In this document: positions 1 through 64,000 of the stretch, piece after piece | Layout: every line of letters begins with the position of its first letter | Numbering within the stretch: the first letter of the stretch is position 1 | Assembly (NCBI GenBank): GCA_033580375.1 | Contig: GCA_033580375.1_4527.1 | Length of the DNA: 64,000 bases | Reading direction: 5' to 3' (one strand) | From: a phage | Position numbers and translations under genes: made by a program | The notes under the pieces: generated by a model | Seen by the model: the letters and a program-made list of their open reading frames with translations, nothing else | Databases searched by the model: none | Told to the model about the DNA's origin: nothing

Positions 1-63
1 CGCAGAAGCTCTGGTGTGGTCAAGACGACGATTGATTTTGTTAATTTTATTATTTGATAACAT
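1..63 (-). CDS. hypothetical protein, N-terminal fragment (gene runs off window start)
   Basis: ATG at 63..61 on minus strand preceded by GAGGA-like SD; frame open to window edge (MLSNNKINKINRRLDHT...). Confidence 0.3.
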   Translation of the reverse strand, partial: MLSNNKINKINRRLDHTRASA

Positions 64-215
64 AATATTTTCCTCTGTCTTACGGACGTTAGGTCATTTA
101 GCTGATAAGCTTATAATATCATGCCCTCAGGCAGTGTACACTCTTTTTTCATAAAATGCTTTAATTTTTTATGTGTTATAATGGTTCTGAGTTCCATCCG
201 GTTATTCCAATCCAG

Positions 216-824
216 TCAGTAACTGACAATAGTCAGATTCCAGATTGTATAATTTCCGTCTTGAATAATAGAATCTACACGCAGTGTAGTCCCTATAGGG
301 AGCATAAATTCACATTCGTCAGATATAAGTCTAGCATTAGACCGTCTTGTCGCTTCAGGGAAAGCTCCATTGAACTCACAAGACGGCGCAGCCAGAATCA
401 TATTAAGCATATGTTCACGGAAGTTGAAAGCAAATGGTGCATCTTTGATGCAGAACATATTAAATGTTCCGTAAAAATTATACGAAGCGAAGTTACGTGC
501 TACACCGAACACCGGGCTGAAGCTCATTACTCTATCAAATTTAATAATACTACCAACGCCTTTATCATCAAGTGTGGCCATAGTTTTCTTAGAGATTCCA
601 CGATACATTGTCTCAGGAACAGAAGACGACCAATTTCTACGAACAATTGCACTTAAATCTTGTTGGATGCTATCAGGCTTGTTTTCCATACACTGCCATA
701 GTACACTTTGTTCAATGTCGCTGAATTGCTCATCGATTTTGTACTGAAGCATATCTTGATAATCTGGACATTGAGCACGTCGAACCATTTCCTCAATTTC
801 ACATTCATTATACGGCATAAACAT
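216..824 (-). CDS. ADP-ribosyltransferase, ModA/ModB-like
   Basis: 202 aa; R (YRGISKK), S-x-S (SFSPVF) and E-x-E (DECEF) motifs in the order expected for Arg-specific ARTs; sits near soc as mod genes do in T4. Confidence 0.5.
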   Translation of the reverse strand: MFMPYNECEIEEMVRRAQCPDYQDMLQYKIDEQFSDIEQSVLWQCMENKPDSIQQDLSAIVRRNWSSSVPETMYRGISKKTMATLDDKGVGSIIKFDRVMSFSPVFGVARNFASYNFYGTFNMFCIKDAPFAFNFREHMLNMILAAPSCEFNGAFPEATRRSNARLISDECEFMLPIGTTLRVDSIIQDGNYTIWNLTIVSY

Positions 825-1232
825 TTTGGTTTCTCCTATGGTTGATAAAGGTATAGTATCATCATCGGAAGAGTTTGTACACTAAAAATTCAACATTTTC
901 AAATGAATGATTTTGTATAATCGAGATAAAGGGATATATTCTAAGTCTTCAATTTCCACAATCTCAAATCTAGAGATACTTGAGACCATGTACTCTTATT
1001 CAGATTGACATGTCATGATAGACCTCCATTTAAAGATAAGCCTATCATAACACGAAAGGAGGGAATGTAAACTACTTTTTAAGCTTTCCTACTAAAGGAC
1101 CGTCAGGCCCAGGTTGTTCTAACATGAATGGTGATGCTTTAAGAAGCAATGCCAACCCTTTCACCATTCGATACCATATCTCAAAGTCCTTTTTCTTGGT
1201 TTCCACTAAGAATTGCTCTTTCAAATGCTCTT

Positions 1233-1421
1233 TCATTTCCAAGGACTCCACGGTGGTGGGTCGTCATAATAAGAGGCTAGGTCTTTCAGGACTTCTAATG
1301 GTAAACTAAAACCATGACGTTGTATAATACTATCAATTTCATTGACAAGTTCACCACGTTGTTCTTTAGGAGCCTTGACTTCAGGCTCATCAAACATACT
1401 CATCAAGTCCATATTATTCAC
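1233..1421 (-). CDS. hypothetical protein
   Basis: 62-aa ORF on dominant strand, overlaps next gene by 8 nt. Confidence 0.35.
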   Translation of the reverse strand: MNNMDLMSMFDEPEVKAPKEQRGELVNEIDSIIQRHGFSLPLEVLKDLASYYDDPPPWSPWK

Positions 1422-1878
1422 CGAGATAAAAACTAGCCGGTTCAGAGAATGTTTCTAGTGCTACACCTTTTGTCTTAAAAAATTTCCAAATAGCTCGTTG
1501 CAAATGGATTAAATCTGCTAATGATGTAATAAAGTATTTTTTGGCAAAATACTTATGGTCTCGCTTTTCAAACAGGTCTAAACGCTTTTCAGGATTCACA
1601 TAAACAGCATTTTCTGTAGATTCGTACCCTAAATCCTTTATGCCTTCTTCAAGACTAAATGGAGAATTTTTAGAATGAGTAATAGCTCCAACTCGCTCTA
1701 CACGAATTTTGTAACCTTTAGGAATCTGCAATTTACAGAATTCTTCTACGATATATTGCGGATTATTTAGACTTTTGTTAATGAGAATAGCTATTTCTAG
1801 TGGAGTCTTATCTTCTACTGGTATATGTTTAAATGACTTGGCTTCAAGCAAATACATTTTAAATAACATAGCATCCAT
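1414..1878 (-). CDS. hypothetical protein
   Basis: 154-aa ORF on dominant coding strand; no recognisable motif. Confidence 0.5.
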   Translation of the reverse strand: MDAMLFKMYLLEAKSFKHIPVEDKTPLEIAILINKSLNNPQYIVEEFCKLQIPKGYKIRVERVGAITHSKNSPFSLEEGIKDLGYESTENAVYVNPEKRLDLFEKRDHKYFAKKYFITSLADLIHLQRAIWKFFKTKGVALETFSEPASFYLGE

Positions 1879-2053
1879 TATAATTTCCTCAATGGTTCAC
1901 CCATATAAAGTTTTACAATACGTTCGCCTTCATCTTCGACGAGCTTTTCTTCATGTTTCTGGAGTTCTTTGACCATTTTCTCTTCAAAAACATCTAACCA
2001 ATCTTCTGGACCGACACCATCATTCAAGCTTTTAAACCATTTTACTATTCTGT

Positions 2054-2377
2054 TCATTCACAGCTCCCTGAGCTTGAACTACAATCAGAATCACTTGTCC
2101 CAGAATCACCAGGCCAAGACGATACGTATGAATGATTATAACTTGAAGAGCTTGAAGCATTAACCTGTTTTGTTTTTGGACGAATAATTTCTTCCATCAT
2201 TCCGTCACCGATATATTCCCAACTTTTTTCATGTGTATCAGGAATAGGCATCATCCCCTCGCCTGGTTTAGCAGCAAACAACTTCTTCAGCATCGTAAGC
2301 ATTAATTGTTCCTCGAACAAAACGAACACCACCATCATCCCAACGGATTTCGGCATTAAATTTGACGTCTTCACCAT
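2054..2377 (-). CDS. hypothetical protein, Ser-rich C-terminus (start uncertain; internal ATGs possible)
   Basis: 107-aa ORF; 5' end overlaps ORF 2268..2495 in another frame, so true start is probably internal. Confidence 0.35.
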   Translation of the reverse strand: MVKTSNLMPKSVGMMVVFVLFEEQLMLTMLKKLFAAKPGEGMMPIPDTHEKSWEYIGDGMMEEIIRPKTKQVNASSSSSYNHSYVSSWPGDSGTSDSDCSSSSGSCE

Positions 2378-2495
2378 CCATCATGAATGAGTGTACGACT
2401 ACATCATCGTAATATCCAAGACCGTATTTCAACGAAACTTCTTGAGCAATCAAAGCACCTAATGTGTTATTAGGTTTAATCCAACGATTTAACAT
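2268..2495 (-). CDS. hypothetical protein
   Basis: 75-aa ORF on dominant strand. Confidence 0.35.
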   Translation of the reverse strand: MLNRWIKPNNTLGALIAQEVSLKYGLGYYDDVVVHSFMMDGEDVKFNAEIRWDDGGVRFVRGTINAYDAEEVVCC

Positions 2496-2562
2496 ATTGT
2501 TCTCCTCTTGAGTAAGTAAGAATATCTTAACATAGTTTTTAGTGGTTGTAAACTCTAGAAAC

Positions 2563-2588
2563 GAAAAAAGGAATCCCGAAGGATTCCT
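2563..2588 (-). terminator. rho-independent terminator, UUCG-tetraloop hairpin plus U-tract
   Basis: minus-strand RNA AGGAAUCC-UUCG-GGAUUCCU followed by UUUUUU, just after soc stop. Confidence 0.6.
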
Positions 2589-2596
2589 TAAATTAT

Positions 2597-2833
2597 TTAA
2601 CCACTTACTGGTGTAGGGGTAAACATTGTAGCGTTCTTAGTACGCCAATCTTCTGCGCTTGACACTACCGTAGTGTAAGCAGCTTTTTCAGATGGGAAAG
2701 TCTGATAATGAGCATCAGCAATTCGGTGCTCATTTGAGTAAATCTCAAACGGAACCGAAACTTCCATACCTTTAACTTCTTTGCCTTCACCAGCAGGATG
2801 CGTAAAGGTTTTGATGTTTACATAACCACCCAT
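2597..2833 (-). CDS. soc: small outer capsid protein Soc
   Basis: 78 aa; GYVNIKTF...AHYQTFPSEKAAY matches T4 Soc as I recall it. Confidence 0.8.
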   Translation of the reverse strand: MGGYVNIKTFTHPAGEGKEVKGMEVSVPFEIYSNEHRIADAHYQTFPSEKAAYTTVVSSAEDWRTKNATMFTPTPVSG

Positions 2834-2864
2834 AATTAACTCCTTTGTTGTTTAATTACAGGTG

Positions 2865-2872
2865 TATTTATA
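2865..2872 (-). promoter_or_regulatory. T4-type late promoter TATAAATA upstream of soc
   Basis: plus tatttata = minus TATAAATA about 30 nt upstream of soc ATG. Confidence 0.5.
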
Positions 2873-2878
2873 ACTTAA

Positions 2879-3400
2879 TTAGTACCCATTATCCTGACGT
2901 TCAAAGTTGTGTTGGTTTTTCAAGTAGTAAAGTTTAAAGATTTCTTCAGCCGAAAGACCTAGACCCTGGAACATATTTAGAACGAAATGCAGAATATCAA
3001 TCATTTCAAATTTAATTTCAAGTTGGTCTTCAGGAGACAGTTCATCGATACGACGATTTCGATATTCAGCATGTTGTGCTTTCCAAGGCTTCCATACACT
3101 GCTGGCAGCTTTTTCACCATTGCTCATACCACCAAGTGAAGTCAGCAGTTCACGGAATTCATCATCAATATAATCTTTCTGATTACGCAGCCAATCAACA
3201 ACATCGCCAGCAGTGACCAATTCATCAGGATGTTTGTTATGTTCAGGCTTGTCATTTGCCAGACGAACCTGTAAAGATTTCTGCATATCAAGCATTACCT
3301 GCAGTGGGTCTTTATCTTCGTGAATCAGAGCATTAAAATAAGCTTCTTCTGCTTTATCAACACCAGAAATAAGTTGTGAACATTCATTAAAGTGTGCCAT
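2879..3400 (-). CDS. 56: dCTP pyrophosphatase (dCTPase/dUTPase) gp56
   Basis: MAHFNEC...DPLQVMLDMQ...DDEFRELLTSLG...KFE..DI.HFVLNMF..LG..AEEIFKLYYLKN matches T4 gp56; start set at ATG 3400 (173 aa). Confidence 0.85.
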   Translation of the reverse strand: MAHFNECSQLISGVDKAEEAYFNALIHEDKDPLQVMLDMQKSLQVRLANDKPEHNKHPDELVTAGDVVDWLRNQKDYIDDEFRELLTSLGGMSNGEKAASSVWKPWKAQHAEYRNRRIDELSPEDQLEIKFEMIDILHFVLNMFQGLGLSAEEIFKLYYLKNQHNFERQDNGY

Positions 3401-3489
3401 TATTTTTCCTTTCAATTCAGTATAAGAGAGTTAATTCTAACATTAATTTTATAAAGCGTAATAAATAATAAGGTAACTAAGGAGATATT

Positions 3490-3687
3490 ATGTTTAAACT
3501 TCCATCGTTAATCAATGCTATTAAAGGCAATAAAAAGAAAACTGCTATCGCTGCAATAGTTGTAGGTGGCATTATTTCATGGAACTTCGGTATCGCACCG
3601 GTGTTAGTTGCTAATGGTATTATAGTTCCTTCTGTTCCGTTGGATACTGTTGTTGACCTAGCTTTTGCTGTTATAGGGCTAGTCTAA
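3490..3687 (+). CDS. small hydrophobic (membrane) protein, plus strand
   Basis: 65 aa, strong SD AAGGAG 8 nt upstream of ATG, two predicted TM segments; late-promoter-like ATAAATA upstream. Confidence 0.5.
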   Translation: MFKLPSLINAIKGNKKKTAIAAIVVGGIISWNFGIAPVLVANGIIVPSVPLDTVVDLAFAVIGLV

Positions 3688-4718
3688 ATTTTAGAATACC
3701 GAGATAATCTCATTTTAGCATGCAACCCACTTGAAATATTCTGTTTCATATATTCTAAAATTTCTTGTGGTGTTGCATTTTCTTTCATTACCATATCATT
3801 CACATCCTTTGATCTCCATGGAGCTCTATCCCAGAACATGACACGTTCGCCTGCATCAACTAATCGCTTCATACGAGCTATAGTATCCGGATGCCTAGGT
3901 TCATTATCCATTACCCATACCCGACGTTCTTTAAATGGTACCACATCTAAATCTATTGAGCCGCCTGTAATAGCGATTGCATTAGGTATGAATAAACTAT
4001 CAATAGGGCCTTCCATTACCCAGACGTCTCCTTCCTTAACACGTTCAACACCATAAATTTTTGTTGCGGACTCAAAAGCTTTAATAGTGATATATTTTTG
4101 AGGAGCATCTTTGCGAAGTGCACGTCCTTGAAATGACTCGGCCTTCCCGTCTTTATTAAAAATAGGAATCACTAAACGCGGTTCGGGAATCTCTTTCTTA
4201 TACGTACCAGGTTGAATCTTGTTGACCAATTTAGGCCATTCTAATGTGAACCATAATCTGTTCCACGATTCTTTAGGAATACACCGAGACTTAACATATT
4301 TCACAATAGGATGCTCTTCAGGCAACTTGTCCAGACGAGAACAAGACGGCAAAGAATTTATAGTCTTTTTCTCCGGTTCTGGTTTATGTTCAGGAACCTT
4401 TTCGATCTTTGGTTCCATTCTAGCTTTTTCTTTACGAACTTCCATTAGATATTCGCGATAAAGCTCTTCGTCATACTCTTTTAAGTATCCAGAAATCGTA
4501 TTATGATATTGGCAGTTATAGCAATGCACATTACCTGGAGTACCGCCATAATACCATCCGCGGGCTTTCATTGCATCTGTCTGAGAGTCGCCACAAACTG
4601 GACAACGAAACGTTAATTTAAATGTGCTTGAATTATTGATTTGTCTAAAACGAGGTAGGTGAGAAAACGCACGATAAGCAAATTCATTATCTATCCATTC
4701 AGCCATAGTATTCTCCAA
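3684..4718 (-). CDS. 61: DNA primase gp61
   Basis: WIDNEFAYRA...NNSSTFKL.FRCPVCGDS..D..KARGWYYG zinc-ribbon N-terminus matches T4 gp61. Confidence 0.9.
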   Translation of the reverse strand: MENTMAEWIDNEFAYRAFSHLPRFRQINNSSTFKLTFRCPVCGDSQTDAMKARGWYYGGTPGNVHCYNCQYHNTISGYLKEYDEELYREYLMEVRKEKARMEPKIEKVPEHKPEPEKKTINSLPSCSRLDKLPEEHPIVKYVKSRCIPKESWNRLWFTLEWPKLVNKIQPGTYKKEIPEPRLVIPIFNKDGKAESFQGRALRKDAPQKYITIKAFESATKIYGVERVKEGDVWVMEGPIDSLFIPNAIAITGGSIDLDVVPFKERRVWVMDNEPRHPDTIARMKRLVDAGERVMFWDRAPWRSKDVNDMVMKENATPQEILEYMKQNISSGLHAKMRLSRYSKI

Positions 4719-4745
4719 AGGCCTTAAATTAATAAGGCCATCATA

Positions 4746-5240
4746 TCACAACTTATTGATATTTACTTTAATTCGCTTTCTTTTCTTGTAAGGAATTTGT
4801 TCTGGACCTTTATTTACGACTGCACCTGTAGTTGTTCCTGATGCAATAGCTTGAGGGCTGCCACCTGAATCACCGGCCACCATATCCTCAAATAAAGGGA
4901 GTTCTTTAAATATTTCTTTCTGTTGTTCTTCAGTAATGTTATAGCGTGAAGCTACAGCACTCCAAGCAGACATCATTGAGGCCATTCCATTAAGACCCGG
5001 AACAGTGCTCATCATTCGCTTCATTGAACGAACTGAAGCATGAAAAGGTGTATAAGCCGCTTTCTCTTCAGGAGTAGAAGGACGTTTAAGAACACTTCCA
5101 CGTTCGTCGATTATTTTGGCTTCGTACGCTTTCCATTCTGTAAAAGGTTTTTGCATTAGTCGAATAAACTTATATGCATAAACTGAATCTATTGCAGTGT
5201 TAATAATACCCATAGGTACCTCCTGAGTATATTTAATCAA
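4746..5240 (-). CDS. hypothetical protein
   Basis: 164-aa ORF between primase and helicase genes. Confidence 0.5.
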   Translation of the reverse strand: MIKYTQEVPMGIINTAIDSVYAYKFIRLMQKPFTEWKAYEAKIIDERGSVLKRPSTPEEKAAYTPFHASVRSMKRMMSTVPGLNGMASMMSAWSAVASRYNITEEQQKEIFKELPLFEDMVAGDSGGSPQAIASGTTTGAVVNKGPEQIPYKKRKRIKVNINKL

Positions 5241-5430
5241 TCACAAAGATCGCTTTATCGCCGTTCGCATCTGTGACTTCATATGTAGTGTCTTCATAGT
5301 GTGGAATATTCCAAATTACACCATCATTAGCTTTTACGCTAATATGACATTGGTGTTTTGAAACAACTTCATAATCTTCAAAACTTGTAAAAACACTAAT
5401 TTTAGAACCAGTGCAAATTGCAGTAGTCAT
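5233..5430 (-). CDS. hypothetical protein
   Basis: 65-aa ORF, tightly packed with neighbours. Confidence 0.4.
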   Translation of the reverse strand: MTTAICTGSKISVFTSFEDYEVVSKHQCHISVKANDGVIWNIPHYEDTTYEVTDANGDKAIFVID

Positions 5431-5431
5431 T

Positions 5432-6091
5432 TTAACCTCGATTCATAAATGCATTAAATATTTGGTCATCAACAGAAATTTCTAATTCGACTTCAATTGC
5501 TTCAGCCTTTTCTTCAGGTGGTAATTCGTATCCACACACTACAATTTTTTCATCGATATCAAAATATACAGAAGCAATATGATTAATGTTATTTTCAGTT
5601 AAGTCTAAATCAACATCAACATCTTTTTGACCTACACTTAAAGGATAACTAATACGGGTTATTTTATTATCTTTAACAAAGAGTCCACCAACATACTCTG
5701 TACTACGTTTGAAGTTTACACGTTTCCGAATTGAAAGATATGATGCATCTTTACCGTGGGCTCGGCTCATAGGACATAATGAATAACTAGAATAAGAGAT
5801 ATCAAATCCTACGCCTTCAACATGTGCCAGAGTATCATGAGTAAACCAATTATAGTCGTATGCCAAATCCATTAAATTATAATATGTGAATGGAACCGGA
5901 TTAACGTCATACGTTGTACCTTTAAAATCTGCCCAGGCAACGATTTCGTTATCTTTAACAATTACAAAAATTACACCAATATGGTATCCGTTATTATTTT
6001 CATTCGGCGTTATATTATAACATTGTGCATTAGGAAATTTACCATATTTAAATGGCGCGTTTTTGTGCATATAATAAATCATATTATTCAC
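5432..6091 (-). CDS. hypothetical protein
   Basis: 219-aa ORF, no recognisable motif. Confidence 0.5.
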   Translation of the reverse strand: MNNMIYYMHKNAPFKYGKFPNAQCYNITPNENNNGYHIGVIFVIVKDNEIVAWADFKGTTYDVNPVPFTYYNLMDLAYDYNWFTHDTLAHVEGVGFDISYSSYSLCPMSRAHGKDASYLSIRKRVNFKRSTEYVGGLFVKDNKITRISYPLSVGQKDVDVDLDLTENNINHIASVYFDIDEKIVVCGYELPPEEKAEAIEVELEISVDDQIFNAFMNRG

Positions 6092-6377
6092 CTGTGATTT
6101 CGGTTACGATATCTTTGTTATCGAAATTAGGGTCACAATACAAAACATAGTTGTACTGCATGATACCGCCAGACTTAAGTTGTTCAACAACTTTATTAAC
6201 CATATTAGGACGGTCTCGTTTAGTGATGTTCATGATATCAGAGAAGATTTGTTGTTCAACATCTTCTTGATTTGCAGTCATTGACCACTCACAGAGGTCT
6301 TTATCATAACCTGCTGTAACTGGAGCTGGTGCACATGATACTGCAAGTAAGATTGCTGCCAATGATAACTTTTTCAT
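6084..6377 (-). CDS. sp: Spackle periplasmic protein (superinfection exclusion)
   Basis: 97 aa with signal peptide; AGYDKDLCEWSMTA...DIMNI.KRDRP...QLKSGG.MQYNYVLYCD.NF.NK matches T4 Sp. Confidence 0.8.
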   Translation of the reverse strand: MKKLSLAAILLAVSCAPAPVTAGYDKDLCEWSMTANQEDVEQQIFSDIMNITKRDRPNMVNKVVEQLKSGGIMQYNYVLYCDPNFDNKDIVTEITGE

Positions 6378-6394
6378 TTTAACTCCTTAGTTGA

Positions 6395-6436
6395 TTTGAT
6401 AGGACTACTATACTATAGTCCATCTATAATGTAAAC
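6395..6436 (-). promoter_or_regulatory. T4-type early promoter (GTTTAC -35, TATAGT -10) with inverted repeat
   Basis: minus-strand GTTTAC...TATAGT upstream of sp; ggacta/tagtcc inverted repeat around the -10. Confidence 0.5.
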
Positions 6437-6440
6437 AAGT

Positions 6441-6689
6441 TTATTCTTTTTCGCGAATAATAATTACTTGTTGAGGCTGCTGAGCAGATTTCTTTTCGGC
6501 AACGATAGACCAAATTAAAGTTCCAATCCAACCAACCATCGTCCAGTTAAAGAGCAAAGATACAAAGAAGATTGCTGTTGTGCTTTTTGTGCCACGAATA
6601 AGTGCGATTACCCAAGGCAACATGTAAATGATGATTGAACCAATACCTGCGATTAAAACTGCTACTGAACTAGCTACGAATAATTCCAT
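6441..6689 (-). CDS. small inner-membrane protein
   Basis: 82 aa, two long hydrophobic segments. Confidence 0.5.
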   Translation of the reverse strand: MELFVASSVAVLIAGIGSIIIYMLPWVIALIRGTKSTTAIFFVSLLFNWTMVGWIGTLIWSIVAEKKSAQQPQQVIIIREKE

Positions 6690-6750
6690 GTTAATTTCCT
6701 CTTGATTTGTTATGTTTATAGTATCTTGTTTTAACTTTGGCGTAAACCAA

Positions 6751-7119
6751 TTAATTAAATTTGTTTAAACGTTCAATACACTGGACGTAGTTATTCGCGA
6801 TTTGTTTCTGGGTAGGCTCTTTACCAGTTGTTTCAACATAGCGAATGAATGCGATTTCAGTAGCCTGTAGACAATGTTCTTTAACGCGTTGTTCTTTTGT
6901 CAATGCTACAGTATCAGAGTCACGATAACGTTGAGCATGGGCATCGGCTTGAATCATTCGATTACCTACAGTAACCGGGTCTTCCACTTCAACTTTAGGT
7001 TGGTTGTACTGTTTAACATTCGGGTTATAAATCAATTGGCCAACATTATTAGGGATAAAGCCATGAGCACCACATCCAGTTAATCCGAATACCATTGCTA
7101 AAGCTATTAATTTTTTCAT
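6751..7119 (-). CDS. predicted lipoprotein
   Basis: 122 aa; signal peptide with lipobox LTGC. Confidence 0.5.
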   Translation of the reverse strand: MKKLIALAMVFGLTGCGAHGFIPNNVGQLIYNPNVKQYNQPKVEVEDPVTVGNRMIQADAHAQRYRDSDTVALTKEQRVKEHCLQATEIAFIRYVETTGKEPTQKQIANNYVQCIERLNKFN

Positions 7120-7190
7120 TTCAATTTCCTCTGTAGTTGATAGAAAGATAGTAACACAGTATGCGGTGCTTGTAAACAGTTATTTTAAAA

Positions 7191-7379
7191 TTATCGAAAA
7201 TCTGCTTCAAAAACTTTCTCGTCATTAATAAATGCTTTAACTAATGCGTTGTTCACTTCAGCAAGTTGTACCGCAACCCACTCGATTTCTTCACGATCAC
7301 CTGATAACATGATATCTTTAGTGAACATCTCACCGCTTTTAAACCAGCCAATAAAAGTAATTTTAGTTAATTTGCTCAT
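7191..7379 (-). CDS. dmd: Dmd-like antitoxin (inhibitor of RnlA/LsoA-type toxins)
   Basis: FIGWFKSGEMFTKDI...AEVNNALVKAFIND resembles T4 Dmd as recalled; start taken at internal Met. Confidence 0.5.
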   Translation of the reverse strand: MSKLTKITFIGWFKSGEMFTKDIMLSGDREEIEWVAVQLAEVNNALVKAFINDEKVFEADFR

Positions 7380-7693
7380 ATTTCCTCGCAAAATGCCCAT
7401 TCAGCGTGATAAACTGTAGCACCTTTAGTATCATTCATTTGAACTACATCTACCGGAGAAATTACTCGATAGAGACGTGGTTCACCTCCATAAGAGCGTG
7501 CTGCTCGTCCTGCATAAATCTTTGCTAAACCGATATCTTCAGTAAAGAATACACGATCCAAGTTTTTCTTACGTCCGGTTTCAGACAGAACTCCTGTTTC
7601 TTCAGGAGGACAAAGCATGTTTTCGATGTTAGCTGAACTACTTGAACCGTGATAAAAAATCTTAAATTCTGCTTTACAATCAATGGTTTTCAT
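7376..7693 (-). CDS. hypothetical protein
   Basis: 105-aa ORF with SD GGAGAA. Confidence 0.45.
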   Translation of the reverse strand: MKTIDCKAEFKIFYHGSSSSANIENMLCPPEETGVLSETGRKKNLDRVFFTEDIGLAKIYAGRAARSYGGEPRLYRVISPVDVVQMNDTKGATVYHAEWAFCEEI

Positions 7694-7699
7694 TTTGTT

Positions 7700-7748
7700 C
7701 TCCAGTAGTTGATATGTCTATAATAACACAACTACTGGAGAAGTAAAC
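7700..7748 (-). promoter_or_regulatory. early promoter embedded in 12-bp inverted repeat that can sequester the downstream SD
   Basis: minus GTTTAC-tt-CTCCAGTAGTTG-[loop with TGTTATTAT]-CAACTACTGGAG-aacaaa-ATG; 3' arm contains GGAG of the SD. Confidence 0.6.
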
Positions 7749-8123
7749 TTAAAAACGTAATTTAGATATATCTGCGTTGATTTCGTTTTGGTTTGCGTCG
7801 TATGCAATTAAACGAACCGCTTTAGATGGGTCATTCAATGCATAGAAATGATGGAACATTGCTCGAACGATATCACCATTTACGAGTTCTACCTGGATAG
7901 GAGAACCTTTTTCGAGTTGGAAATGTTCATAAGCTTTGATGGTTCGCAGATAATCAAGTTTTTGATTTCCGGCTCCAACGATTTGTACGATACGTTTGCC
8001 CATGTTTTCCATACGAGATACAATAGTTTTAGGAGCAAGAATAACGTAGGTTGCCAGCGGAGAAACTACTTCAACAGTTGTGTTTTCGGTGATTGCAGTA
8101 AAAATTGCTTGAGACATATTCAT
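7749..8123 (-). CDS. hypothetical protein
   Basis: 124-aa ORF. Confidence 0.45.
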   Translation of the reverse strand: MNMSQAIFTAITENTTVEVVSPLATYVILAPKTIVSRMENMGKRIVQIVGAGNQKLDYLRTIKAYEHFQLEKGSPIQVELVNGDIVRAMFHHFYALNDPSKAVRLIAYDANQNEINADISKLRF

Positions 8124-8185
8124 AATGTTTTCCTCTTGGTTGGTGTAAGTACATCATATCATGCCTAGAGGAAGATGTAAACCCC

Positions 8186-8210
8186 GAAAGGAGACCGAAG
8201 TCTCCTTTTT
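8186..8210. terminator. hairpin terminator (GGAGAC-CGAA-GTCTCC) next to gp41 stop
   Basis: perfect 6-bp stem with tetraloop, T5 run on plus side, weaker U-run on minus side. Confidence 0.45.
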
Positions 8211-8211
8211 A

Positions 8212-9654
8212 TTAAAATTTTAACTCATTGGCTAAGCTATCTAGGTCAGCCCGTGTTGCCTTGGCTTTACCTACGCGTTCCGTGCGATTCACCTCTGCCT
8301 GACGCATCTGAGCACCTGCGTTTTCATTTACCGTGTTAGGTGTGTTCATGCCTTCTTGCTCAATCTCAACCCATTTCTGATTGCCTTTACGTACACCCAT
8401 CAAGAACTTGTTCCACTTATTCTTATCACCATATCGTGATTTGATTTGTTTGATAAGTTGTTGTTCAGCTTGTGCAAGTTCTTCGGTTTCAATTACGGCC
8501 AACATGAAATCTGCTGTCGCCGGTAAACCTGCTGATTCTGCAATATCACTCATGTTCATGTCTGAAGCATCCCATGCTGCACGTCCTACTTGAGCTGCAG
8601 TCCATAGAACTGTTTCAGATTCTACTGCTAATGCACGAAGTTCTTCTGCGATAGCTTTAACTAATGTGTAACTATTTTCAGTGTAAACTCTGATACGACA
8701 AGACCCACAAATACCTAAGTAATCGACTATAATTACAGACGGCACAAAGTTCTTCTTAAGTTTCAATTCATTAAGCAATGCACGGAATGTATTAGCATTA
8801 GCTCCACCAGTAGGATACTGTTTAACTACTAAACGTCCTAATGTTGATTTTGAACGCCATTTTTCCATCTTGGCTTTATATTCAGCATAAGATACGTTAC
8901 CATCATCGATATCATCGAGTGATACGTCAAGCATGTTTGCATCTATACGCTTAGCACAAACTTCTTCAGCCATTTCCATGGAAATATAAAGAACATTATG
9001 TCCTGTTTGAAGATAATCTGCAGCAAGTGAACAAAGGCCTAAAGATTTACCAACGTTAACACCAGCCATTAAAACGTTTAGTGTACCTGTTTCTGCACCA
9101 CCTTTAGTGATTTTATTCAGAATGTTTAATTTGAACGGGACCTTACGTGCTTTATTTAGATAAGAAAGCCAGCGTGATTCGTAGTCTTCCATCCAGTCAT
9201 GACCAACATAACTATCAAACGAAATTGAAAGTGCTTGACGCATAATATCAGGAATAGCTCCTACGTCAGGCATTTTCTTGTTACGTTGTTCTGGAGGTAG
9301 TTCGGCATTAGTCTGAATCTCAATGATTTTGGACGTGGCATTATACATCGCTTTTTGCTGGACATATTTCTCAGTTTCTTTAACCAACCATTCGTGGTCT
9401 TCAGGAGTATCAGCCAATTTTTCAATTAGGTCTGAAGTTCCTTTATATTCGGCTTCAGTTAAAGAACTGTTATCTAAAGCCACCTTTAATGCATTGATAG
9501 ATGGCATTGCATTATATTCGTTAACGTGGCTCTTTATAATTTTAAAGACATTTTTTGCCGGTCCACGCTCAAAATACTCAGAATCCATATAAGGCCAGAC
9601 CTTAGAAAAATAAGCCTGGTCGTATACGAGATGAGACAAAATAATTTCTACCAC
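8212..9654 (-). CDS. 41: replicative DNA helicase gp41 (DnaB-like)
   Basis: 480 aa; Walker A GVNVGKS, DnaB-family layout, matches T4 gp41. Confidence 0.9.
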   Translation of the reverse strand: MVEIILSHLVYDQAYFSKVWPYMDSEYFERGPAKNVFKIIKSHVNEYNAMPSINALKVALDNSSLTEAEYKGTSDLIEKLADTPEDHEWLVKETEKYVQQKAMYNATSKIIEIQTNAELPPEQRNKKMPDVGAIPDIMRQALSISFDSYVGHDWMEDYESRWLSYLNKARKVPFKLNILNKITKGGAETGTLNVLMAGVNVGKSLGLCSLAADYLQTGHNVLYISMEMAEEVCAKRIDANMLDVSLDDIDDGNVSYAEYKAKMEKWRSKSTLGRLVVKQYPTGGANANTFRALLNELKLKKNFVPSVIIVDYLGICGSCRIRVYTENSYTLVKAIAEELRALAVESETVLWTAAQVGRAAWDASDMNMSDIAESAGLPATADFMLAVIETEELAQAEQQLIKQIKSRYGDKNKWNKFLMGVRKGNQKWVEIEQEGMNTPNTVNENAGAQMRQAEVNRTERVGKAKATRADLDSLANELKF

Positions 9655-9663
9655 GATAACTCC

Positions 9664-10026
9664 TTAAAAGAATTTAAATTTTTTCTTGGTTCGTTCATTA
9701 AAAGCTTGTTGTACCTGCATTGTAACACATTTTTCAACATGCGGCGCAAGTTCTGCTTTTCTGTCCTGGTCAAGAACTGCAAAGTCCATTACGATTTTAC
9801 CATCAACCCAGTCTAGTTTTGTAATATAGACTATATGATGAGAACCGTCTTCAAGTGTAATCAGAATCTCTTGAATGACGTTTTCCATTGCTGAACGGAT
9901 AATTTTAAGAGATTCATTAAACACTCGTTCTTTGCGAATGTCTTCCCCTTCCGAAGAAGGGGATTCATCAACGATTTCTAGATTTAAATCATCGAGATTA
10001 TTCATCGAAATCTTCCATTTCGTCAA
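9664..10026 (-). CDS. 40: gp40-like protein (head vertex assembly chaperone)
   Basis: 120-aa ORF in the conserved 41-40-uvsX position; call by synteny only. Confidence 0.45.
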   Translation of the reverse strand: MTKWKISMNNLDDLNLEIVDESPSSEGEDIRKERVFNESLKIIRSAMENVIQEILITLEDGSHHIVYITKLDWVDGKIVMDFAVLDQDRKAELAPHVEKCVTMQVQQAFNERTKKKFKFF

Positions 10027-11170
10027 GGTCGTTTTCTATATCTGCTGCAGATGGAGCATCAGAAGTTTTAACCGGAACTTTAGTTGTTGCTTTGCAATTA
10101 ATAAGGTCGTTAACTGCGTCATCAACTTCTTTAATAGAAGAGATAGCGCCTAGTTTATATTTAGTTTCAATTGCATCTCGGAAAGGTTTGTGTTTAAACA
10201 ACGGTCCCCAGAATTCTACGCAATCAGTAGCTTTAGCACGCCATGATTTCTCTTCACGAATCATTTCACCTGTTTCTTCGTCAAGGAATTCACGAGCATA
10301 CCAACCGGCTTTAGGTTTAACCACAAAACCAATTTCAGTTGCCATTTCTAACAAGCCACTGAATGGGTCAATACCGCCATCAAAATTAACCGTGATCGGG
10401 AAAGTAGATTTCTCTTTAACAGTACGAGATTTTTCTGCTTTCAACGTGAAGTCATAACCGGTCAATTCTGTACCTTCTTTAACCTGACGTTTAGAGATAA
10501 AGAATACAGTGTTAGCAGAGTAAAGAATACCTGTACCACCACCCATAATCTCTTTAGGATATAGTCCACCGATTTCCATTGCTGTATGGTTAATTGCAAC
10601 ACATGGAATATCTTTAATAGTCAGATACGGGGTCACAATACGGAACAGAGATTTAAGTGCCTTAGCACGAGACATATCACCTACGACTTTCTCGTTCAAT
10701 GCATCTTCGGTTTCTTTCTTAGATGCAGTATTACCGATTGAATCGATAAAGATAATAACTTTATCACCGCGTTCAATAGCGTCAAGCTGATTAGTCATAT
10801 CAACTTTAAGTTGTTCGACGGACTGAATTGGTGTGTGAACTACACGGTCTAAATCAACACCCATTGAACGAAAATAAGATTCTGAAGCACCGAATTCTGA
10901 ATCATAGAACAAACAAATTGCATCTTTATATTTCTTCATATACGCTGCAACCATGGTCAGCCCAAACAATGTTTTAAAATGTTTAGAAGGTGCAGCAAAA
11001 ATAGTCAAGCCTGATTGCAATCCTGCATTCAGAGCACCACCTAGTGCAATATTCAACATCGGAATACGAGTAGGGACTTCATCGCGATTATTAAACAGCT
11101 TAGACTTAGTCAAGTCTGCAGTCATTTTAGAAGTAGAAGCTTTAATCAGACGAGATTTTAAATCAGACAT
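9998..11170 (-). CDS. uvsX: recombinase UvsX (RecA-like)
   Basis: MSDLKSRLIKASTSK...RIPMLNIALGG...NHT...WYAREFLDEETGEMIREEKSWRAK nearly co-linear with T4 UvsX. Confidence 0.9.
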   Translation of the reverse strand: MSDLKSRLIKASTSKMTADLTKSKLFNNRDEVPTRIPMLNIALGGALNAGLQSGLTIFAAPSKHFKTLFGLTMVAAYMKKYKDAICLFYDSEFGASESYFRSMGVDLDRVVHTPIQSVEQLKVDMTNQLDAIERGDKVIIFIDSIGNTASKKETEDALNEKVVGDMSRAKALKSLFRIVTPYLTIKDIPCVAINHTAMEIGGLYPKEIMGGGTGILYSANTVFFISKRQVKEGTELTGYDFTLKAEKSRTVKEKSTFPITVNFDGGIDPFSGLLEMATEIGFVVKPKAGWYAREFLDEETGEMIREEKSWRAKATDCVEFWGPLFKHKPFRDAIETKYKLGAISSIKEVDDAVNDLINCKATTKVPVKTSDAPSAADIENDLDEMEDFDE

Positions 11171-11269
11171 TGTATTTTTCCATAGGCATCATTATATTTT
11201 ACTCATGTTTAAAAGATAAGATGATTATATACTAATGATTATACAGCATTTAAAACTTTAAACAGGCTC

Positions 11270-11818
11270 TTAACGAGCCCATTTGATGATTTCTGTAATC
11301 AAATCATTACGTTCGCTTGCATTAAATCCTATAACTTTGTTAGCACCATCATGATTAAGTAATTGATACGTTTGGATTTTGTTATGAATTGCAAACTCTT
11401 CAAAATGTGAAATGACTGTATTAAAACTGAGTGAAGACAAAGTAATAAGATCGTCTTCAAAACTTTCAGTCATTTCGTTACGTGTTAAAATAATTGTGAA
11501 CACGTCATGGTTTTGGCAAAGACGAACATAATCCTGCTCATAAACATCAAGAACCGAGTCCGCATCTTGTCGAATACGTCCATAAACCCAGTTACTAATA
11601 TATCCACGGTCTAACAGATAAATCTTAGTAGGGTCTAAATAATTCAACATCGTTTCGAAACAACCAACTTCATTTCGAGACTTAACATCGAAACGTCCAT
11701 CAACTGTTCGTTTAGGGAAATCAATCTTTACATATCTTTCACTAATTTCCATTATGACATTAATGAAAGTTGTTTTGCCGGCATTATCTGGGCCATCTAC
11801 TAAAATAATTTTAGCCAT
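11270..11818 (-). CDS. thymidylate-kinase-like P-loop nucleotide kinase
   Basis: 182 aa; ILVDGPDNAGKTT Walker A and DRGYISNWVYG resembling the Tmk DR motif. Confidence 0.5.
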   Translation of the reverse strand: MAKIILVDGPDNAGKTTFINVIMEISERYVKIDFPKRTVDGRFDVKSRNEVGCFETMLNYLDPTKIYLLDRGYISNWVYGRIRQDADSVLDVYEQDYVRLCQNHDVFTIILTRNEMTESFEDDLITLSSLSFNTVISHFEEFAIHNKIQTYQLLNHDGANKVIGFNASERNDLITEIIKWAR

Positions 11819-11819
11819 T

Positions 11820-12716
11820 TTATTCCTCGATTACGACATCTTCGTATTTAGGTATATTATACGGCGAAGAAATTAAAGCATTAAAGTAGATGAACTCACC
11901 AAGACCTGGATGGAATACTTCTTCAGGATTTTCGAAATATTGAATCTTCGGACGTCCTTTAAGAATTTGATAGTACTCAGTTTTAGTTGGTTTAAAAATT
12001 CGAATCAGCGCTTCTTCAGGATACTTATTTCTGTCGAAGCTATTATTTGGATCGGTTATATAAAGTGGTTGTCCTAATTGAATTGCACATTCAACCACTT
12101 GTTCAAAATGATAACACGGATCACTAATTCGAAATGGATGAAAAATACCATCTACATGAATAGGAGCCAAATCACCTACAAGACGCTGCATGATGGAAGG
12201 ACGTATAACTTTCTGCGTTACGATAATCTTATTATCTGCGCCAGCGTTAACCAGCACTTCTTTTTGACGTTCATTCAACACAGTAGTTTGAAGTGAACGA
12301 TTAACCGACAACATGTCGGTTTTTAAGAATTCGTCAATATAAAAACGTGGTTTATTAGGGTCTGCAGTGATATTGAAATTGAATTCTACATCAAAAGCGC
12401 CGTCATATCCAGTGATATCTGTGATTAGAAAATCACAATCATAATAAGCAATTAATGAATCAACAACAAATTCATTTTCAGACCAGAAATATTTACGAGT
12501 GTTATACGCGTTATCTTTATACCATAATGGAACAAACTTAAATTCTGGGAAAAGACGTTCACATTCTTTAATATCAGATGCATTACGTGGATATGTAATC
12601 ACATCACCCGGATTAGCACGGTGCAAATGAAGTTGGAAGTTGCCATCCTTAAGGATAGCATACTGTCCAGTTTCATAAGACCGCATACTCAAGATTGGTA
12701 CGCGGAAAATAGCCAT
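11820..12716 (-). CDS. hypothetical protein at the T4 beta-gt position; candidate DNA-modifying transferase
   Basis: 298-aa ORF; no similarity to T4 beta-gt recognisable by eye. Confidence 0.45.
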   Translation of the reverse strand: MAIFRVPILSMRSYETGQYAILKDGNFQLHLHRANPGDVITYPRNASDIKECERLFPEFKFVPLWYKDNAYNTRKYFWSENEFVVDSLIAYYDCDFLITDITGYDGAFDVEFNFNITADPNKPRFYIDEFLKTDMLSVNRSLQTTVLNERQKEVLVNAGADNKIIVTQKVIRPSIMQRLVGDLAPIHVDGIFHPFRISDPCYHFEQVVECAIQLGQPLYITDPNNSFDRNKYPEEALIRIFKPTKTEYYQILKGRPKIQYFENPEEVFHPGLGEFIYFNALISSPYNIPKYEDVVIEE

Positions 12717-13432
12717 TAGTCAAGGAATCCTTTAACATAATCAAAATCACGTTCAAACACATGGGCACTTACCATGGTATGAGTATAATCACCAACTTCT
12801 ACACCGCATTCGTTAGCGATATAATGAAGTAATTTTCCTTGGAGATAAAAATCCAACTGCATAACAACAGCACAGTTCTGAGAACGCATATGACAGTGGG
12901 TATAAAGCTTACCATCACGAATATAATAAGTCACTGAGTCAGTACATGGATATTCAAGTGTTTCATCTGAATCAAGCAAAGCCTGATCAGAACTTTCTAG
13001 AATTTGGAACACAACTCTTCGAGAGTTAGGTTTTTCTTTAAGTTCTTTTAGAAGAGCTGGTAATTGAGCCGCAATGCGAGGACCATAGAAAGTGTTGAAG
13101 TTTGCAGGCAAAGCATCTGATTTTGGTTTAGAAATAAATTTAGCGACATTAGGATATGCCTTAAACGCTTCTTCTGCATCAGTACCACCGGAAATCATAA
13201 ACTTCCAGAAGTCTTCGGCATATTCATAAGATATGCGATTAATACGTGGGTCGGTCATTTTGAATGATGATGGAGTGTCAACAACTACTGTCATAGACCC
13301 AATTTCATTACAACGTCCAATACGAGAATCAGTTACGAATTCTGGGTTTTCTAAAATTTCACGATTGACTGCTTTAAATGCGGTTTGAAAATCTGCGGCT
13401 TTGATATATTTCATTGTGTTATGTTTTCCCAT
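12716..13432 (-). CDS. 42: dCMP hydroxymethylase gp42 (thymidylate-synthase fold)
   Basis: 238 aa; YPCTDSVTYYIRDGKL (catalytic Cys) and HMRSQNCAVVMQLDF resemble T4 gp42/ThyA motifs; syntenic position. Confidence 0.8.
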   Translation of the reverse strand: MGKHNTMKYIKAADFQTAFKAVNREILENPEFVTDSRIGRCNEIGSMTVVVDTPSSFKMTDPRINRISYEYAEDFWKFMISGGTDAEEAFKAYPNVAKFISKPKSDALPANFNTFYGPRIAAQLPALLKELKEKPNSRRVVFQILESSDQALLDSDETLEYPCTDSVTYYIRDGKLYTHCHMRSQNCAVVMQLDFYLQGKLLHYIANECGVEVGDYTHTMVSAHVFERDFDYVKGFLD

Positions 13433-13710
13433 GTTTACCTCAATACAATTTATTATATACTCAATTCGTAAAGCTTATTTGAATTTCTTGGCAATGTTGA
13501 TATAACGTAAAGCTTCAGCATCGATACTTCCAAGAACACTATGAAGAAATGCATCAGCTTAGTATTCTAATTGAACAGGTTCTTTAATCACTTTAGCCGC
13601 TTTGGTTTCAAACAGGCCCATAAGGGCCTTTTTAAGAATTTGTTCGTTAGTGTTCAGTTTCATAGTCAAAATCTCTTCATTAAGTTTATAATTAAAAGCT
13701 TTTCTAGAAA

Positions 13711-14871
13711 TCATTCCGGGTACCTCAAAGCGTCATCAGAGTTAGTTATATCAATAATAGATATGGAGTTTTCTGCTAACCCGTTTTTAGATAATTGACG
13801 TTTGTAATATCTTTCACAATATGTACACGTTGACCCACAGATTTCATTAGCACAATCGAAATCCGGATGTCTGAACCACCTTTTTTCTAAAAAGCCATCT
13901 AACAAAGAGGTTTCAATATTTACTGTATGTGAAAACTCAGTCTCATTTTCAAGAGTGAAAATAGTCTCTAAAGGCTTCCACAGTTCTAACAAATTACCTT
14001 CAAACTTTTCAGAAGCGTATGCTTCAAGAACTTTCAAAATGTAGTCTGTGCTACCTGTACGTCCTGAAACTTTGAATTGAGTGATACCAATATCATTATA
14101 AAGTTTCAAATCTTGAGGACGAACAAAACGAGTTCTCAGCCAGTTAAATGGGTCTGTATCACGAGCTTTAATGCAGTGTTGCATTGGATATCCATTTAAG
14201 GATTTAGCATCATCAGCGGTAACATCAGTACTATGGAAAATATAGCAAGAGTCACGATAACTACAATGTGTTGTATACCCTTTACCAGCATTAGAACAGA
14301 ACTCATTTACAAGAACTTCAAATATTATATTGTTCTTATTGCAAAACTCTGCTGCACGCTTCAGGAAAGAAACTGAACGGTTCTTATGAATTCCACAGCA
14401 GACCTTTTTGATATTATATTGGTCATGCAAGTATTTGATTTGAGTTACGGCATCAACATGTAGAATTGTTGAAACTTCAATCTCAATATCTTTATTGACT
14501 TCACGAACAATTTCCATAACAACAGGGTTAGCGATAGTAATACGCCATACACCTATTGACCAAAGATACTGAACATAATCCTGAATAGCTTTCTTCTTCC
14601 ACTCAACTAGTTCTCTTTTTGAACCAGGATTTATCGTGTTGAGTGTATAGTTAAAGCAAATACCTAATTCGTTACAACGTTTAACATAGTCTTCTAACAT
14701 TTTTTTGTCAACGTCAGGAAGCCTAAAATCAGGTCTGGCTGCTACAAAAGCCATTTCTCTTGTAGAGCCATATACTTCGTTTATCAAGCTATTAGGATAA
14801 GTTTTATTGAGCTCTACGATTTTATCAAGAAGAGCTAAATCAAAATTCGTTCCGATTTTAAAAGTATTCAT
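13711..14871 (-). CDS. hypothetical Cys-rich protein, function unknown
   Basis: 386 aa; C-terminal CANEICGSTCTYC cluster plus further conserved-looking Cys; lies between gene 42 and the sugar-nucleotide genes. Confidence 0.5.
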   Translation of the reverse strand: MNTFKIGTNFDLALLDKIVELNKTYPNSLINEVYGSTREMAFVAARPDFRLPDVDKKMLEDYVKRCNELGICFNYTLNTINPGSKRELVEWKKKAIQDYVQYLWSIGVWRITIANPVVMEIVREVNKDIEIEVSTILHVDAVTQIKYLHDQYNIKKVCCGIHKNRSVSFLKRAAEFCNKNNIIFEVLVNEFCSNAGKGYTTHCSYRDSCYIFHSTDVTADDAKSLNGYPMQHCIKARDTDPFNWLRTRFVRPQDLKLYNDIGITQFKVSGRTGSTDYILKVLEAYASEKFEGNLLELWKPLETIFTLENETEFSHTVNIETSLLDGFLEKRWFRHPDFDCANEICGSTCTYCERYYKRQLSKNGLAENSISIIDITNSDDALRYPE

Positions 14872-14929
14872 TTTTTTGCATCTCGCGTTAATTGATGCGA
14901 TGGGTTTTTTGCAGGTCTTACTTAAATTA

Positions 14930-15331
14930 TTATAGATTCGGTTTATACGATTTAAATGTTTCGAATTCGCCTTTATTCATAAGAGCTTTGAATTCGTCAG
15001 GACGCATAGCTTTGTCGTCGATAATCCAATCATATACTGGTTTATGTGTTAGCAAATTATGGTACTTCAAACCAATGTTTTCCAAGTTCTGAATCAGACT
15101 TGGGAGAATGTCAATTGCTATACGACCAGGACCTACTGACTTCATACCACGAGCAGTGTAAAGCGTTATGGTATGCCCTGCATCATACAGGGCATTAATG
15201 GCGGTCACCATTTCGACGTCTGGTTTGAAGTTCGCGTAATCACGATTGTTATTCCATTCCGTGATGCAATCATCGACATCAAAACAAAGATTAAGCATGT
15301 TTTCTACACGGCGCATTAGATTCGTTCCCAT
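14930..15331 (-). CDS. small HAD-superfamily sugar-phosphate phosphatase (KdsC/GmhB-like)
   Basis: 133 aa; FDVDDCI DxD nucleophile motif near N-terminus, TARG motif II. Confidence 0.55.
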   Translation of the reverse strand: MGTNLMRRVENMLNLCFDVDDCITEWNNNRDYANFKPDVEMVTAINALYDAGHTITLYTARGMKSVGPGRIAIDILPSLIQNLENIGLKYHNLLTHKPVYDWIIDDKAMRPDEFKALMNKGEFETFKSYKPNL

Positions 15332-17001
15332 TGATGAGTGATATCGCCACCGATTGGACGATAGGAAACACCAGTTTCTTTATCAGTTAGTACCCATTTA
15401 CCAGGATTTTTTGTAATCAGAGTAGCCGTTACAGGTTCTGCTACGTCATAACTAATAGAGCCGTCTTGAAGTACACGACCCATGTTACGTAATTGCTTAG
15501 TCAGAAGTTCCATACCTTTATAATATGCGGCTACCGCTTTAAGTGGATTATTCTTGAAATAACCACCTAATGCAATCCAGATAATCGCCACTGCCAAATG
15601 ATGATACTCGTTAAACGAACTCATCTTTCCATATTTGTAAACTAATGGATTGATGTTAATAGTCACATTACAAGTTGTTTCGTCAATAGTAAACTGTCCC
15701 CAGGTCGGATTAGCATTGAATTCATCATAACCTGAAACAGCATAAAGCACTTTAGCTTCATCGTACAATTTTGGCCCGTAAATCTTGGTTTCACCAAAAT
15801 ATCCACGAGGGTCGATAAACTTGACTTCGCCGTTATCAGTAATCATAGTATTACTGAAGTTCGGGTCACCGTGAATAACAGAGTACTGTCCCTGAGAACG
15901 GTTATGATAACGAATAAGGTGTTCTAAAGCTTGTTTCAACATTGGCTTCAGACGTCCAATCTTAGTGTAGTTCACATGTGTGATTTTACCAAATGAATCA
16001 ATCAATGGTTGAATGCTTTCACAACGATCAATAACTTTCGTATAGAATTCTTTAGTGAAATCACGACGAACAGTTTCAGGACTTACAAAATAAATGTCTG
16101 TGCTGAATTTCAGTGCATCTAAAATTGCATCAACAATTTGTGGACGAGCAAGACTTGATTTGGATTTAATATATTCAAATGCTGGCTTACCTTTAATGCG
16201 TTCCATTTCAAAGTTATTTTCATTAACAGAAACTAACTGAGGAACTGAATCTGATTTTACTTTCAAATACCATGAAATCTCATCTTTTTGAAGAGCTCGT
16301 CCCTGTTCTGTTAATGCGAATTTAGTTACAGTTTCTTCACCAATTTCAACTGCATTAAAACTACGATTAAGTTCACGAACTTCATGAGCCTTTTCAAGTT
16401 TAGGCATATCACCTAAATCAATTAGATTCATAAGCTCTGATTTATTGAATGCACTGCCGTAAAGGAATTCTACAAAATCACGTCCTTTACAGTATTCGTG
16501 AATTTCCTCGTCAGTAGAACCCATGTAGAATTCCCAGTCTTTGAACTGATAAATTCCTACAACATTACCGCCTGTTGAACCTACGTTAGTGATATTTTCA
16601 CCATCGAAATTATATCGACATTCATCACCCTTAACATAGATTGCGTTAACATTCCAAGACCATGAACCAAAATCTGGAATAATATCACACCAGTTAACAA
16701 CTACGTTATGGCCGTCTAAATCTTTATGTAATTTAGCAAGAGCATAAGCAGAACCATACGCTTCATCAACTGTACGAATAGTCACATTGAACCCTTCTTG
16801 CTCACAATAAGCTCGAACAGTTTCAGCAAATTTTGAATGAACTACTACAATAATTTCATCTGCACCAAGGTCAGAATAAATTGTATACAAATTGCTCAGA
16901 ATAGTGTCTTGTTTATAGTTCACAAGAACTTTTGGAATATGGTGAGTAATTGGATATAAACGAGTTGCCAGTCCAGCACCAAGAATAACAGCTTTTTTCA
17001 T
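15316..17001 (-). CDS. bifunctional sugar-1-phosphate nucleotidyltransferase (N-term) / APH-type sugar kinase (C-term)
   Basis: 561 aa; N-term ILGAGLATRLYPIT (RmlA/GalU-like G-x-G-x-R), C-term HGDPNFSN Brenner motif and FIDPRG as in choline/aminoglycoside-kinase fold. Confidence 0.65.
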   Translation of the reverse strand: MKKAVILGAGLATRLYPITHHIPKVLVNYKQDTILSNLYTIYSDLGADEIIVVVHSKFAETVRAYCEQEGFNVTIRTVDEAYGSAYALAKLHKDLDGHNVVVNWCDIIPDFGSWSWNVNAIYVKGDECRYNFDGENITNVGSTGGNVVGIYQFKDWEFYMGSTDEEIHEYCKGRDFVEFLYGSAFNKSELMNLIDLGDMPKLEKAHEVRELNRSFNAVEIGEETVTKFALTEQGRALQKDEISWYLKVKSDSVPQLVSVNENNFEMERIKGKPAFEYIKSKSSLARPQIVDAILDALKFSTDIYFVSPETVRRDFTKEFYTKVIDRCESIQPLIDSFGKITHVNYTKIGRLKPMLKQALEHLIRYHNRSQGQYSVIHGDPNFSNTMITDNGEVKFIDPRGYFGETKIYGPKLYDEAKVLYAVSGYDEFNANPTWGQFTIDETTCNVTININPLVYKYGKMSSFNEYHHLAVAIIWIALGGYFKNNPLKAVAAYYKGMELLTKQLRNMGRVLQDGSISYDVAEPVTATLITKNPGKWVLTDKETGVSYRPIGGDITHQWERI

Positions 17002-17042
17002 GTTGAAGTCCTCATTGGTAAGTAGGAGTATTGTACACTATT

Positions 17043-17186
17043 CTAGTTAAAGCATTCATACTTTGCTTGTAGTCCAATCATAATCCATCCAATTACAAGT
17101 GTTGGAATCATTACTGGAGCCGTTAAGCTCCAGTAGATAGTCATGACAAGCATCAATAGTAAAAGTCCTATTGTTATTGCTTTCAT
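17043..17186 (-). CDS. small hydrophobic peptide at the T4 imm position
   Basis: 47 aa, below track threshold; ATG with GAGG SD, entirely hydrophobic. Confidence 0.3.
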   Translation of the reverse strand: MKAITIGLLLLMLVMTIYWSLTAPVMIPTLVIGWIMIGLQAKYECFN

Positions 17187-17818
17187 TGCTCGCCTCGTAA
17201 CATGGCACCTAGAGCACCGCCAGGGTGGAACTTAAGGAAATCATTAGAGGTAAATCCACGTTCAGACGAAAGGTTGATAGCAAACGTATCGATAAGCGCT
17301 AACAACAATGTAGTGGACATGGTCGGAGCTAAAGAGTTCTCGTCAACTTCTACCGCGATACCGGTACAGAACGTATAATCAAAAAGAGCTTCGTATTCTT
17401 GCGGAATGTCAGGGTTACAATGTAACAGAATCTGTTTAACCTGAGGACGAATCATACGAAGATGTTTAGCAACACCTATCATTTCTTCAGTCTTACCAGA
17501 ACGACTGATGTGAACTAATACATCATTAGGTGCAATAAATCCTGCGTCGCCATGAGAATAATGCCCAGTGTTCAAATACATGCTAGGAATACCGAGTGAA
17601 GCAAATGTCTCAGAAGCTTTAGTTGCAATATTAGCATTCTTACCAACACCTGTAATAATTACACGACTTTCATAATTACTCAGTCCAGGGCGTCGAAGAG
17701 TTTCAAGAATAGCATTATAACGAGCAGGGTTTTGACTAATTACTTTGGCCATAGCGGCCAAAGAAGAAGCTTGTTTTATGATTGCGTCAATAGCGATAGT
17801 AATAGGAGTAGTTTTCAT
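17183..17818 (-). CDS. SIS-domain sugar-phosphate isomerase (KdsD/GutQ-like arabinose-5-phosphate isomerase, single domain)
   Basis: 211 aa; ITGVGKNANIATKASETFASLG...HGDAGFIAPNDVLVHISRSGKTEE matches KdsD-type SIS motifs. Confidence 0.65.
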   Translation of the reverse strand: MKTTPITIAIDAIIKQASSLAAMAKVISQNPARYNAILETLRRPGLSNYESRVIITGVGKNANIATKASETFASLGIPSMYLNTGHYSHGDAGFIAPNDVLVHISRSGKTEEMIGVAKHLRMIRPQVKQILLHCNPDIPQEYEALFDYTFCTGIAVEVDENSLAPTMSTTLLLALIDTFAINLSSERGFTSNDFLKFHPGGALGAMLRGEQ

Positions 17819-17858
17819 ATTTCTCTCATTTAATTAGTTTACCGTCCTTGGCATTATA

Positions 17859-20570
17859 TCAAAAATCGAACATATCGAATAGAGATGCTTTCTTCTCGTA
17901 ATCGAGTTTCGCTGCTGATGTGAATCCTTCAAGTGGTTTAATAAATGTCTTCTCAAGGAGAACAGTGTAGTCCATCCAATGAAGTACATCATCTTTGATT
18001 AAATCAGTGATTTCAGTACCAGAAGGCCATGCGATACATTTATCACCGAACGGGTTTCCTTCACGTAAAGGCAGAACATATACTTTTTCACCTTCTACAA
18101 CTTGTGGTGCATCGATATTACCTTTGATAGCCCGGTTATACGTCAGAATTCCACGAATATGGAACGGACATTTAGGACCAGGGAATCCACCTACATCATA
18201 TTTAGCAATGTTATTCGCAGAAGATACCGACGCGATGCTAATATAATTCAATTGACGGAATTCTTTTTCAAACTCTTTAAAATATTCTTGTAATGATTCT
18301 TCACCTTCTTGAAGCATACGACGAATACATTCTTTAAGAGCTTTCTGTACCGCTTTAGGAGTTGAAGATTTCTGTGTTTCGAGACCCATGATTTTGAGTT
18401 TAGGCTCAGCGTAACGAGTACCTTCCATATCCCACACGTTTAATGCATAACGTTTCTTACCAGTCCAGAATCCGCCAATACCTTTAGAACCGAGCGGAGG
18501 ACCAGCGATAGCTTCTCGGTCCATGAACATTAAGTGTTGTTTATTGTTCATGTATTCACACATTTCACGGAAACCTCTATCAATAGCCGGTTCCATACGT
18601 TCACGAGCGAACTTATCTAAGAAGTCTACCCAATGGTTGGTATCACGGAATTTAGATTCACCAACCTTATCAATAATTTTATCTGCAGATACATAAATGG
18701 AGTCTGTATCACCATAAAGAACGAAAGCTTCACCTTCTGTACCACAAACTTCGTTCAGATATTCATTAACTTTACGTTCAATCCACTGTAAAGCCATTTG
18801 CCCGAATGTTGTGATTGCAGTAGCATTACGCAAATCGTAATAACGGAACCAAACGTTTCCAAGTGCACCATAAAGCGAGTTGATGAGTAATTTACGGTTA
18901 ATCTGTGCAGTCATACCTGCAACTTCAGTACGTTGAGCTCTAAACAACATTTCATTAAGAGATTTAGCAGACAACTTTTTAATCTTTTCTTTAATCTCGT
19001 CAGTGAAGTCGAAACGATAATCAACATCTAATGGTTCATCAACAGAAAGATTAGGATTATGCAATGCCTCTTTAATTATTTCACCATTACGTTGAGCTGC
19101 AAGCATGTAACCTTTATGTTCTTTACGCTGATTAAAGACCTTAGTGATTTCGGTTGGAACTACACCATCACGGTCTTTATAATACATCATGCCATTAGGA
19201 GAGCAACTGTACACATCTGAAGGACGTTCAGCAACAGCGTTAATATAATCATGCAATGGAGCTACTTTAAACGTTCCTGCTATTGTTTCTGGGCTAATAT
19301 TCACTTGGCGAATAATACTTGGATACAGAGATGTAAGGTCGAAACTCATTACATATTTGTATCGATTTGGAATAGGTTCCTTAACAAAAGCGCCAGGATA
19401 AGGTTGAACCGGGTGAGAACGACCTTGTGGAATCACCTTGTTCTGCTCTTTAAGGCTATTAAAAATAATAGCATCCCATGTTTTAATTGGGCTAAACACA
19501 GATTGAATCTGTATCTTAGCATAATAACCCATGTCCAAACTCAAGTTGATGAACTGACGCTTAGCATCAATTTGCAATACACGATACACGTCGATAATGT
19601 TATAAGAAATATATCGTTGGTGATTGCTTTCACGAAGCTTAGAAATAGGGCCTTCATATTTCAGTTTACCAACGTTCAATTCAAATTCTGAAATGTAATC
19701 CAGAGAATACGACGGTTGATTGGTAAAAGAGAATTTTTTGTAAAGGTCAATGTAATCAAGAACAGAGATACCGAACAATGTAATGATTTCACGAGAACCA
19801 TACATGTTTTCGATAACTTTAACACGAGTTTTACGATGTGGTGATAAACGTTTCGCAGTAGATTCGCCAAAAATATTCTTGATTCGGTTATACACATATG
19901 GAATATCAAATGACTCAACGTTCCATCCAGTCAAAATGACAGGAGTTTTCTGTTGCCAGAAGTTGAGATATTCCATCAACAATTCTTTTTCGTTATCGAA
20001 CGGCATATAAATGATTTTATCAATAATTTCGGATGGAACTTCATCACCACCTTGTTCTTGAAGCTTAGCCGCAATTTCGATAGACCATTCTTCCACATTA
20101 CCATATGGAGAATTCAATAGATCAAATACGTAGAACCTGTCGTCAATTGAGTCATAATGGGTGATAGCATCAATCGGATGTTTTGCTTGTGACGGCTCAG
20201 GGAACCCATCCGGAGATGTTACTTCGATGTCGAAGTTAGCCACACGAATTTTTGTATGGTCGTATTTGATTTCATAGTTATAAGTGTCAGACAAATACGC
20301 TAATTTGAAATCGTCCATGCCAAGTGCTTCAAGTCCGATATCTTCCATGCGTTTAATCCATTGGGAGGCATCACGCATATTAGCGAACAACTTACGAGTA
20401 CATGGCTTACCGTAGATATCGAAATATTTCGTAGCCTGACTTTCTGGACAATGAGCAAACAGTGATGGTTTATATTCTACTTCACGAGTACGTTCACGGC
20501 CGTTAGAATCGATGTAACGTTCAAAAATTGAATCACCGATCTGTTCAACCGTTAAGTAAAATTCTTTCAT
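17859..20570 (-). CDS. 43: DNA polymerase gp43 (family B)
   Basis: 903 aa; MKEFYLTVEQIGDSIFERYIDSNGRERTREVEYKPSLFAHCPESQATKYFDIYGKPCTRKLF... matches the RB69 gp43 sequence from structural studies; exo and pol motifs (LYGDTDS) present. Confidence 0.95.
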   Translation of the reverse strand: MKEFYLTVEQIGDSIFERYIDSNGRERTREVEYKPSLFAHCPESQATKYFDIYGKPCTRKLFANMRDASQWIKRMEDIGLEALGMDDFKLAYLSDTYNYEIKYDHTKIRVANFDIEVTSPDGFPEPSQAKHPIDAITHYDSIDDRFYVFDLLNSPYGNVEEWSIEIAAKLQEQGGDEVPSEIIDKIIYMPFDNEKELLMEYLNFWQQKTPVILTGWNVESFDIPYVYNRIKNIFGESTAKRLSPHRKTRVKVIENMYGSREIITLFGISVLDYIDLYKKFSFTNQPSYSLDYISEFELNVGKLKYEGPISKLRESNHQRYISYNIIDVYRVLQIDAKRQFINLSLDMGYYAKIQIQSVFSPIKTWDAIIFNSLKEQNKVIPQGRSHPVQPYPGAFVKEPIPNRYKYVMSFDLTSLYPSIIRQVNISPETIAGTFKVAPLHDYINAVAERPSDVYSCSPNGMMYYKDRDGVVPTEITKVFNQRKEHKGYMLAAQRNGEIIKEALHNPNLSVDEPLDVDYRFDFTDEIKEKIKKLSAKSLNEMLFRAQRTEVAGMTAQINRKLLINSLYGALGNVWFRYYDLRNATAITTFGQMALQWIERKVNEYLNEVCGTEGEAFVLYGDTDSIYVSADKIIDKVGESKFRDTNHWVDFLDKFARERMEPAIDRGFREMCEYMNNKQHLMFMDREAIAGPPLGSKGIGGFWTGKKRYALNVWDMEGTRYAEPKLKIMGLETQKSSTPKAVQKALKECIRRMLQEGEESLQEYFKEFEKEFRQLNYISIASVSSANNIAKYDVGGFPGPKCPFHIRGILTYNRAIKGNIDAPQVVEGEKVYVLPLREGNPFGDKCIAWPSGTEITDLIKDDVLHWMDYTVLLEKTFIKPLEGFTSAAKLDYEKKASLFDMFDF

Positions 20571-20630
20571 TTAATTTCCTTTAGACGAGTTATTGTCTTT
20601 TGTTTGTTGATGAACTTATTATACTCCAAA

Positions 20631-20648
20631 TGGGACCGAAGTCCCATT
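20631..20648 (-). promoter_or_regulatory. UUCG-tetraloop hairpin between regA and gene 43 (terminator or translational-operator candidate)
   Basis: minus RNA AUGGGAC-UUCG-GUCCCAU; lies in the leader of gene 43. Confidence 0.4.
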
Positions 20649-20651
20649 GCT

Positions 20652-21020
20652 TTAATTACCAATTGTATATTTTGCTTTCAAAGTCCAGTCATCTTTCTGT
20701 TTAAAAGAGATAACACGGAAGTTATTAGTCAGGCTAAATAGATCTTCACGAGCAGAGTCTTCAATAACAATTAATCCCCAGTCTTCAAGCAACTGAGCAA
20801 TCGAATCACGTCGCTGATAGTCTTCACCATCAATATCAACCTGACGTCCGTCCATACGCAGCATTTCTTTAAAGTGGACGATGTAATATTTACCTTGCTT
20901 TTGGAGGATATGACAGGACTGATAAAGGATTTTATCCTTGTTATTAGCGATGCCCATACGGGTCAAAGTCTCTTTGACTTTCAGAAAATCTTCAGGGTTC
21001 TTCAATTTAATTTCAATCAT
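20652..21020 (-). CDS. regA: translational repressor RegA
   Basis: MIEIKLKNPEDFLKVKETLTRMGIANNKDK.LYQSCHILQK.G.YYIVHFKEMLRMDGRQV matches T4 RegA; 122 aa from ATG 21020. Confidence 0.9.
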   Translation of the reverse strand: MIEIKLKNPEDFLKVKETLTRMGIANNKDKILYQSCHILQKQGKYYIVHFKEMLRMDGRQVDIDGEDYQRRDSIAQLLEDWGLIVIEDSAREDLFSLTNNFRVISFKQKDDWTLKAKYTIGN

Positions 21021-21022
21021 TT

Positions 21023-21586
21023 TTACCATTCCAATGCTAATTTTTTAAATTGTTTTTGTTCTTTTACGTTTTTAGTAACTTCTTTGAGAAATTCATCAGT
21101 GACCATGGCCTTCAGTTCTTTAAGGACTATTGGCAGCTTGTTATTTTTTTCAAGGAGCCGCTTATACTCGGTAGCATCATTCATGTTGATTGTGTAATGT
21201 TTCATCAACAGTTTGATAACTAGTAACTCTGAAGTGTCTTCGACTAGTTTAGCCCATTTAGAGAATCGACGACCACGCGGAATTGCCGCCATCATATAGT
21301 TGAAGTGCGCTTCATCACTTAATTCAGAACCGACTAAGTTCATCATGTAAACGGCTGGCATACATTCTGGGAACTGGGATAATGAGTTCTCAATCATAAA
21401 TTTTGAGTAGTCGACCTGAGCAATTGACATAGATTTCTTTTCATTAATGGCATTAATGATTTTAAAGAATTCATTCTCAGGTTTTTCTTTAAACATATCA
21501 GCACATTTTTGAATCGCATCAGCGTCATTAGACTTCCATGCAATTTGGTGCTCGTTAAGCTGGACGTCATCATCGAATAAGTTCAT
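21023..21586 (-). CDS. 62: clamp-loader small subunit gp62
   Basis: 187 aa, same length and position as T4 gp62. Confidence 0.8.
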
Positions 21587-21587
21587 A

Positions 21588-22550
21588 TTATTTCCAAGTC
21601 AGTTCACAGGTCAGTTGAAGAAGCATATACATAACATGTAATTCAATATTACTTGCTAGTCCATGAAACTTATTATTTTCGCCTGCAATTTCGTAAAGCG
21701 AAATAATACTTTTACCAGGTGCAACTTGGTCATAACATTCTGAAACTAATTTATCGATGAACCACGAATAATCTGCAGCATATTTTGGAGCTAATGCACG
21801 AAGCTGTTTGATATCTTTGTTCTTCATTGCTTCGATAACATCAGAGACTGTTCCACGGTCATTAGTTACGATAGACAGAATACCTGCATCAAGAACACCT
21901 TTAGACGAGTACTGGTCTAATTGGCCGATTGTGCGACGAAAGTCTGGGAAGTTCTTTTTAACCAGAGCTGCAACAACTTTCATATCAGCGATTTCGATAT
22001 TTTCATTCTTACAGATTTCAACCATACGATGAATCATTTTCTTCATCATCGAGATTTTATCTTCTTCGGTCGGACGACCGAATTCGATAACTCGACAACG
22101 GCTACGTAATGGTTCAATAATTCCATCGATGTTGTTAGCAGTAATAATAATAGAACAGTTACTAGAGAATTCTTCCATGAATGTACGAAGGTGACGTTGT
22201 GATTCGGCGAGGCCACTACGGTCAAATTCATCAATAACAATAACTTTAGGCTTGCCTTCCATTGAGACTGAACGAGCGAATGCAGTTAACGGACCACGCA
22301 CAAAATCAATTTTACAATCAGAACCGTTGACGAACATCATTTCGGCATTGATATCATTACATAATGCTTTTGCTACGGTTGTTTTACCTGTACCAGGAGA
22401 TGGAGAGTGTAAAATAATATGAGGAAGTTTTCCTTTAGATACTAAAGACTTGAATGTTTCATGGTCATACGCAGGCAGAATACATTCGTCAATGGAAGAA
22501 GGACGATATTTCTGTTCTAGAATGTGTTCTTTGGAATTGATAGTAATCAT
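21588..22550 (-). CDS. 44: clamp-loader large subunit gp44 (AAA+)
   Basis: [11 protein letters not shown] Walker [10 protein letters not shown] Walker B; near-identical to T4 gp44. Confidence 0.9.
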
Positions 22551-22625
22551 GTAATTTTCCTCATTATCATTAAACTGGAGGATTTCTCCTCCATAATCGT
22601 ACTACATTAAACGTAAAGCTTTAAC

Positions 22626-23312
22626 TTAGAAGTCGTGGGTAGAATCGGCTTCCATCGCAATAACATAACTTACTTGAGAGCTTTCAAACTTAGCTGCAAC
22701 TTTATCACCAGCTCCCCACAACATTACTTTATAGTTACCTGGCTGGATTTTCATATTAGCCATATTGATTACGAAGTTAAAGTTATTAGAACCATCATAA
22801 TCGGTAAGAGTCAAAGAATACTTAGGACGAGTTAGTCCAGAATCTTCAACTTTATTATAACCGTTGATAACAATTTTACCATCTTTATTTGTAATAGCAA
22901 TTGTATCAATCTGAAGACCACGTGAAACTCGAAGCAATTGTTGAAGGTCTTCAGCTTTAATTTCAGTAATCACCGAAGCCACTGGGAATTGAATTGGCTT
23001 ATTAGGAAAAACAATGGTGCTCTTGTCGGCAGCAGGCCAATAAACTGTGGAACGTGTATCTGCAATTTTAATATTGCCATCGGTGTGCATTGAAATTTCA
23101 GCATCATCAGACACTAGACTCAAAATGCTTAAGAAGCTATTCAAATCATAAAGTGCTACGTCAAAATCAATTTCATCAGAGATATTTGCTTCCGCATAAG
23201 TGGTGCCATTAACTGCACGGGTCATAATAAATTTACCTTGACTCAGCAGAATGCCGGAGTTAATAGAGGCAAAGTTTTTCAGAATAGCGATAGTATCTTT
23301 AGACAGTTTCAT
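22626..23312 (-). CDS. 45: sliding clamp gp45
   Basis: MKLSKDT.A.LKNFA.INSGI.L..G.FIMTRAVNGTTYAEANISD matches T4 gp45; 228 aa from ATG 23312. Confidence 0.9.
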   Translation of the reverse strand: MKLSKDTIAILKNFASINSGILLSQGKFIMTRAVNGTTYAEANISDEIDFDVALYDLNSFLSILSLVSDDAEISMHTDGNIKIADTRSTVYWPAADKSTIVFPNKPIQFPVASVITEIKAEDLQQLLRVSRGLQIDTIAITNKDGKIVINGYNKVEDSGLTRPKYSLTLTDYDGSNNFNFVINMANMKIQPGNYKVMLWGAGDKVAAKFESSQVSYVIAMEADSTHDF

Positions 23313-23354
23313 TTTATTTCCTTTCAAGACAATTCAAAGTTTAAAAAAAATTTA

Positions 23355-23771
23355 TTATGCAGCAACCATCTGCTTTTTAATAGCTTCAGGCAGTGATTCA
23401 ATATATTCTGGAATTTTAGAAGCAACAATTTCGCCGGCTGCAATTAATTGTTCGTCGGCATCAACACAGTAGAAATCTTCCAGACGCTCAGAACCATCTT
23501 TATCAAGAACGATTTTTCCACCAGCTTCAATAGAATCTTTATAGTGCTTACGCATCAGATGAATCCACATATCAGATACATCGTTGTCGATAAAACCATA
23601 AATCATAAAACGAGTTTCTTGTGGCAAAGATTGAAGCTTTTTAGCACTTGCGTCATCACAATGCAGGACCCATGCTTTACGAACACGATTATGGTTATGT
23701 GGGTTAGCGTCAGTACGGATAGAAGTAACTTTCAGATCAGCAGCAGTAAAACCTTTAGCAGTAGTAAACAT
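23355..23771 (-). CDS. rpbA: RNA polymerase-binding protein RpbA-like
   Basis: 138-aa ORF directly downstream of gene 45 as in T4; call by synteny. Confidence 0.45.
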   Translation of the reverse strand: MFTTAKGFTAADLKVTSIRTDANPHNHNRVRKAWVLHCDDASAKKLQSLPQETRFMIYGFIDNDVSDMWIHLMRKHYKDSIEAGGKIVLDKDGSERLEDFYCVDADEQLIAAGEIVASKIPEYIESLPEAIKKQMVAA

Positions 23772-23783
23772 ATTATTTCTCTC

Positions 23784-23984
23784 TTATTCGTAGAAGTCGG
23801 TAACTGTCCATGCGGAATTGCGATTAGACATTATTTTATTATACTCATCTTTAAAAGCAGATTTGAGCATTTGTTCAGTAACAATATGTTCTTCACCTGA
23901 AAACGTATTGGTCAAAACATATTTTTTAATTTCAGGGACAACAAGAAGATGTTGTCCGGTTGAATACTCCATGTTGTTCTCCAT
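23784..23984 (-). CDS. hypothetical protein
   Basis: 66-aa ORF. Confidence 0.4.
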   Translation of the reverse strand: MENNMEYSTGQHLLVVPEIKKYVLTNTFSGEEHIVTEQMLKSAFKDEYNKIMSNRNSAWTVTDFYE

Positions 23985-24026
23985 TTAATTTGATGTGGTC
24001 ATTATAACCACATCGTGTTAAAGCGT

Positions 24027-25715
24027 TTATGAAACAGTCATTACCGTAAATCGTCCAACTTTGCTCATCTGAAGATGTTGTCCATAAGCTTGTGGGTCAT
24101 GGTCTCTGTGACTAATTATAAACACGTTTGCATCGGTTAGAGAGTTAAGAATTGTTGAAATAGCTTTAATACCTTCAGAATCAGTCGCGGAATCCATGAC
24201 TTCGTCCATAATTAATGTATTGATTCTAACACCAGAAACCTTTTCAGCAATATCTCGCCATGTAAACAACAATGCGATATCGATACGTGCTTTTTCACCT
24301 TGACTAAATGAAGCATAACTAAAATCTTCACGGCCGCGTGATTTTATAGATTCATTGAATTCTTCGTCAATAGAAAACACATAATCAGCTTCCATGATTT
24401 TAAGATAATGGTTAATCTGCTTGTTGAACAGAGGCACATATTTTTTAATGATAGCACCTTTAATACCAGAATCTTTTAACATATCTGTGATAATACCACG
24501 ATGGTATTTTTCAAGAACGATATCCGATTTTGTTTTAATGATTTTATCAAGTTCTTTTTGAAGCAAAGCTATCTCATCGGCATGGTCGATAAATTCCGCC
24601 GAGGCTTGTTCTATTGCAGCTTTAACTTTCTTAGCTTTATCAATAGTGGCAATCATTGCTTGTTTCTTGGTACGAATATCGGATGCAAGGTCCTGTTTAG
24701 TCTTAACATTAGCTCGATATTCGTCCACTAGGACACTCAGATTATCTCTGTGACAGGTAAGTTGCTCGAATGAGTGATTACATTCATGAAGCTTATCGGT
24801 AATCTTAGAGACAATAGGATCACCCTGGTGCAACTGCGATGCACAAGTAGGACATGTGCCACCATCGTGATACATCTTAATAACTTTGTTATATGAGTCA
24901 ATTTTAGATTTAATCAAGAATGCTTCTTGTCCGATCTTGTTGAACGCCTCAGTAGGGTCTTCATCAAGAACGATATTAAGTAGACGCTCATTAGCTTCTT
25001 CGATTTCTGCTTTTAATGAACGAGCTTCTTTGGCTAGGTCGTCATACATATTCTGTAGACGTGCTACATTATCGCCAGATAATTTCTTTTGACGTTCGAT
25101 ATTCTCGTTATAAATCTTAATTTGTTGGATAATACCATCTTTCTTGGCATCGAGAACTTGTCCCTGGGAATTAAGTTCGCGAACTTGAGACTTATTGATT
25201 TTATCCATTTCAGCGAGTGTGCCGACTTCTAAAAGGTCTTCGACAAGTTTTCTACGAGCAGGGGTGCTAAGAGCCATGAAAGGGGTATACCCTGCCGTCC
25301 CAAGCACAACGATTTGTTTAAAAGACGCGTATGACATTCCGATGCTACGTTCAAATTCTTCTTGGAAGTCACGACTGCTGGCAGATTCATCGAGACGAAC
25401 ACCGTCAACGGAGATTTCGAAAATATTGGGCTTTTGGCCACGTTTAATGAAGTATTTTTTACCATCGAATTCCATCCAAAGCTCAACTAAGAGCTCTTTC
25501 TTGTTCGTGCTATTAATGATTTGTCCTTTCTTAACATCACGAAATGGTTTACCGAAAAGTCCGAAAGTAATGGCTTCTAACATCGTAGATTTACCACCGC
25601 CATTTTTACCAGTGATTAATGTCTTTTGGACTTTATCTAATTGGATATCGATAGGATTCCCACCTACCGACATGATGTTTTGATAACGAACACGATTTAA
25701 TTTAAATGATTTCAT
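24027..25715 (-). CDS. 46: recombination endonuclease subunit gp46 (Rad50/SbcC-like ATPase)
   Basis: 562 aa; GKNGGGKST Walker A, long coiled coil, CPTC zinc hook, C-terminal signature; near-identical to T4 gp46. Confidence 0.9.
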   Translation of the reverse strand: MKSFKLNRVRYQNIMSVGGNPIDIQLDKVQKTLITGKNGGGKSTMLEAITFGLFGKPFRDVKKGQIINSTNKKELLVELWMEFDGKKYFIKRGQKPNIFEISVDGVRLDESASSRDFQEEFERSIGMSYASFKQIVVLGTAGYTPFMALSTPARRKLVEDLLEVGTLAEMDKINKSQVRELNSQGQVLDAKKDGIIQQIKIYNENIERQKKLSGDNVARLQNMYDDLAKEARSLKAEIEEANERLLNIVLDEDPTEAFNKIGQEAFLIKSKIDSYNKVIKMYHDGGTCPTCASQLHQGDPIVSKITDKLHECNHSFEQLTCHRDNLSVLVDEYRANVKTKQDLASDIRTKKQAMIATIDKAKKVKAAIEQASAEFIDHADEIALLQKELDKIIKTKSDIVLEKYHRGIITDMLKDSGIKGAIIKKYVPLFNKQINHYLKIMEADYVFSIDEEFNESIKSRGREDFSYASFSQGEKARIDIALLFTWRDIAEKVSGVRINTLIMDEVMDSATDSEGIKAISTILNSLTDANVFIISHRDHDPQAYGQHLQMSKVGRFTVMTVS

Positions 25716-25960
25716 ATGTATTCTCTTCGAATGAAGTCCTCTACATATTTTAACATGTCATCCCTATCAGCAAAATATTCATCTAGTTCTGCATACATAA
25801 CAACACCCGGTGCATACTCACAGGTAACATACATTGTTCCAAAGAAACGAGGAGATGATTCCTCGTAATTCTCAGTCCATTCAACGATACCAATATAACC
25901 GTCGCCAATACTAAATTCATGACGATGGATTTCATAGTCAGTCTTCGTCATTATACGCAT
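25712..25960 (-). CDS. hypothetical protein
   Basis: 82-aa ORF between 46 and 47. Confidence 0.45.
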   Translation of the reverse strand: MRIMTKTDYEIHRHEFSIGDGYIGIVEWTENYEESSPRFFGTMYVTCEYAPGVVMYAELDEYFADRDDMLKYVEDFIRREYI

Positions 25961-26195
25961 CCTCGATACATGCTTCAGCCATTTTAAGAATAGAGCCAGG
26001 AGTATCGTTGTCCATTATATTAAAGCTAAATTCAATAGCCCAGTCGGTACAGACATGAACGGCTTTAACTTCATTGCCTTCAACGCGTAATGGCTCAATC
26101 CAATACTTGATGGTGTTCTCGAATCCATCATCATCTTTAACGTCTATTTCAGCTTCAAGTCCGAGCCCAGCATTGTTAAATTCATCTAAAGTCAT
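25938..26195 (-). CDS. hypothetical protein
   Basis: 85-aa acidic ORF. Confidence 0.45.
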   Translation of the reverse strand: MTLDEFNNAGLGLEAEIDVKDDDGFENTIKYWIEPLRVEGNEVKAVHVCTDWAIEFSFNIMDNDTPGSILKMAEACIEDAYNDED

Positions 26196-27211
26196 TGTGT
26201 TGCCTCAATATAAAGTTCGTTGGAATATTTGACCAGCGCTTCTCTGTCTTCGTCTGAGATATCTGGAATCGCGTCAATATATTCTTTAATGATATCTTGA
26301 AGTGATTTAATCTCGATTTCCTGGTCGTCATCAGATTCAACACTGTTATCAACTTTAGAAACCATACGAAGAGAGTGAACTACTTTTTCAAGTTCAGATT
26401 CAAACTTAGTCAACTCTGAATCAATTTCTGATACTATAACACGTACGGCTAGATTAGTATAATCAGAATAATTGATTTTGCCTTTAAACGGATAAGTGAT
26501 TCGTCGATGCCATGTTGTTTCATTAGGAATAAATTCCATACGTTCAACATCAGTGTCAAATACCCAGAATCCGCGCGGGTCGTTCTCGTCACCTGCAGTA
26601 AGGGTCCATGGTGTCCCAATATATTTGACGTTAGCAGCTTCAGAGATTGTGTGGAAGTGGCCAGACCAGACTTGTTTATAGGTCTTTAAGAAATCAGGTT
26701 CAAGCCCATGAGACTTCATTCCTTTATAGAAATAAAAGCCATTCAGTTCCCAGTGCCCAACACAATATGCCGCAGAAGAAGTCTTGATGTGCTCTAAGAT
26801 TTCACCTGTATTTTCTTCACACATCCACGGAACGATATCAATCAGACATCCGTCAAAATCTACAGTAGTTGGATGTTCGTAAATAGTAAAGTTTTCAAAT
26901 TGAGTTAACAATTCAGAAACAGTGTTAGGTGTTATTGTATTCTTAAACGCCATGTCATGGTTTCCTATCGTGACATGAACGTGAATGCCTGCTTTAGAAA
27001 TCATATCAACGATTTCACGATTGAATTCCATTGTACGATGTGTAATTGCTTTACGGACGTCAAACCAATCACCGTACTGAATCCAAGTTTTAATCCCGTG
27101 TTTCTTAGAGTATTCAATTGCTTGACGAATACCATCACGTTGAATATCTTGAACCCATGGGTCATCTTGTTTGACTCCGATATGGAAGTCGCCTAAGTGC
27201 AAAATTTTCAT
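26192..27211 (-). CDS. 47: recombination endonuclease subunit gp47 (Mre11/SbcD-like phosphoesterase)
   Basis: 339 aa; MKILHLGD.H.G, GNHD, GHWE phosphoesterase motifs; near-identical to T4 gp47. Confidence 0.9.
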   Translation of the reverse strand: MKILHLGDFHIGVKQDDPWVQDIQRDGIRQAIEYSKKHGIKTWIQYGDWFDVRKAITHRTMEFNREIVDMISKAGIHVHVTIGNHDMAFKNTITPNTVSELLTQFENFTIYEHPTTVDFDGCLIDIVPWMCEENTGEILEHIKTSSAAYCVGHWELNGFYFYKGMKSHGLEPDFLKTYKQVWSGHFHTISEAANVKYIGTPWTLTAGDENDPRGFWVFDTDVERMEFIPNETTWHRRITYPFKGKINYSDYTNLAVRVIVSEIDSELTKFESELEKVVHSLRMVSKVDNSVESDDDQEIEIKSLQDIIKEYIDAIPDISDEDREALVKYSNELYIEATQ

Positions 27212-27247
27212 ATTATTTCCTCATTAGTTAATTCATTCTATCATCCG

Positions 27248-27457
27248 TTTATAAAGCAAAAAAAAAAGAACTCCGAAGAGTTCCTATCCACATAGTACAC
27301 CGTACAGAGGCTCATTTGAACTTTTAAATCGAATGGGCTTGTGCGTAATAGTTCCTTCGGCTTTAGCTTTATCATAAGACTCTTTAAAACGTCTCATTCT
27401 TTCTGCTTTGCCTTTACGGATTTTATCGAAATTTTCAGAGGTCAGGTCGTTCGTCAT
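27248..27457 (-). CDS. small basic protein (ORF not in supplied track)
   Basis: 69-codon ATG ORF with GAGAGG SD, checked triplet by triplet; 3' end runs through the terminator hairpin. Confidence 0.3.
27257..27282 (-). terminator. rho-independent terminator (GAACUC-UUCG-GAGUUC + U10)
   Basis: UUCG tetraloop hairpin followed by ten U on minus-strand RNA, upstream of gene 47. Confidence 0.65.
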
Positions 27458-27496
27458 GCATAAGCACCTCTCAGAAAATGCCTAAATCGATTTCTC

Positions 27497-27718
27497 TCAT
27501 CGTTTCCACCATTTCTTAACTTGAAATGAATCGACCCACACGAGTTGTTTTGGGTCTGCCTTTACAATAGGCGGACAAATTTCTGTAATAGAACCGTCGT
27601 GATATTCCTTTTCAGAAATTTTAACACAAAGAGGACCACCCAATTTAATGGTGAACCCTGCGTTCAGCTTCAGACGTTTAAATTTTGTTTGAACTAGCGC
27701 CATTAATGATGTCCTCAA
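27497..27718 (-). CDS. hypothetical protein
   Basis: 73-aa ORF. Confidence 0.4.
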   Translation of the reverse strand: MRTSLMALVQTKFKRLKLNAGFTIKLGGPLCVKISEKEYHDGSITEICPPIVKADPKQLVWVDSFQVKKWWKR

Positions 27719-28001
27719 TAGCCTGACGAGTAGTAATCCACTGGATTTTAATTAACTTGTCATTATATGGTTGTCGTAGAATATCCCGAGATTTCTTAAT
27801 AGCATATTCGTAAGCTTCGAAGTTGTTTTGAATTGCTGCTTCTTGAGCATGTGCATAAAGACGGTTTAGTTCAAAACGATTCTTTTTAAGAATCTTTTCA
27901 GATTTTTTACGTGCTTCAGCTTCATTTTTCTTTTGGATTTCTTGTAGCATTTTAGCCACTGCATCTTCTGCTTCTTTATTTTCAATAATCTCGGTAGTCA
28001 T
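27678..28001 (-). CDS. hypothetical protein
   Basis: 107-aa ORF, helical/charged. Confidence 0.45.
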   Translation of the reverse strand: MTTEIIENKEAEDAVAKMLQEIQKKNEAEARKKSEKILKKNRFELNRLYAHAQEAAIQNNFEAYEYAIKKSRDILRQPYNDKLIKIQWITTRQAIEDIINGASSNKI

Positions 28002-28002
28002 A

Positions 28003-28212
28003 TTATCTCATTAAATTAAAATAAAAACGTCCGTCCTCTTCAATACAGAACTCGTACTCAACTGGAGTCCCATTTATCGAAAATGACACGTCATGTGGGT
28101 TCAAAGGGTCGATGTCAAAATTAATTTTAAATTCTCGACCCAACAGTTTTACCAAATAAGGGATTGCTTCGTCAAAAGGTTCTTCTAAGTAGTTAGAGAT
28201 ATCAATTGTCAT
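28003..28212 (-). CDS. hypothetical protein (start trimmed to internal ATG to avoid 95-nt overlap with gene 55)
   Basis: ORF 28003..28296 overlaps gp55 3' end; internal Met at 28212. Confidence 0.35.
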
Positions 28213-28777
28213 CCTCATATAAAAAATCCAAACTAGGTGAATCGCTAACAACTTCCTTCTTTTCAGCCCCAGGAGCTTTATAAGCGGATTCTTCATAATG
28301 CGTCATTTTATCGTAGATGTCTTGAATAAACGTTTCATCTACCAACGCTACCATATCATCGTCATGACTGTCGTAGACGTTATGAACGAAGTAACTATAT
28401 TTCTTTGCAACTTCCTTACGTTCTTTTTTGATACGTTGGACAAAAGCATTAAAACAAGCTCGAGTTATGTATGCATGTGGGTTATTGTACTTAGTTTCGT
28501 CGAAATTATGAAGTCCCTTAATAGAGGCTTCAATCCCATCTGCAATCATCTCCTGCTTCCAAGACTGGGTATATCCTGAAAAGTTGAAACGTTTGGACAG
28601 GCCTTCGGCGATAAGCATAATTGCTAAACCGATGGTATCATTCTGACGAATAATTTTGTTTGGGTCTTTATTATTTAAGAGCTCCTTTTTCCACTCGATT
28701 ATAGCGGCGAGAAGCTCTTTATTATTCACATAGTTATTTTTAGGTTTTTGTTCAGTCATAAGTACCTCTTGGCTCAA
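28202..28777 (-). CDS. 55: late-transcription sigma factor gp55
   Basis: [77 protein letters not shown] matches T4 gp55. Confidence 0.9.
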
Positions 28778-28914
28778 TTCATAGGTCTATTATATCATAA
28801 TATTTAGAGACCTATCTTAAAGCACGAGATACTATCAAAGATACGTAACTTTCATAAAGTTGACGACTTAAAATTCACCAAACTTTTCTTCGGTTATAGC
28901 AATTCGAGATAGTT

Positions 28915-29142
28915 TCATTCTAATTCCTTCGCTGCAAATAAGGCAGCATCCAACGAATCAAATTGGTCAACGAAATCAATATTCAACGCATCGTCAACCG
29001 TAGCATATAACCACCATTGTTTGAATTCGTATTCTAGAATAAATCCAGGACCTTCAATCTGAGGAAGACCTAGGCTATTTGTACCAACTTCGTAACCAGC
29101 TAGACGCAGGTCATTAATCAAAGTTTCTGTTAATACGCTCAT
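28915..29142 (-). CDS. hypothetical protein
   Basis: 75-aa ORF. Confidence 0.4.
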   Translation of the reverse strand: MSVLTETLINDLRLAGYEVGTNSLGLPQIEGPGFILEYEFKQWWLYATVDDALNIDFVDQFDSLDAALFAAKELE

Positions 29143-29519
29143 TTTACCGCCTTAACAATTTTCAGGTCAACGAATTTTTTCTTACGTTGATTTTTCATAC
29201 GACGGATAGTCTTTTCAGAGATTTCATGTTTCTGATAAGCTTTAGATTCAACACCAAATGCAGCAACGTCAAATTCAGAAAGAATATATTGTACTAGAAT
29301 TTCGCGAATAGAATTACGTCCAATTTTCTGGTCGTGTTTTTGCATGATTTCATAAAGACGGAATTCCCACGCATCAAGAACTTGAGGAGTAACAATATTG
29401 CCGGATTCCAGAAGAGCAACAACTTTATCGAAAGCGAAAGAATTAACTACGTTTTTGATTTTAGTAGACATATTATTTTCCTCGGTTATTTTATTATCCA
29501 ATGAGAGAATTATACTCAT
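29139..29519 (-). CDS. hypothetical protein
   Basis: 126-aa ORF. Confidence 0.45.
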   Translation of the reverse strand: MSIILSLDNKITEENNMSTKIKNVVNSFAFDKVVALLESGNIVTPQVLDAWEFRLYEIMQKHDQKIGRNSIREILVQYILSEFDVAAFGVESKAYQKHEISEKTIRRMKNQRKKKFVDLKIVKAVK

Positions 29520-29776
29520 CTCTCAAGAGTTTCTATACTATTTTTAAGCATGAAAAGTAAGTAATTTGTATCACGTGGAGTAATATCAACACCCATATCA
29601 AAGATGCCTTTATAGATTGGGTATTTGTTTTCGGTTGTATCGAAGCTGAAACTATTTCCATCACATCTAACAGTAATAGCATCTGTTAAAATGTCATACT
29701 CAATCCTAACAATTGAATCCCCAATTTTAACGTCGAGGTGTTTTTTGAATTTGATAAAATCTAATTCTTCGGCCAC
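29516..29776 (-). CDS. hypothetical protein
   Basis: 86-aa ORF. Confidence 0.4.
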   Translation of the reverse strand: MAEELDFIKFKKHLDVKIGDSIVRIEYDILTDAITVRCDGNSFSFDTTENKYPIYKGIFDMGVDITPRDTNYLLFMLKNSIETLER

Positions 29777-29839
29777 GATATTTTCCTCATTTTAAGACGA
29801 TAGGAAGATAATAACATGTCTTCCTATCGTTGTACATTA

Positions 29840-30040
29840 TTAACCGAACTTTTTAGCGCCTTTCCAGCCTTCGTACATAACTGCACAAGTCAGTAGTACA
29901 GCGTGCTGGCATTCTTTGTATTTGTAAATCCAGAACCAGCGTAAGAAGTCTTCGTCCTCAACACCATTGAGTTTCATATTGGCAAAGAATTCTGCACGTT
30001 CTTCACGAAGTTGCCATGACACAATATTTTCAGGATTCAT
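29840..30040 (-). CDS. hypothetical protein
   Basis: 66-aa ORF. Confidence 0.35.
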   Translation of the reverse strand: MNPENIVSWQLREERAEFFANMKLNGVEDEDFLRWFWIYKYKECQHAVLLTCAVMYEGWKGAKKFG

Positions 30041-30265
30041 TTAAATTTTCCAGTTACCGTTTTCATCAATAAATTTAATCCAGTCATTTACTGACCACTT
30101 AGTTGTATCGCCTTTTGGAGCAGAATTTAAAGTGTAGAACCCTTGCTTAAAAAGCCAGCGTTTGATATTCATAATTTCCTCAACTGTAACGATAACATTC
30201 GTTAGCTTTACGTTTGGCTTCAGTATGAGAAGTATTATAATCATACTCTTCTTTACTGTAAACAT
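30041..30265 (-). CDS. hypothetical protein
   Basis: 74-aa ORF. Confidence 0.35.
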   Translation of the reverse strand: MFTVKKSMIIILLILKPNVKLTNVIVTVEEIMNIKRWLFKQGFYTLNSAPKGDTTKWSVNDWIKFIDENGNWKI

Positions 30266-30500
30266 CTTTTTTCAACTTACGAACTTCTTTGCGGAGTTGT
30301 CGATTCATTTCATTCTTGACTTCAGAATCAACGCCTTTCATACGTTTCCATTTATCTGAGCGGAAGATGTTTTCAACCATGTCTTTGTGGCTAACACCGT
30401 CAGGAGCTTTACGCTTACCAAAATAGTCGTAATCGCGAACTTTCAAATCTTTACGACGATATGTTTTACCCATAAGTACCTCAGAGGTTGATTGATACAA
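30180..30500 (-). CDS. hypothetical basic protein
   Basis: 106-aa Lys/Arg-rich ORF; overlaps the neighbouring ORF, start uncertain. Confidence 0.35.
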   Translation of the reverse strand: MYQSTSEVLMGKTYRRKDLKVRDYDYFGKRKAPDGVSHKDMVENIFRSDKWKRMKGVDSEVKNEMNRQLRKEVRKLKKDVYSKEEYDYNTSHTEAKRKANECYRYS

Positions 30501-30729
30501 TGCGTTTGATAAAATTCACTTCACTTACTGAAAGGTCTTTAAGACCGATTGATTCTAAACGCTGAGTAAGCGTCAACATTGGGATATAGTCCCAATGAGT
30601 TTTATTTGCTTGATAAGTACGAACGTCATTAGCAATTTCAACATGCAAATCGGAAATGGTAATGAATACCTGATGCTCGTCATTAACTTTAAGGGTTAGA
30701 ACAACCTTCTTTGAATCTAAACTAATCAT
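30481..30729 (-). CDS. hypothetical protein
   Basis: 82-aa ORF. Confidence 0.4.
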   Translation of the reverse strand: MISLDSKKVVLTLKVNDEHQVFITISDLHVEIANDVRTYQANKTHWDYIPMLTLTQRLESIGLKDLSVSEVNFIKRIVSINL

Positions 30730-31070
30730 GGCTTAATTTCCTTCGCAATTGAACAGAAGATACTACGGTCACAAAGCATTTCACCAATTTCTGGATATTT
30801 GATTGAACGGTACCAAACATCCAGGCTTGAAACTCTGGTTATCTGTACTGCGTTACCGTTGACAGAATAGTACTGCTCAACCTTAATTTCTTTATCTTCA
30901 ATTGTCATTTTGTTTTCCTCTATAGCAGTTGGTTTAATCTTAACACATCTATCGAGGATGTAAACTGTTTTATGAAAAATATTTTTGATTTGAGAGGGGC
31001 ACAAGGAGATAGTGAAGTGAAGATTCCAATGGATTATATTAGAAATAGGATAAAGAAGACCAGGCGGCAC
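30726..31070 (-). CDS. hypothetical protein
   Basis: 114-aa ORF. Confidence 0.4.
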   Translation of the reverse strand: MPPGLLYPISNIIHWNLHFTISLCPSQIKNIFHKTVYILDRCVKIKPTAIEENKMTIEDKEIKVEQYYSVNGNAVQITRVSSLDVWYRSIKYPEIGEMLCDRSIFCSIAKEIKP

Positions 31071-31074
31071 CTGG

Positions 31075-31398
31075 TCAATCTTCTATGATATCAGAGTCGT
31101 ATCCTAATGAAATCAAGGACTTTTTAAACTCTGCAATATTCTTTTGTTTCTTATCATTTAAAAATATGACAGGATAACGAATATTAAGTGAAGTGAATCC
31201 TGCACGTTTAGCAAGAGATACGATTAAAGGACGGTCGTATTCAATCTTACCATTATTAGTGAGGACTTTATAAAATGTATAAGGAACATTGAGCTCCTTT
31301 AAAAGTTTTGTAACAGTATAACATCCTGGACAACGTCCAACTTCTTCAGGGATGCCATAAATTTCAATCTTGTTCTTTAAGTTCGAGTTTTGTTCCAC
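31075..31398 (-). CDS. nrdH: glutaredoxin/thioredoxin-fold protein, NrdH-like (start uncertain, possibly GTG)
   Basis: CPGC active-site motif in a roughly 100-aa thioredoxin-fold region; sits upstream of nrdG as nrdH does in T4. Confidence 0.45.
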   Translation of the reverse strand: MEQNSNLKNKIEIYGIPEEVGRCPGCYTVTKLLKELNVPYTFYKVLTNNGKIEYDRPLIVSLAKRAGFTSLNIRYPVIFLNDKKQKNIAEFKKSLISLGYDSDIIED

Positions 31399-31681
31399 GA
31401 GAAATAATTCCTTGGTAAGCCCAATAAGGAGGATTAACAGAATCCTCACCCGAGTTTTCTTCAGGAAAATAAACCTGGATAACGAAGCCGGATTCATCAA
31501 ATGTAAAATAAACTGTAGGCAGTTCACCTAACAATTCGGCGCGAGCATTAATTTCTTCGAGATCTCGTTCACGTCCAGCCCAAAAACTAGGATTTAGATT
31601 ACATTCGTAAAAATAATAGTCATTACCGAACATATCAAACCCATTCCAACTCTCTACCACGTACCGCTCAAAACTAATCAT
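31364..31681 (-). CDS. hypothetical protein
   Basis: 105-aa acidic ORF. Confidence 0.4.
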   Translation of the reverse strand: MISFERYVVESWNGFDMFGNDYYFYECNLNPSFWAGRERDLEEINARAELLGELPTVYFTFDESGFVIQVYFPEENSGEDSVNPPYWAYQGIISRGTKLELKEQD

Positions 31682-31683
31682 AA

Positions 31684-31899
31684 TTAAGCCTTTTTATCAA
31701 GAACAGAATTCAGTTTGTTAGTAATTTTATCCAGACGCTCATTGAACTCATTAGAAGATAAGCCCTTTTCTGGAGAAATTAAACTAATCACGAAAAATAC
31801 ACCAGTAAAAGGAATAAGAAAAATAGCTCCAACTGCCATAAACAAAAAGAACGTTACAGTTGTAAGAAAATCAGCTAAACCTTTACGAAATTTATACAT
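31684..31899 (-). CDS. small membrane protein
   Basis: 71 aa with one long hydrophobic segment. Confidence 0.4.
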   Translation of the reverse strand: MYKFRKGLADFLTTVTFFLFMAVGAIFLIPFTGVFFVISLISPEKGLSSNEFNERLDKITNKLNSVLDKKA

Positions 31900-32013
31900 A
31901 TTTACCCTTAATTAATTAACCAAGCATTGATAAGCACTAAACTATATTGCGAATAAAATTCTGGACCAAAATGAAAAATCATATCATTTATAGTATCCAT
32001 AATGTAGTTCAAT

Positions 32014-32484
32014 TTAATCATGTTTCCACACCCCATCGGTATTTGACCAAAGTCGCTGATTATCTGATCCTCGCCATAGCTTTTTGGTCGGAAGATTTTT
32101 CTCATACTTCCCATCAATAATAACATCAACATATTTAAGCATTTCTAGCTGTTTAATATCTTCAAACTTATATCCTGTCCACAACCAAATGCTTTTATTG
32201 GGATAAAGATTTTTAATAGTTTGAACCACAGAATGAATAACATCTCGGTTGTCAGGATAGAGAGGGTCTCCTCCAGATATAGTTAATCCTTCTATATAAT
32301 CATTATTCAAACATTCAATTAATTGTTCTAGTGTCTCTCCGGTGAATGGAGCACCATTTCTAGCGTTCCATGTTGATTTATTATAACACCCTTCACATTT
32401 ATGCAAACACCCTGTAACGAAAAGAACGACCCTACAACCAGGGCCATTAACAAAATCGCAAGGATAAAATCTATCATAATTCAT
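32014..32484 (-). CDS. nrdG: anaerobic ribonucleotide reductase activating protein NrdG
   Basis: 156 aa; Cys cluster near N-terminus (GCLHKCEGCYN) typical of NrdG; same length as T4 NrdG. Confidence 0.85.
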   Translation of the reverse strand: MNYDRFYPCDFVNGPGCRVVLFVTGCLHKCEGCYNKSTWNARNGAPFTGETLEQLIECLNNDYIEGLTISGGDPLYPDNRDVIHSVVQTIKNLYPNKSIWLWTGYKFEDIKQLEMLKYVDVIIDGKYEKNLPTKKLWRGSDNQRLWSNTDGVWKHD

Positions 32485-34298
32485 TGGTGTTTAACCCTAT
32501 GCATGATTTCTTTATTTTTACCGAGATTAAATCCGCGTTCGTTCGGATTTCCAAGATAACCGCATGTTCTTCTTATGGTGTTCATCTTTTTAGGATCAGT
32601 TTCTCCGCAAACTGAACAAACAAATCCATTTTCAGTAGGAGTCATTTCATGAGTACTTCCACATGTAAAACATTTATCTACTGGCATATTAACACCAAAA
32701 TAATCTAAATGTTGTGCAGCATAATCCCAGACAGCCTCAAGTCCCTTTAAATTGTTTTTCATATCAGGAAGTTCAACATAAGAAATGTGACCACCTGTCG
32801 CAATGAAATGATATGGCGCTTCACGAGAAATCTTTTCAAACGGAGTAATATTTTCTTCTACTGAAACGTGGAAACTATTAGTGTACCAGCCTTTATCGGT
32901 AACATCTTTTACACTTCCGTATTTTTCTGTATCAAGTTTACAGAAGCGATAACAAAGGTTTTCAGCAGGAGTCGAATATAAACTAAAAGCAAATCCAGTT
33001 CTTTCAGTCCACTGTTTAAGATGAGCATTCATTTTAGTTAAAATTTCTTGCCCAATATCACGACCGACAAGAATATTCAATTCGTGAATACCAATGTATC
33101 CCAAAGACACTGAACTTCTACCGTTTTTAAATAACTCAATTATGTCGTCATCTGGTTTAAGACGAACCCCGAATGCACCTTCTTGGTAAAGAATAGGAGC
33201 AACAGTCGCTTTAACTCCTTTTAAGGAACTAATTCTACACATCAAAGCTTCAAAACATAAATCCATTCGTTCATTGAATAATTCAACAAATTTCTGTTCA
33301 TTGAACTGTGTTCCAATATAAGAATCTAATGCGATACGAGGAAGATTCAGCGTTACAACACCGAGATTATTACGCCCATCAAGAATTTCATTACTGGTTG
33401 AATCTTTCCATACGCTCAAGAAACTACGGCAACCCATTGGAGAAACTGGAACTGAAGAACCGGTAATAACTTTGTTATTCTTAACCGAAATGATGTCAGG
33501 ATACATTCTTTTGCTTGCACATTCTAACGCAAGCTGCTTAATATCATAGTTCGGGTCGTCTTTATAAAGATTAACACCTTCTTCAATGAACATAACAAGT
33601 TTAGGGAAAATAGGAGTTATTCCATCACGACCAAGACCTTTAATCCGATTTTTCAGAATTGCTTTCTGAATCATTCGTTCAGTCCAATCGGTTCCCGTAC
33701 CAAATGTAATTGTTACAAAAGGCGTTTGTCCATTTGAACTAAAGAGAGTATTTACTTCATATTCATAAGCTTGGAATGCATCGTATACGTCTTTTTCTGT
33801 TTTAGATTGAGCATAATTCAACGCATCAGCGATTTGCCATTTTTCTGCATCCTCAATATGTTTTGCATAGGTGCGTTTAACATAAGGAGAAAGTACTTTA
33901 TCTACATTAGCAAAAGTCGTTCCGCCGTATTGATGTGAAGCAACTTGTGCAGTAATTTGTGCCATAATTGCAGTAGCAACACCAATCGATTTAGGCGTTT
34001 CAATTTGAGCATTGCCTAATTTAAAACCATTCTCAAGCATCCCCTTTAAATCGACTAAACAGCAATTGGTAAACGGAAGAGCAGGAGAATAATCAATATC
34101 ATGCATATGAATGATTCCGCTTTCATGCGCATTCATAATAAAAGACGGGACCATATTTTTGGCAATGTGCTTAGACACAATACCAGCCATAAGGTCCCGT
34201 TGAGTTGGAAAAACACGAGAATCTTTATTAGCATTCTCGTTCAAAAGATCTTTATTAGTTTTATAAATTAATCCTTCAATTTCTTTTTCAATTTTCAT
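32481..34298 (-). CDS. nrdD: anaerobic ribonucleoside-triphosphate reductase NrdD
   Basis: 605 aa; C-terminal glycyl-radical motif RTCGYLG and Zn-ribbon cysteines; uninterrupted ORF. Confidence 0.9.
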   Translation of the reverse strand: MKIEKEIEGLIYKTNKDLLNENANKDSRVFPTQRDLMAGIVSKHIAKNMVPSFIMNAHESGIIHMHDIDYSPALPFTNCCLVDLKGMLENGFKLGNAQIETPKSIGVATAIMAQITAQVASHQYGGTTFANVDKVLSPYVKRTYAKHIEDAEKWQIADALNYAQSKTEKDVYDAFQAYEYEVNTLFSSNGQTPFVTITFGTGTDWTERMIQKAILKNRIKGLGRDGITPIFPKLVMFIEEGVNLYKDDPNYDIKQLALECASKRMYPDIISVKNNKVITGSSVPVSPMGCRSFLSVWKDSTSNEILDGRNNLGVVTLNLPRIALDSYIGTQFNEQKFVELFNERMDLCFEALMCRISSLKGVKATVAPILYQEGAFGVRLKPDDDIIELFKNGRSSVSLGYIGIHELNILVGRDIGQEILTKMNAHLKQWTERTGFAFSLYSTPAENLCYRFCKLDTEKYGSVKDVTDKGWYTNSFHVSVEENITPFEKISREAPYHFIATGGHISYVELPDMKNNLKGLEAVWDYAAQHLDYFGVNMPVDKCFTCGSTHEMTPTENGFVCSVCGETDPKKMNTIRRTCGYLGNPNERGFNLGKNKEIMHRVKHQ

Positions 34299-34768
34299 TT
34301 TAAACTCTTTCTAAGCTGCTTTTTGAATGAAGCTATTAATTGTGTTTTAGTATCAGATTCATTATATTCAAATCCTCTTTGAAGCATCTCAGCCATCATT
34401 TCCTCTTTACCTAGTCTTGAGAACTCTTTAGTTTTGTCTGGAACAAAATTAGGATGTATATTATTATCAGAATAATCTTGTTTCAAATAAGCAAGAAGAG
34501 CTTCAAGCCATTCGAGGTAGTCGACATCACGACCTTTAAGACCAGAACGGTTGAACTTATGCTTCATTTGGCCTTCTGCTGCGTTGCACAGAGAACAGAG
34601 TAACCCACGAACTCTACCGGCTTTTGGCCCGTTTAATTCATGGTCGTGGTCAAGATGGTTACCTTGAACATCAGAGTCTAATTCACGGTGGCAAATAGGA
34701 CACTTACCGTTCTGTGCATCATAAAATTTTTGTTTTTCTTCTTTATATTTTGCGCCTGATAATAACAT
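34295..34768 (-). CDS. 49: endonuclease VII gp49 (Holliday-junction resolvase)
   Basis: 157 aa; KYKEEKQKFYDAQNGKC.IC.REL...HLDHDHELNGPKAG.VRGLLC.LCNAAEGQMKHKFNRSGLKG...LGKEEMMAEMLQRGFEYNESDTKTQLIASFKKQLRKSLK near-identical to T4 endo VII. Confidence 0.9.
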   Translation of the reverse strand: MLLSGAKYKEEKQKFYDAQNGKCPICHRELDSDVQGNHLDHDHELNGPKAGRVRGLLCSLCNAAEGQMKHKFNRSGLKGRDVDYLEWLEALLAYLKQDYSDNNIHPNFVPDKTKEFSRLGKEEMMAEMLQRGFEYNESDTKTQLIASFKKQLRKSLK

Positions 34769-34807
34769 GATAAACCCTTACCTTAAATAGATAAGGGTAT
34801 TTATAAT

Positions 34808-35005
34808 TTAGTAAACTTTATAAAAGTTACGATGAGAACGTTTAGCTTTGCGAAGCTGACGTTTAGTAGGACGAACTGTAAATGGTTGTCCAGAGAAAAA
34901 ATTCGGATCGGTTTTAATAAGCAAATACCAATCATGCTTGCCATTTTTTAATAAACGGTACAATAATTTAACTTGCATAATAATCTCTTCCCATTTCCAT
35001 ATCAA
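34808..35005 (-). CDS. hypothetical basic protein
   Basis: 65-aa ORF. Confidence 0.35.
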   Translation of the reverse strand: MIWKWEEIIMQVKLLYRLLKNGKHDWYLLIKTDPNFFSGQPFTVRPTKRQLRKAKRSHRNFYKVY

Positions 35006-35106
35006 TTAATTCATTTATTGAAGGTTCATCATAACACGGTTCTTCGTCGTTGTAAACAGTTTCGACGTCTGGCTCGACAGTCTCCCATCGAGCAGAATAC
35101 CACGGT

Positions 35107-35463
35107 TTAACCCCGGAGTTTATTGAGCTCTTCATAATCAATCCAGGATTCTAGTCCGGATGGCAGGTCACATTCAATGTTCCACAGAAGCTCTTCAATG
35201 GCTTGCAGGCGATTATATTCTTCAACGGTAATGGTAACCATTGGTGCAACCGGTTCTGCCTTTTTAACCATCATATCGTTCATCAGGACGTAAAGGTCAT
35301 CACGAACGACAGTGTCGTTCCAACCCCATGATTTGGCTTCGTAAGCTAATGATGAAGGGAGCACATTTAAAACTTCAATAATAGTTGGAGCATCAGGACC
35401 AAGTTCATTGGCACAAACTTCGTATACATCTTGGAAATCTTTAAGATTTAATGAATATGTCAT
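35107..35463 (-). CDS. hypothetical protein
   Basis: 118-aa acidic ORF. Confidence 0.45.
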   Translation of the reverse strand: MTYSLNLKDFQDVYEVCANELGPDAPTIIEVLNVLPSSLAYEAKSWGWNDTVVRDDLYVLMNDMMVKKAEPVAPMVTITVEEYNRLQAIEELLWNIECDLPSGLESWIDYEELNKLRG

Positions 35464-35723
35464 TTAAAATATTCTCGTAGTTGGTCAAAGCCACCGATCG
35501 AAGTTCCATCAGGAGCAAACACCTGAGGCATAGTCAATCCAACTTGTGATTCACGTCCAAGCTTAACCAGAAGCTCAGCAATTTTCTCATCATCGAACAC
35601 ACCTTTTTCTGGCATCACGTTAATGAATTCGAACGGCTGTTTCTTAACAGTCAGCAATCGTTTCGCATTATCACAATAAATGCATTTATGAATAGTAGAG
35701 TCATACCCGTACACTTTAAACAT
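35460..35723 (-). CDS. nrdC: thioredoxin NrdC (glutaredoxin-like)
   Basis: MFKVYGYDS.IHKC.YCDNAKRLLTVKKQPFEFIN.MPEKGVFDDEKIAELL.KLGR matches T4 NrdC; 87 aa from ATG 35723. Confidence 0.85.
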   Translation of the reverse strand: MFKVYGYDSTIHKCIYCDNAKRLLTVKKQPFEFINVMPEKGVFDDEKIAELLVKLGRESQVGLTMPQVFAPDGTSIGGFDQLREYFK

Positions 35724-36129
35724 TATTTTTCCTTTCGTCAATTAAGCAATTAACACCCAATACAATACATGTAATAAAACCTGTGATACCGATAGAAAAC
35801 ATCAACACTGTACCAAAGAACCAAATGATGTTATCTCGAGTATTTTGCTGAATATCCATCTCACGAATTTCTATAGCTATAGTATCACCTTTATTCAGAA
35901 GCGTATAAAACGATGGTGATACATGCCTGTCAAAAACTCGTCCTTGCTCATCTTTATAGACTGCAATAAATTCTAATTTAGAATATTTTCCTGTAGATTG
36001 GCCTGAGATTAATTCCACTACCTCCACAGGAATTACTTTAGTTTCCATATAAGTATTCTGGCTGTTCCAAATGAATGGAATAACAGCAAAAACTAAAGCT
36101 GCGATAAAACAACGAAGGCTATATCTCAT
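35716..36129 (-). CDS. membrane protein
   Basis: 137 aa with N- and C-terminal hydrophobic segments. Confidence 0.45.
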   Translation of the reverse strand: MRYSLRCFIAALVFAVIPFIWNSQNTYMETKVIPVEVVELISGQSTGKYSKLEFIAVYKDEQGRVFDRHVSPSFYTLLNKGDTIAIEIREMDIQQNTRDNIIWFFGTVLMFSIGITGFITCIVLGVNCLIDERKNNV

Positions 36130-36434
36130 TATAATGTTCTCTCAAATTTGTGGAAGCATTTACGGCATTTCAATTTCAAGTTATCAGTGGTCCAGTTAAC
36201 CAATTGGACTTGGATAGTTCCACATTCCGGACATGGATGTTTTGCTGCCGATTTGGCAGCATTTTCACGTCGTTCAACCATTTTCATTATTTCGTTCCAT
36301 GCCGGAGGAACGAACTCTTCTTCACCATGGATTTTATCTCGCTGAACAAATTCAATCTTTGAACTATCATCAATAAACTTAACTAAGCCATGATTAGTGT
36401 TCATATCAATATCCTCTAGAAGACGTAGGTTCAT
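36129..36434 (-). CDS. zinc-ribbon protein
   Basis: 101 aa; CPECG...CRKC Cys4 arrangement. Confidence 0.45.
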   Translation of the reverse strand: MNLRLLEDIDMNTNHGLVKFIDDSSKIEFVQRDKIHGEEEFVPPAWNEIMKMVERRENAAKSAAKHPCPECGTIQVQLVNWTTDNLKLKCRKCFHKFERTL

Positions 36435-37375
36435 TATAACACCTCAATGGCATTTCGTAAACCGTCCGCTTTCGCATTCAGAGCTTTTAACGATTTAGTC
36501 TGTTCTTTAATCTGAGCTTCGACTTCTTTCAGACGAGATTTGAGATATTCACGTTCTTCGCTCAGGTTATCAACCTTTTCAACTTTAGGTTCTTTAGGCT
36601 TATACTCGTTAGGATTCTTCAGTTTAATTCGAATTCGAGAACTGAATAACATTGAACCGTTATCTTCGGTTTCGTCGAACATTTCAACAACATCCATAGT
36701 CTGTAACATCACGCAGAGTTTATAAGACAACGAACGAATAGTTTTGTTGTGCTTATTAATTTCTTCGGCTTTCATGGTACCGAGATTACGTGAGTAGTAA
36801 TAAGGAACCTGGATATCAATTGATAATGATGCGTTACCATTACCAGTTGGTTTGAATACTGCAGTAACCCAATCTTTAACATGAACTTTATTTGTACGAC
36901 CATCACCGCCTGTGAATAATTTACGAGAATGTTTAAAAAGCATATTCACTTGTTTATTGAATTCACAAGCAAATTTATCAGCAAATTTAGTTTCAGGAAT
37001 GGTAGATAACCAATCAGCCAAATGAGTCTTTTTAACATCATTAACAATAGTGAATTCAACCAAATCGGTTTTAGATGTCACAGATTTAATAAAGCTCGGT
37101 TTCATAAAGTTTTTAATGTTATCACGAGCTACAGTAGAAGATAATAAACGAGAACGTTTGAACCATTGAAGCAGCGTCCCTAATGAATGAGAATACGCAT
37201 TCTGAGTATCTTTACAGATATGATTTTCTTGGCCTGTGTATGTACCAAAATCTCGAAGAATACCACTTACTACATCTCGGTGTGGAACATCAAATCCTAG
37301 TGCACCAGAAGCGCGCTGAGCATGAACGTTAGCGATAAGACCGGCAAAGTATTCAATGTAATGTGAACGCGTCAT
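36434..37375 (-). CDS. hypothetical protein with C-terminal coiled coil
   Basis: 313 aa; heptad-like C-terminus; preceded by conserved promoter cassette. Confidence 0.5.
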   Translation of the reverse strand: MTRSHYIEYFAGLIANVHAQRASGALGFDVPHRDVVSGILRDFGTYTGQENHICKDTQNAYSHSLGTLLQWFKRSRLLSSTVARDNIKNFMKPSFIKSVTSKTDLVEFTIVNDVKKTHLADWLSTIPETKFADKFACEFNKQVNMLFKHSRKLFTGGDGRTNKVHVKDWVTAVFKPTGNGNASLSIDIQVPYYYSRNLGTMKAEEINKHNKTIRSLSYKLCVMLQTMDVVEMFDETEDNGSMLFSSRIRIKLKNPNEYKPKEPKVEKVDNLSEEREYLKSRLKEVEAQIKEQTKSLKALNAKADGLRNAIEVL

Positions 37376-37403
37376 AATATTTTCCTCTCGTTAAGATAGA
37401 AAG

Positions 37404-37435
37404 ATTATACTCCAACCATCCTTGGTTGTAAACTG
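37404..37435 (-). promoter_or_regulatory. early promoter GTTTAC-N18-TATAAT with inverted repeat in spacer
   Basis: minus GTTTACaaccaaggatggttggagTATAAT; 26-nt core identical to copy at 38423..38448. Confidence 0.6.
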
Positions 37436-37437
37436 AT

Positions 37438-38397
37438 TTATGATTTTAATGCATTCATTGCGTTAAAAAGTTTAGAGTACTGCAACTGGAGATTGGTCAC
37501 CACCTGTTGAGCATCACGAAGCTTAGCTTGTGCTTTATCAAGTTCAACGGATAGTTGGTCTACAGTGGCCTTGATTTGATTATAATGGTAGTCTTCGGCA
37601 GGAAGAAGGTCATTAGAAACATTTAGTTTTACTGCAGACAGTTTGCACACATTTGGCAAACCTTTAAACATACCAGATTGTGCTGGAGAATATGCACCTA
37701 GAACCTCTGCATTACCGACTGGTGTTGCTGTAATATTGCCTTCAAACAATGCATTTTCCTTTTTAAGATTTTGATAGTATTCAGAGTCTTTGTGCCACCA
37801 TGGTGCAGGAACCTTTTTACCAATAGATACACGAGCTTGGATAGCGATATGGCCCTTATTCTTGATAAGGTCGACAATATTAAGCTCACGAGAATAAATT
37901 GCTTTAATCTGGTGGATATTATCACCTAAAACTTCCAACGCTTGGTGGAATACACGAGCAACGTTATCATTCTTAGGTTTATACGTAAGAGTGAACTCAT
38001 TCTCACTGATAACCATGATTTCCAACTTATCGTAAGTATATTTCAAATGTTTCATGTTAATTGCTTGAGGACGAATACGAGAAGCAATGGCCATCAGATT
38101 GTTAAGGTTATTCCGGAACTGCTTAGCGAAATATTGTCCTTCACCGTCAATACAAAAATTACGAAGTTTCTGTTTGGCTAATAAACGGCTGAACTCACCA
38201 TTTTTAATGAACTCTTTAACGGGTGTGTTAGTAACGCATTCAAATTGAGTAAACTTACGAGAAGTAATCCCATAATACGAACAGACTTCCTCAATCTCTT
38301 CAGGAGTCTTTACAGGCATACGGATAGGATTAGGTCCTGGAGTATATGCGTTCGAGGTAAATTCTTTGATAAGTTCTCTACGTGTAATAAAAGACAT
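37438..38397 (-). CDS. hypothetical protein with C-terminal coiled coil
   Basis: 319-aa ORF. Confidence 0.5.
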   Translation of the reverse strand: MSFITRRELIKEFTSNAYTPGPNPIRMPVKTPEEIEEVCSYYGITSRKFTQFECVTNTPVKEFIKNGEFSRLLAKQKLRNFCIDGEGQYFAKQFRNNLNNLMAIASRIRPQAINMKHLKYTYDKLEIMVISENEFTLTYKPKNDNVARVFHQALEVLGDNIHQIKAIYSRELNIVDLIKNKGHIAIQARVSIGKKVPAPWWHKDSEYYQNLKKENALFEGNITATPVGNAEVLGAYSPAQSGMFKGLPNVCKLSAVKLNVSNDLLPAEDYHYNQIKATVDQLSVELDKAQAKLRDAQQVVTNLQLQYSKLFNAMNALKS

Positions 38398-38422
38398 TTT
38401 ATATTCCTCATGTTGAAAAAAT

Positions 38423-38452
38423 TATTATACTCCAACCATCCTTGGTTGTACA
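38423..38452 (-). promoter_or_regulatory. early promoter, duplicate of 37404..37435 cassette
   Basis: attatactccaaccatccttggttgta identical 26-mer. Confidence 0.55.
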
Positions 38453-39448
38453 TCATTCCTTAAGAAGTTTTACTACTTGAATAAGATTAGCTCGTTCTGT
38501 TTTATTTTTACCGTTTAAGCCTGCTAATCGTGAGATTTCATCGTCAGTCTGTTGAATAGTTACATTAAGTTCGTTAATCAAAGCTTCAAAGTATTTGATT
38601 TGCTCAGCATGTTTTGATTCAAATTTCTGAACCGGAATAACGTCTTGGTTCAGTTCATCAATAAGGTCTTTAAGAGCATCTTCTTGGTTGATATCGTATT
38701 CAACTTCTTTTATTTCTTCAACGAGCTCGTCTTTATATCTAACGTCTTTTAGTCCTGGTGCTGGTCCTGAAATCTCTTCTTTAAGAGTACAAACATACCC
38801 AATACGGTATCCAATGCCGTCTCGCTTGATATCAACTTCGTCGATAAATCCACAATGTTTAAGTCCAGAGCCGATTATGTCAAAATATCCTTGACGTCGT
38901 CCTTCAAACGTTACACGAACTACTAAGACAGTTTTGCCACCAACCTTTTGAAGCTCACATTTATAAAAGTCTGTTGAACCTGAATAACGTGGATGAGTTT
39001 TAAAGTTCATCTGACGATCTAGGCCCATTTGTAAACGTGCTGTTACAGCCATAAAACGTGTTTGGTTCTCGTTAAGATGAGCAACGATCCATTTCAAAGG
39101 CATTTTACACTGTTCACGACCGAACAAGTCGGTATGTCCTAGATTACGCAGGATGTTGTTAGAGTTAATCATCGACAGAACGTTAAGTTTATTCAGCGCG
39201 CTGAAGATTCCATCAGCCATTGATTTTCCATAACCTTTACACGCTTTAATAAGTGCTCGCGGCAGATTAGTATAGATTTCGGACGGCATATGAAAATCAA
39301 ATTTACTAGTCAGTAATTGATGAACCTGGATAGCAATTTGCTCATAATTAAGTGCTCTGCGATCGTTATGGTCTTTAAACCACACTTTAATCTGTGAAGC
39401 ACATAAACCGTTAATTTCATGTTTTACCGCATCAGATGTAATGCTCAT
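38453..39448 (-). CDS. hypothetical protein with C-terminal coiled coil
   Basis: 331-aa ORF. Confidence 0.5.
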   Translation of the reverse strand: MSITSDAVKHEINGLCASQIKVWFKDHNDRRALNYEQIAIQVHQLLTSKFDFHMPSEIYTNLPRALIKACKGYGKSMADGIFSALNKLNVLSMINSNNILRNLGHTDLFGREQCKMPLKWIVAHLNENQTRFMAVTARLQMGLDRQMNFKTHPRYSGSTDFYKCELQKVGGKTVLVVRVTFEGRRQGYFDIIGSGLKHCGFIDEVDIKRDGIGYRIGYVCTLKEEISGPAPGLKDVRYKDELVEEIKEVEYDINQEDALKDLIDELNQDVIPVQKFESKHAEQIKYFEALINELNVTIQQTDDEISRLAGLNGKNKTERANLIQVVKLLKE

Positions 39449-39510
39449 AACTATTTCCTCAGATTGAATTGGAACTCAAAACCATTATAACCCGTCCTTG
39501 GGTAAAGCGT

Positions 39511-40038
39511 TTATGCGTGAACCGTCTTTAAACGTTCTTCAAATTTCCGAAGAGTACTAATACGTTCTGCTTTCTGTTTTGTGTAGTTTGCAATACGTTC
39601 TGAAGTGAGAGCGTATCGTTCGTTTACTGTTTCTTTCATGAAGTCAGGGATTTCACGAGAAGCTTTAATTTCATCAAACTTATCGAGTACTGCCTGGTCT
39701 TCAGCAATTAAATTTTCGTACATCTCGATATCTTTCTTAATGAACTCGATATCTTCCTGGGTTACTTTGGATAAACGAAATGCTTTATCCTTTTTGTACT
39801 GCTCGTTGGTTTCACGAGACCAGAATAATGTACGTTTTTTATTAGTGTTTTTGTAGACTTCCACAATTCCAACTAAATCGATGATAACAATCCAATTCCA
39901 GCGAGATTTGAAAATCTGACCTCCGTCCACGGTAATCTCGTTACCATAAGCAACGTCATTAAAGAACTTGCTTTGTGCTTCAGATTTAAATTTACCGTCG
40001 TTATAATTTACCAGGTTGAAAATATCTTTAGCGTTCAT
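39511..40038 (-). CDS. hypothetical protein
   Basis: 175-aa ORF. Confidence 0.5.
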   Translation of the reverse strand: MNAKDIFNLVNYNDGKFKSEAQSKFFNDVAYGNEITVDGGQIFKSRWNWIVIIDLVGIVEVYKNTNKKRTLFWSRETNEQYKKDKAFRLSKVTQEDIEFIKKDIEMYENLIAEDQAVLDKFDEIKASREIPDFMKETVNERYALTSERIANYTKQKAERISTLRKFEERLKTVHA

Positions 40039-40045
40039 GTTTTAC

Positions 40046-40094
40046 CTCCAGTAGTTGATAGGTCTATAATAACATAACCATAGACCTTGTAAAC
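40046..40094 (-). promoter_or_regulatory. early promoter with inverted repeat (aggtctat / atagacct)
   Basis: minus GTTTAC...TGTTATTATAGACC; arm contains SD of downstream gene. Confidence 0.5.
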
Positions 40095-40096
40095 AA

Positions 40097-40372
40097 CTAA
40101 AAGAAACTTTTTTCGGTATTTTTTCCACTGAACCAAACAGACTTCGGGATTTTTTGTAATTTTTCAGATTTAAGTTTCTCTTCCTGTTCTTTCTTATACG
40201 CATCCTTGTCGTACTGGAGCATCTCTATGGCATTCTTTTGCAAACGATCTAAGGTAATTAAGGCTTTAGTTTTTCCTTTCAAGGAAGAGTCCTGGCGAAC
40301 CTCCTCGCTATATTGTTCTGTTGCACTAATCATACGATGGGCATATAATTCACGACTGGCTTGGATATTCAT
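40097..40372 (-). CDS. hypothetical protein
   Basis: 91-aa ORF. Confidence 0.4.
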   Translation of the reverse strand: MNIQASRELYAHRMISATEQYSEEVRQDSSLKGKTKALITLDRLQKNAIEMLQYDKDAYKKEQEEKLKSEKLQKIPKSVWFSGKNTEKSFF

Positions 40373-40379
40373 AATTTCC

Positions 40380-41372
40380 TCATTTCAGTAAAGTTACTTC
40401 GGAGATTTCCTCCCAACCATCTTTATCAGTTGAAATAAAATCTGCTACATAAAGAGCCGTACGTAATGATACATTGCGAAGACGAGATATGTTAGCCTTC
40501 ATCCAGGACAATGCTTTGTACGTTTCTGCATCCGTCAGGCCACGTTTCTGCATCATGTCAGTAGATAATATTACATCTTCAACTCGGACCATAATCTCTT
40601 CATTAGAGTGTACTCCAAGGTCCAAATACACTGAACGAGATACTAAAGCTTGAAGGTGTGGAGCAAGTTTCGAACCGCGTTCTAACTCTTTATCGATATC
40701 AACGTTTGTAATGAAAACGATAGTACCTTCAAACTCAAATTCTTTATCTATACCCTTATCATCAAGATAAGATGATGCAGTGCTCCAGCAAACTTTGCGT
40801 TTATCGCCAGTATCTAATGCTGCTTTAAGAAGGTTCAAGATGTCCATATCAGAGAATACGTCAACGTCATCGATTAAGAGAACGCTGTCTGCATCACGGT
40901 TGAGCCAAAGTTGTTCGTAAAGGCCAATACCAGAGATTTTGCCATTAATGCTTTTGTATTTGATGAAACCATTATCATTAGCATTATTAAGCGCTTTATC
41001 CAGAGAATATGTCTTACCAATACCGGCTGCACCTGAAATAATGAGTGAACGAATTTTGCCATCGATAATGCCATTCGTCATCATGTTCATTACTTTAAAG
41101 CGTTTGTTGATACGAGTTTTCATATCTTCAGCGTTTTCAACAACTGCAACTGGTGATGTCTCAACTCCTTCCATTACGATGTCTGATTTGAAGACCCATA
41201 CTCCACGTTCAGAACCATCAATCATAACGAAAATTTTACCGTCACCTAAGTGGGAACATTCAGGATTAAGCTTTGCCGGGAACCATGTCTTTGTGGCAAC
41301 ATAAGAACCAGAGATTTCGTTATTACGATAGATACCTTTTTTGATTTGAACGTTGAACATTTTATTCTCCAA
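40380..41372 (-). CDS. P-loop NTPase (AAA-like)
   Basis: 330 aa; Walker A SGAAGIGKT and Walker B LLIDDVD. Confidence 0.55.
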   Translation of the reverse strand: MENKMFNVQIKKGIYRNNEISGSYVATKTWFPAKLNPECSHLGDGKIFVMIDGSERGVWVFKSDIVMEGVETSPVAVVENAEDMKTRINKRFKVMNMMTNGIIDGKIRSLIISGAAGIGKTYSLDKALNNANDNGFIKYKSINGKISGIGLYEQLWLNRDADSVLLIDDVDVFSDMDILNLLKAALDTGDKRKVCWSTASSYLDDKGIDKEFEFEGTIVFITNVDIDKELERGSKLAPHLQALVSRSVYLDLGVHSNEEIMVRVEDVILSTDMMQKRGLTDAETYKALSWMKANISRLRNVSLRTALYVADFISTDKDGWEEISEVTLLK

Positions 41373-41430
41373 ATTTACTCATTTCGTTTCGATAGGTCTA
41401 TAATAACATGTTTAAAGCAAAAGTAAACAA

Positions 41431-41649
41431 TTATTTGCGACGAGATTTTTTGGTAAGAGGTTGAAAGAACACTGCTTTACCAGCAGGAGTCAAAGTGACT
41501 CGTAATGCATTACCGATTCCTAAGGATGCTTTAACTAGACCTTTAGCTTTCAGTTCACCGAATGCTTGACGTTGGTCTGCATCACGAGTGTTAACCATAA
41601 GACCTTTATCACCAGCTTCACGAATCATTTCTAACATTTTGGTTTTCAT
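41431..41649 (-). CDS. hypothetical protein
   Basis: 72-aa ORF. Confidence 0.4.
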   Translation of the reverse strand: MKTKMLEMIREAGDKGLMVNTRDADQRQAFGELKAKGLVKASLGIGNALRVTLTPAGKAVFFQPLTKKSRRK

Positions 41650-41730
41650 TTTGTTTTCTCCTCTTGTTTTGATAGGTCTATAATAACATATCCTAAAAGC
41701 ATGTACACTACTTTTTAAAAATATTTTGAC

Positions 41731-41752
41731 CCCCTAAAGGGCCCGAAGGCCC
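41731..41752 (-). terminator. UUCG-tetraloop hairpin after gene stop (terminator-like)
   Basis: minus RNA GGGCC-UUCG-GGCCC then U-rich tract. Confidence 0.45.
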
Positions 41753-41755
41753 TTA

Positions 41756-42745
41756 TCATTTATAGTATGAATTGTGGTTTTCTAAGTAGACTTGCTCAAG
41801 GAAGTCATCCCAGAAACTCATATCTACTTTTTGCTGCATACCGTTCTTAGCAGCTTGTTCTGCCGCATGTTCAACTTGGTCAACGATATCTTCTAGGAAT
41901 TCTTGTACGGTTTTAAACGTATGTTTACCAAGCTTAACATCGAGAATAAATGGAGCATCCTGAAGCGGGTAAACCAGGTCGCCGGTTTTGTAAATTTCTA
42001 AGAGCTGAAGTCCACCACGGCATGCGTGACTCAATGCTTTCCAATCAATACCTTCATTGGCTTCTGCCTTACGAGCACGTTCACCGTAGTTCTCTTCAAG
42101 TTTAACCAGGATGGCATTGAACTCTTTGTTAGTTAACGTATCTTGGAATTTACGGTCTAACAGATTATAGAATGTTTGCTTACCTGTTTTCTCGTTTTCG
42201 GTTTCAACCCATGAAGCAAATTCACCTACAGGCAGAACATTCTTCATATGTGATAAACGAATTACTGCACCATTATCAAAGTATTGTCCCCATTCATTAG
42301 AACGTTTAAGGGCTTGACGAAGAACAGCCAGTCGAGAACCCTTGACACCGTATTTAGAAGCTTGCTTACGGACATACCCTAAATAAGATTTCATGTTAGT
42401 AGTATAGAAACGAGACCTGTTATCTTGAATATACTTCCATACATCAGGCAAATCAGATTTAACTACTAGACTTGGTGGAGTGTGAAGCATATCTAATGCG
42501 ACAGTTTCACCATCTGCAGCTAGTTTAAAGAAATATTTGAGACTATATAACTCATGGTCCACGTCGTCTTTTGTGTTCTTAGAAGATGTGTTATTCGTGT
42601 TCTTGCTCATATGTTCTTTAACGTTACCGGTCAAAATATCACGAGCATGAGGGACATAAATTTCTTTAAAATCGACGTCAGATTCAGGAGTAGACGTTCC
42701 ATAAAGGTGGCTACCAAAGTAGCCTTTCATAATTGTTTTCATCAT
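41756..42745 (-). CDS. nucleotidyltransferase-fold protein (Pol-beta superfamily)
   Basis: 329 aa; N-terminal GSHLYGTSTPESDVDF resembles the G-S...D-x-D minimal NTase signature. Confidence 0.45.
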   Translation of the reverse strand: MMKTIMKGYFGSHLYGTSTPESDVDFKEIYVPHARDILTGNVKEHMSKNTNNTSSKNTKDDVDHELYSLKYFFKLAADGETVALDMLHTPPSLVVKSDLPDVWKYIQDNRSRFYTTNMKSYLGYVRKQASKYGVKGSRLAVLRQALKRSNEWGQYFDNGAVIRLSHMKNVLPVGEFASWVETENEKTGKQTFYNLLDRKFQDTLTNKEFNAILVKLEENYGERARKAEANEGIDWKALSHACRGGLQLLEIYKTGDLVYPLQDAPFILDVKLGKHTFKTVQEFLEDIVDQVEHAAEQAAKNGMQQKVDMSFWDDFLEQVYLENHNSYYK

Positions 42746-43215
42746 TTAGCCTTATATTCAAGAGTAGGACAGACTTTTTCTTTACGAGCTTTAAGGTATT
42801 CACCTATTAATGATTTCTTACGTTCAATAGGCTCAAGTCCATTTTTAATTCGTTCTTGGTTTTGTGCAATGAGCTCAACTTCTTTATAATACTTCCGCTC
42901 TCTGTATAAGTCGATTAGCCATGGTATGCCTAATACTAAAACTATAGAAATACCAACACATAATGCAATGAATAAAACACCTACACCAATTGAGGCCGGA
43001 ACTAATGTCCATAAACTACTAAAGACAAAGAATTTAGTTAAAATTTCCTGGCCAATGATTGTGGCTGCTGCTAAAATCGCAAATCCAATAATCGAAACAA
43101 ACAATACAGGGAGAAACGTTTTCCAAAAATAAGCACACAGCGTTTTCGGACGATTCCATGTACTATTGAACGCGGCATAAATTTTAAAGTGCCAAGAGTT
43201 TTCATTGATAATCAT
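42742..43215 (-). CDS. membrane protein
   Basis: 157 aa with three or four hydrophobic helices. Confidence 0.45.
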   Translation of the reverse strand: MIINENSWHFKIYAAFNSTWNRPKTLCAYFWKTFLPVLFVSIIGFAILAAATIIGQEILTKFFVFSSLWTLVPASIGVGVLFIALCVGISIVLVLGIPWLIDLYRERKYYKEVELIAQNQERIKNGLEPIERKKSLIGEYLKARKEKVCPTLEYKAK

Positions 43216-43224
43216 AATAATTCC

Positions 43225-43767
43225 TTATTTCAAAGTCGGGATAACAGAATCAAGATAAGCTTTAAGAGCAACAGCTTCGTCTTTGGTAAACGTAGTAATA
43301 TGTGAACGTAAATCATCAATTTGGCGAATAACTACGACATCACCGTCTTCATAAGAAGGATTAACGCCCAAGACAGTTGTAGAGTCAGGGTTGGCCAGAT
43401 TTGTAATAAAAGCATTACGGCATTTAGCCCATTGAAGTTTGGCCTTTTTGGCTGTTTCAGATTCAATGAATTCTTTCACCTTAGTGACGAATGTTTTCCA
43501 ATTATTAATAGAAAAACATTCGTCTTCAGTTTCGATATTAACCCCACTATAAAGTCCGTGATAAAAACGAACTTGAAGGTCTTCATCAATGTTAATTACA
43601 GATGCATGGCCTGGTGGATTTAGTTTCAAAATCTTGTCCAGTTCCATAGGAAGAATAGTAACAGCATCATCTTCTTGTGTCAGAACGTAAGCGTAACCAC
43701 GTTTTTCGATACATAAATCACCAAACAACTCAGTTGTTTCAATTACAGTTTTCATATTATTCACCAA
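43225..43767 (-). CDS. hypothetical protein
   Basis: 180-aa ORF. Confidence 0.5.
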   Translation of the reverse strand: MVNNMKTVIETTELFGDLCIEKRGYAYVLTQEDDAVTILPMELDKILKLNPPGHASVINIDEDLQVRFYHGLYSGVNIETEDECFSINNWKTFVTKVKEFIESETAKKAKLQWAKCRNAFITNLANPDSTTVLGVNPSYEDGDVVVIRQIDDLRSHITTFTKDEAVALKAYLDSVIPTLK

Positions 43768-43936
43768 TTAAAGTTTCAACAAAATTCACCAAATCATTCA
43801 GACAAGCATCAACCTGATTTTCATAAAACTCTTCGTTATCATTTACCGCATGATAAGCTACATCATTCAAATCTGAATCGGCTTCACGTAAGTTACGGAT
43901 AAGTTCCATCAATTTATTAGCTTGTTCACGGGTCAT
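43757..43936 (-). CDS. small acidic protein (below track threshold)
   Basis: 59-aa ATG ORF; its ATG overlaps the TGA of the upstream 36-aa ORF (ATGA). Confidence 0.3.
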   Translation of the reverse strand: MTREQANKLMELIRNLREADSDLNDVAYHAVNDNEEFYENQVDACLNDLVNFVETLIGE

Positions 43937-44043
43937 TTTACCATACTCGTTTCAATAAGATTCACTATGCCGTTTACCATGTTATAAGTAAACATCGGAT
44001 AATTGTATTGTACTACAACATAAGCGATAAGCAAAAGTTTCAT
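43934..44043 (-). CDS. small hydrophobic peptide
   Basis: 36-aa ORF with strong SD GGAGAA directly downstream of an early promoter. Confidence 0.3.
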
Positions 44044-44064
44044 TTTGTTCTCCATTCGTTTTAG

Positions 44065-44101
44065 TAGGACTACTATAACATAGTCCTACCAAGATGTAAA
44101 C
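44065..44101 (-). promoter_or_regulatory. early promoter with TAGGACTA / TAGTCCTA inverted repeat
   Basis: minus GTTTACatcttggTAGGACTAtgttatagTAGTCCTA; same cassette at 55166, 56457, 63389, 63713. Confidence 0.55.
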
Positions 44102-44337
44102 TACCGATTGTGTTTTAAATGTTGATAAAGTTCTTCAACTTGTTTAGGGTCCAAAACAATTAAGTCATTTTCTTGACGAAGATAAATCCATCCCTTATCC
44201 CCAGGACCATTTTTACAAAACATCACCGTCGTCATATCATCATCTTCAGCGCTTTCAGGTAAAAGTTCAAGTACGCCGTCTTCAGATTTTCCAGTATAAT
44301 CGTAAAGCATAATGTCCTCACATAATCTCGTTAACAT
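44101..44337 (-). CDS. hypothetical protein
   Basis: 78-aa ORF. Confidence 0.4.
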   Translation of the reverse strand: MLTRLCEDIMLYDYTGKSEDGVLELLPESAEDDDMTTVMFCKNGPGDKGWIYLRQENDLIVLDPKQVEELYQHLKHNR

Positions 44338-44536
44338 ACATTTGCAATTCAGTGTGCGTATCAGCCATCTTTTTCATTGCCTTATTGATATCGATATCAC
44401 CGTCTTCACACCCATGGGCATTTTCCCAATCAGATACAGCATTAGCATACTCTTCAATCAAAAACATTAACTTAGAAATTTTTTCTTTACGTGACATAAC
44501 GTTCTCCTCTAGTAAGTAAGGTCTACTATAACACAA
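44318..44536 (-). CDS. hypothetical protein
   Basis: 72-aa ORF. Confidence 0.4.
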   Translation of the reverse strand: MCYSRPYLLEENVMSRKEKISKLMFLIEEYANAVSDWENAHGCEDGDIDINKAMKKMADTHTELQMYVNEIM

Positions 44537-44563
44537 CCTGAGGAGAAGTAAACTGATAGATAC

Positions 44564-44592
44564 AAAAAAGCCCCAACCTTTCGGAAGGGGCT
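44564..44592 (-). terminator. rho-independent terminator
   Basis: hairpin AGCCCC...GGGGCU followed by U6 on minus RNA; identical hairpin at 61057..61085. Confidence 0.6.
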
Positions 44593-44598
44593 AGTAAA

Positions 44599-44901
44599 TT
44601 AGATAGATGTAGGCTCTAATTTTATTTTCATGAACTCGGCAAATTGTCTGGCAGTTTTTATGCCTTGTTCCTGGCATTCAAATGCATCATCACAGGGGCT
44701 ATTTTTGTAATGCTTTGCCATATACTTATAAAATTTTTCAGAATTCTCAACATTTTGAATTTCGAACAAAGTATATACGTTTTTAATCCCTGATTCCATA
44801 AAGTTATCAAAGTACGGGTCAACATATGCAGTACCAACAATAGGAGTCGTTGCTGCAAAAAACCCCAGCATCGCCACAATGGCTATCGCTCTTAAGGCCA
44901 T
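44599..44901 (-). CDS. secreted protein (signal peptide)
   Basis: 100 aa; N-terminal hydrophobic signal-like segment, Cys pairs. Confidence 0.45.
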   Translation of the reverse strand: MALRAIAIVAMLGFFAATTPIVGTAYVDPYFDNFMESGIKNVYTLFEIQNVENSEKFYKYMAKHYKNSPCDDAFECQEQGIKTARQFAEFMKIKLEPTSI

Positions 44902-44913
44902 ATAGGCCTCCTG

Positions 44914-45126
44914 TTAATTTTGGCCAGTATTTATTTTTCGCCTTTGAACGGCCTTAACATCTGCGAGGTATTTTTCCAGCTTGCGCTTGCGTGTATAATC
45001 AGCTTTAGAACCAGTTTGACGGATATCCTCGTTTAAATGAGAAATAGAATGTCCTAATTCTCTTCGGATTTCATCCAATTGGGTTACAGTAAGATTACGA
45101 AGTTGTCTTTCGTTTAATTGCTGCAT
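44914..45126 (-). CDS. hypothetical protein
   Basis: 70-aa basic ORF. Confidence 0.4.
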
Positions 45127-45153
45127 ATATACCTCTTGGTTAGATATTAGTAT

Positions 45154-45735
45154 TTATAACAACCCTGTCAAATCATTCCAATGCTTCCGGCATAATGACA
45201 CATATCTATCGGTATCACCAATTTCAATTTGTCCACCGTCTGTAATTGGAAGTCCATCTTCCGTGACTCTAGCTACCATAGTGGCCTTTTTACCACAATG
45301 ACAGACACCTTTAAGTTCAACAAGCTTGTCGGCAATAGCCATTAATGCTTGAGAACCTTCAAATAGATTACCTTTAAAATCTGTTCGTAGTCCATATGCC
45401 ATTACTGGCACATTGTATACGTCAACAATACGACTAAGTTGATACACCTTTTCAGTAGTTAAGAACTGAGCTTCGTCAACAAATACACAGTGAATATCCT
45501 TTTGTGCTGCAGCCCATTTATAGAATTCAAAGATATCCATGTCTTTTGTAATTATATTGGCATCCTGACGAATACCAATACGAGAGACTATTTCACCTTT
45601 TGAATCACGAGTATCAATATCCGGTTTAAGAACTAATACACCCATGCCACGTTCTTTATAGTTATGTGCGGCAGTAAGTAATGAAGCAGACTTACCAGCG
45701 TTCATTGCTGCATAAGTAAAAATTAAACTCGCCAT
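45154..45735 (-). CDS. tk: thymidine kinase
   Basis: 193 aa; YAAMNAGKS Walker A, VDEAQF, C-terminal CxCG...C zinc motif; same length as T4 Tk. Confidence 0.9.
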   Translation of the reverse strand: MASLIFTYAAMNAGKSASLLTAAHNYKERGMGVLVLKPDIDTRDSKGEIVSRIGIRQDANIITKDMDIFEFYKWAAAQKDIHCVFVDEAQFLTTEKVYQLSRIVDVYNVPVMAYGLRTDFKGNLFEGSQALMAIADKLVELKGVCHCGKKATMVARVTEDGLPITDGGQIEIGDTDRYVSLCRKHWNDLTGLL

Positions 45736-45744
45736 AAGAGTCCC

Positions 45745-45927
45745 TTATAATGAATTCACATAGTCAATGAGTTCTTGTTCTTTCCTGTCAAATGATTCCA
45801 ACAACGCTTGATATTCTTCATCTGTTAAAGGAGCATATTCATCGTACGCATTGGTGGCTGCTTGCTCATCCAATAGGTCATGGATAAGTTCGAACAGTTT
45901 AGCTTTCTCTTCTTTAGTCAATTTCAT
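45745..45927 (-). CDS. hypothetical protein
   Basis: 60-aa acidic ORF. Confidence 0.35.
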   Translation of the reverse strand: MKLTKEEKAKLFELIHDLLDEQAATNAYDEYAPLTDEEYQALLESFDRKEQELIDYVNSL

Positions 45928-46151
45928 TTAGGTTCACCTTCTTTAACGAAATCTGGGTAAGGGTAAAATCCTGAGTAAAACCCTTCACCTTTGTGATTGC
46001 TACAACCTTTGTTCGAACAGTAGCACCAATAATCAAAATCACAAGCCATTTCATCATTGCATAAAGCAAAAACTACAGGCCATTCACATCTTTCGCATTT
46101 AGCACCTGTAAGAATTTTTGTTTGACTCATAACCATTTGACCTGCATGCAA
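45924..46151 (-). CDS. small Cys-rich protein
   Basis: 75 aa with about 10 Cys (possible Zn binding). Confidence 0.4.
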   Translation of the reverse strand: MHAGQMVMSQTKILTGAKCERCEWPVVFALCNDEMACDFDYWCYCSNKGCSNHKGEGFYSGFYPYPDFVKEGEPK

Positions 46152-46339
46152 TATTCTTCGACATGCTTTTTACGACCTTTCTTATCAATAAAGGTGTATT
46201 CCATAAAGCGTCCATGATAACGACGTTCAACATCGTGAGGGGTGTTAATAGGACACTTAGTCTGACGAATTTCTTCCCATTCACGAATAATAACTGCTTT
46301 ATTCTTTGGGTCATACGGGTGAGGATAATGCACATTCAT
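46127..46339 (-). CDS. hypothetical protein
   Basis: ATG at 46339 overlaps the TGA of the macro-domain gene (ATGA). Confidence 0.4.
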   Translation of the reverse strand: MNVHYPHPYDPKNKAVIIREWEEIRQTKCPINTPHDVERRYHGRFMEYTFIDKKGRKKHVEEYCMQVKWL

Positions 46340-46833
46340 AATAATGGTTCCCAATCAACAATCACAATTTCTAGTTTAGTGGAATATGTATCAAGAATTT
46401 CTTCGATAACGTCCCAGTTTCCACCACCGATACCTGCACCAATTCTTGGCATATAAATTACAGGCTTTGTTATCTTATTCTTTCCGAATTCATTTAATTC
46501 TATTATACAATTCATTAAAGCAGAGTACTCAAAATTAGGTCCCGGCTCAAACTGTGTATAAAGATTAAAGCAATAAGCTTTATGGGTCTTAAAATATTTT
46601 TCATAAACTGAATAAGACCCGAGTTTAGACTCGTCTCCGAATTCGGTTTGAAGTTTATCAGCTTCCAGAATTTTTGGATAAGCCTTTGCTAATTGTCCTG
46701 CCACACCAGCGCCCATTGTATGAAAACAATTACACCCATGAGCAATATTGTTACCTTTAGAAAACAGGGCGACAATATCGCCCTTGATATAGTTTTTAAT
46801 CACTTGCTGCAAGTCCTCTAGTATAAGAGTCAA
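46336..46833 (-). CDS. macro-domain protein (ADP-ribose binding / hydrolase fold)
   Basis: 165 aa; AHGCNCFHTMGAGVAGQLAKAYP and MPRIGAGIGGG resemble macro-domain glycine-rich motifs. Confidence 0.55.
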   Translation of the reverse strand: MTLILEDLQQVIKNYIKGDIVALFSKGNNIAHGCNCFHTMGAGVAGQLAKAYPKILEADKLQTEFGDESKLGSYSVYEKYFKTHKAYCFNLYTQFEPGPNFEYSALMNCIIELNEFGKNKITKPVIYMPRIGAGIGGGNWDVIEEILDTYSTKLEIVIVDWEPLL

Positions 46834-47143
46834 CTAGACGGTCCACCATAGAATTGCATGCTGCCTTATCTTTAGGTTCCGCCACCGAGCATTCTAATAT
46901 TTGCCATTTTTTATGATATCGTTTAATTAAGGTAGACGCCTTGAACCTACTAGACGCCCCATCTTTTTCTCCGTCTTTATATGCGTATAACAATTTTTGT
47001 GAAAAATCTACTTTACACTCTTGACTTTTACCACAATAATCAGACGCCGTTCTGTTTGTATACTCCGTTACATCAGTATATGTAGTATTAGCAAGAGCGT
47101 TAAATGAAACCAAGCCAACTATTAAAGCCAACATTTTGGTCAT
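46796..47143 (-). CDS. secreted protein (signal peptide)
   Basis: 115 aa; hydrophobic N-terminus, ends ALA-NT. Confidence 0.45.
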   Translation of the reverse strand: MTKMLALIVGLVSFNALANTTYTDVTEYTNRTASDYCGKSQECKVDFSQKLLYAYKDGEKDGASSRFKASTLIKRYHKKWQILECSVAEPKDKAACNSMVDRLVDSYTRGLAASD

Positions 47144-47682
47144 TCTTTTACTTCCAGTAGTTTATTTGATTTAAGGTAATTAGCCTTTTCTAGGACTTCA
47201 GAAGCATATTTACTTCCAGCACTTGTCTTCCATCCCGCATTATATGAGGATATAGCTTTTCTTATATCCCCGTTATGTATATTTAACCAATAAGAAAATT
47301 CGATATAAGCCCATCTGGCTGAATTAGACCGCTTAGATAGCATTTTCTTAATTTGGGCATCAGTCATATTATAACCAAGCTGGTTAATTCTTGCCCTCAT
47401 TGTTGGTAGATAGTTTTGGAACATTCCATACGCATGGTGACCTTTCTTATCTTTAAGATTAACACCGGCAGATGATTCCTGCCATAGTATTGCGGCCATT
47501 ATGTATCCAAGTCCTTTCTTATGCATATTTTCATGCGTTTTAAATTTTCCGTCCTTAGAAAACTGTTCCCCAAACTGATAAGCATAATTCAAGTTATCGA
47601 GTTGGACATTACTAAAAGTATGCTCGGAGCTATGTGCTGATAACGAAAGAGCAAATAGACCAGCGAGTAGTGCTTTTCTCAT
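47140..47682 (-). CDS. periplasmic lytic transglycosylase-like (SLT domain) protein
   Basis: 180 aa; signal peptide; QESSAG (catalytic E-S) and SSYNAG motifs typical of SLT/goose-lysozyme fold. Confidence 0.5.
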   Translation of the reverse strand: MRKALLAGLFALSLSAHSSEHTFSNVQLDNLNYAYQFGEQFSKDGKFKTHENMHKKGLGYIMAAILWQESSAGVNLKDKKGHHAYGMFQNYLPTMRARINQLGYNMTDAQIKKMLSKRSNSARWAYIEFSYWLNIHNGDIRKAISSYNAGWKTSAGSKYASEVLEKANYLKSNKLLEVKE

Positions 47683-47690
47683 GTTTACCT

Positions 47691-48149
47691 CTAGATTTTA
47701 ATAACTGCTTTAGAAGCTTTTCCTGGTAGTCGTTTACTGTTAATAATAGCCATTCTACATTGAAGAGTCTTCATTTTGAATGCCGGATTTTCGCGACAAA
47801 CTGTAAGGCCTAGCCAAAGATTTCCATCAGTTATTTCTAAACGGCCTGGGCGGTATTCGACACCTTCGACAAAATCTTCATCAACATCTGGACGTGCCGG
47901 CATTGATAAAAATTCTGCAACTTCTTTAACGTGATTTTTTACTTTACGAAATAATTCAAAAACGTAATTCTCATCTATTTCTCTCTGGATGGCACGATCT
48001 AAGAGATGTTGAGAATACTTGATATGAAAGCCTGGTAGTCCAAGAGACTTTGCAGCATCTTTTATACCGGCATTTATTTTGCGGAACTCCGTTTCAAAGA
48101 TTCGACGGAGTTTATTACGGCGGATAAAAACTTCCGAATTGATAGTCAT
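47691..48149 (-). CDS. regB: endoribonuclease RegB
   Basis: MTIN.EVFIRRNKLRR.FE.EFR.IN...YSQHLLDRAIQREIDE.YVFELF...PGRLEITDGNLWLG.TVC...LQCRMAIINS.RLPGKASKAVIK matches T4 RegB. Confidence 0.9.
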   Translation of the reverse strand: MTINSEVFIRRNKLRRIFETEFRKINAGIKDAAKSLGLPGFHIKYSQHLLDRAIQREIDENYVFELFRKVKNHVKEVAEFLSMPARPDVDEDFVEGVEYRPGRLEITDGNLWLGLTVCRENPAFKMKTLQCRMAIINSKRLPGKASKAVIKI

Positions 48150-48157
48150 TTTGATTT

Positions 48158-48206
48158 CTCCTCTAGTTGACAGGTCTATAGTAACACAACTAGAGGAGAA
48201 GTAAAC
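48158..48206 (-). promoter_or_regulatory. early promoter embedded in 12-bp inverted repeat sequestering regB SD
   Basis: minus GTTTACtt-CTCCTCTAGTTG-[loop TGTTACTATAGACCTG]-CAACTAGAGGAG-aaatcaaa-ATG. Confidence 0.6.
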
Positions 48207-48210
48207 TACT

Positions 48211-48426
48211 TTATTGATAAAATGGAGTTAAAGCCCAAGATTCTTTAGATACCATATCGGCGAAATGCCTCATCTCTTCGATTTGGCGACGACGCTGGTC
48301 AGCATAGTCTTCTTCGCCTTCTTCTTTACAATCTTCAAGGTCTTCTTCAAGATACTTTAAGTATTCACTACAAATTTTGTTGATCTTTTCCTGGAAGTCC
48401 AATAACCCAGTAATAGTAGAAGCCAT
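48211..48426 (-). CDS. hypothetical protein
   Basis: 71-aa acidic ORF. Confidence 0.4.
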   Translation of the reverse strand: MASTITGLLDFQEKINKICSEYLKYLEEDLEDCKEEGEEDYADQRRRQIEEMRHFADMVSKESWALTPFYQ

Positions 48427-48692
48427 TAGTATTTTTCCTCAGGTCGAAATACTGCGCGGCATGCCCACATGCTGGCTTCTTTTAGATGTTGCTTAGCATA
48501 CTTAAGAGCCTGCACTGCATCCATATCTTCTTTGGTTTGTTGCTCTGTTTCATTTTCTTTCAAGATATATGCTTCTTCAATCAGAGCATCAAACAACAAT
48601 CCAAGACGGACTTCAGCATCTTTAATAGCGTTCACTTTACCAATTTTATCATCGGTATGCGGCTTGTAGCCTTTGATGTCTTCAATCGACAT
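48426..48692 (-). CDS. hypothetical protein (start trimmed to internal ATG)
   Basis: ORF 48426..48860 overlaps 48682..48906; internal Met MSIEDIKGYK gives compact arrangement. Confidence 0.4.
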   Translation of the reverse strand: MSIEDIKGYKPHTDDKIGKVNAIKDAEVRLGLLFDALIEEAYILKENETEQQTKEDMDAVQALKYAKQHLKEASMWACRAVFRPEEKY

Positions 48693-48906
48693 AAGGAATT
48701 TCCTCATCGGTGGCAAGGTCATATTCGACCAATTGGATAGGCTCATTAATACCATATCCACGTACAGTGATATCAGTTGTCGGATAGTTTCCAGTAATAT
48801 CACCCATTCTAAATGCTTCAATGAATGATTGCTCGCCTGAGCAACTAAACCAGGCGGCAAAACATTTTAAAACATCTTCAGACCCTTCTATAATCAATTT
48901 AGCCAT
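48682..48906 (-). CDS. hypothetical protein
   Basis: 74-aa ORF starting right at the GrcA-like stop. Confidence 0.4.
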   Translation of the reverse strand: MAKLIIEGSEDVLKCFAAWFSCSGEQSFIEAFRMGDITGNYPTTDITVRGYGINEPIQLVEYDLATDEEIPYVD

Positions 48907-49268
48907 TATAGACTCTCAGTAAAGGTACGAGCGATAACGTCGCGCTGCTGTTCTGGAGTCAGAGAGTTAAAGCGAACTGCATAACCGGATACACGAATGG
49001 TCAGCTGAGGATATTTTTCCGGATGCTTAACTGCATCTTCCAGAGTTTCACGACGCAGAACGTTAACGTTCAGATGTTGACCACCTTCAATTTTAACTTT
49101 AGGTTGATGTTCAATTTCAATTTCACGGGCATTCAAACCGTAGAAAATTTCAGGGTCTACAATAGCGTCTTCTTTAAAAGTCTTAGAGACAATAATCCGG
49201 GCTTGAGTACCGTCTTCAAAATAAATAGTGCCTTTATGTGCACCTTCAAGAATTTGATATGCTTTCAT
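48906..49268 (-). CDS. autonomous glycyl-radical cofactor, GrcA (YfiD)-like
   Basis: 120 aa; C-terminal [58 protein letters not shown] matches the E. coli GrcA C-terminus as recalled, including the RVSGY glycyl-radical motif. Confidence 0.85.
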
Positions 49269-49274
49269 ATAACC

Positions 49275-49583
49275 TCAATTAGAAAATAAATTTATCCAAG
49301 TTTTTTCTTTAATCAAAAATGGGTCGGAATTAAACGCCATTAAACTTTGAGTGATTAATCCCTTAAATGGCCCATCAATAAATTCCATTTTGAAATGCGG
49401 AATACTAGTCATCAACCGTGCATTAGGAGCAGTACAAAGAACCTGCTGACCTGCGAATGGACCTTTAGTCAAACGATATCGTTTAGGTTTAAAATGGTAG
49501 ATCTCGTAATTTTCTACAAGAGCCCTTTTATTGCATACTGGGCTATTATAACAATATTCAAAAACTTCAATAGTGGTCATCAT
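49275..49583 (-). CDS. hypothetical protein (start uncertain)
   Basis: ORF 49275..49646 trimmed to internal Met to avoid overlap. Confidence 0.4.
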   Translation of the reverse strand: MMTTIEVFEYCYNSPVCNKRALVENYEIYHFKPKRYRLTKGPFAGQQVLCTAPNARLMTSIPHFKMEFIDGPFKGLITQSLMAFNSDPFLIKEKTWINLFSN

Positions 49584-50119
49584 TGCATTCCAATCACAAA
49601 AAATTGAGGACGAGCAATACCGCCGATGCAATATTTGCTTTTGCAACAGTGTTGGACTGTTTTAATATGTATGTTATAAATCTTATCCATATCAGGAGCT
49701 TTAATAGGCTCGTCAATTATATACAGAATACGAGAAAGCGTTAATCCACGGAATTTAGAACCTTCGTTGCCAATAAAACTACGGACAGAATCAGTAAATA
49801 AACGGAATCGAATATCGTCGCTAGAATAACGAGAAAATTCTTTTTTAATGTTGCCAGCAGAAATTTTAGAATAAGCTGAAGTATTAGAAAGAATAATAAC
49901 TGTTCCACCATCATACAGCCAATTAACAGCAAAATTAGTTACTGCGGTCGATTTACCTGATTGTCTGCCGCCGTCTAAACGAAGTGTACAGTACTGCTTG
50001 AGTACGTCTTCAAATGGTGGGGCATAACCGTTCTTACAAATTTCTTCTACTCTAGCATCAGAATGGTGTGTAAAAGCATTCATCAGGGATAGATAAGGTC
50101 CAGTTAAAAATGTTCTCAT
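49580..50119 (-). CDS. small P-loop ATPase (start uncertain)
   Basis: Walker A GGRQSGKST and Walker B ILYIIDEP; ATG at 50119 chosen, ORF could extend to 50233. Confidence 0.45.
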   Translation of the reverse strand: MRTFLTGPYLSLMNAFTHHSDARVEEICKNGYAPPFEDVLKQYCTLRLDGGRQSGKSTAVTNFAVNWLYDGGTVIILSNTSAYSKISAGNIKKEFSRYSSDDIRFRLFTDSVRSFIGNEGSKFRGLTLSRILYIIDEPIKAPDMDKIYNIHIKTVQHCCKSKYCIGGIARPQFFVIGMQ

Positions 50120-50282
50120 ATTATTTCTCTTAAGGTTGGGGGCCATTCCATGGCGCATGAATTGTCCATTTCTGTATTTACCCATTACCGCACTTGGGCT
50201 CGACCTTATTACAGGTTGGCGGGAATCCCTCATAGAATCATGAGGTCCAGGTTGTTCCCATTTTATTTGAATGTAAATATTT

Positions 50283-50328
50283 TTGCCACGTGTTTACGAA
50301 TTATACCAAAAAAAAAACACGTGGCAAT
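50283..50328 (-). promoter_or_regulatory. sigma70-like promoter (TTGCCA-16-TGgTATAAT) inside a perfect 12-bp inverted repeat
   Basis: plus ttgccacgtgtt...aacacgtggcaa; minus strand reads TTGCCAcgtg-T10-gg-TATAAT. Confidence 0.45.
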
Positions 50329-50452
50329 TCACAGTATTCGGCGATTAAATGTTGATCAGCAAATTTAGATACTAAAGTCAAATTAATATAAGTCATTTAC
50401 CCATCCAAGTAATTATGAATATACTATCACAATTCTAGGAGAAAGTAAACTG

Positions 50453-50755
50453 TTATTTACCTTTAATTACTTTAGCTGCTTCGATAGCCGCTTGCTGAAG
50501 GTCATCCATAGACATACCGAATTTAGAAGCAAAGTTATCAATTTTCTTTTCGACAGCATTCAAAGGCTTGGCCTGTTTACCTTCATTAGCGCCAGGAAGA
50601 GCGAGAATACGCTCTTTGTCAATATAAAGGCTTACAAGTTTCTTACGGTCTTTATCGGACAAATCATGAAATGAATGGGCCTTTTTATTTATAGCGGCTT
50701 CTAATTTACCTGCACTCACTCGAGCTTCAGTAATAAATTCTTGATATGTTTTCAT
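50453..50755 (-). CDS. ipII: internal protein IPII-like (capsid-targeting N-terminus)
   Basis: 100 aa; N-terminal MKTYQEFITEA matches the T4 internal-protein targeting sequence cleaved by the prohead protease. Confidence 0.65.
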   Translation of the reverse strand: MKTYQEFITEARVSAGKLEAAINKKAHSFHDLSDKDRKKLVSLYIDKERILALPGANEGKQAKPLNAVEKKIDNFASKFGMSMDDLQQAAIEAAKVIKGK

Positions 50756-50796
50756 ATGTTTCCTTTAAATGTAAATAGGCCTATACTTAGACCTTA

Positions 50797-51375
50797 TTAA
50801 TTACCACGGGCTGCATTAGCAACGGCGTAAGCGTACTGAACATTAGCGTCTTTAAACGTACCTTTAGATGTATCTATTTCTGCCTTAAAGCCACCTTTAG
50901 CCATAACATCGGCAAATTCTTTACGGAAAGCCATTGCATCAAGACCTTTCCATGATGATTTATGCTTGGCAAATTCAAGACCAGCGTAGTTGACAGCTTT
51001 AGCTAATTTATTATCAATAACCCATTTACCGGCTTTAGGCACAAACTTCGGGCCTTTTTGTTTAGAGAACAGTTTTAAATTCCAGCGACGAAGGTCACTG
51101 TCGGCTTTAACAAAAGCTGCGTCTAAGTTACTAGCAACAACATCTTCAATATGAGCAAATTTAAGTCCGTCAACTTCAATATTTAGATCGTTACGCCAGC
51201 GTAGTCCTTCCCAAGCGAAGGCTTTAAAATCAGAAGCCTTTGTAGCTAAGTACCGTTCAATAGGAGCTGTTTTAGGGTCAAAGCCGTTTCCGCCACGATA
51301 AGTCCACTCGTCCTTATTAATGCCTTGAGCTTTTCCTGCAAAGGCCTCGGCGATAAATTCTTTATACGTTTTCAT
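50797..51375 (-). CDS. ipIII: internal protein IPIII-like
   Basis: 192 aa; N-terminal MKTYKEFIAEA. Confidence 0.65.
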   Translation of the reverse strand: MKTYKEFIAEAFAGKAQGINKDEWTYRGGNGFDPKTAPIERYLATKASDFKAFAWEGLRWRNDLNIEVDGLKFAHIEDVVASNLDAAFVKADSDLRRWNLKLFSKQKGPKFVPKAGKWVIDNKLAKAVNYAGLEFAKHKSSWKGLDAMAFRKEFADVMAKGGFKAEIDTSKGTFKDANVQYAYAVANAARGN

Positions 51376-51438
51376 TTTTGTTTCCTTGTTTGTTTTGATA
51401 GAGTAATTATACCATATTAATACTTAAGCGTAAACAAT

Positions 51439-51699
51439 TTAAGCTTTACCGCCAGAAATAATTCCGAAGTTGTTAAAATCGTATCCAATATCGTCAGCAT
51501 CTACTTTAGGACTTGCTACAACATAAGCAATTTCACTACGTTTTGCATAGGTGTTGATTTCTTTACCATCGCCACCTAAGAAAGAATACCCATTACGTTT
51601 TAATGAGCCAAAGTCTTCCGCATCACCAATGAAAGCTTTAACTTTAAATTTGGGGTCTTTGGCATCCGCTTCAGTGATAAATTCTTGATACATTTTCAT
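51439..51699 (-). CDS. internal-protein-like (CTS-bearing) small protein
   Basis: 86 aa; N-terminal MKMYQEFITEA. Confidence 0.55.
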   Translation of the reverse strand: MKMYQEFITEADAKDPKFKVKAFIGDAEDFGSLKRNGYSFLGGDGKEINTYAKRSEIAYVVASPKVDADDIGYDFNNFGIISGGKA

Positions 51700-51705
51700 T
51701 TTTCC

Positions 51706-52119
51706 TTAGTAAATTGATTTACCATAGTATTTGTACCAAGTGGGACGTTGAGCAATTTTTTCATCTAAGCGTGCTTGACTTATCGCAATGGACGCTTCGG
51801 ACGGGACATAATTATTACGAAATTCTACAGGAATGTCGGAAATATCCTGGACTGTCGTGTCCTTGATTTTGAAACCACGTTTCAAACATTCAGCTATTAG
51901 CTCGATTTGACGTAAACGTAAAAATTCGAGTTTGTCGTAAAAGAATGTTACGTGGCCCGTGCCTAAAATAAATGTTGGAGAGATTTTAAAATCTTTTACA
52001 CGTTTACCATTTTGAACATGTTTACGGACTGCACCGAATACACGAGGTAATTCACGATACTCAGCCATAAGATGTTGGTCGGTCAGTTCAGAAACAAGTG
52101 TTAAATTGATACGGGTCAT
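51706..52119 (-). CDS. denV: endonuclease V (pyrimidine-dimer DNA glycosylase) DenV
   Basis: [91 protein letters not shown] near-identical to T4 DenV. Confidence 0.9.
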
Positions 52120-52177
52120 AATTTCCTCCAAGTAGTTGATAGATGTATAGTATCAAAACCCTTGGAGGAAGTAAACA
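52120..52177 (-). promoter_or_regulatory. early promoter with inverted repeat (cctccaag / cttggagg)
   Basis: minus GTTTACttCCTCCAAGggttttgatactatacatctatcaactaCTTGGAGG. Confidence 0.45.
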
Positions 52178-52459
52178 CTATTTTTCTGAAGCGCCTGAAA
52201 TATATTTTTCAAGACGTTGTTTCATCAGCGAGCCGTTCTTAGCGATTTCTTCGGGTTTATCGCACATACGCAACAGTGCTTCAAGCTTAACGATATCACT
52301 GGTGCGCTCAAATTTGCGAGTATCTATCTTACTGGCAAGTTCAGAAATACGTGCTAATAGACTTTCAGCTTCGACCAAAGCTGCACCTAGCTTAGTTGCA
52401 AATGTGTCAGTAGCTTCATTAAGAATAGATTCTGATAAAAATTCATTATATGTTTTCAT
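52178..52459 (-). CDS. internal-protein-like (CTS-bearing) protein
   Basis: [11 protein letters not shown] from ATG 52459, which overlaps the lysozyme TGA (ATGA). Confidence 0.5.
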
Positions 52460-52944
52460 ATATACGCTTTCCAAGTTCCTGTTTTAAATGTTGAGATTAC
52501 GCGTTTCGCGCGATTAGGTGTCTGACGATACCATTTAGATTGGGCGAGATTTACTGCCGCTTCATCCCAACGTTTCTGTTGAAGCATACGAAGAGAATTA
52601 GTAAAACCAGCAACGCCTGCTACACCCATTTGGAAGACCATATTGACCAATGCACATCGACGAACTGCATCTAAAGAATCATATACCGGTTTAAGTTTAG
52701 CATTACCCAAGATTCCGCGAACGGCTTTATCAACATCTTCATTAAATAGCTTTTCAGCCTCATCAAGGGTAATTGTACCGTTGCATTTACGACCGATCAT
52801 TCTATCAAGTTCAGCTTTAGCTACGGCTAAAGACGGGTTCTTTGTTACCAAATGGCCTATGCCAATAGTCCAAAAGCCTTCGGTGTCTTTGTATAAAGAC
52901 AGTCTAAGACCTTCGTCATTACGAAGCATTTCAAATATATTCAT
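52456..52944 (-). CDS. e: lysozyme (endolysin) e
   Basis: [37 protein letters not shown]...[50 protein letters not shown] near-identical to T4 lysozyme. Confidence 0.9.
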
Positions 52945-52949
52945 AATAC

Positions 52950-52975
52950 CTCCCACGTTTATAGGAGGTATTTAT
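52950..52975 (-). promoter_or_regulatory. hairpin sequestering the gene e SD, with late-promoter-like TATAAAC in loop
   Basis: plus tacctcc-cacgtttata-ggaggta; minus RNA ACCUCC pairs with GGAGGU (SD) just 5' of AUG, as in the classical T4 gene e arrangement. Confidence 0.55.
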
Positions 52976-52978
52976 TAC

Positions 52979-53437
52979 TTATAGGAGTGTAGTGAGCACC
53001 TTATATAATGATTTGCCCATCACATATTCCCATTGAGAAGGTTTAATTAAAGCGAATGCATCAAATTCAGGAATCTGTCGTCCGTCTGGGAATGTATGAT
53101 AGGAATTACAAACACTGTTTCTGAATTGCTCGTGCTCTACAGGGATGGTATATAGGAACAGATGAATATTCTTATTGTCTGAGTAATGATGTTCGCCTAG
53201 GTCTTTCAGGAAGGCAGGGTCATATTGTGTAAACCCAGTTTCTTCTTCGCATTCACGAATAGCGGCTTCGATAGGAGATTCGCCGGGTTCGACACGGCCT
53301 TTAGGAATATCCCACCGATGAGCTAAAGAACCTTTAGGACGAGAACCAGTTACACGGCCCATGAATAACTCTTTATCTTCGGTAAGGAAAATAATACCGG
53401 CTGATAGCTCTTTCACTTTATTTTTCTTACTCATCAT
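52979..53437 (-). CDS. nudE: Nudix hydrolase NudE
   Basis: 152 aa; Nudix box GRVEPGESPIEAAIRECEEETGF. Confidence 0.8.
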   Translation of the reverse strand: MMSKKNKVKELSAGIIFLTEDKELFMGRVTGSRPKGSLAHRWDIPKGRVEPGESPIEAAIRECEEETGFTQYDPAFLKDLGEHHYSDNKNIHLFLYTIPVEHEQFRNSVCNSYHTFPDGRQIPEFDAFALIKPSQWEYVMGKSLYKVLTTLL

Positions 53438-53678
53438 CTCGGTCCCATGATTTAGCCATTAATTCGGACATAAATTCTTCAATGCGCGTTTCTTTAGATG
53501 GACTTTCACTATTAGAGACCGCAAGTTTGTAATCTGCAATAGGACGGAACAAATCAAGGTCCATATTAAGATCGTCTTTGATTTTTTCTTCTGACACATC
53601 TTTATCATATGTGTACAGATAACTATCACATGATTCTGATTTAATGTAAATTGCTATACTCATCTCAAATTCCTGCAT
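53427..53678 (-). CDS. hypothetical protein
   Basis: 83-aa acidic ORF. Confidence 0.4.
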   Translation of the reverse strand: MQEFEMSIAIYIKSESCDSYLYTYDKDVSEEKIKDDLNMDLDLFRPIADYKLAVSNSESPSKETRIEEFMSELMAKSWDRDDE

Positions 53679-54151
53679 TCGGTAATAAAACGTTCAACTT
53701 CATTATTCTTGGCTTTTATCTTGTCTTTACGTTCCTGTAAACTACTTTTAACAAGATTAATAATGATGCCTATAGTACCTCCACCAATAATACCACCAAT
53801 AATACTTACGATAGTAGATGCTAATAATATAGCGATAATATCTGGTATGGCAAAGGCACTTACTTTAGTACTAAAAAACCATACCGACGGTGCAAATATA
53901 ATCCATCCTGTTATCCATTGGCACTTATTGAAAAACTTTTCAAGCTCAGCTTGAGTTGTTCGTATTACTTCATCGATAGGTTGATATCCATTAATGTATC
54001 TGTTCACGATAATACCTGCTGGCTGGTCGATTTTAAATTCTTGGCAAATACGTTTCACTAAGTAGGATGGACATCCTGTCCAATCTACTGAGTAGTACGA
54101 AATACCTTCATTACCGTCGTCTATATTAGACCAATATGTTTTGTTAATCAT
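53660..54151 (-). CDS. membrane-anchored protein
   Basis: 163 aa; hydrophobic segments in C-terminal half including Gly-zipper IIGGIIGGGTIGII. Confidence 0.45.
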   Translation of the reverse strand: MINKTYWSNIDDGNEGISYYSVDWTGCPSYLVKRICQEFKIDQPAGIIVNRYINGYQPIDEVIRTTQAELEKFFNKCQWITGWIIFAPSVWFFSTKVSAFAIPDIIAILLASTIVSIIGGIIGGGTIGIIINLVKSSLQERKDKIKAKNNEVERFITECRNLR

Positions 54152-54837
54152 TACCAGCCTTCCATAGGGAATTCCAGATAAACTTGGGCATTGACACGAA
54201 TTTCATTGGTAATCTTTTTAACTCGGTCTGTATTACGAGATACACGTCCGAACCAACGCCATCCATTACTAATTGCACGAGAACCAGTGTGCCATGTTTG
54301 CCAATCAAACTGAAGAAGAGTACGGTCTGGAGCTTCCCATTTCTCTAGTTCACCTTTTTCAATTTTTTCGAGGACTTCTTTGTGCCATTGTCGATAGATA
54401 AGTTCGCCATCAGGAATCTGACTGAACTCTGCAGTTCCTGTTGCAAAATGAGTAGGACACACGTCAGCGTTAACAAGGCCAAGAATATGTTCAGACAAAT
54501 AGCGAGGATTGTCATAATCAGGTTGTCCTGCAGTAATAAAATGTTGACCAACTGGAATATCCGGGCGTGGTACATCGTCATGGTGATAACCTGGGATAGC
54601 AGGGTACCAACCAGGCATCAGCATGTGGACTCGTGAATCAAATACCACATCCGAGCCTTTCCAATCGTCAGGGAGATTTTGGATAAAGCTACGAGTAATT
54701 GGGCCGCCATTATCAAAAGCAAAATTCAAATCGCAGTTAAAGAACATAGGCTCGTTTTTAATCTGGTCATTTTTAATCGCATGAGCAAAACCACCTACTG
54801 CACGAGCTTGACTATTAAACACTTTAGAACTATTCAT
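54151..54837 (-). CDS. hypothetical protein
   Basis: 228-aa ORF. Confidence 0.45.
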   Translation of the reverse strand: MNSSKVFNSQARAVGGFAHAIKNDQIKNEPMFFNCDLNFAFDNGGPITRSFIQNLPDDWKGSDVVFDSRVHMLMPGWYPAIPGYHHDDVPRPDIPVGQHFITAGQPDYDNPRYLSEHILGLVNADVCPTHFATGTAEFSQIPDGELIYRQWHKEVLEKIEKGELEKWEAPDRTLLQFDWQTWHTGSRAISNGWRWFGRVSRNTDRVKKITNEIRVNAQVYLEFPMEGW

Positions 54838-54838
54838 A

Positions 54839-55144
54839 TTATTTTCCTCGACATTCTTTAATGAAATTTTCTAGATTGGTAGATTCAATAGCTTTTTTAC
54901 GAGCTTCTGCATGTTCTTCTTCAGACAATTTACATTTATAATTAACCCAGACGTTATGGTCAAAACTAGTCGTGGCGTATAATAACAAAGCCCCGACAAA
55001 TAATAAAAATGGTGATAAGAATACAAAACCAGGAACACCATCCATATCGTAAGCCTTTTGTAATACTGCAACAGAAAGAGCTGCATAAAAAGGTGATGCA
55101 AATATTGTTAAAAGACCAATTCGGTTGGTTTCTGTTAATTTCAT
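54839..55144 (-). CDS. membrane protein
   Basis: 101 aa with two hydrophobic helices. Confidence 0.45.
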   Translation of the reverse strand: MKLTETNRIGLLTIFASPFYAALSVAVLQKAYDMDGVPGFVFLSPFLLFVGALLLYATTSFDHNVWVNYKCKLSEEEHAEARKKAIESTNLENFIKECRGK

Positions 55145-55165
55145 AATATTCTCCTCATGTTTTAA

Positions 55166-55202
55166 TAGGACTACTATAACATAGTCCTATAATTGTGTAA
55201 AC
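55166..55202 (-). promoter_or_regulatory. early promoter with TAGGACTA / TAGTCCTA inverted repeat
   Basis: taggactactataacatagtccta + gtaaac; copy of the 44065 cassette. Confidence 0.55.
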
Positions 55203-55214
55203 AGTTTTGCGAAA

Positions 55215-56171
55215 TTATTTGAAAGGTTTTACCATATGGAAATTTTGTTTGAAACGTTTGACGTAATCATCATGTCCTAAGCTTTGGTACATACTTACTA
55301 CTTTGCTGTAGTTTTCCCAAGCGTATTCACGGAACCAACCGGAGGTGATGCTTGTGCAGACTTTTTCTAATGCCATCATAAAACTGGCTTCAGGGTTAAT
55401 TTTAAAGTCATTAGGAATCTGAGAACGTTCTAATGCTAGTACACATGATTCTTCGTATACACCGGCCAATTTGACCATTTCTGGTAATGATTCGAACTTC
55501 TCGCGTGAGGTCATGACTTCAGAACCATCTTTCATGTAAAACGTATAAGCAGGGCGGTCTGTTAGTGCAATGGCTTCGTGAATAGTATCATGGACATACG
55601 TATAGATGTCATCTTTAAAGAATGCGCTTTTAGAAGTGTCAAGAACTGGGTGAGCATAGTTCAAGGTTTCTTTCTGGCGTTTCAGCATAATTTCAGTAAG
55701 TTCATCGTTCAGTGTAACACCTTTACCACGAAGATACTGAATATGGTTCATAGTCTTTAAAAAGAATGGATTATTTTTCTTGAAACGATGAGACATCTTA
55801 ATTGCAAGACACATCTCAGGAGTTGCCCAGTAAAACCCGTTCAAACGGTCTTTAGTCAAATTTTTCTTGGCGTATTTTAAAAGGTCATAAGAAGACGTGA
55901 AATCTTCAGGAGTGAGTTCACCGACTAATTCACGGACATTAGTGATTGCCGGAACAATATATGCTTCAAAATGAGTTTCGCGTCCATTATGGAAGCATTT
56001 GAAAACTTGGACATCAGGATTATCTTGGTGAACATATACACCCATCATTTGATTTTTGAATGCATTCCAAGAACCTTGGTCCGCAATAAAGTCCCAGTCA
56101 CTATTTTTAATAGCGCTAGAATCAATAAGGCCGTGATAGTGAAGTGCACGAGAACCAATAACTAACATCAT
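55215..56171 (-). CDS. hypothetical protein
   Basis: 318-aa ORF, no motif recognised. Confidence 0.5.
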   Translation of the reverse strand: MMLVIGSRALHYHGLIDSSAIKNSDWDFIADQGSWNAFKNQMMGVYVHQDNPDVQVFKCFHNGRETHFEAYIVPAITNVRELVGELTPEDFTSSYDLLKYAKKNLTKDRLNGFYWATPEMCLAIKMSHRFKKNNPFFLKTMNHIQYLRGKGVTLNDELTEIMLKRQKETLNYAHPVLDTSKSAFFKDDIYTYVHDTIHEAIALTDRPAYTFYMKDGSEVMTSREKFESLPEMVKLAGVYEESCVLALERSQIPNDFKINPEASFMMALEKVCTSITSGWFREYAWENYSKVVSMYQSLGHDDYVKRFKQNFHMVKPFK

Positions 56172-56196
56172 AATAATTTCCTCGAATTTAGATTAC

Positions 56197-56448
56197 TTAA
56201 ATTTCGCGACATGCGATATTATATTCATCCCAGAGGTCATCGTGTGAAGCCTCTACCAATGGAACGATTGTACCGTTTATGTCTTCATTATAAGGACAAA
56301 TTGTACAGTGCGCATCTTCGAATCGTATGCCTTTGTGTTCAGATTTTTTATAACGCATATCGAATATCTTTGCAAACTTTTCACGAGTAATGGTTTTACC
56401 AACCACTTTGGTTCCGATACTTTCGTAATAAATCATTGTGGACTCCAT
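56197..56448 (-). CDS. hypothetical protein
   Basis: 83-aa ORF. Confidence 0.4.
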   Translation of the reverse strand: MESTMIYYESIGTKVVGKTITREKFAKIFDMRYKKSEHKGIRFEDAHCTICPYNEDINGTIVPLVEASHDDLWDEYNIACREI

Positions 56449-56456
56449 TTAATTTG

Positions 56457-56494
56457 ATAGGACTACTATAACATAGCCCTATCTTGTTGTAAAC
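56457..56494 (-). promoter_or_regulatory. early promoter cassette (taggactactataacatagccctat)
   Basis: near-copy of the 44065 cassette with GTTTAC. Confidence 0.5.
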
Positions 56495-56498
56495 TGTT

Positions 56499-56696
56499 TT
56501 AGCAAGAATAACTAGACGATACCCAGCCTTGAACAGTAATACTATTATTGGATAATGAGATTGCGTTCTGGAGATTCAGACCTGCGTTATCTTCAATCCA
56601 CAATGTAACTTCTTCGCGTTCTTCTGTTGCAATTTGGAACAGGTTTTCCAGAGCAGCTACTGCCGTACGTACAGCACAATCTAATTCACGAGACAT
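56499..56696 (-). CDS. small protein, paralog family with C-terminal GWVSSS..C (member 3)
   Basis: 65 aa ending QGWVSSSYSC. Confidence 0.45.
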   Translation of the reverse strand: MSRELDCAVRTAVAALENLFQIATEEREEVTLWIEDNAGLNLQNAISLSNNSITVQGWVSSSYSC

Positions 56697-56705
56697 ATGG
56701 TTTCC

Positions 56706-56978
56706 TTAGCAAGTGTGAGAAGATGCAACCCAACCGCCGTCTTCAAGGCTCAGGTTGTAGTCGTATTGGTAAACGTCAGCCCATTCAGCATAACCGTTTT
56801 TTGTACAACGTTCAAGATCGGCTTTAAGATGTCCAGGTGAATGATAGGTTCCACCCATACCATAAGCTGGATACAAGTCGAATGTTGTGTTTTGTTTATT
56901 AGCAATTTCTTTGGCTGCCTCAATAGCTGCATAGATTTTTGCTACGGCTTCAGCCAGTTCGGTTTGTTCTTTAGACAT
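56706..56978 (-). CDS. small protein, paralog family with C-terminal GWVSSS..C (member 2)
   Basis: 90 aa ending GGWVASSHTC. Confidence 0.45.
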   Translation of the reverse strand: MSKEQTELAEAVAKIYAAIEAAKEIANKQNTTFDLYPAYGMGGTYHSPGHLKADLERCTKNGYAEWADVYQYDYNLSLEDGGWVASSHTC

Positions 56979-56987
56979 AATGATTCC

Positions 56988-57293
56988 TTAGCACAATGCA
57001 GAAGAGGAAACCCAAGCACCTTCAGTAATAACGTAACCATTACCTTCACGCTTAACATCGCCACCATTATTTTCAATTTCATCTTTCATCCACTGGGATA
57101 CAATTTCACCCTTAGGATAATAAGTACGACCGCTACCATAATCACCTACAGAAAACGATACGGCGTATTGGTCTGCGATCTTTGTTGCTTCTTCTTCGAT
57201 ACGTTCAGCTTGATTCAGAAGTTTATAAATTGCATCTGAAGCGGATTTGGCATCATTAAACTCTGGTACTTTAATTTCGATAATCTTACTCAT
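56988..57293 (-). CDS. small protein, paralog family with C-terminal GWVSSS..C (member 1)
   Basis: 101 aa ending GAWVSSSALC. Confidence 0.45.
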   Translation of the reverse strand: MSKIIEIKVPEFNDAKSASDAIYKLLNQAERIEEEATKIADQYAVSFSVGDYGSGRTYYPKGEIVSQWMKDEIENNGGDVKREGNGYVITEGAWVSSSALC

Positions 57294-57649
57294 TTTCTAC
57301 ATTCCTTAATAAAGTTTTCGATTGTTTCATTTTCACGTTTAGCTAGGAGTTCATTATAACTAATCATTTGAGAAGCGTAAACCTTTTTATTTTTCTTGTT
57401 ATGGTTTATAAAATCGTAGTAAAAATAGACTACAGTACAAAATGATGCGATGGATGCAAAGGCTTGGGTATACCGTAAGTCCTGCCATTGGTCTGTGAAT
57501 CCACCAGTGTTCCCTATAAATCCTAACACAACGCCGTCAATAATAAATCCAACTAATCCAAAGGCAAATCCCATGCCAATACTCATAATAAAAATTAGAA
57601 TGTTCTCGCCAAGAGAAGGCCATACGGTTAAGAGTTGAGGCTTTTGCAT
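57290..57649 (-). CDS. membrane protein
   Basis: 119 aa with about three TM helices. Confidence 0.45.
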   Translation of the reverse strand: MQKPQLLTVWPSLGENILIFIMSIGMGFAFGLVGFIIDGVVLGFIGNTGGFTDQWQDLRYTQAFASIASFCTVVYFYYDFINHNKKNKKVYASQMISYNELLAKRENETIENFIKECRK

Positions 57650-58053
57650 CTTATTTCCTTAACGAATTCCATAGCTTCTTCATATTCATACTTTTTAACA
57701 GCTTCATCATACTGAGCTTGGGCTTTTGCGCACTGAACTTTCCATTCTCTTAATCGGGCTCTGTGATGACGGCCTTGGTGCCAATATCCGGCCCAATTAA
57801 TAGGCATTAATAAAAACGGTACAATAAGTGGTGCGACGAACATTAATGAAAACGCTGCATCAGACGATATAACTTTATTGGAATCTAAAATAGCTCCTAT
57901 AATCATAAAGATTAAAAATGCTAAAGCTAAAATAGGACCAAACAACACTTCATTTGGGATTAATTTACGCTTGTATTCATACGCCCAGGGCTTACTTGGC
58001 ATGTATAGGGTTGGCTTTGACATATTCTCTACATTCCATAATAAATTGCTCAA
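57628..58053 (-). CDS. membrane protein (start uncertain)
   Basis: 141 aa with two TM helices and basic C-terminus. Confidence 0.4.
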   Translation of the reverse strand: MSNLLWNVENMSKPTLYMPSKPWAYEYKRKLIPNEVLFGPILALAFLIFMIIGAILDSNKVISSDAAFSLMFVAPLIVPFLLMPINWAGYWHQGRHHRARLREWKVQCAKAQAQYDEAVKKYEYEEAMEFVKEIRCKSLNS

Positions 58054-58594
58054 GGATTAAATTGTTAGTGAAATTAGGACTAACAACCATAGTTTCATAA
58101 AGCGCATCAATAGCACTTAAAGCATCAACTCTTTTAAGCAAAGGCTTGCCTTCATACATAGTTTCAGAATCTACGATTAACGTAAAGTAATATTTTTTAT
58201 TATCGACTAGAACTTCAGTATCGATATAAAACATGTTAGACCTTAAAAGCTTATCTCTAAAACCATAATAATCTTCAGAGCGTTCGCTGATATATTCCCA
58301 TTCGGTGTTTAAACAACAAACAGACCACGTAGGAGCAACGAAATCAGTGAATCTAATATCATGGTCTGCAACTAGTTTAGCAATAGCTCCGATATCATTA
58401 ATCATAATACCTGGGGCTAATAAAGATTTTCTGCTATGGCTAGCCGTTTTCTCAGTAGTCTCATAAGAAGACGACCAGTACCATTTACGTCCAGTTGCAA
58501 CATATCGTAATGAATCAACTAAAGACGTAGGTGGATTTACCTTATCTCGGAACTCTTCGAACATTGAGTCAATATCATTATTTTGGTTTCGCAT
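57992..58594 (-). CDS. hypothetical protein
   Basis: ATG at 58594 with AAGGAG SD (track ORF starts further upstream on a non-ATG codon). Confidence 0.45.
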   Translation of the reverse strand: MRNQNNDIDSMFEEFRDKVNPPTSLVDSLRYVATGRKWYWSSSYETTEKTASHSRKSLLAPGIMINDIGAIAKLVADHDIRFTDFVAPTWSVCCLNTEWEYISERSEDYYGFRDKLLRSNMFYIDTEVLVDNKKYYFTLIVDSETMYEGKPLLKRVDALSAIDALYETMVVSPNFTNNLILEQFIMECREYVKANPIHAK

Positions 58595-58611
58595 GTTAAC
58601 TCCTTTATTAT

Positions 58612-58635
58612 CCAAAAGGAGGACCGGAGTCCTCC
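58612..58635 (-). terminator. rho-independent terminator
   Basis: minus RNA GGAGGAC-UCCG-GUCCUCC followed by UUUU. Confidence 0.55.
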
Positions 58636-58643
58636 GTATTATT

Positions 58644-59237
58644 TTATTTCAAAGAGTTAATATATTCTTGTACATCAGCAGAAGTGGTTTCGACACCAGC
58701 TGGAGCGCCATTGAACGTTTCAACACGAGTCAGAGTGTCTTCGATATCAACCTTAGTCAGTGCAGCGATTTCAATTACATCATCAGCCGTAGAGATACCA
58801 AGGGCATTGGCTGCTCGAGTTTCACGAATGTATTCGAGTTTGATTGCCAGGTTCTGACGAGCATCGTCAAGTTCAACCACCTTACGAGCAATTTCAATTC
58901 GCATAGCGGCATACCCGTCAGCTTTTGTATTAAGTTGTTCGGCAGTTCGACGATACAGAAGACCAAGCTTAGCATGCATGGTAACATCTTGTCCTTCAGC
59001 CAGGAGCTTACGAATTTCACGTTCTTTAGAAGCGGCTTGCTTGTTCTTTTCATTAACAAGTTCTCGAATACGTTTTTCTTCGTTAATAGATTTAACAGAA
59101 GCAGTTTTTAGTTCTTTGATTTGGGTAATCAACTTATCTGCGGCTGCGTTATACTGTTCTTCGACAGTCAGATTTTTAGCCATAGCAGTACCCAGTTTAG
59201 TGCGGATGAATTCAACAAGTTTCTTCAGTGTGTTCAT
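58644..59237 (-). CDS. PspA/IM30-like coiled-coil protein
   Basis: about 197 aa, all-helical heptad-rich sequence resembling phage-shock protein A. Confidence 0.4.
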
Positions 59238-59307
59238 ATTATTACCTTTCAATTGGTGGTTTATTATCCAACGAGAGCATTATACTCTGCTCTCAAGAGT
59301 TTGTACA

Positions 59308-59535
59308 TTATTTTTTAATCAAATTGACATAAAACTCTGCGTCTTCCGGGTGCATGCCTTCGCAGTATTCTTCAACCATGAACTTCTTAACAGCTTCATA
59401 AGGACCACTCAGATTAAGCTCAGTTGTCCAAAACTTGGAATCTTGGGCTGAATCGATACGAACTTCAGGGTGACGGTTGCGAATAACTTCTTCGGTGTAT
59501 TCATAATCAACGACATCAATACTAACTTTAGCCAT
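59308..59535 (-). CDS. hypothetical protein
   Basis: 75-aa acidic ORF. Confidence 0.4.
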   Translation of the reverse strand: MAKVSIDVVDYEYTEEVIRNRHPEVRIDSAQDSKFWTTELNLSGPYEAVKKFMVEEYCEGMHPEDAEFYVNLIKK

Positions 59536-59602
59536 TTTGTTTCTCCTCTGTAGTTGATAAGTTTATAGTATCACCATCATTGGTGCTTGTACATCATTAT
59601 TT

Positions 59603-59935
59603 TTAATTTTTCCAACTTAACAACTTGTAGTGTCCTTCATTCGTACGAGGTTTATCCCAAGAAATACTAATATATGATTCGCTGTCAATAGAAGTCGCCG
59701 GGTTTTTCTCTACAGTAAGACCTTCGCTTTCCAGCCATTCAATAGTGTTTGCGCATAAATCAGAAGAACACCTCATTGGAAACTGACAAGATTTTTCACC
59801 TTTAGCTGCAGTGTTATACATCTTTTCTAAAATACGCTTTTGCACGTTTTTAAAAATAGTTTCAGCAGATTCTTCAGATTTTTTATTCAGTTCAGTATAA
59901 AGACTCATAACATTCTTCTCGTTAATAGGGCTCAT
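59603..59935 (-). CDS. hypothetical protein
   Basis: 110-aa ORF. Confidence 0.45.
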   Translation of the reverse strand: MSPINEKNVMSLYTELNKKSEESAETIFKNVQKRILEKMYNTAAKGEKSCQFPMRCSSDLCANTIEWLESEGLTVEKNPATSIDSESYISISWDKPRTNEGHYKLLSWKN

Positions 59936-59965
59936 AATATCTTAATCATGAGCCCATGTAAACAA

Positions 59966-60241
59966 TTATTTCATATTATTGAAATAATCTTCCGCATCAA
60001 AATCGTTATCATGATAAACTTTGGTAGACGATTTGGCGTAGCCTTCAGCTGAGAACATATTAATCACAACTTTAATTGTATACCACTGCCCGTCTTCATT
60101 ACCCATTACTGCGTAGGTTTCATACACTGGGTGTTCAGGTCCAATAACTTTAATATCATTCACCGTACGTCCGAAATCTTCTGGAACGCATTTCATAAAG
60201 AAGTTGAACAGTTCACCGTAATTATCCATTTCATTCTCCAA
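59966..60241 (-). CDS. hypothetical protein
   Basis: 91-aa acidic ORF. Confidence 0.4.
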   Translation of the reverse strand: MENEMDNYGELFNFFMKCVPEDFGRTVNDIKVIGPEHPVYETYAVMGNEDGQWYTIKVVINMFSAEGYAKSSTKVYHDNDFDAEDYFNNMK

Positions 60242-60371
60242 GGTTTTTCTGTATCGGTAGTTGATAGTTGTATAGTACCACGGAAGAACAGGGATGTAAA
60301 CAGTTTTGTGAAAAAAATTTTTAAAAAGTTTTGGGGAATTCTAGGACAGGGAGAGGAAAGGCCTAGATACC

Positions 60372-60398
60372 AAAAAGCCCTATCTAAATGATAGGGCT
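60372..60398 (-). terminator. rho-independent terminator
   Basis: minus RNA AGCCCUAUC-AUUUA-GAUAGGGCU followed by UUUUU. Confidence 0.55.
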
Positions 60399-60403
60399 TA
60401 AAA

Positions 60404-60967
60404 TTATTTACCTAGTTTAGTTATTATAGCTTCGGCAGCAGCTTTTAGCTTAGATGCAGTGTTAATACGATTTTTAATTTCAGTATACGCATCGCCAAGA
60501 ACATCAAGGCTATCAGAATAAACACTTACACTATTGCGTTCGCTATTTGAAATAGAACCTTTAGTTTTACGATCAAAATCAGTGTACACGTCTTGAAGAT
60601 CACGGGCTGCCTTCTTTGCATCATCCAATGCATCAAGAGCTTTATTCAAAGCATTGACATATTTTTTAGTGTCAAACATATTCTTAGAAATTTTAACAGG
60701 TGCACGTTCAGGAGTAGCTAAGGCGGATTTAGGAACCTGCGTGCCAGATGCCAGTTTCTTAGAAATTTTGAAAAACGCTTTATTGAAACTATTTTCTTGA
60801 CTCATCGTAAAAGAACTAGTATCGATGTTATACATTTCAATAGCTTTAGCTTTCCACTTAAGAAAATCGCCACGGTCTTTTGGATCCAAGTTGAAGAATA
60901 CTTTAGTAAGATCTGCTTCAGATGGTAATTTTGCTGCTTCGGTTAAAAATTCGGCGTAGGTTTTCAT
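60404..60967 (-). CDS. internal-protein-like (CTS-bearing) protein
   Basis: 187 aa; N-terminal MKTYAEFLTEA. Confidence 0.55.
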   Translation of the reverse strand: MKTYAEFLTEAAKLPSEADLTKVFFNLDPKDRGDFLKWKAKAIEMYNIDTSSFTMSQENSFNKAFFKISKKLASGTQVPKSALATPERAPVKISKNMFDTKKYVNALNKALDALDDAKKAARDLQDVYTDFDRKTKGSISNSERNSVSVYSDSLDVLGDAYTEIKNRINTASKLKAAAEAIITKLGK

Positions 60968-61056
60968 TTAAAATCCTTGAAATAATTTATCGGTTGGTTA
61001 TTAATTATTTATTACTTTGGTATTATCAGTAACAGCATTCTCTGAGAGATTCAAAC

Positions 61057-61085
61057 TAAAAAGCCCCAACCTTTCGGAAGGGGCT
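61057..61085 (-). terminator. rho-independent terminator (same hairpin as 44564..44592)
   Basis: AGCCCCAACCTTTCGGAAGGGGCT with A-run on plus = U-run on minus RNA. Confidence 0.6.
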
Positions 61086-61398
61086 AAGCCTTGCGGCGAC
61101 CTTGTCGGGGTTCCACCTGCTAAGGCAAGTGTTTGTACGAAACGCCGGGATTCGAACCCGGTTATTAAGCAGTTGACGCTACTCAATATTTTTAAAAGGC
61201 CATATCTCGACCATATCCGAACGTTCCGTCAAAAACGCTACTCGGCTTACGGCAAAGATATTTCCTCGAATCGATAATTCTGTGCGCCGTTTCTGCTGTG
61301 ATGTAAGGGGATATTAACGAATCATAAAGATTTATTAAGACCAGTCCTTACTCAGGGAACATCAGTCCGACGACTTGCCGGTAGCGACCCGGCTTCTC

Positions 61399-61743
61399 TT
61401 ATTTTGGCATATCATCAATTTGCTCTCTACGCCGACGCCATAGATTAATCGCTTCATAGGCACATTCTGCGTTTGGTATATGACGGCAATAATATAATGA
61501 TTCACGTTTCTGAAACCGATGTTGCAATGGGATTTCGTTTAAAAGGTCTTTACGATCAAAGTATTCAAAACTAGTTAACCCTGAACGGTTTTTAATGAAC
61601 TTCCAATGACCGAATTCATTTTGAACATAGATGTAATCAGCGTGTTGATAAAGTGAATTAATCAATCGGTCTGAAATAACTGTATCATGTTCGTTAAAAT
61701 AAAACGTTAAATCATGAACTACTAAATAGACATTACCTTTCAT
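61399..61743 (-). CDS. hypothetical protein (start trimmed so it does not overlap tRNA-Arg)
   Basis: ATG at 61743 with GAGGA SD; track ORF start 61791 would overlap the tRNA. Confidence 0.45.
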   Translation of the reverse strand: MKGNVYLVVHDLTFYFNEHDTVISDRLINSLYQHADYIYVQNEFGHWKFIKNRSGLTSFEYFDRKDLLNEIPLQHRFQKRESLYYCRHIPNAECAYEAINLWRRRREQIDDMPK

Positions 61744-61761
61744 ATTTTCCTCACTTATAAT

Positions 61762-61838
<77 letters not shown>

Positions 61839-61844
61839 AATATA

Positions 61845-61918
61845 TGACCCAGACCAGATTCGAACTGGTAACCTTTCCCTTATGAGGGGACTGCTACTAA
61901 CCGTTGAGCTACAGGGCC
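61845..61918 (-). tRNA. tRNA with CAU anticodon (Met or Ile2)
   Basis: hand-folded: T-arm ACCAG-TTCGAAT-CTGGT, anticodon loop CTCATAA, acceptor GGCCCTG/CTGGGTC with one mismatch; no encoded CCA. Confidence 0.55.
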
Positions 61919-61997
61919 TAAATAACTTTCTATTATGAAAGGCACTTTAGAGCACCTTTGGTAATAGAGGGTATGAGTTAATAATAACACATAATTC

Positions 61998-62513
61998 TTA
62001 AAGCAAATCAATCATTTTAACAGTCGGCAAAACGATTTCTTCTTCAATATAAGCAAATTCAACACATTCAACTACACGCAAGAAATCATAATCATAATAT
62101 TCAGAAGCATAGCCAAGAATATCAATGAGACCTTCTGATACTAAATATCCATTCTCACGGAACAGGTCAAATACACGTGATTCATCTTCTTCAGATTTAT
62201 TACCGAGGTCGACTTCAATATCAAAGACCTTTTTAATGAATTCTGGATAAAGCTGGTCTGAGAACAATCCTTCAACCAAGTATTCATAGATTAAAAGCGA
62301 GCAATCACTGAATGGTGTATTACCACAGTAACGTTCAGCTTTAGTGCTAGAATGACGACTCTTAAATTTCTTCAAAAGATATTTAAACTGTTGGAGCTCA
62401 TGCTCTTCCACTTCAAACAATGTTTTGGTTTTATAGTTGTCACCATCATTTTCATAGGTAGTGACATCAATTACATAACCCTTAGGAATTGTACTGCCTA
62501 AACAAATATTCAT
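61998..62513 (-). CDS. hypothetical protein
   Basis: 171-aa acidic ORF. Confidence 0.5.
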   Translation of the reverse strand: MNICLGSTIPKGYVIDVTTYENDGDNYKTKTLFEVEEHELQQFKYLLKKFKSRHSSTKAERYCGNTPFSDCSLLIYEYLVEGLFSDQLYPEFIKKVFDIEVDLGNKSEEDESRVFDLFRENGYLVSEGLIDILGYASEYYDYDFLRVVECVEFAYIEEEIVLPTVKMIDLL

Positions 62514-62517
62514 TTAC

Positions 62518-62808
62518 TCACCGTACCATATTAATGTAATTATATTCAATGCAACGTAATTTCAAAGGATTCTTGAAAATATCATATTCAAGAGGACCTT
62601 TTTCTGTTTCAATAAAGAAATCAAAGTTAACTGTATTAAATTTATCATCTTCACAGAGTAATTTAACTTGCGAAGATGAACGGTCGATATAAACCTTTTC
62701 AACCTCAAAGTTAGTCAGAATACCGTAGTCATCAACTAGTGCTTTAGCTGCACGTTGGTCGCTTTCGTATCCGTTCTCAATAGATGACACTTTAGCATAA
62801 AGAATCAT
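62518..62808 (-). CDS. hypothetical protein
   Basis: 96-aa ORF. Confidence 0.45.
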   Translation of the reverse strand: MILYAKVSSIENGYESDQRAAKALVDDYGILTNFEVEKVYIDRSSSQVKLLCEDDKFNTVNFDFFIETEKGPLEYDIFKNPLKLRCIEYNYINMVR

Positions 62809-63167
62809 GAATGTTCCACCACTTCAAAGCTATGAGCATCAACAATATGATACCAGTCAAAATTTTCTTCTGCGTTTTTATAAATTTCGCGAAGAGCTTC
62901 AACAGTTTTTCCTGTAGCAACAAGATCATCAATACCACCAAGAGGATAACAGTCATAACCAGCAAACAGAAGGAAATTAATAGTTTCTGTAGGTTCTGGA
63001 TGCAGAACACCGTTATCATCTACCACTTCAAAGAAAGTGTAAGAAGGAGTACAAGTTTTAATCCAAGCCCATGCTTGAGATGCCGAATCAAATGGTCTAC
63101 GTATCAAACGACAATCAGGGTCTTTAGAAGGATTTGCTTCAAAATCTGCATATACATGATATTTCAT
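62805..63167 (-). CDS. hypothetical protein
   Basis: 120-aa ORF; preferred over overlapping 62792..63019. Confidence 0.45.
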   Translation of the reverse strand: MKYHVYADFEANPSKDPDCRLIRRPFDSASQAWAWIKTCTPSYTFFEVVDDNGVLHPEPTETINFLLFAGYDCYPLGGIDDLVATGKTVEALREIYKNAEENFDWYHIVDAHSFEVVEHS

Positions 63168-63374
63168 TTACTCACCTTTTGCAATTTTATCCATAACAAT
63201 AGCGATTAAACCGATTAGAAATGCTACTACCAATGAGATAGAATTTTCGGTTGTTGTCAGTAGTCCGCAAATGAATCCTACAAACATCGAAAAACTAAAA
63301 GCCATTGAAGCAATTACTACAGCAACATTACGAATCAGTTCAGCGCGTTTCATTTTATTTCTCCATTTACTCAT
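63168..63374 (-). CDS. small membrane protein
   Basis: 68 aa, two TM helices. Confidence 0.45.
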   Translation of the reverse strand: MSKWRNKMKRAELIRNVAVVIASMAFSFSMFVGFICGLLTTTENSISLVVAFLIGLIAIVMDKIAKGE

Positions 63375-63388
63375 TTTGTTTTGATAGG

Positions 63389-63420
63389 ACTACTATAACA
63401 TATCCATATAGGCTTGTATA
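63389..63420 (-). promoter_or_regulatory. early promoter cassette (taggactactataacatatccatat)
   Basis: same -10-region cassette, -35 variant GTATAC. Confidence 0.45.
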
Positions 63421-63423
63421 CCT

Positions 63424-63687
63424 TTATTTCAAATATATTGCGTATTTTTTATAGCCACCAGGCTCATGTCGAAGACCTTTATCATTCGCAAAACGTTGAA
63501 TGTTATTGAACTGATTTTCGTCAAGTTCGGATGTGTCAAATATGAAAAAGTTTCGTTTGTTACCAAGCGTGATATGCGGAGTTAAGTCAATGTTATACAA
63601 ATTAAGAATATCAGCAATAACCTGATTGACCGCTTTGTTAATTTTCACACCAGACGATTCTGAGATGAATTCGTTGAAAGTTTTCAT
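63424..63687 (-). CDS. internal-protein-like (CTS-bearing) small protein, possibly IPI-like
   Basis: MKTFNEFISES from ATG 63687; located just past the tRNAs, where ipI lies in T4. Confidence 0.5.
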   Translation of the reverse strand: MKTFNEFISESSGVKINKAVNQVIADILNLYNIDLTPHITLGNKRNFFIFDTSELDENQFNNIQRFANDKGLRHEPGGYKKYAIYLK

Positions 63688-63712
63688 TTTAGGTTCCATT
63701 TGGTTGTTTTGT

Positions 63713-63750
63713 TAGGACTACTATAACATAGTCCTACAAAGATGTAAACT
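63713..63750 (-). promoter_or_regulatory. early promoter with TAGGACTA / TAGTCCTA inverted repeat
   Basis: ttaggactactataacatagtcctacaaagatgtaaac. Confidence 0.55.
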
Positions 63751-64000
63751 ATTTTATGCCTTTAGATGAAATAGTGTTCTGGCGTTTAACCCCAGTTTGT
63801 GAAAAATCATGGTTATCAATTTGGTCAACTCGCATAACACCAAACGCAGATTTAATTTTGGCCTTTGAACCTTTTTTGATACTAATTACCATATAAGTGT
63901 CATTTTTCTTATATTCGTAATTTGATACTTCAACGCCTTGATTAGAAATTGACTTAATAATAGCATTAGCGTATTCATCATCTAACGGGCCGTTAGTGTT
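63745..64000 (-). CDS. hypothetical protein, C-terminal fragment (start beyond window end)
   Basis: open frame from window edge to TAA at 63745 (...KGSKAKIKSAFGVMRVDQIDNHDFSQTGVKRQNTISSKGI). Confidence 0.4.

Follow-up and report, generated by a model that had tools for sequence, protein, structure and literature searches.

The three similar-sized ORFs in this 64,000-nucleotide stretch of phage DNA (the window) are RB69-group counterparts of three early genes of T4 about which little is understood, an array that is real but largely ordinary, and the pattern they form is one of tandem duplication and rapid divergence rather than of shuffled foreign modules. The window comes from an RB69-like Mosigvirus, a T-even phage, with 96–97% DNA identity to Mosigvirus genomes. 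ORFs C, B and A follow one another in tandem, all on the minus strand, between nrdC.8 and nrdC.2 of the nrdC–mobD accessory region, and BLASTP, Pfam and PHROG make A, B and C the syntenic homologues of T4 NrdC.3, NrdC.5 and NrdC.6, respectively. The best overall explanation, which we hold with somewhat better than even confidence, is a diverging counter-defence array whose promoter/hairpin cassettes were duplicated together with a gene end. The locus overturns no current view; it offers a clean small example of array growth, in which a gene would be duplicated together with its promoter cassette. The limits of the three consecutive ORFs of about 320 aa are exactly those given by an earlier note on this DNA (313, 319 and 331 aa):

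36434..37375, minus strand, ORF A, 313 aa, NrdC.3-type (NrdC.3/NrdC.4 family; BLASTP, PHROG, Pfam)
37438..38397, minus strand, ORF B, 319 aa, NrdC.5-type (Pfam DUF7235; PF23882, phrog_2351)
38453..39448, minus strand, ORF C, 331 aa, NrdC.6-type (phrog_2257, synteny)

ORF A is 56% identical to T4 NrdC.3 over its full length of 313 aa, and its family corresponds to the precomputed Pfam PF26897. Residues 1–313 match phrog_1435 (E 2.4e-102), the PHROG that also holds T4 NrdC.4, and this full-length profile match, together with the position upstream of nrdC.2, places ORF A in that family. As with T4 NrdC.3, nrdC.2 follows directly, with overlapping stop and start. T4 NrdC.3 and NrdC.4 (phrog_1435; PF26897) are uncharacterised T4 early proteins. 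ORF B belongs to DUF7235: the PF23882 model is matched end to end (residues 15–318 on profile positions 1–307; E 4.2e-119), with 398 bits against a curated cut-off of 30. T4 NrdC.5 scores 421 bits on the same model and falls in the same PHROG (phrog_2351), with 23–29% identity to ORF B (23% over 330 aa by BLASTP). The two genes are placed alike, with the NrdC.6-type gene on one side and the NrdC.3/4-type gene on the other, and their products share a C-terminal coiled-coil ending, ...SKLxNAxNALK. They differ in two insertions of T4 NrdC.5 that are absent from ORF B and in the N-terminus, which is longer in ORF B; in most Mosigviruses, moreover, a separate promoter serves the NrdC.5-type gene, in place of coupling to a small ORF upstream.

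ORF C, whose homologues carry the precomputed Pfam PF26899, matches phrog_2257 over residues 1–331 (E 3.6e-127) and lies directly downstream of nrdC.8, a position kept in four genera; the full-length match and the conserved position assign it to this PHROG. It is 29% identical to the uncharacterised T4 NrdC.6 over 270 aa, and its body is 26–29% identical to the NrdC.6 homologues (phrog_2257; PF26899). Relative to T4 NrdC.6, it contains an insertion of ~30 residues before the tail, and the T4 reference protein (275 aa) is without the terminal coiled coil kept by other Tequatroviruses. In T4 and in the window alike, the NrdC.6-type gene follows nrdC.8 behind the same MotA-box cassette.

The order of the nrdC.6-, nrdC.5- and nrdC.3-type genes is kept in all four T-even genera examined (Tequatro-, Mosig-, Gapriver- and Dhakavirus), and at the 13 loci examined none of the three slots holds a foreign gene. 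What varies is copy number and type: the NrdC.3/4 type is present twice in T4 and once in Mosigvirus, while Gapriver- and Dhakavirus keep the NrdC.4 type and have no NrdC.3 type. The earlier note had proposed comparative genomics as a check on its idea of unrelated, swapped-in modules, and the shared gene order goes against that idea. It had also named clear homology to well-characterised T4 proteins as the outcome that would refute its reading. Clear T4 homologues do exist, but only half of that description fits, because the T4 proteins are themselves poorly characterised and NrdC.5 alone has a published phenotype (PMC9391042).

Profile–profile comparison relates the families to one another. 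The NrdC.5 and NrdC.3/4 families align in hhalign over 267 columns with a probability of 95.4% (E 1.9e-8), the top of 91 family pairs, and with 93% (E 3.4e-7) once the coiled-coil tails are removed; unrelated family pairs score at most 18.8. By these profile matches the two families are distant paralogues over nearly their full length, whereas the bodies had been described beforehand as not obviously paralogous. With A and B paralogous, and the bodies syntenic with T4 nrdC.3, nrdC.5 and nrdC.6 in four genera, the earlier proposal of module swapping is not borne out. ORF C resembles A and B in its size and in the kind of its terminal helix, and it is probably a third, more remote paralogue, although this link is suggestive only and statistically insecure. 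After the A–B pair, the NrdC.6 family takes second and third place among the 91 hhalign pairs with probabilities of 2–14%; against a merged A+B profile it scores 30.6 (P 0.002), compared with 12–21 for unrelated families, and the bodies alone give P 0.02. In the AlphaFold2 models of A and C, helices and strands follow one another in one common order with comparable positions, but the models are of low confidence (pLDDT 58 and 50, respectively); structural superposition lends no support to a shared fold, and a Foldseek search with the model of A did not retrieve the B and C families. Of the pairwise profile and structure comparisons that had been suggested, the profile comparison comes out positive for A–B; the models are too poor to decide the place of C.

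Each of the three proteins ends in a predicted coiled coil, weakest for C, as judged from a crude heptad score with each protein compared with 200 shuffles of itself:

36437..36562, minus strand, predicted C-terminal coiled-coil tail of ORF A, residues ~272–313 (AlphaFold2 helix, heptad score)
37441..37599, minus strand, predicted C-terminal coiled-coil tail of ORF B, residues ~267–319 (heptad score)
38456..38635, minus strand, conserved C-terminal helical / predicted coiled-coil tail of ORF C, residues ~272–331 (heptad score, AlphaFold2)

The score peaks in the last 30–55 residues of A, B and C and is significant in all three, in agreement with the heptad-rich C-termini first noticed by eye. 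For ORF A the best window (residues 276–303) exceeds 200 of 200 shuffles, and AlphaFold2 predicts one long terminal helix at 272–312 (pLDDT about 70–80 there). The best window of ORF B (277–304) likewise lies above 200/200 shuffles, with a supported region of 267–319. In ORF C the best window (281–308) lies above 198/200, residues 278–310 score beyond the shuffle 95th percentile, and AlphaFold2 gives a broken run of helices at 257–330 with low confidence, those of the tail at 273–330.

The bodies diverge fast. Between genera they retain 19–29% identity, the exception being ORF A against its direct T4 orthologue NrdC.3 (55%), whereas the flanking nrdC.8, nrdC.10, nrdC.11 and gp49 retain 66–88%. 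The tails are better conserved than the bodies in two of the three families (28–43% versus 19–22% for ORF B; 56–59% versus 26–29% for ORF C) and in the NrdC.3 lineage of A, whose tail is 71% identical to that of T4 NrdC.3; against NrdC.4-type members, the tail of A is no better conserved than its body. A variable body joined to a tail that is better conserved in two of three families provides a domain hypothesis for plating assays.

The likeliest role of A, B and C, we infer, is counter-defence. T4 nrdC.5 restores infection, by complementation, on cells carrying the SIR2-type defence Dsr1, and it is missing from viable deletion mutants (PMC9391042); nrdC.1 inhibits Septu (bioRxiv 10.1101/2025.11.20.689424) and gp49.2 inhibits OLD (PMC13096335). 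The three proteins would be non-essential accessory proteins, presumably made before replication from early- and middle-type promoters. Their bodies would each bind a particular immune protein of the host, and their coils would mediate oligomerisation. ORF B would be the counterpart of T4 NrdC.5 against Dsr1, while ORFs A and C would have other targets; since B and T4 NrdC.5 share only 23–29% identity, however, the anti-Dsr1 activity may not be conserved. An early function in nucleotide metabolism, host take-over or coiled-coil scaffolding instead of counter-defence appears distinctly unlikely to us. Such a function would agree with the name 'thioredoxin' that homologues bear in many database records, with the adjoining nrdC, nrdD and nrdG, and with a phenotype known for a single family member, T4 NrdC.5. 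However, Pfam, NCBIfam and PDB sequence searches found no thioredoxin or enzymatic domain, the divergence is extreme relative to the neighbouring genes, T4 deletion mutants survive without the genes, and their neighbours include proven anti-defence genes; dispensability, divergence and such neighbours fit arms-race accessory genes better than metabolism. The 'thioredoxin' label itself looks carried over from the gene name nrdC.x.

With counter-defence as the preferred role, the locus adds to a growing T-even counter-defence island (Pin, gp49.2, NrdC.1, NrdC.5). Because NrdC.5 is paralogous to NrdC.3/4 and perhaps to NrdC.6, two or three further families become candidate immune antagonists. NrdC.3/4, NrdC.5 and NrdC.6 could all belong to a single old and diversifying family of immune antagonists with coiled-coil anchors, in which every variable body could be tuned to a different host defence protein, and a tandem of structural counterparts may occupy this locus even in T4-like phages of Acinetobacter.

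Judged by its consensus elements, the cassette that precedes the genes is a promoter, present in the window in two early-type copies and one middle-type copy:

37404..37432, minus strand, early-type promoter cassette of ORF A, TTTACA-N17-TATAAT, repeat copy 2 (repeat, promoter scan)
38424..38452, minus strand, early-type promoter cassette of ORF B, TGTACA-N17-TATAAT, repeat copy 1 (repeat, promoter scan)
39484..39510, minus strand, middle-type (MotA-box) promoter cassette upstream of ORF C, with embedded hairpin (read directly)
37413..37428, minus strand, hairpin CAACC-AAGGAT-GGTTG in the ORF A cassette, copy 2 (fold, covariation)
38433..38448, minus strand, hairpin CAACC-AAGGAT-GGTTG in the ORF B cassette, copy 1 (fold, covariation)

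The two early-type copies share TACAACCAAGGATGGTTGGAGTATAAT (minus strand, 37404–37430 and 38424–38450; 0 mismatches); the identical core reported before two of the ORFs is therefore real, with a length of 27 nt instead of 26. The core arose 0 times in 100 shuffles, and the 64 kb contain no further copy at ≤3 mismatches. It spans the -10 hexamer, the 17-nt spacer and four of the six bases of the -35, whose hexamers are unlike (TTTACA before ORF A, TGTACA before ORF B). The cassette has the features of a T4 early (sigma-70) promoter (-35 GTTTAC(A/T), a spacer of about 17 nt, -10 TATAAT), and the promoters before A and B are thus predicted. That of ORF A, GTTTACA-N17-TATAAT, matches the consensus at 11/12 positions and is the best promoter-like site in the region, the equivalent site of SA79RD being annotated as sigma-70-like; that of ORF B (ATGTACA) has a weakened -35 and 10/12 matches.

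The ORF C promoter differs from those before A and B. It reads AACGCTTTA, followed by 13 nt and TATAAT (CGCTTTA-N13-TATAAT), and thus carries, with one mismatch in the box, the elements of a T4 middle promoter, i.e., a MotA box (a/t)(a/t)TGCTT(t/c)A with a TAnnnT -10 about 12 nt downstream; MotA dependence is putative. The annotation of SA79RD likens the equivalent site to a T4 middle promoter, and the same MotA-box cassette after nrdC.8 is also found in T4, VR7 and MX01. Consensus matches and the T4 literature together suggest promoter activity and early timing.

Covariation shows that the cassette also encodes a conserved hairpin. It appears in both the MFE and the centroid fold of the intergenic RNA, and the MotA-type promoter of ORF C embeds a counterpart (ACCC-AAGGAC-GGGT). 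Across 12 distinct cassette variants, 95% of the cells are paired, both sides change in four of the five stem pairs, and the observed score is reached by 0 of 500 shuffles. All four genera keep the -35, a stem of 4–5 bp, an AAGGAY loop, GGAG and TATAAT, with only compensatory changes in the stem. A covarying hairpin with an AAGGA loop in every cassette was unexpected.

The cassettes may owe their distribution to copying of gene ends. In every genus a cassette follows the NrdC.5-type stop codon, and RB69-type genomes carry at least four early-type copies in their first 77 kb, further ones lying after dexA and after the next gene. In moha, a direct repeat of ~78 nt that includes the relic MNALKS-stop flanks ORF B; together with the copies near dexA, it upholds the earlier idea of a constant regulatory cassette. 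The unit of change, from comparative anatomy, would be a gene plus the intergenic cassette that follows it. T4 has two NrdC.3/4-type copies, each preceded by such a cassette. In Mosigvirus, a segment comprising the final 7 codons of the NrdC.5-type gene and the downstream cassette would have been copied upstream of B. Most Mosigviruses, including the window, would later have lost a 66-aa membrane ORF and the gene relic, leaving the ORF C stop abutting the cassette; the small ORF is retained in 1 of 146 matching records. Relative to moha, the -35 of the ORF B cassette is clipped by the deletion that fuses the ORF C stop codon to it. This history of duplication and deletion would explain why two genes stand behind an identical 27-nt core. 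Purifying selection on promoter and hairpin, or gene conversion, in place of recent duplication is a somewhat doubtful source of that identity. The cassette architecture is indeed kept in four genera with stems altered only in compensation, and over about 50 nt the copy after dexA does not differ from the one before ORF A; yet in moha the identity continues into the coding-sequence relic and across the 5' UTR, as is characteristic of a segmental copy, and the copies of L003 are not homogenised (AAGGAC before ORF B, AAGGAT before ORF A). Selection and duplication are not exclusive, and selection mainly adds to the duplication account.

Promoter-plus-stem-loop cassettes (PeSLs) have been proposed as recombination points in the hyperplastic regions of T4-type phages (Arbiol et al. 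2010, PMC2839356; Comeau et al. 2014, PMC4122927) and have been placed in this region of T4/PST (PMC4122927). Our cassette is PeSL-like as a repeated early promoter with indel polymorphism, concentrated in hyperplastic regions beside accessory genes and indels between related phages. The published stem-loop, however, is a terminator, often G/C-rich, located upstream of the -35. That of the cassette is placed within the 17-nt spacer and does not resemble a terminator; it has a stem of 4–5 bp, a loop fixed as AAGGAY and no U tract, and the three intergenic regions contain no terminator-like site on the minus strand. A further difference is that this hairpin is also present in a MotA-type promoter. 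We consider it unlikely that unrelated ORFan bodies were swapped behind a mobile promoter cassette by PeSL-type recombination between copies. The repeated cassette, the published PeSLs of the region and the moha direct repeats around ORF B, which are compatible with recombination of the kind that yields mini-circles, deletions or insertions, would suit this reading, as would the gene content beside the cassettes, which varies between genera and within Mosigvirus (nrdC.4 absent, nrdC.7 relocated, the small ORF present or absent). Syntenic homologues in four genera are nevertheless not lineage-specific insertions, the A–B paralogy and the three slots, free of foreign genes in the 13 loci examined, point the same way, and no cassette-to-cassette homology was found at the deletion junction of the window, so not every rearrangement at the locus is cassette-mediated.

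The AAGGA-loop hairpin can exist only in mRNA that reads through from upstream promoters, and not in transcripts begun at the cassette's own promoter. It could be a post-transcriptional switch, with the two kinds of mRNA of one gene handled differently by RegB, CsrA or the ribosome. That it is such a switch and that A, B and C are also one immune-antagonist family is, as a joint reading, improbable. Tests of the hairpin would be inexpensive and may bring to light a regulatory layer in the early mRNAs of T-even phages. Rfam covariance models gave no match at E ≤ 1 between 35400 and 41600, and its resemblance to RegB and CsrA sites is a lead. RegB cleaves GGAG/U, with GGA unpaired, in intergenic regions of early mRNAs; early-type cassettes carry GGAG directly 3' of the hairpin, a candidate RegB-like site, although its context fits only part of the strong-site consensus GGAGRAYARAA and some hairpin copies read GGAC, unlike RegB sites. 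CsrA-type sites present GGA in a short hairpin loop, usually with a second GGA at the Shine–Dalgarno sequence. The core CARGGAUG of the CsrA/RsmA SELEX consensus RUACARGGAUGU corresponds, by resemblance only, to the loop-plus-closing core CAAGGAUG of the cassette, and a GAGGA Shine–Dalgarno sequence ~35–40 nt downstream makes it a candidate site. The T4 copy upstream of nrdC.4, which shows the same likeness, reads ACAAGGAUGU.

Three consecutive ORFs of similar size, each ending in a coiled coil, had been described in the earlier note, and this description holds. The ORFs and their counterparts in phage T4 are as follows.

ORF A: 36434-37375, minus strand, 313 aa; T4 counterpart NrdC.3 (56% identity; phrog_1435, a family shared with T4 NrdC.4)
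ORF B: 37438-38397, minus strand, 319 aa; T4 counterpart NrdC.5 (Pfam DUF7235, E 4e-119; phrog_2351; 23% identity by BLASTP)
ORF C: 38453-39448, minus strand, 331 aa; T4 counterpart NrdC.6 (phrog_2257; 29% identity)

Gaps of 62, 55 and 62 nt precede A, B and C, respectively. In each protein, a simple heptad score is highest at the C-terminus, exceeding shuffled sequences in 200/200 (A), 200/200 (B) and 198/200 (C) comparisons, and the tails are thus predicted coiled coils. Many Mosigvirus (RB69-group) genomes match the region at 96-97% identity, and the three genes occur at >95% identity in more than 100 sequenced phages. The array is flanked downstream by an NrdC.2-like zinc-ribbon ORF, NrdC.7, the thioredoxin NrdC and gp49, and upstream by NrdC.8, NrdC.10 and NrdC.11. 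As to whether A, B and C are clear homologs of well-characterised T4 proteins, T4 families are indeed matched, but these families, to which the three proteins belong, are known and essentially uncharacterised. Many GenBank records name all nrdC.x neighbours 'thioredoxin', and many database homologues of A, B and C carry this label without a Pfam thioredoxin domain match. None of A, B and C has such a domain, and the rejected label looks like a carry-over from the locus name, that is, a propagated annotation error. An NCBIfam search gave no match.

BLASTP detects no similarity among A, B and C, and their bodies (the proteins without the tails) had been described as not obviously paralogous. For A and B this view is overturned by profile comparison. 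When genus-level alignments of 14 gene families of the same loci were compared with hhalign (91 pairs), the NrdC.5 family (B) matched the NrdC.3/4 family (A) with 95.4% probability (E 1.9e-8, 267 columns), far above all other 90 pairs, with unrelated pairs scoring at most 18.8. The match persists with the tails cut off (93%, E 3.4e-7, 185 columns), which shows that the two families are paralogues, a modest new point drawn from the profiles. Pairs involving the NrdC.6 family (C) rank second and third of the 91, and this family scores 30.6 against the merged A+B profile (P 0.002; unrelated families 12-21), with hhalign probabilities of 2-14% and P 0.02 for the bodies alone; a relationship of C to A and B is suggestive only.

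The AlphaFold2 models have low confidence (pLDDT 58 for A, from a 29-sequence alignment, and 50 for C, from 5 sequences). Their secondary-structure strings are co-linear, comprising four N-terminal helices to approximately residue 90-95, a long helix that starts near residue 118 and ends at 141-153, a beta hairpin starting at 162, one more helix, further strand, a linker and the terminal helices. Foldseek of the A model against the PDB gave no match below E 0.01, and the family profiles found only weak coiled-coil noise among PDB sequences. Against BFVD, the A and C models retrieved their own families together with uncharacterised 300-370-aa proteins of more distant T4-like phages (Serratia PS2 and CBH8, Pectobacterium PM2, Enterobacter IME523, and Acinetobacter Acj61, 133 and fHyAci03), with probabilities of 0.9-1.0 and TM-scores of only 0.2-0.35; we regard these model-based matches as a lead. 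In Acj61, which belongs to a different subfamily of T4-like phages, tandem genes p120 (330 aa) and p121 (304 aa) lie between nrdC and nrdC.10 (locus L035, 35452-37472). The Foldseek match of the ORF C model is p121, and both proteins end in heptad-like helices; neither has sequence similarity to the three families by HMM or hhalign.

The locus was compared among T4, two other Tequatroviruses, Gaprivervirus VR7, TH40 and TH54, Dhakavirus MX01, CUA3 (whose record gives no genus and whose layout is that of MX01) and several Mosigviruses. The gene orders, written by nrdC suffix, are as follows.

T4:.8,.7,.6,.5,.4,.3,.2,.1, nrdC
VR7 and MX01:.8,.6, small ORF,.5,.4,.2,.1, nrdC
Window:.8,.6,.5,.3,.2,.7, nrdC
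Mosigvirus moha: as the window, with a small ORF between.6 and.5

Genes of the NrdC.6, NrdC.5 and NrdC.3/4 types form a triad that all compared loci share; what varies is the NrdC.3/4-type copy number, the small membrane ORF and nrdC.7. The proposal of module swapping behind a constant regulatory cassette survives in its cassette part, but not in its unrelated modules, given the constant triad and the paralogy of A and B. The NrdC.7-type membrane protein (35716-36129, minus strand) lies between nrdC.2 and nrdC in the window and between nrdC.8 and nrdC.6 in T4, which is a relocation between genera; the MotA-box cassette stays behind nrdC.8 in both. Among 50,697 phage records, the A, B and C families and nrdC.8 are restricted to four enterobacterial T-even genera. 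An exhaustive search of 1.84 billion representatives with the A-family HMM matched 5 proteins, so that no deeper alignment of A is to be had; word-indexed protein searches returned relatives only at identities of at least 56% (A), 80% (B) and 68% (C), and scans of IMG/VR and metagenomes added few loci.

Between genera, the flanking NrdC.8, NrdC.10, NrdC.11 and gp49 are 66-88% identical, and the bodies of A, B and C 19-29%, with the exception of A against its direct orthologue, T4 NrdC.3 (55%). The tails of B (28-43%) and C (56-59%) are both above their bodies, and that of A is 71% identical to T4 NrdC.3 and only 18-31% to NrdC.4-type members. Of the three proteins, B varies most within Mosigvirus (tblastn identities of 80-99%), and almost all homologues of C reach 95% identity or more (tblastn). 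This apparent split into variable body and conserved tail is a second modest new point. Two reference records deviate. T4 NrdC.6 (L001, 9067-9894, 275 aa) ends in a different short sequence without the conserved coiled-coil tail, which is kept in other Tequatroviruses (295 aa; L005, 5958-6845) and in the other three genera; this suggests that the reading frame of the T4 gene changed close to its 3' end. RB69 nrdC.5 (NC_004928, 51014-51972; P0053) is matched by ORF B only in three tblastn pieces, and its annotated 300-aa product covers 77% of the ORF B query, which suggests frameshifts or sequencing errors in that record. The NrdC.10 homologue (40380-41372, minus strand, 330 aa) is, unlike its fast-evolving neighbours, 77-82% conserved between genera; it has weak Pfam matches to P-loop/AAA and STAND-NTPase families (E 1e-4 to 5e-2).

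The identical promoter core that had been noticed before A and B is present as an exact 27-nt string, TACAACCAAGGATGGTTGGAGTATAAT, at 37404-37430 and 38424-38450, comprising the TATAAT -10 element, a 17-nt spacer and four bases of the -35 element. No further copy with up to 3 mismatches occurs in the 64-kb window, and none in 100 shuffles. The promoters and the hairpins embedded in them are as follows.

Before A, minus strand: TTTACA-N17-TATAAT, 11/12, the best sigma-70-like site in the region
Before B, minus strand: -35 element TGTACA, 10/12
Before C, minus strand: AACGCTTTA, 13 nt, TATAAT, the layout of a T4 middle promoter (MotA box)
37413-37428, 38433-38448 and 39490-39503, minus strand: hairpins with an AAGGAY loop and compensatory stem changes

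In the near-identical phage SA79RD, the sites before A and C are flagged by the annotators as promoters of the matching kinds. A further promoter-like site, TTTACG-N17-TATAAT with an upstream TG (36433-36461, minus strand), lies inside the 3' end of ORF A, where its -10 element shares bases both with the stop codon of ORF A and with the beginning of the NrdC.2-like zinc-ribbon ORF (36129-36434; overlap TAATG); SA79RD carries an early-promoter-like annotation at the equivalent position.

An early-type cassette serving an NrdC.3/4-type gene comes after the NrdC.5-type stop codon in every genus. The NrdC.5-type gene of Gaprivervirus and Dhakavirus has no promoter of its own and overlaps a small upstream ORF. 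Phage moha carries a second copy of about 78 nt (~90% identity) upstream of B, containing the last seven NrdC.5-type codons (MNALKS-stop), the cassette and the 5' UTR to the Shine-Dalgarno sequence, so that direct repeats flank ORF B. In the simplest reading, gene and cassette were duplicated in tandem, and the upstream copy was then mostly lost. In moha (L012, 6975-7276), a 66-aa predicted membrane ORF, conserved in Gaprivervirus and Dhakavirus, precedes the NrdC.5-type gene and is followed by a 22-nt gene-end relic; ORF and relic are kept only by moha among 146 matching records, and are deleted in the window and nearly all other Mosigviruses. This deletion would have fused the stop codon of ORF C to the cassette and clipped the -35 element (GTTTACA to ATGTACA). 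The T4 paralogues nrdC.4 and nrdC.3, each behind such a cassette, fit the same mode of duplication. RB69-type genomes have more cassette copies after dexA and after the following gene, one of which is identical to the copy before A over ~50 nt. The cassette resembles the published promoter-early stem-loop (PeSL) elements (PMC2839356, PMC4122927), in which, however, the stem-loop lies upstream of the promoter and is terminator-like, neither of which applies here. The duplication history, as reconstructed from these repeats, would be another modest new point.

Every cassette of this locus, of both promoter classes and in four genera, contains a hairpin with a 4-5 bp stem and an AAGGAT or AAGGAC loop, situated between the -35 element (or MotA box) and the -10 element; it was also located in comparison loci L001 (T4), L007, L010, L013 and L014. 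The loop is fixed and the stems vary (AACC/GGTT, AGCC/GGCT, AGCC/GGTT, ATCC/GGAT, TTCC/GGAG, CCAC/GTGG, TACC/GGTA, TATC/GATA and ACCC/GGGT). Across 12 distinct cassette variants, 95% of cells are paired; the figure is 64% for shuffled sequences (0/500 as high as observed) and 23-53% with a slid partner. Four of the five stem pairs have changes on both sides, and covariation scores 0.79, compared with 0.19 after shuffling (0/500). The G-T pairs would become C-A mismatches in the complementary strand, so the structure belongs to the sense strand, i.e., the mRNA. All six intergenic RNAs that were folded contain the hairpin in their minimum-energy structure, and their thermodynamic z-scores are unremarkable (-0.8 to -1.4, one positive); support for the hairpin rests on covariation, not stability. 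This covarying hairpin within promoter spacers, an unplanned finding, is likewise a modest new point.

Transcripts from a cassette's own promoter begin downstream of the hairpin, which can therefore be present only in mRNA that reads through from promoters further upstream; no minus-strand terminator-like sites separating the genes were found. The hairpin region has no Rfam match. The sequence CAAGGAUG is the core of the CsrA SELEX consensus RUACARGGAUGU, which CsrA binds best with GGA in a hairpin loop. RegB cleaves GGAG/U in intergenic regions of T4 early mRNA when GGA is unpaired, and GGAG follows the hairpin in the early-type cassettes. The hairpin may serve as a CsrA site, as a RegB site, in anti-Shine-Dalgarno pairing or otherwise, and we make no choice among these. 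A 4-codon mini-ORF (ATGGTTGGAGTATAA) starting in the loop was rejected, being missing from the AAGGAC variants. A further hairpin of this type, GCC-AAGGAC-GGT (17840-17853, minus strand), lies outside a promoter spacer, in the gap that separates the stop codon of gp43 from the following ORF; a TATAAT immediately precedes it, and the start codon of that ORF is ~25 nt downstream.

The sole direct functional evidence is published work on T4, in which a T4 deletion mutant regains the ability to infect cells carrying Dsr1 when nrdC.5 is expressed in trans, and T4 does not need the gene on laboratory hosts (PMC9391042). Among other T4 products, nrdC.1 inhibits Septu (bioRxiv 10.1101/2025.11.20.689424) and gp49.2 inhibits OLD (PMC13096335); Pin is a Lon inhibitor according to record annotations. 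As the genes diverge fast, have a narrow distribution, are presumably expressed early and are dispensable, we infer that A, B and C have roughly an even chance of being counter-defence proteins with different targets, in which the body would confer specificity for the target and the coil would serve oligomerisation.

Follow-up and report, generated by a model that had tools for sequence, protein, structure and literature searches.

We analysed an interval within a window of 64,000 nucleotides of phage DNA (GenBank assembly GCA_033580375.1, contig GCA_033580375.1_4527.1) in which three open reading frames, all on the minus strand, lie at 40380-41372, 41431-41649 and 41756-42745. RB69, in which nrdC.10 and nrdC.11 are annotated at this place, matches the region with 96.6% identity, and the phage of the window is an RB69-like T-even phage. 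The gene nrdC.11 (41756-42745, minus strand) codes for a predicted Pol-beta nucleotidyltransferase (NTase) of the RlaP family (PF10127) with 329 aa, or 328 aa if the second ATG, at 42742, serves as the start. It is followed by a 72-aa ORF (41431-41649, minus strand; RB69ORF102c, phrog_6001), lying between the two larger genes just as an earlier note on this DNA had placed it, and by nrdC.10 (40380-41360, minus strand), which codes for a putative orphan AAA+ ATPase of 326 aa counted from the ATG at 41360. Upstream of nrdC.11 is a gene for a membrane protein of 157 aa (42742-43215, minus strand; RB69p104, phrog_944).

The earlier note had recognised no T4 counterpart for either the ATPase or the NTase, and here it was mistaken: T4 NrdC.10 (NP_049708) is 77% identical to the ATPase of the window over 320 aa, T4 NrdC.11 (NP_049709) is 78% identical to the NTase over its full length, and the two genes are adjacent in T4, separated by a 114-bp gap. 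The RB69 orthologues are NP_861793 and NP_861791, and the proteins of the window are ~99% identical to those of RB69-type phages. With tblastn, 1312 phage records matched the ATPase and 1543 matched the NTase, so that both ORFs can be taken as real genes and not chance reading frames. Order, strand and location in the nrdC-tk early region are the same in T4, RB69 and the window; T4 differs in having the mobD homing endonuclease gene upstream, whereas the RB69 lineage has the membrane-protein gene in that position and the 72-aa ORF between the pair. The interval is best read as three separately promoted early genes in the variable nrdC-tk region, and not as a two-gene module.

Transcription signals and the 72-aa ORF

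A terminator scan together with direct reading revealed a terminator-like GC-rich hairpin (GGGCC-TTCG-GGCCC) followed by a T-run at 41725-41760 (minus strand), the hairpin beginning right at the nrdC.11 stop codon. With a promoter scan we located a T4-type early promoter for the 72-aa ORF at 41671-41707 (minus strand; -35 TGTACA, extended -10 TGTTATTAT), and a further one precedes nrdC.10 at 41391-41427 (minus strand; -35 TTTACT, extended -10 TGTTATTAT). The promoter of the 72-aa ORF holds an exact copy of a 19-mer with nine matches on the minus strand, against zero expected by chance, and the consensus of the aligned promoter sites is GTTTACa...TGTTATTAT. A reading of the intergenic repeats as MotA boxes (middle promoters) was dropped, given that the nine-site alignment yields the T4 early-promoter consensus and that the MotA pattern search missed these sites. 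In the window, nrdC.11 and nrdC.10 are separate early transcription units. The stop codon of the membrane-protein gene overlaps the start of nrdC.11 (ATGATGA), which places nrdC.11 in the transcription and translation unit of that upstream 157-aa gene; among 79 viral NTase loci, 41 have a homologue of the membrane protein no more than 1.5 kb from the NTase.

The 72-aa ORF matches phrog_6001 (1e-42), is present in only 138 phage records and occupies a different locus in JS98-like phages; between nrdC.11 and nrdC.10 it is a lineage-specific insert. Searches of Pfam (E up to 10) and the PDB gave no significant match for it. Its sole structural similarity is to MarR/IclR regulators, at a non-significant level (E 0.5-1.1), and the product is possibly a small winged-helix protein.

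NrdC.11 and the RlaP family

NrdC.11 matches the Pfam family RlaP (PF10127) with 48.7 bits (cut-off 23, E 1e-12) over residues 7-137, corresponding to profile positions 23-144 of 249. RlaP is the only Pfam family above cut-off for this protein, PF10127 is precomputed on every listed NrdC.11 homologue, and T4 NrdC.11 has been named as a member of the family (10.64898/2025.12.29.696909). The N-terminal GS...DVD signature for which the 329-aa protein had been singled out could be assigned residue by residue: the first part of the NTase motif (42671-42715, minus strand) comprises G11-S12 (42710-42715) and D23-V-D25 (42671-42679), and the second part is D61-V-D63 (42557-42565, minus strand), with D63 on strand 62-68 in the AF2 DSSP string. 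The NTase homologue sets were obtained by a representative search and a profile search, a first search having given only sequences 98-100% identical. Across 53 representatives (34-52% identity) and 46 homologues, G11, S12, D23, D25 and D63 are invariant and D61 is nearly so. In an hhalign comparison with 23 canonical bacterial RlaPs (E 1.9e-5), GS aligns with GS, DVD with DYD, and D63 with the D of 'lDvnGWD'. Both the invariant residues and this alignment set the motif on catalytic Asp residues, the point on which the earlier note had made the NTase assignment depend. D63 is the predicted third metal-binding carboxylate, and the sequence marks NrdC.11 as an NTase of the Pol-beta fold whose catalytic triad is intact.

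In the AF2 model an N-terminal NTase domain (approximately aa 1-95) precedes a helical, HEPN-like bundle at the C-terminus, into which a beta-hairpin subdomain is inserted. The NTase domain shows beta1, the GS at a helix N-cap, beta2 carrying the DxD and a later strand carrying D63; the long helices that come after it end in a final helix at 309-328, and structure comparison indicates that the bundle resembles HEPN-type domains. The significant alignment with canonical RlaPs covers only ~83 N-terminal columns, the C-terminal two-thirds having diverged. A permissive hhalign of the C-terminal domain against canonical RlaP gave a collinear, non-significant alignment (E 0.32), in which the invariant K236 and R243 fall onto the conserved K...YALRP of the canonical proteins. 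[quoted passage not shown] NrdC.11 differs from both in belonging to sequence cluster 5 instead of 1a, in being ~65 aa longer and in a large insertion at approximately aa 95-210, which includes the beta-hairpin.

The NTase families suggested earlier for comparison (CCA-adding, cGAS/CD-NTase, OAS and MNT) all went unmatched in the profile searches, RlaP alone exceeding its cut-off. For the MNT antitoxin NTase, NCBIfam MntA scored 12.9 bits against a cut-off of 60 (E 0.076); for the CCA-adding and poly(A) polymerases no PolyA_pol head-domain match was seen in Pfam or NCBIfam at E up to 0.1; and neither cGAS/CD-NTase nor OAS gave a Pfam or a PADLOC match. PADLOC returned no family for the NTase, and NCBIfam and PADLOC run on six proteins gave nothing useful. 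Sequence searches of the PDB with NrdC.11 and NrdC.10 singly and with the NrdC.11 family profile returned chance-level matches only. The solved structures nearest to NrdC.11 are the kanamycin nucleotidyltransferase ANT(4') and Hailong HalB, at 9-18% identity and TM ~0.3, with no sequence-family relationship.

NrdC.10 and its gene neighbourhood

The most likely start of nrdC.10 is the ATG at 41360 (326 aa) and not the TTG at 41372 (330 aa), because a GGAG lies 8 nt upstream of the ATG, the TTG overlaps this Shine-Dalgarno (SD) sequence, and most homologues are 325-326 aa long and align from that Met. The start annotated in RB69 leads to 312 aa; promoter, SD and homologues favour 326 aa. The ATPase described earlier as a 330-aa Walker A/B protein is hence probably shorter than stated, while its motifs are present as claimed: Walker A is GAAGIGKT (G110-T117 in the 326-aa numbering; 41010-41033, minus strand) and Walker B is LLIDD, containing D164 and D165 (40866-40880, minus strand). 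G110, G113, G115, K116, T117, D164 and D165 are invariant in 33 NrdC.10 homologues. A beta domain forms the N-terminus of the protein (aa 1-64), and after a disordered linker (66-73) come the AAA+ base and the helical lid. The alpha-beta-alpha nucleotide-binding base with a C-terminal helical lid and the Walker A and B motifs are shared with the AAA+ ATPases MCM, MoxR NorQ/CbbQ, NtrC-type, Hda/DnaA, RFC and ORC. The invariant N219 (FITN), R242 (SRS) and R295/R300 stand at the places expected of sensor 1, arginine finger and sensor 2, roles assigned by position only; the sensor-1 Asn is common to AAA+ ATPases, and the SRS box resembles the clamp-loader SRC arginine finger. NrdC.10 fitted none of the clades clamp loader, DnaA/initiator, MoxR, MCM and NtrC, with no HMM above cut-off and no clear best structure. 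It is a genuine AAA+ ATPase that looks catalytically competent and belongs to no defined clade.

Considering that the two genes had been proposed to act as a pair, we determined how often they occur together. The ATPase lies downstream of the NTase in 37 of 79 viral NTase loci, all 37 of them T-even-type, and is missing from the 10 kb around the NTase in the remaining 42. Of 80 ATPase loci, only 9 have an NTase-like ORF of any kind at a distance of up to 10 kb, and the ATPase is absent from all 80 bacterial loci of NrdC.11-type NTases (0/80). The gap between nrdC.11 and nrdC.10 varies from 7 to 2272 bp across loci, and the two genes differ in their counts per genus (286 against 149 for Klebsiella, 59 against 121 for Vibrio). 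A previous comparison of six T4-like genomes reported nrdC.10 in only three and nrdC.11 domain matches across all six (Nolan 2006). The adjacency is lineage-specific synteny confined to T-even-type phages, and ATPase and NTase are not a conserved two-gene module.

Outside the T-evens uvsW directly follows the ATPase gene, and uvsY, uvsX and gene 32 are nearby. In these other T4-like lineages a UvsW-type helicase recurs as the neighbour of the ATPase, accompanied by UvsY, UvsX and gp32; of 64 distant loci that could be assessed, 42 have such a helicase no more than 5 kb downstream. A distant, uvsW-linked ATPase used as a tblastn query matched 1308 records, in which it is labelled 'hypothetical' or, wrongly, 'thioredoxin'. 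Because these neighbours recur, NrdC.10 may tentatively be given a role in DNA replication or recombination rather than one with the NTase. The link to UvsW is one of guilt by association: the genes share a conserved replication cluster in uncultured phages.

Roles proposed for the two proteins

PfRlaP and PaRlaP add 1-2 nucleotides to RNA 3'-OH ends in a Mn2+-dependent manner, and Rnl1 requires a 3'-OH and a 5'-phosphate, the ends that the RlaP product offers (10.64898/2025.12.29.696909). The bacterial members of the NrdC.11 subfamily have in common with RlaP the RNA-repair neighbourhoods, RtcB included: 32 of 80 bacterial NrdC.11-type loci (18 of the 41 fully flanked) have an RNA-repair-type neighbour, namely canonical RlaP, RtcB, TROVE/Ro60, PNKP or Hen1. 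Unlike canonical RlaP, the phage NrdC.11 genes are not beside a ligase; within 10 kb of the NTase no RNA ligase was found in the window or the viral loci, and of the repair enzymes only PNKP appeared, in 4 of 79 viral loci. The genes of the T4 Pnkp-Rnl1 pathway, pseT and rnlA, are present in the phage lineage, but in RB69 they lie elsewhere in the genome, ~80 kb from nrdC.11. The T4 Pnkp-Rnl1 tRNA repair pathway counters the PrrC anticodon nuclease. NrdC.11 would come into play in this repair only against nucleases that take nucleotides away, such as RloC.

By homology with the Pseudomonas RlaPs, NrdC.11 is most likely an RNA 3'-end nucleotide adder. What was observed here is the family membership, the catalytic triad, the fold, the RNA-repair neighbours of the bacterial members and, in RB69, the genes pseT and rnlA; we infer the substrate, product and role of NrdC.11 in phage infection as follows. 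Two metal ions would be held by D23, D25 and D63, and the enzyme would extend the 3'-OH end of broken RNA, for example of tRNA halves, by one or two nucleotides without a template. It would thereby put back the nucleotides removed by RloC-type anticodon nucleases, and the phage Pnkp (pseT) and RNA ligase 1 (rnlA) would heal and then seal the ends. A T4 deletion spanning nrdC.11-mobD.3 is tolerated on laboratory hosts, which fits an accessory role and gives no positive phenotype.

The interval as a whole is probably best explained by an RlaP RNA-end NTase (NrdC.11), a clade-less AAA+ ATPase (NrdC.10) and a 72-aa insert that do not form a module. Against it stands the proposal that ATPase and NTase are a two-component module in T-evens, the AAA+ protein presenting or remodelling damaged tRNA or an RNP, or regulating the NTase, in tRNA repair or anti-defence. 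Both genes are early, and in T4 as in the 37 T-even-type loci nrdC.11 is followed directly by nrdC.10 on the same strand; that this adjacency has been kept in many T-even genera, although the genes inserted between the two vary, could point to a functional link specific to the lineage. The adjacency is nevertheless lost outside T-even-type phages and in bacteria, many phage genomes carry one gene without the other, variable genes such as the 72-aa ORF intervene, a hairpin follows nrdC.11 while nrdC.10 has its own promoter, and in other lineages the ATPase is recurrently beside the UvsW-type helicase; we therefore regard the module as improbable. Accordingly, what survives of the tRNA-repair module suggested in the earlier note is RNA or tRNA repair for the NTase, a reading already published for the RlaP family, and not the pairing, given the counts from ATPase and bacterial loci and the separate transcription units. 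That NrdC.10 is a widespread AAA+ accessory factor of T4-type recombination and replication, for example a partner or loader of UvsW, with its adjacency to nrdC.11 incidental in T-evens, is possible, though we consider it unlikely.

Two other activities were weighed for NrdC.11 against RNA-end addition. It might nucleotidylate a protein, a small molecule or DNA in the manner of aminoglycoside NTases or MNT, its diverged C-terminal domain serving a new substrate. The kanamycin-NTase-like architecture of an NTase domain joined to a HEPN-like bundle, the C-terminal domain without significant alignment to canonical RlaP and the faint MntA match point that way, but the last of these is far below cut-off, DNA and protein are not substrates of the Pseudomonas RlaPs (10.64898/2025.12.29.696909), the bacterial subfamily members sit in RNA-repair gene neighbourhoods, and K236 and R243 fall on the canonical RlaP motif, albeit in the collinear, non-significant alignment; such a target appears quite improbable. 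Finally, the earlier note had pointed out that phage NTases of this fold can make or counter nucleotide signals, and NrdC.11 could in principle make, mimic or deplete one, in the way of cGAS/CD-NTase, OAS or Hailong HalB, against host defence. The similarity concerned is that of the generic NTase fold, at which KNTase, LinB and 3c18 score alike against NrdC.11; the searches returned RlaP and neither PADLOC, CD-NTase nor OAS families; and the bacterial subfamily lies beside RtcB, Ro60, PNKP, Hen1 and a second RlaP, not beside defence effectors, all of which makes such a role highly improbable. The known activities of the nearest structures, aminoglycoside modification by ANT(4') and dATP polymerisation by HalB, differ from the RNA-end reading of NrdC.11.

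The pair is already known: annotation of the genes dates back to 2003-2006, and the NTase family and its likely chemistry were published in 2016-2025, so that the present finding adds little to them. An RNA-repair role for NrdC.11 has been put forward in print before (10.64898/2025.12.29.696909; PMC7824862), the latter source having made the prediction for phage RlaPs. In addition to the classical tRNA-repair enzymes Pnkp and Rnl1, T4 and RB69 have an RlaP, which raises the question of whether phages could mend tRNAs after a nucleotide has been removed. Excision of a nucleotide from tRNA has long been thought to defeat phage repair. NrdC.10, for its part, is among the more widely conserved T4-like genes without a known role, and its association with uvsW outside the T-evens offers a concrete hypothesis for what it may do.

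Identity of the gene pair and its surroundings

The window belongs to a T-even phage resembling RB69. Over the 8 kb that surround the gene pair, identity is 97.6% with phage phiC120 and 96.6% with RB69, and every gene of the region lies on the minus strand. The RB69 equivalents of the three ORFs are nrdC.10 (40380-41360), RB69ORF102c (41431-41649) and nrdC.11 (41756-42745, 329 aa). The motifs read by the earlier note were borne out: the ATPase carries GAAGIGKT as Walker A and LLIDD as Walker B, and the nucleotidyltransferase (NTase) has both GS and DVD. The ORFs are real genes, since tblastn recovered homologues from 1312 (ATPase) and 1543 (NTase) phage records. The proposed lack of a T4 counterpart is wrong. 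T4 NrdC.10 and NrdC.11 are 77% and 78% identical to the window proteins, their genes adjoin with a gap of 114 bp, and they had already been described as an AAA ATPase and a COG3541 nucleotidyltransferase, respectively (Nolan et al., 2006; PMC1524935). The observation is thus real but ordinary, the pair being nrdC.10 and nrdC.11, both already known from T-even phages. Many GenBank phage records label homologues of both genes 'thioredoxin', which appears to be an error propagated from the gene-name prefix nrdC.

For the ATPase, previously given as 330 aa, the ATG at 41360 is the most likely start codon and would yield 326 aa: GGAG is found 8 nt before it, the alternative TTG at 41372 overlaps that Shine-Dalgarno sequence, and most homologues measure 325-326 aa and begin their alignment at this Met. 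The RB69 record places the nrdC.10 start so as to give 312 aa; the promoter, the Shine-Dalgarno sequence and the homologues favour 326 aa. The intervening 72-aa ORF is a lineage-specific insert, present in no more than 138 phage records and located elsewhere in JS98-like phages.

Elsewhere in the window, three successive ORFs of 313-331 aa (36434-39448, minus strand) are of the nrdC.3, nrdC.5 and nrdC.6 types; one is a DUF7235 protein, all three have a coiled-coil-like C-terminal segment, and they fall into three different PHROGs, all of unknown function. A mobD.1 homologue (43225-43767, minus strand) carries Pfam y05I-like putative transcription factor domains (N-terminal, 4.9e-41; C-terminal, 8.4e-17), and two phage tRNA genes, tRNA-Arg (TCT) and tRNA-Met (CAT), stand side by side at 61762-61918 (minus strand).

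Transcription signals and constancy of the neighbours

In the window the 19-mer ATGTTATTATAGACCTATC has three exact copies and six that differ at 2-3 positions; all nine are on the minus strand, and chance would predict none. The exact copies precede nrdC.8 (40057-40075), nrdC.10 (41391-41409) and the 72-aa ORF (41671-41689), and the near copies lie at 7711, 28780, 29799, 48169, 56456 and 63383. When aligned together with the sequence upstream, these sites reproduce the consensus of T4 early promoters, GTTTACa and an extended -10 (TGTTATTAT), followed by a Shine-Dalgarno sequence and ATG. The three identical copies suggest recent duplication of a promoter cassette. nrdC.11 has no promoter of this type; a GC-rich hairpin with a T-run comes immediately 3' of the gene. 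At its 5' end the start codon overlaps the stop of the upstream gene (ATGATGA), by which nrdC.11 is translationally coupled to a predicted membrane protein of 157 aa (42742-43215, minus strand; phrog_944). T4 differs here, having the mobD homing endonuclease in place of the membrane-protein gene.

The earlier proposal that ATPase and NTase form an anti-defence or tRNA-repair module was not borne out. The ATPase lies immediately downstream of the NTase on the same strand in 37 of 79 viral NTase loci, all 37 of T-even type, with gaps of 7 to 2272 bp except for one ORF-boundary overlap; it was not found within 10 kb in the remaining 42, nor in any of 80 bacterial NTase loci. Conversely, only 9 of 80 ATPase loci had an NTase-like ORF within 10 kb (seven T-even-type, two weak and non-adjacent). 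The genus counts are unequal (Klebsiella, 286 versus 149; Vibrio, 59 versus 121), so that in many phages either gene occurs without its partner. In 41 of the 79 viral loci a homologue of the membrane protein stands no more than 1.5 kb from the NTase, so its constancy as a neighbour at least equals that of the ATPase. The evidence therefore says that nrdC.10 and nrdC.11 are not a module.

NrdC.10 itself is a conserved orphan AAA+ protein, for which no Pfam AAA family reached the cut-off and no experimental literature was found. Its model (pLDDT 89.2) begins with a conserved beta domain (aa 1-64), continues through a disordered linker into an AAA+ base and ends in a helical lid; Walker A and B, a putative sensor-1 Asn, an SRS box and the lid arginines are invariant. 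In distant T4-like lineages a UvsW-type helicase (E 3e-27 against T4 UvsW) recurs within 5 kb downstream of the ATPase in 42 of 64 assessable loci, directly adjacent in 15, with UvsY, UvsX and gp32 homologues close by. This arrangement outside T-even phages was seen in uncultured viral contigs (L088-L160; for example L103, 1846-4347), and in 16 loci a 335-aa protein without a PHROG match separates the ATPase from the helicase. The uvsW association elsewhere is the only lead to NrdC.10 function, and the connection of the ATPase with the NTase is one of local synteny.

NrdC.11 as a long RlaP-type nucleotidyltransferase

NrdC.11 scores 48.7 bits against Pfam RlaP (PF10127; cut-off 23), which places it by sequence in this family, and an exhaustive search gave 3216 representative clusters. 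Residues G11, S12, D23, D25 and D63 do not vary across 53 representatives (34-52% identity) or across 46 further homologues. Compared with a profile of 23 canonical bacterial RlaPs (E = 1.9e-5), GS pairs with GS, D23-x-D25 with DYD and D63 with the Asp of 'lDvnGWD', so the failure of the motif to align with catalytic Asp residues, named earlier as the refuting outcome, did not occur. In the AlphaFold model (pLDDT 88.7) the topology is as expected, with GS at the helix N-cap after strand 1, DxD at the start of strand 2 and D63 on a later strand. Significant alignment with canonical RlaP is limited to about 83 N-terminal columns; a second, collinear but non-significant alignment matches K236 and R243, both invariant, to the canonical K...YALRP. 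NrdC.11 thus represents a distinct RlaP subfamily, longer than the canonical one.

Two Pseudomonas RlaPs extend RNA 3'-OH ends by one or two NMPs; of a cleaved tRNA mimic they prefer the 5' half, Mn2+ is their best metal, and neither DNA nor protein serves as a substrate (December 2025 preprint, 10.64898/2025.12.29.696909); the same work lists T4 NrdC.11 as a family member of unknown function. Iyer et al. (2021; PMC7824862) predicted that phage RlaPs put back nucleotides cut out by RloC-type nucleases, prior to ligation. Both the chemistry and the proposed repair role are thus already published, the role being a predicted one for the phage subfamily. T4 tolerates deletion of nrdC.11-mobD.3 (PMC9825161), which fits an accessory role, and RB69 has genes for Pnkp and RNA ligase 1 about 80 kb away from nrdC.11.

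Among 80 bacterial genome loci with NrdC.11-type proteins (L161-L240; 33-52% identity), a canonical RlaP (250-270 aa; PF10127, 253 bits) often lies directly downstream of the long gene on the same strand (for example L222, 8001-9767), in 15 of 71 loci with sufficient downstream flank and 22-23 of the 80 overall; the two types may act jointly. RNA-repair-type neighbours, namely canonical RlaP, RtcB, Ro60/TROVE, T4-type PNKP and Hen1, were present in 32 of the 80 loci and in 18 of the 41 that are fully flanked. These bacterial neighbourhoods provide new support for an RNA-repair reading of the NrdC.11 subfamily itself, beyond the Pfam family.

Follow-up and report, generated by a model that had tools for sequence, protein, structure and literature searches.

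Promoter-early stem-loops (PeSLs) have been described in phages RB49 and phi1 as a class that explicitly includes stem-loops overlapping the -10 box (Arbiol et al. 2010, PMC2839356); promoter activity, terminator activity, and mini-circle formation have been shown for them (PMC2839356, PMC4122927). Comeau et al. (2014, PMC4122927) extended the concept to T4/PST; the T-even versions were considered analogs rather than homologs by the authors of the original study (PMC2839356). In RB69, 57 early promoters have been predicted, with C at -3..-1 (Nolan et al. 2006, PMC1524935). A further arrangement is known from T4 e, soc, 49, and I-TevI, in which a hairpin with an internal promoter sequesters the ribosome-binding site (Uzan and Miller 2010, PMC3014915).

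Results

The DNA analyzed here (the window, 64 kb) belongs to an RB69-like T4-type coliphage (Mosigvirus), is 95 to 97% identical to RB69-type phages, and has its genes on the minus strand. Read in gene direction, the main cassette is GTTTACA-N10-TAGGACTA-TGTTATAG-TAGTCCTA-leader-SD-ATG and occurs six times in the window (6412, 44077, 55178, 56470, 63397, and 63725; Table 1). The pattern TAGGACTA-N8-TAGTCCTA, with up to two mismatches, was matched five times (6400, 44065, 55166, 56458, and 63713), compared with 0.01 matches expected from shuffles. In the sixth copy (63377-63421) the left arm is degenerate, and an independent repeat search of the window grouped all six copies into one family (D2). 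The near-identical cassettes that a first-pass annotation had placed at about 44065, 55166, 56457, 63389, and 63713 are thus present; those coordinates are plus-strand positions of the palindrome. Its description of a GTTTAC -35 element and a -10 box inside an inverted repeat holds on the minus strand only.

Judging by its sequence, the main cassette is a sigma-70/T4-type early promoter with an 8- to 10-bp inverted repeat, the loop of which contains the extended -10 box, with the 5' arm in the spacer (-24..-16) and the 3' arm over -7..+2. The promoter elements, GTTTAC(A) and TGtTATAGT separated by a 17-nt spacer counted from TTTACA, are found on the minus strand only. In a consensus scan, the main-cassette sites were among the best sigma-70-like sites of the region, each with the TG extension, and an SD and ATG on the gene strand always lay 25 to 45 nt downstream of the cassette promoters. 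This promoter anatomy is repeated at gene boundaries, where the near-identical sequence common to the copies amounts to 40 to 50 bp.

The related copies annotated at 6395, 40046, 41384, 41665, and 52120 all exist and sort out into a main-cassette variant (6412), a second promoter family, TGTTATTATAGACCTA (40071, 41405, and 41685), and a promoter with spacer/SD pairing (52152). The duplicated 26-bp cassette at 37404 and 38423 is likewise real; it extends over 36 nt at 89% identity, and TACAACCAAGGATGGTTGGAGTATAAT comprises the promoter spacer and -10 box. Cassette families beyond those annotated earlier are also present in the window, for example, 29490/59260, as are the terminator repeats 44555/61048. 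The T4 motB promoter carries the same cassette as 59260..59315, with the arms GGGACC/GGTCCC, and the leader repeats of internal-protein (IP) genes are found also at 50723, 51667, and 52427.

Table 1. Promoter cassettes and related repeats in the 64-kb window
Feature	Coordinates	Strand	Description
Cassette copy 1 (63725)	63685..63749	-	-35 GTTTAC 63749-63744; -10 TATAGT 63725-63720; inverted repeat TAGGACTA/TAGTCCTA at 63736-63713; leader, SD, and ATG (63687) belong to internal head protein gene
Cassette copy 2 (63397)	63351..63421	-	weak -35 GTATAC; left arm degenerate (ATATGGATA); right arm and -10 same as in other copies; drives trna.4-like 61-aa ORF
Cassette copy 3 (56470)	56434..56494	-	left arm TAGGGCTA, giving sense-strand G.T wobble; drives RB69ORF135c homolog
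Cassette copy 4 (55178)	55142..55202	-	10-bp stem; drives RB69ORF133c homolog
Cassette copy 5 (44077)	44041..44101	-	stem GGTAGGACTA/TAGTCCTACT; TAG stop of upstream gene overlaps G of GTTTAC; drives mobD.2-like mini-ORF
Cassette copy 6 (6412)	6375..6436	-	variant GATGGACTA TAGTATAG TAGTCCTAT; drives spackle (sp)
Second-family promoter (40071)	40036..40095	-	TGTTATTATAGACCTA; own bracket hairpin AGGTCTAT/ATAGACCT
Second-family promoter (41405)	41360..41430	-	without left arm; one of two direct repeats flanking ORF102c
Second-family promoter (41685)	41647..41710	-	partial left arm (TAGGATA); other repeat flanking ORF102c
Early promoter (59939)	59905..59963	-	unrelated bracket hairpin GGGCTCATGAT/ATTATGAGCCC, -18.9 kcal/mol
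GAGAGCA-family cassette	59260..59315	-	CTCTTGAGAGCA-GAGTATAA-TGCTCTC; upstream of e.6
GAGAGCA-family second copy	29490..29545	-	compensated arms GAGAGA/TCTCTC (repeat family D13)
26-bp cassette copy 1	37395..37433	-	spacer with internal hairpin (AACCAaggaTGGTT) and TATAAT; upstream of nrdC.3 (D20)
26-bp cassette copy 2	38415..38453	-	upstream of nrdC.5 paralog
Sister-class early promoter (52152)	52116..52176	-	spacer TTCCTCCAAG pairs with own SD region CTTGGAGGAA
Sister-class promoter	48147..48212	-	14-bp spacer/SD inverted repeat TTCTCCTCTAGTTG/CAACTAGAGGAGAA
Sister-class promoter	7691..7749	-	14-bp spacer/SD inverted repeat TTCTCCAGTAGTTG/CAACTACTGGAGAA; -23.7 kcal/mol, z = -7.1
Composite unit	44490..44600	-	intrinsic terminator tagccccttccgaaaggttggggcttttt, directly followed by early promoter with spacer/SD hairpin
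Terminator second copy	61048..61086	-	repeat of terminator at 44555 (D11)
Internal-protein locus promoter	51343..51435	-	with conserved N-terminal IP-gene leader; repeat family D8

The stem is under selection as a base-paired structure, not as a sequence. Compensatory arm changes were found across phage genera (GGAC/GTCC, GAAC/GTTC, GGGC/GCCC, and AAGAC/GTCTT), with compensated-arm cassettes in phiD1 (GAAC/GTTC), KMB20 (GGGC/GCCC), QL01, and Acinetobacter phage AM101. Both sides changed in 9 of the 10 pairs in alignment A1, which contained 41 compensated cells, compared with 9.0 ± 2.5 in shuffles and 5 to 18 when the partners were slid. Among 311 unique promoter-like cores, 32 formed 8 or 9 of 9 Watson-Crick pairs in one register, while shifted registers yielded 0 to 1. 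Furthermore, other promoters of the window (59939, 40071, 28794, and 59285/29515) and promoters of T4 (ipI, TGATGAGGTA/TACCTCATCA; dmd; mobD.2; ipII; trna.4; and e.7) have unrelated arms at this position. The cassettes could instead be mere duplicates of one strong ancestral promoter that was palindromic by chance and was then copied, in keeping with the clear common ancestry of the six copies, near-identical over about 40 bp, and with copy 63397, which functions, or at least persists, despite its degenerate left arm. We regard such a functionless repeat as highly improbable, given that the compensatory double changes lie well above both controls, that the distribution of pairing in the one register is bimodal, and that independent arms are found at the same position in the RB69-like phage and T4. 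In addition, at least four independent bracket stems of at least 6 bp are present (main, 59939, 40071, and 28794), against roughly 0.1 expected per 29 promoters by a hand estimate.

The arm sequence TAG[GA][AG]CTA is conserved across genera far beyond the need of a purely structural constraint, so that recognition by a sequence-specific reader, or horizontal spread, is possible. In an alternative reading, the palindrome is an operator at which a dimeric DNA-binding protein of phage or host recognizes TAGGACTA-N8-TAGTCCTA across the -10 box and turns these early promoters down; this could form part of the shut-off of T4 early promoters, for which neither AsiA nor ModA accounts (Hinton 2010, PMC2988021). 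The palindrome does overlap the -10 box, its arms are near-constant in Mosigvirus, Dhakavirus, Karamvirus, Tequatrovirus phiD1, Serratia phage 4S, and Acinetobacter Lazarusvirus, and coevolution of protein and operator would also yield symmetric changes in both half-sites. However, symmetry is kept with wholly different arms in the same genome (GGGCTCAT, AGGTCTAT, and GAGAGCA) and with six different arms in T4, and the half-site centers are 16 bp apart and so would lie on opposite helix faces. The G.T variant at 56470, stably inherited in nearly all related genomes examined, breaks the symmetry of the DNA. Together with the sense-strand bias of the fold and the spacer/SD pairing of the sister class, which makes sense only in RNA, these observations make an operator quite improbable. 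As a measure of RNA-level versus DNA-level selection, mismatches of the G.T and A.C types numbered only 9:3, in events that are not independent.

Folding is consistent with a role of the stem in RNA. Read-through RNA had a mean folding energy of -11.8 kcal/mol, compared with -0.8 kcal/mol for the cassette's own leader, and z was below -2 for the read-through RNA of 12 of 29 promoters. The SD was paired in 68% of read-through RNAs and in 26% of the promoters' own transcripts. The sense strand folded 2.0 to 3.3 kcal/mol better than the antisense strand (random-window baseline, 0.76), an asymmetry for which composition accounts in part. Bracket hairpins were present at 9 of the 22 junctions without a canonical terminator and at none of the 8 with one (one-sided Fisher test, 0.035, calculated by hand). 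A terminator scan of the region did not call the main-cassette hairpin, and no U tract lies 3' of it; a role as a classical intrinsic terminator is therefore doubtful.

We infer that the structure acts in RNA and insulates transcription units from each other; the site of +1, the passage of upstream RNA through the cassette, and any termination or processing at the hairpin are all predictions. With the predicted start on the final base of the 3' arm, cassette-initiated RNA would lack the hairpin and its leader would be free. In read-through RNA from upstream promoters, the hairpin would fold about 11 nt past the upstream stop codon and would most likely close the upstream unit, as an attenuator or a 3'-end-protecting hairpin, at junctions without a canonical terminator. 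At sister-class promoters, pairing of the spacer with the SD would mask the ribosome-binding site in read-through RNA, and only promoter-proximal RNA would be freely translatable.

Comparison with nine Mosigvirus genomes placed the junctions of several indels and replacements in repeated promoters or the repeated terminator, some of them with 31 to 53 bp common to both sides. In JS09 and MM02, an additional gene of 201 bp is inserted precisely at the -35 of cassette 55178, and RB69 has a swapped internal-protein gene between cassettes 63725 and 63397. From the interval between the two 26-bp cassettes, p000v lacks 969 bp with one nrdC paralog (53-bp overlap), and ORF102c, between the two TGTTATTATAGACCTA promoters, is missing from p000v, JS09, mogra, and MM02, with an overlap of 48 bp. 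In four relatives, a replacement of 1.1 kb has its left edge at the promoter at 59905..59963, and a gene replaced in mogra and MM02 is bordered by the -35 of the promoter at 48147..48212. A 591-bp insertion in ESh27 is flanked by a 33-bp repeat that is the terminator of the composite unit, an insertion of about 515 bp in phiE142 and phiC120 has its junction at the second terminator copy (31-bp overlap), and p000v has a 291-bp insertion with a 53-bp overlap junction at the IP locus of 51343..51435. Cassettes 56470 and 44077 had no junction among the nine genomes. Against a uniform null, breakpoints in cassettes were strongly enriched (14 of 44; 3.3 expected), whereas against a gene-boundary null they were not (13 of 30; 11.0 expected; P = 0.28). 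The earlier proposal that the cassettes give sites for exchange of gene modules is thus supported by several junctions inside them, with 31- to 53-bp overlaps, but not by an enrichment over gene boundaries.

These junctions also bear on whether the hairpin acts in DNA, as a cruciform or a fold of replicating single-stranded DNA that is cut or bound by structure-specific phage enzymes (endonuclease VII, gp46/47). The cassette would then be a hotspot that actively promotes recombination and would do more than supply homology. Indel junctions do lie within cassettes or at their borders, often coinciding exactly with a -35 (48210, 55196-55202, 57382, and 63421), and covariation is compatible with constraint at the level of structure. 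Mini-circle crossovers within or beside the stem-loop, and speculation about a dedicated protein, were reported by Arbiol et al. (2010, PMC2839356). Nevertheless, we consider this unlikely, since cruciform extrusion is poor for stems of 8 to 10 bp with 8-nt loops, folding is more favorable in the sense than in the antisense strand, and a G.T in one strand corresponds to an A.C in its complement. Moreover, breakpoints at cassettes are not in excess over other gene boundaries, and junctions are found also at hairpin-less promoters (57358 and 41405) and plain terminators (44555/61048). The 40- to 50-bp near-identity at gene boundaries suggests instead that the copies act as portable homology for the phage recombination system, by which promoter-plus-gene modules would be inserted, deleted, and exchanged between related phages, as in the PeSL mechanism.

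Discussion

Collectively, our preferred reading, to which we assign a probability of about 0.75, is that the cassette is a self-contained early expression module with an RNA-acting hairpin and portable homology of the PeSL type. The module begins where the upstream gene's stop codon abuts or overlaps the -35. It continues with a promoter of the T4 "early" type, predicted to be strong with host sigma-70 (GTTTAC(A), 17-nt spacer, TGnTATAGT), and the 8- to 10-bp inverted repeat with the -10 box in its loop, and ends with an unstructured, A-rich leader that carries the SD and leads into the start codon of the small accessory gene.

The promoters themselves share with the early promoters of T4 and RB69 (PMC1524935; PMC2988021) the GTTTAC -35, the TGn extended -10, the A-rich upstream region, the C at -3..-1 of RB69, and a position 5' of T4 orthologs and novel ORFs alike. 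Those papers differ in treating further conserved positions as promoter "information" with no explanation given, and the text of Nolan et al. (2006, PMC1524935) makes no mention of a palindrome, inverted repeat, or stem-loop. The logic of the sister class is that of the T4 hairpins sequestering ribosome-binding sites (PMC3014915): the 5' arm lies upstream of the internal promoter's start site, long read-through RNA masks the SD, and RNA from the internal promoter is translatable. In T4, however, late or middle internal promoters delay expression, whereas the sister class uses an early one, and the hairpin of the TAGGACTA cassette does not cover the SD.

The PeSLs of T4/PST and KVP40/nt-1 (Comeau et al. 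2014, PMC4122927) have a matching promoter consensus, TTTACW-N17-TAYWAT, and the stems, as described ("AGNA-loop-TCNT"), fit AGGA..TCCT and AGAA..TTCT. Swapping of internal-protein genes is common to those PeSLs and to the IP-locus motifs of Repoila et al. (1994, cited in PMC2839356), and here cassettes 63725 and 63397 flank just such an IP gene. RB69-type phages were not analyzed in those papers, and compensatory changes, a fixed register around the -10 box, or a spacer/SD class were not reported.

With the RB49 and phi1 PeSLs (PMC2839356), the cassettes share the layout of an upstream stop in an AT-rich stretch, a sigma-70-type early promoter, a stem-loop, an SD, and the start of a small ORFan, with the stem-loop between -35 and -10 or overlapping the -10 box. 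Both occur in multiple copies, are concentrated in hyperplastic regions, and are found where indels or replacements between close relatives have their junctions. They differ in that the RB49/phi1 promoters are near-consensus TTGACA/TATAAT and their stems G/C-rich (GGGG..CCCC), with termination shown, whereas the cassettes described here have T-even-type promoters (GTTTAC, TGnTATAGT) and A/T-rich stems with no U tract. The likeness to mobile regulatory cassettes of T4-type hyperplastic regions put forward in the first-pass annotation is therefore supported, every sequence-level feature of PeSLs being found in the cassettes. This fit to the concept of Arbiol et al. (2010) and Comeau et al. (2014) places the cassettes in a known kind: they are portable regulatory cassettes of the PeSL type, a concept already published rather than new.

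An early-promoter cassette repeated through the hyperplastic region

RB69-type coliphages (Mosigvirus: phiE142, ESh27, phiC120, RB69 and others) matched 54000-57000 and 40000-64000 of the window at 95-97% identity, and comparison with RB69 identified 36-64 kb as the nrdC - tk - vs - regB - IP/denV - e - tRNA - ipI stretch, in which every gene lies on the minus strand. In T4-type phages the nrdC-ipI stretch is a classic hyperplastic early region. The first-pass annotation had described near-identical promoter cassettes dispersed here, and a search for TAGGACTA-N8-TAGTCCTA with at most 2 mismatches bore this out, returning 5 matches against 0.01 expected. A sixth copy (63377-63421) has a degenerate left arm, and a repeat search grouped the six as one family (D2). 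The related copies that it had named are present as well, comprising a second family with TGTTATTATAGACCTA, a promoter at 52152 and a duplicated 26-bp cassette (Table).

On the gene strand the cassette reads GTTTACA-N10-TAGGACTA-TGTTATAG-TAGTCCTA-(T/C)(C/T/A)AAAAC...GGAG...ATG. It contains a predicted promoter with a TTTACA -35 box, a 17-nt spacer and the extended -10 box TGtTATAGT; TTTACA-17-TATAGT with the TG extension occurs in all perfect copies, as in the sigma-70-type early promoter of promoter-early stem-loops (PeSLs). GTTTAC at -36..-31, TGn and the TAnnnT -10 box agree with T4-type early promoters, a motif also present in T4 itself, and the cassette sites were among the best matches in a consensus scan (10/12, with TG). 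Promoters of this type are recognised by the host RNA polymerase in its unmodified form, at the onset of infection. Stems of 8-10 bp (predicted -14 to -20 kcal/mol; z -3.3 to -5.3) provide the PeSL stem-loop, and an SD and ATG lie 25-45 nt past the -10 box in the PeSL stop-codon/SD/start layout. Throughout the window, on the minus strand, the upstream stop codon falls -2 to +4 nt from the -35 box at about two-thirds of early-promoter junctions, and 12 nt from it at cassette 55178. This packing fixes the hairpin about 11 nt past the stop. The stop/-35 overlap frequently reads TAGTTTACA, with the G common to both, an extremely compact arrangement. Like PeSLs, which are repeated near small accessory genes and ORFans of hyperplastic regions, the six copies sit in the nrdC-tk-e-tRNA-ipI region; the genes that they drive code for spackle, one internal head protein and four small, functionally uncharacterized proteins.

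Cassettes, hairpin arms and gene-content differences
Feature	Position or genome	Left/right arm, or pairing	Difference among relatives, or remark
Main cassette	6412		
Main cassette	44077		
Main cassette	55178		JS09, MM02: additional 201-bp gene exactly at GTTTAC
Main cassette	56470	TAGGGCTA/TAGTCCTA	sense-strand G.T
Main cassettes	63397, 63725		RB69: other IP gene between the two
Cassette copy	Serratia 4S	TAGGGCTA/TAGTCCTA	sense-strand G.T
Cassette copy	Acinetobacter AM101	ATAGGACTA/TAGTCCTAT	
Cassette copy	Yersinia phiD1	ATAGAACTA/TAGTTCTAT	
Cassette copy	Enterobacter KMB20	GTAGGGCTA/TAGCCCTAC	
Cassette copy	QL01	GGTAGGACT/TAGTCCTACC	
Second family	40071	AGGTCTAT/ATAGACCT	
Second family	41405, 41685		ORF102c, between the two, missing in four genomes; 48-bp overlap
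26-bp cassettes	37409 (37395), 38428 (38415)		p000v: nrdC.5 paralog gone between the two; 53-bp overlap
Bracketed promoter	59939	GGGCTCATGAT/ATTATGAGCCC	1.1-kb replacement begins in promoter
Bracketed site	28794	TAGGTCT/AGACCTA	
Bracketed site	59285	GAGAGCA/TGCTCTC	
Compensated second copy of 59285	29515	GAGAGA/TCTCTC	
Bracketed promoter	T4 ipI	TGATGAGGTA/TACCTCATCA	
Bracketed promoter	T4 dmd	GACAAGACT/AGTCTTGTC	
Bracketed promoter	T4 mobD.2	13 bp	
Bracketed promoter	T4 ipII	14 bp	
Bracketed promoters	T4 trna.4, e.7	same arrangement	
Bracketed promoter	T4 motB	GGGACC/GGTCCC	
Sister class	7725	spacer/SD, 14 bp	
Sister class	48183	spacer/SD, 14 bp	mogra and MM02: replacement starts at -35
Sister class	52152	spacer/SD, 10 bp	
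Sister class	44530, 8158, 30942, 1049	spacer/SD, 5-8 bp	
Sister class	T4 denV, regB, nrdC.8		
Promoter	57358		250-bp segment starting at -35 absent from phiE142, phiC120, p000v
Terminator repeat	44555-44593		flanks ESh27 591-bp insertion
Terminator repeat	61048-61086		flanks phiE142/phiC120 ~515-bp insertion
Terminator repeat	60362-60400		
IP locus junction			53-bp overlap in promoter and leader
IP locus	50.2-51.7 kb		most rearranged segment among the nine relatives
IP-gene leader and upstream SD	50723-50766, 51343-51386, 51667-51710, 52427-52470		four copies
nrdC paralogs (minus)	36434-42745		37438-38397 paralog absent from p000v
pin site	34804-34873		422-546 bp insertion in 7/9 relatives
tRNA genes	61754-61918 (61765-61838, 61845-61918)		differences of 128-693 bp
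Events away from promoters	34804, 40358, 45935-46346, 51512-51649, 60355, 62008-62520, tRNA/homing-endonuclease site		

The stem is maintained by compensatory change

A 47-nt cassette query returned 4-8 matches in each Mosigvirus genome and also matched other T4-like genera, usually 1-2 per genome, with 49 Acinetobacter phage records included. In the copies retrieved from the other genera, the stem is preserved by changes that compensate each other across the two arms (Table). Of 311 unique promoter-like cores from all the sequences collected, 32 formed at least 8 of the 9 Watson-Crick pairs expected in the register (-16-k, -7+k), compared with 0 or 1 core when the register was moved by 1-3. 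An alignment of 48 sequences was mildly biased by selection, 43 having been picked by their -10 box and right arm, without regard to the left arm, and 5 added as known pairers; in it, 91.5% of cells were paired, 9 of 10 pairs had changed on both sides, and 41 cells were compensated, against 9.0 +/- 2.5 after shuffling (0/500 reached 41) and 5-18 with slid partners. On this sequence evidence, the inverted repeat is a selected structure. Mismatches within stems were G.T rather than A.C at 9:3 in near-perfect members and 9:8 with weak members included, too few independent events to separate selection on RNA from selection on DNA. Apart from the two tRNAs, no Rfam family was matched.

In Acinetobacter phage AM101 (401-443), as in 48 further Acinetobacter records, the copy spans 43 nt, is 84-86% identical and has the same arms; in Lazarusvirus it stands directly downstream of gene 41. 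Lazarusvirus belongs to the subfamily Twarogvirinae, which is not that of RB69. Such conservation between subfamilies is unusually high for non-coding DNA and suggests horizontal spread or strong sequence constraint. Positional orthology after gene 41 was considered, as the cassette follows this gene in both AM101 and KMB20. The corresponding junction of the window has another promoter (8158), and the cassette variant in the window drives sp. The copies are thus dispersed and not positional orthologs.

Unrelated arms and an SD-pairing sister class

The bracketing design is general among T-even early promoters. The arms at 59939, 40071, 28794 and 59285 are unrelated to those of the main cassette and occupy the same position, and comparable brackets are found in T4 (Table). 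In a sister class, the spacer pairs with the SD region of the promoter's own gene. Stems of at least 8 nt between the spacer and the promoter's own downstream region were found at 6 of 29 promoters, versus 3.6% of mismatched promoter pairs. At 28760-28800 on the minus strand, TATAATAGACCTA has TAGGTCT 19 nt upstream, forming a 7-bp bracket; this site lacks a GTTTAC -35 box and has a MotA-box-like TGCTTTA further upstream at a non-canonical distance. The site is possibly a promoter of the middle type that shares the hairpin design.

Cassettes as probable sites of gene exchange

In IMG/VR, TAGRRCTATGTTATAGTAGYYCTA was matched in just 8 stretches, too few for population analysis, and nine GenBank Mosigvirus genomes (RB69, ESh27, phiE142, phiC120, PhAPEC2, p000v, JS09, mogra and MM02) were therefore aligned to the window and gaps of at least 25 bp listed. 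About 20 distinct gap events fell within 34-64 kb. On the proposal that the cassettes serve gene exchange, clear junctions were found at 55178, 63397/63725, 37409/38428, 41405/41685 and 59939; none of the nine genomes had a junction at 56470 or 44077. The additional gene of JS09 and MM02 at 55178 brings its own promoter with an AGGTCT/AGACCT bracket. A uniform null predicts 3.3 breakpoints in cassettes, whereas 14 of the 44 clustered breakpoints lay there (P<0.0002); under a gene-boundary null the excess was not significant (13/30 vs 11.0, P=0.28). Because the latter gives no enrichment, the claim rests on the shared-homology overlaps at the junctions: in these cases the cassettes appear to have served as exchange sites, and no preference over other gene boundaries is claimed. 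An intrinsic terminator repeat, which reads AAAAAGCCCCAACCTTTCGGAAGGGGCTA on the + strand, is also present in the window, with two copies 90% identical. Since it flanks the insertions in ESh27 and phiE142/phiC120, terminators would act as exchange sites in addition to promoters.

Five tandem paralogs of 313-331 aa (homologs of nrdC.3, nrdC.5, nrdC.6, nrdC.10 and nrdC.11, the last annotated as a nucleotidyltransferase) each have their own early promoter, with small ORFs interleaved. The leader at the N terminus of internal-protein (IP) genes is conserved and of the MKTY..EF capsid-targeting type. At the pin site, the window lacks pin (Lon protease inhibitor) and, relative to RB69, ORF087c; the junction has a 58-bp overlap in RB69, phiC120 and JS09. 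Two tRNA genes were identified with Rfam, and p000v has a homing endonuclease gene beside tRNA-Met.

A hairpin predicted in read-through RNA

With the -10 box placed at -12..-7, transcription is predicted to start at the last A of TAGTCCTA, in agreement with the 'C at -3..-1' of RB69 early promoters (PMC1524935). The cassette's own transcript would thus lack the hairpin, and only read-through RNA from upstream promoters would contain it. In predicted folds, read-through segments averaged -11.8 kcal/mol (12 of 29 with z < -2), versus -0.8 for the same leaders from +1, and the SD was paired in 68% of read-through RNAs versus 26% of own transcripts. Predicted folds of the sense strand were more stable than those of the antisense strand, by 2.0 kcal/mol overall (n=59, p=6e-5) and 3.3 in the structured subset, against a compositional baseline of 0.76 in random windows. 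This bias modestly favors structure in the RNA. Operator, pure-duplication and DNA-cruciform models are each less well supported.

The stop codon of the upstream gene touches or overlaps the -35 box at most junctions; the remainder usually have a canonical terminator in between. Bracket hairpins were confined to junctions without a terminator (9/22 vs 0/8; one-sided Fisher 0.035, calculated by hand). Downstream of the cassette hairpins comes (C/T)(T/C/A)AAAAC with no U tract, unlike in intrinsic (Rho-independent) terminators, where a run of U follows a G+C-rich stem. The hairpins were absent from the 18 terminator-like sites of a terminator scan, and the true terminators occur as distinct elements at 44555, 60375 and 58618. 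For these reasons we speak of insulation rather than termination: the hairpin may insulate by attenuation or by protecting the 3' end of the upstream unit. Taken together, the data are in line with a composite promoter/terminator-like unit as proposed in the literature. Translational coupling was also considered, with a terminating ribosome melting the hairpin. As the stop abuts the -35 box, about 11 nt separate it from the start of the 5' arm, which places the arm at the edge of a terminating ribosome's footprint or outside it, a geometry that does not support coupling.

Beyond PeSL shuffling, the bracketing hairpin could be a conserved RNA mark of transcript origin, with early genes expressed mainly from their own promoters and upstream units closed without canonical terminators. 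We hold this insulation reading tentatively, at roughly one chance in four. The proposed RNA device would have been maintained by compensatory change in a fixed register across Tevenvirinae and the Acinetobacter Twarogvirinae, and read-through RNA alone would carry the hairpin or, in the sister class, the masked SD. Together, the cross-genus substitutions and the SD masking make insulation of dense early genes a testable hypothesis. If true, it would be a general principle of T-even early regions that is undescribed in the T4 reviews (PMC2988021, PMC3014915). In a bolder version, the hairpin would be the target of the unexplained shut-off of early promoters.

Relation to published PeSLs

The cassettes would explain how RB69-type phages gain, lose and exchange small accessory genes. 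These include internal proteins, ORFans and genes of the spackle region, and many are candidates for a role in host range or anti-defence. As each module has its own promoter and leader, exchange would leave the regulation of its neighbors undisturbed. In annotation the cassettes are good markers of early transcription units, and in therapeutic T4-like phages they can help to predict where the genome is plastic.

Arbiol et al. [quoted passage not shown] Comeau et al. (2014) reported T4/PST PeSLs with the promoter TTTACW-N17-TAYWAT and stems 'AGNA-loop-TCNT', and others in KVP40/nt-1 (PMC4122927). The IP-locus motifs of Repoila 1994, as represented in these two papers, are tied to PeSLs. In the literature searched, the present cassettes were not found described as PeSLs in RB69-type phages. 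Inverted repeats in early promoters go unmentioned in the reviews PMC2988021 and PMC3014915, where RBS-masking hairpins are described solely in connection with promoters within the leaders of e, soc, 49 and I-TevI. The modestly new points are that the stem has evolved by compensatory substitution across genera and in a register fixed around the -10 box, that an SD-pairing class exists in parallel, and that the stem is confined to junctions without a terminator. The interpretation of the repeats as PeSL-like mobile regulatory cassettes appears correct at the level of sequence, and they probably represent a PeSL family of T-even type, carried by an RB69-like phage: the sequence features that define PeSLs, namely the early promoter, the stem-loop, the stop/SD/start layout and the repetition, are all found in the cassettes of the window.
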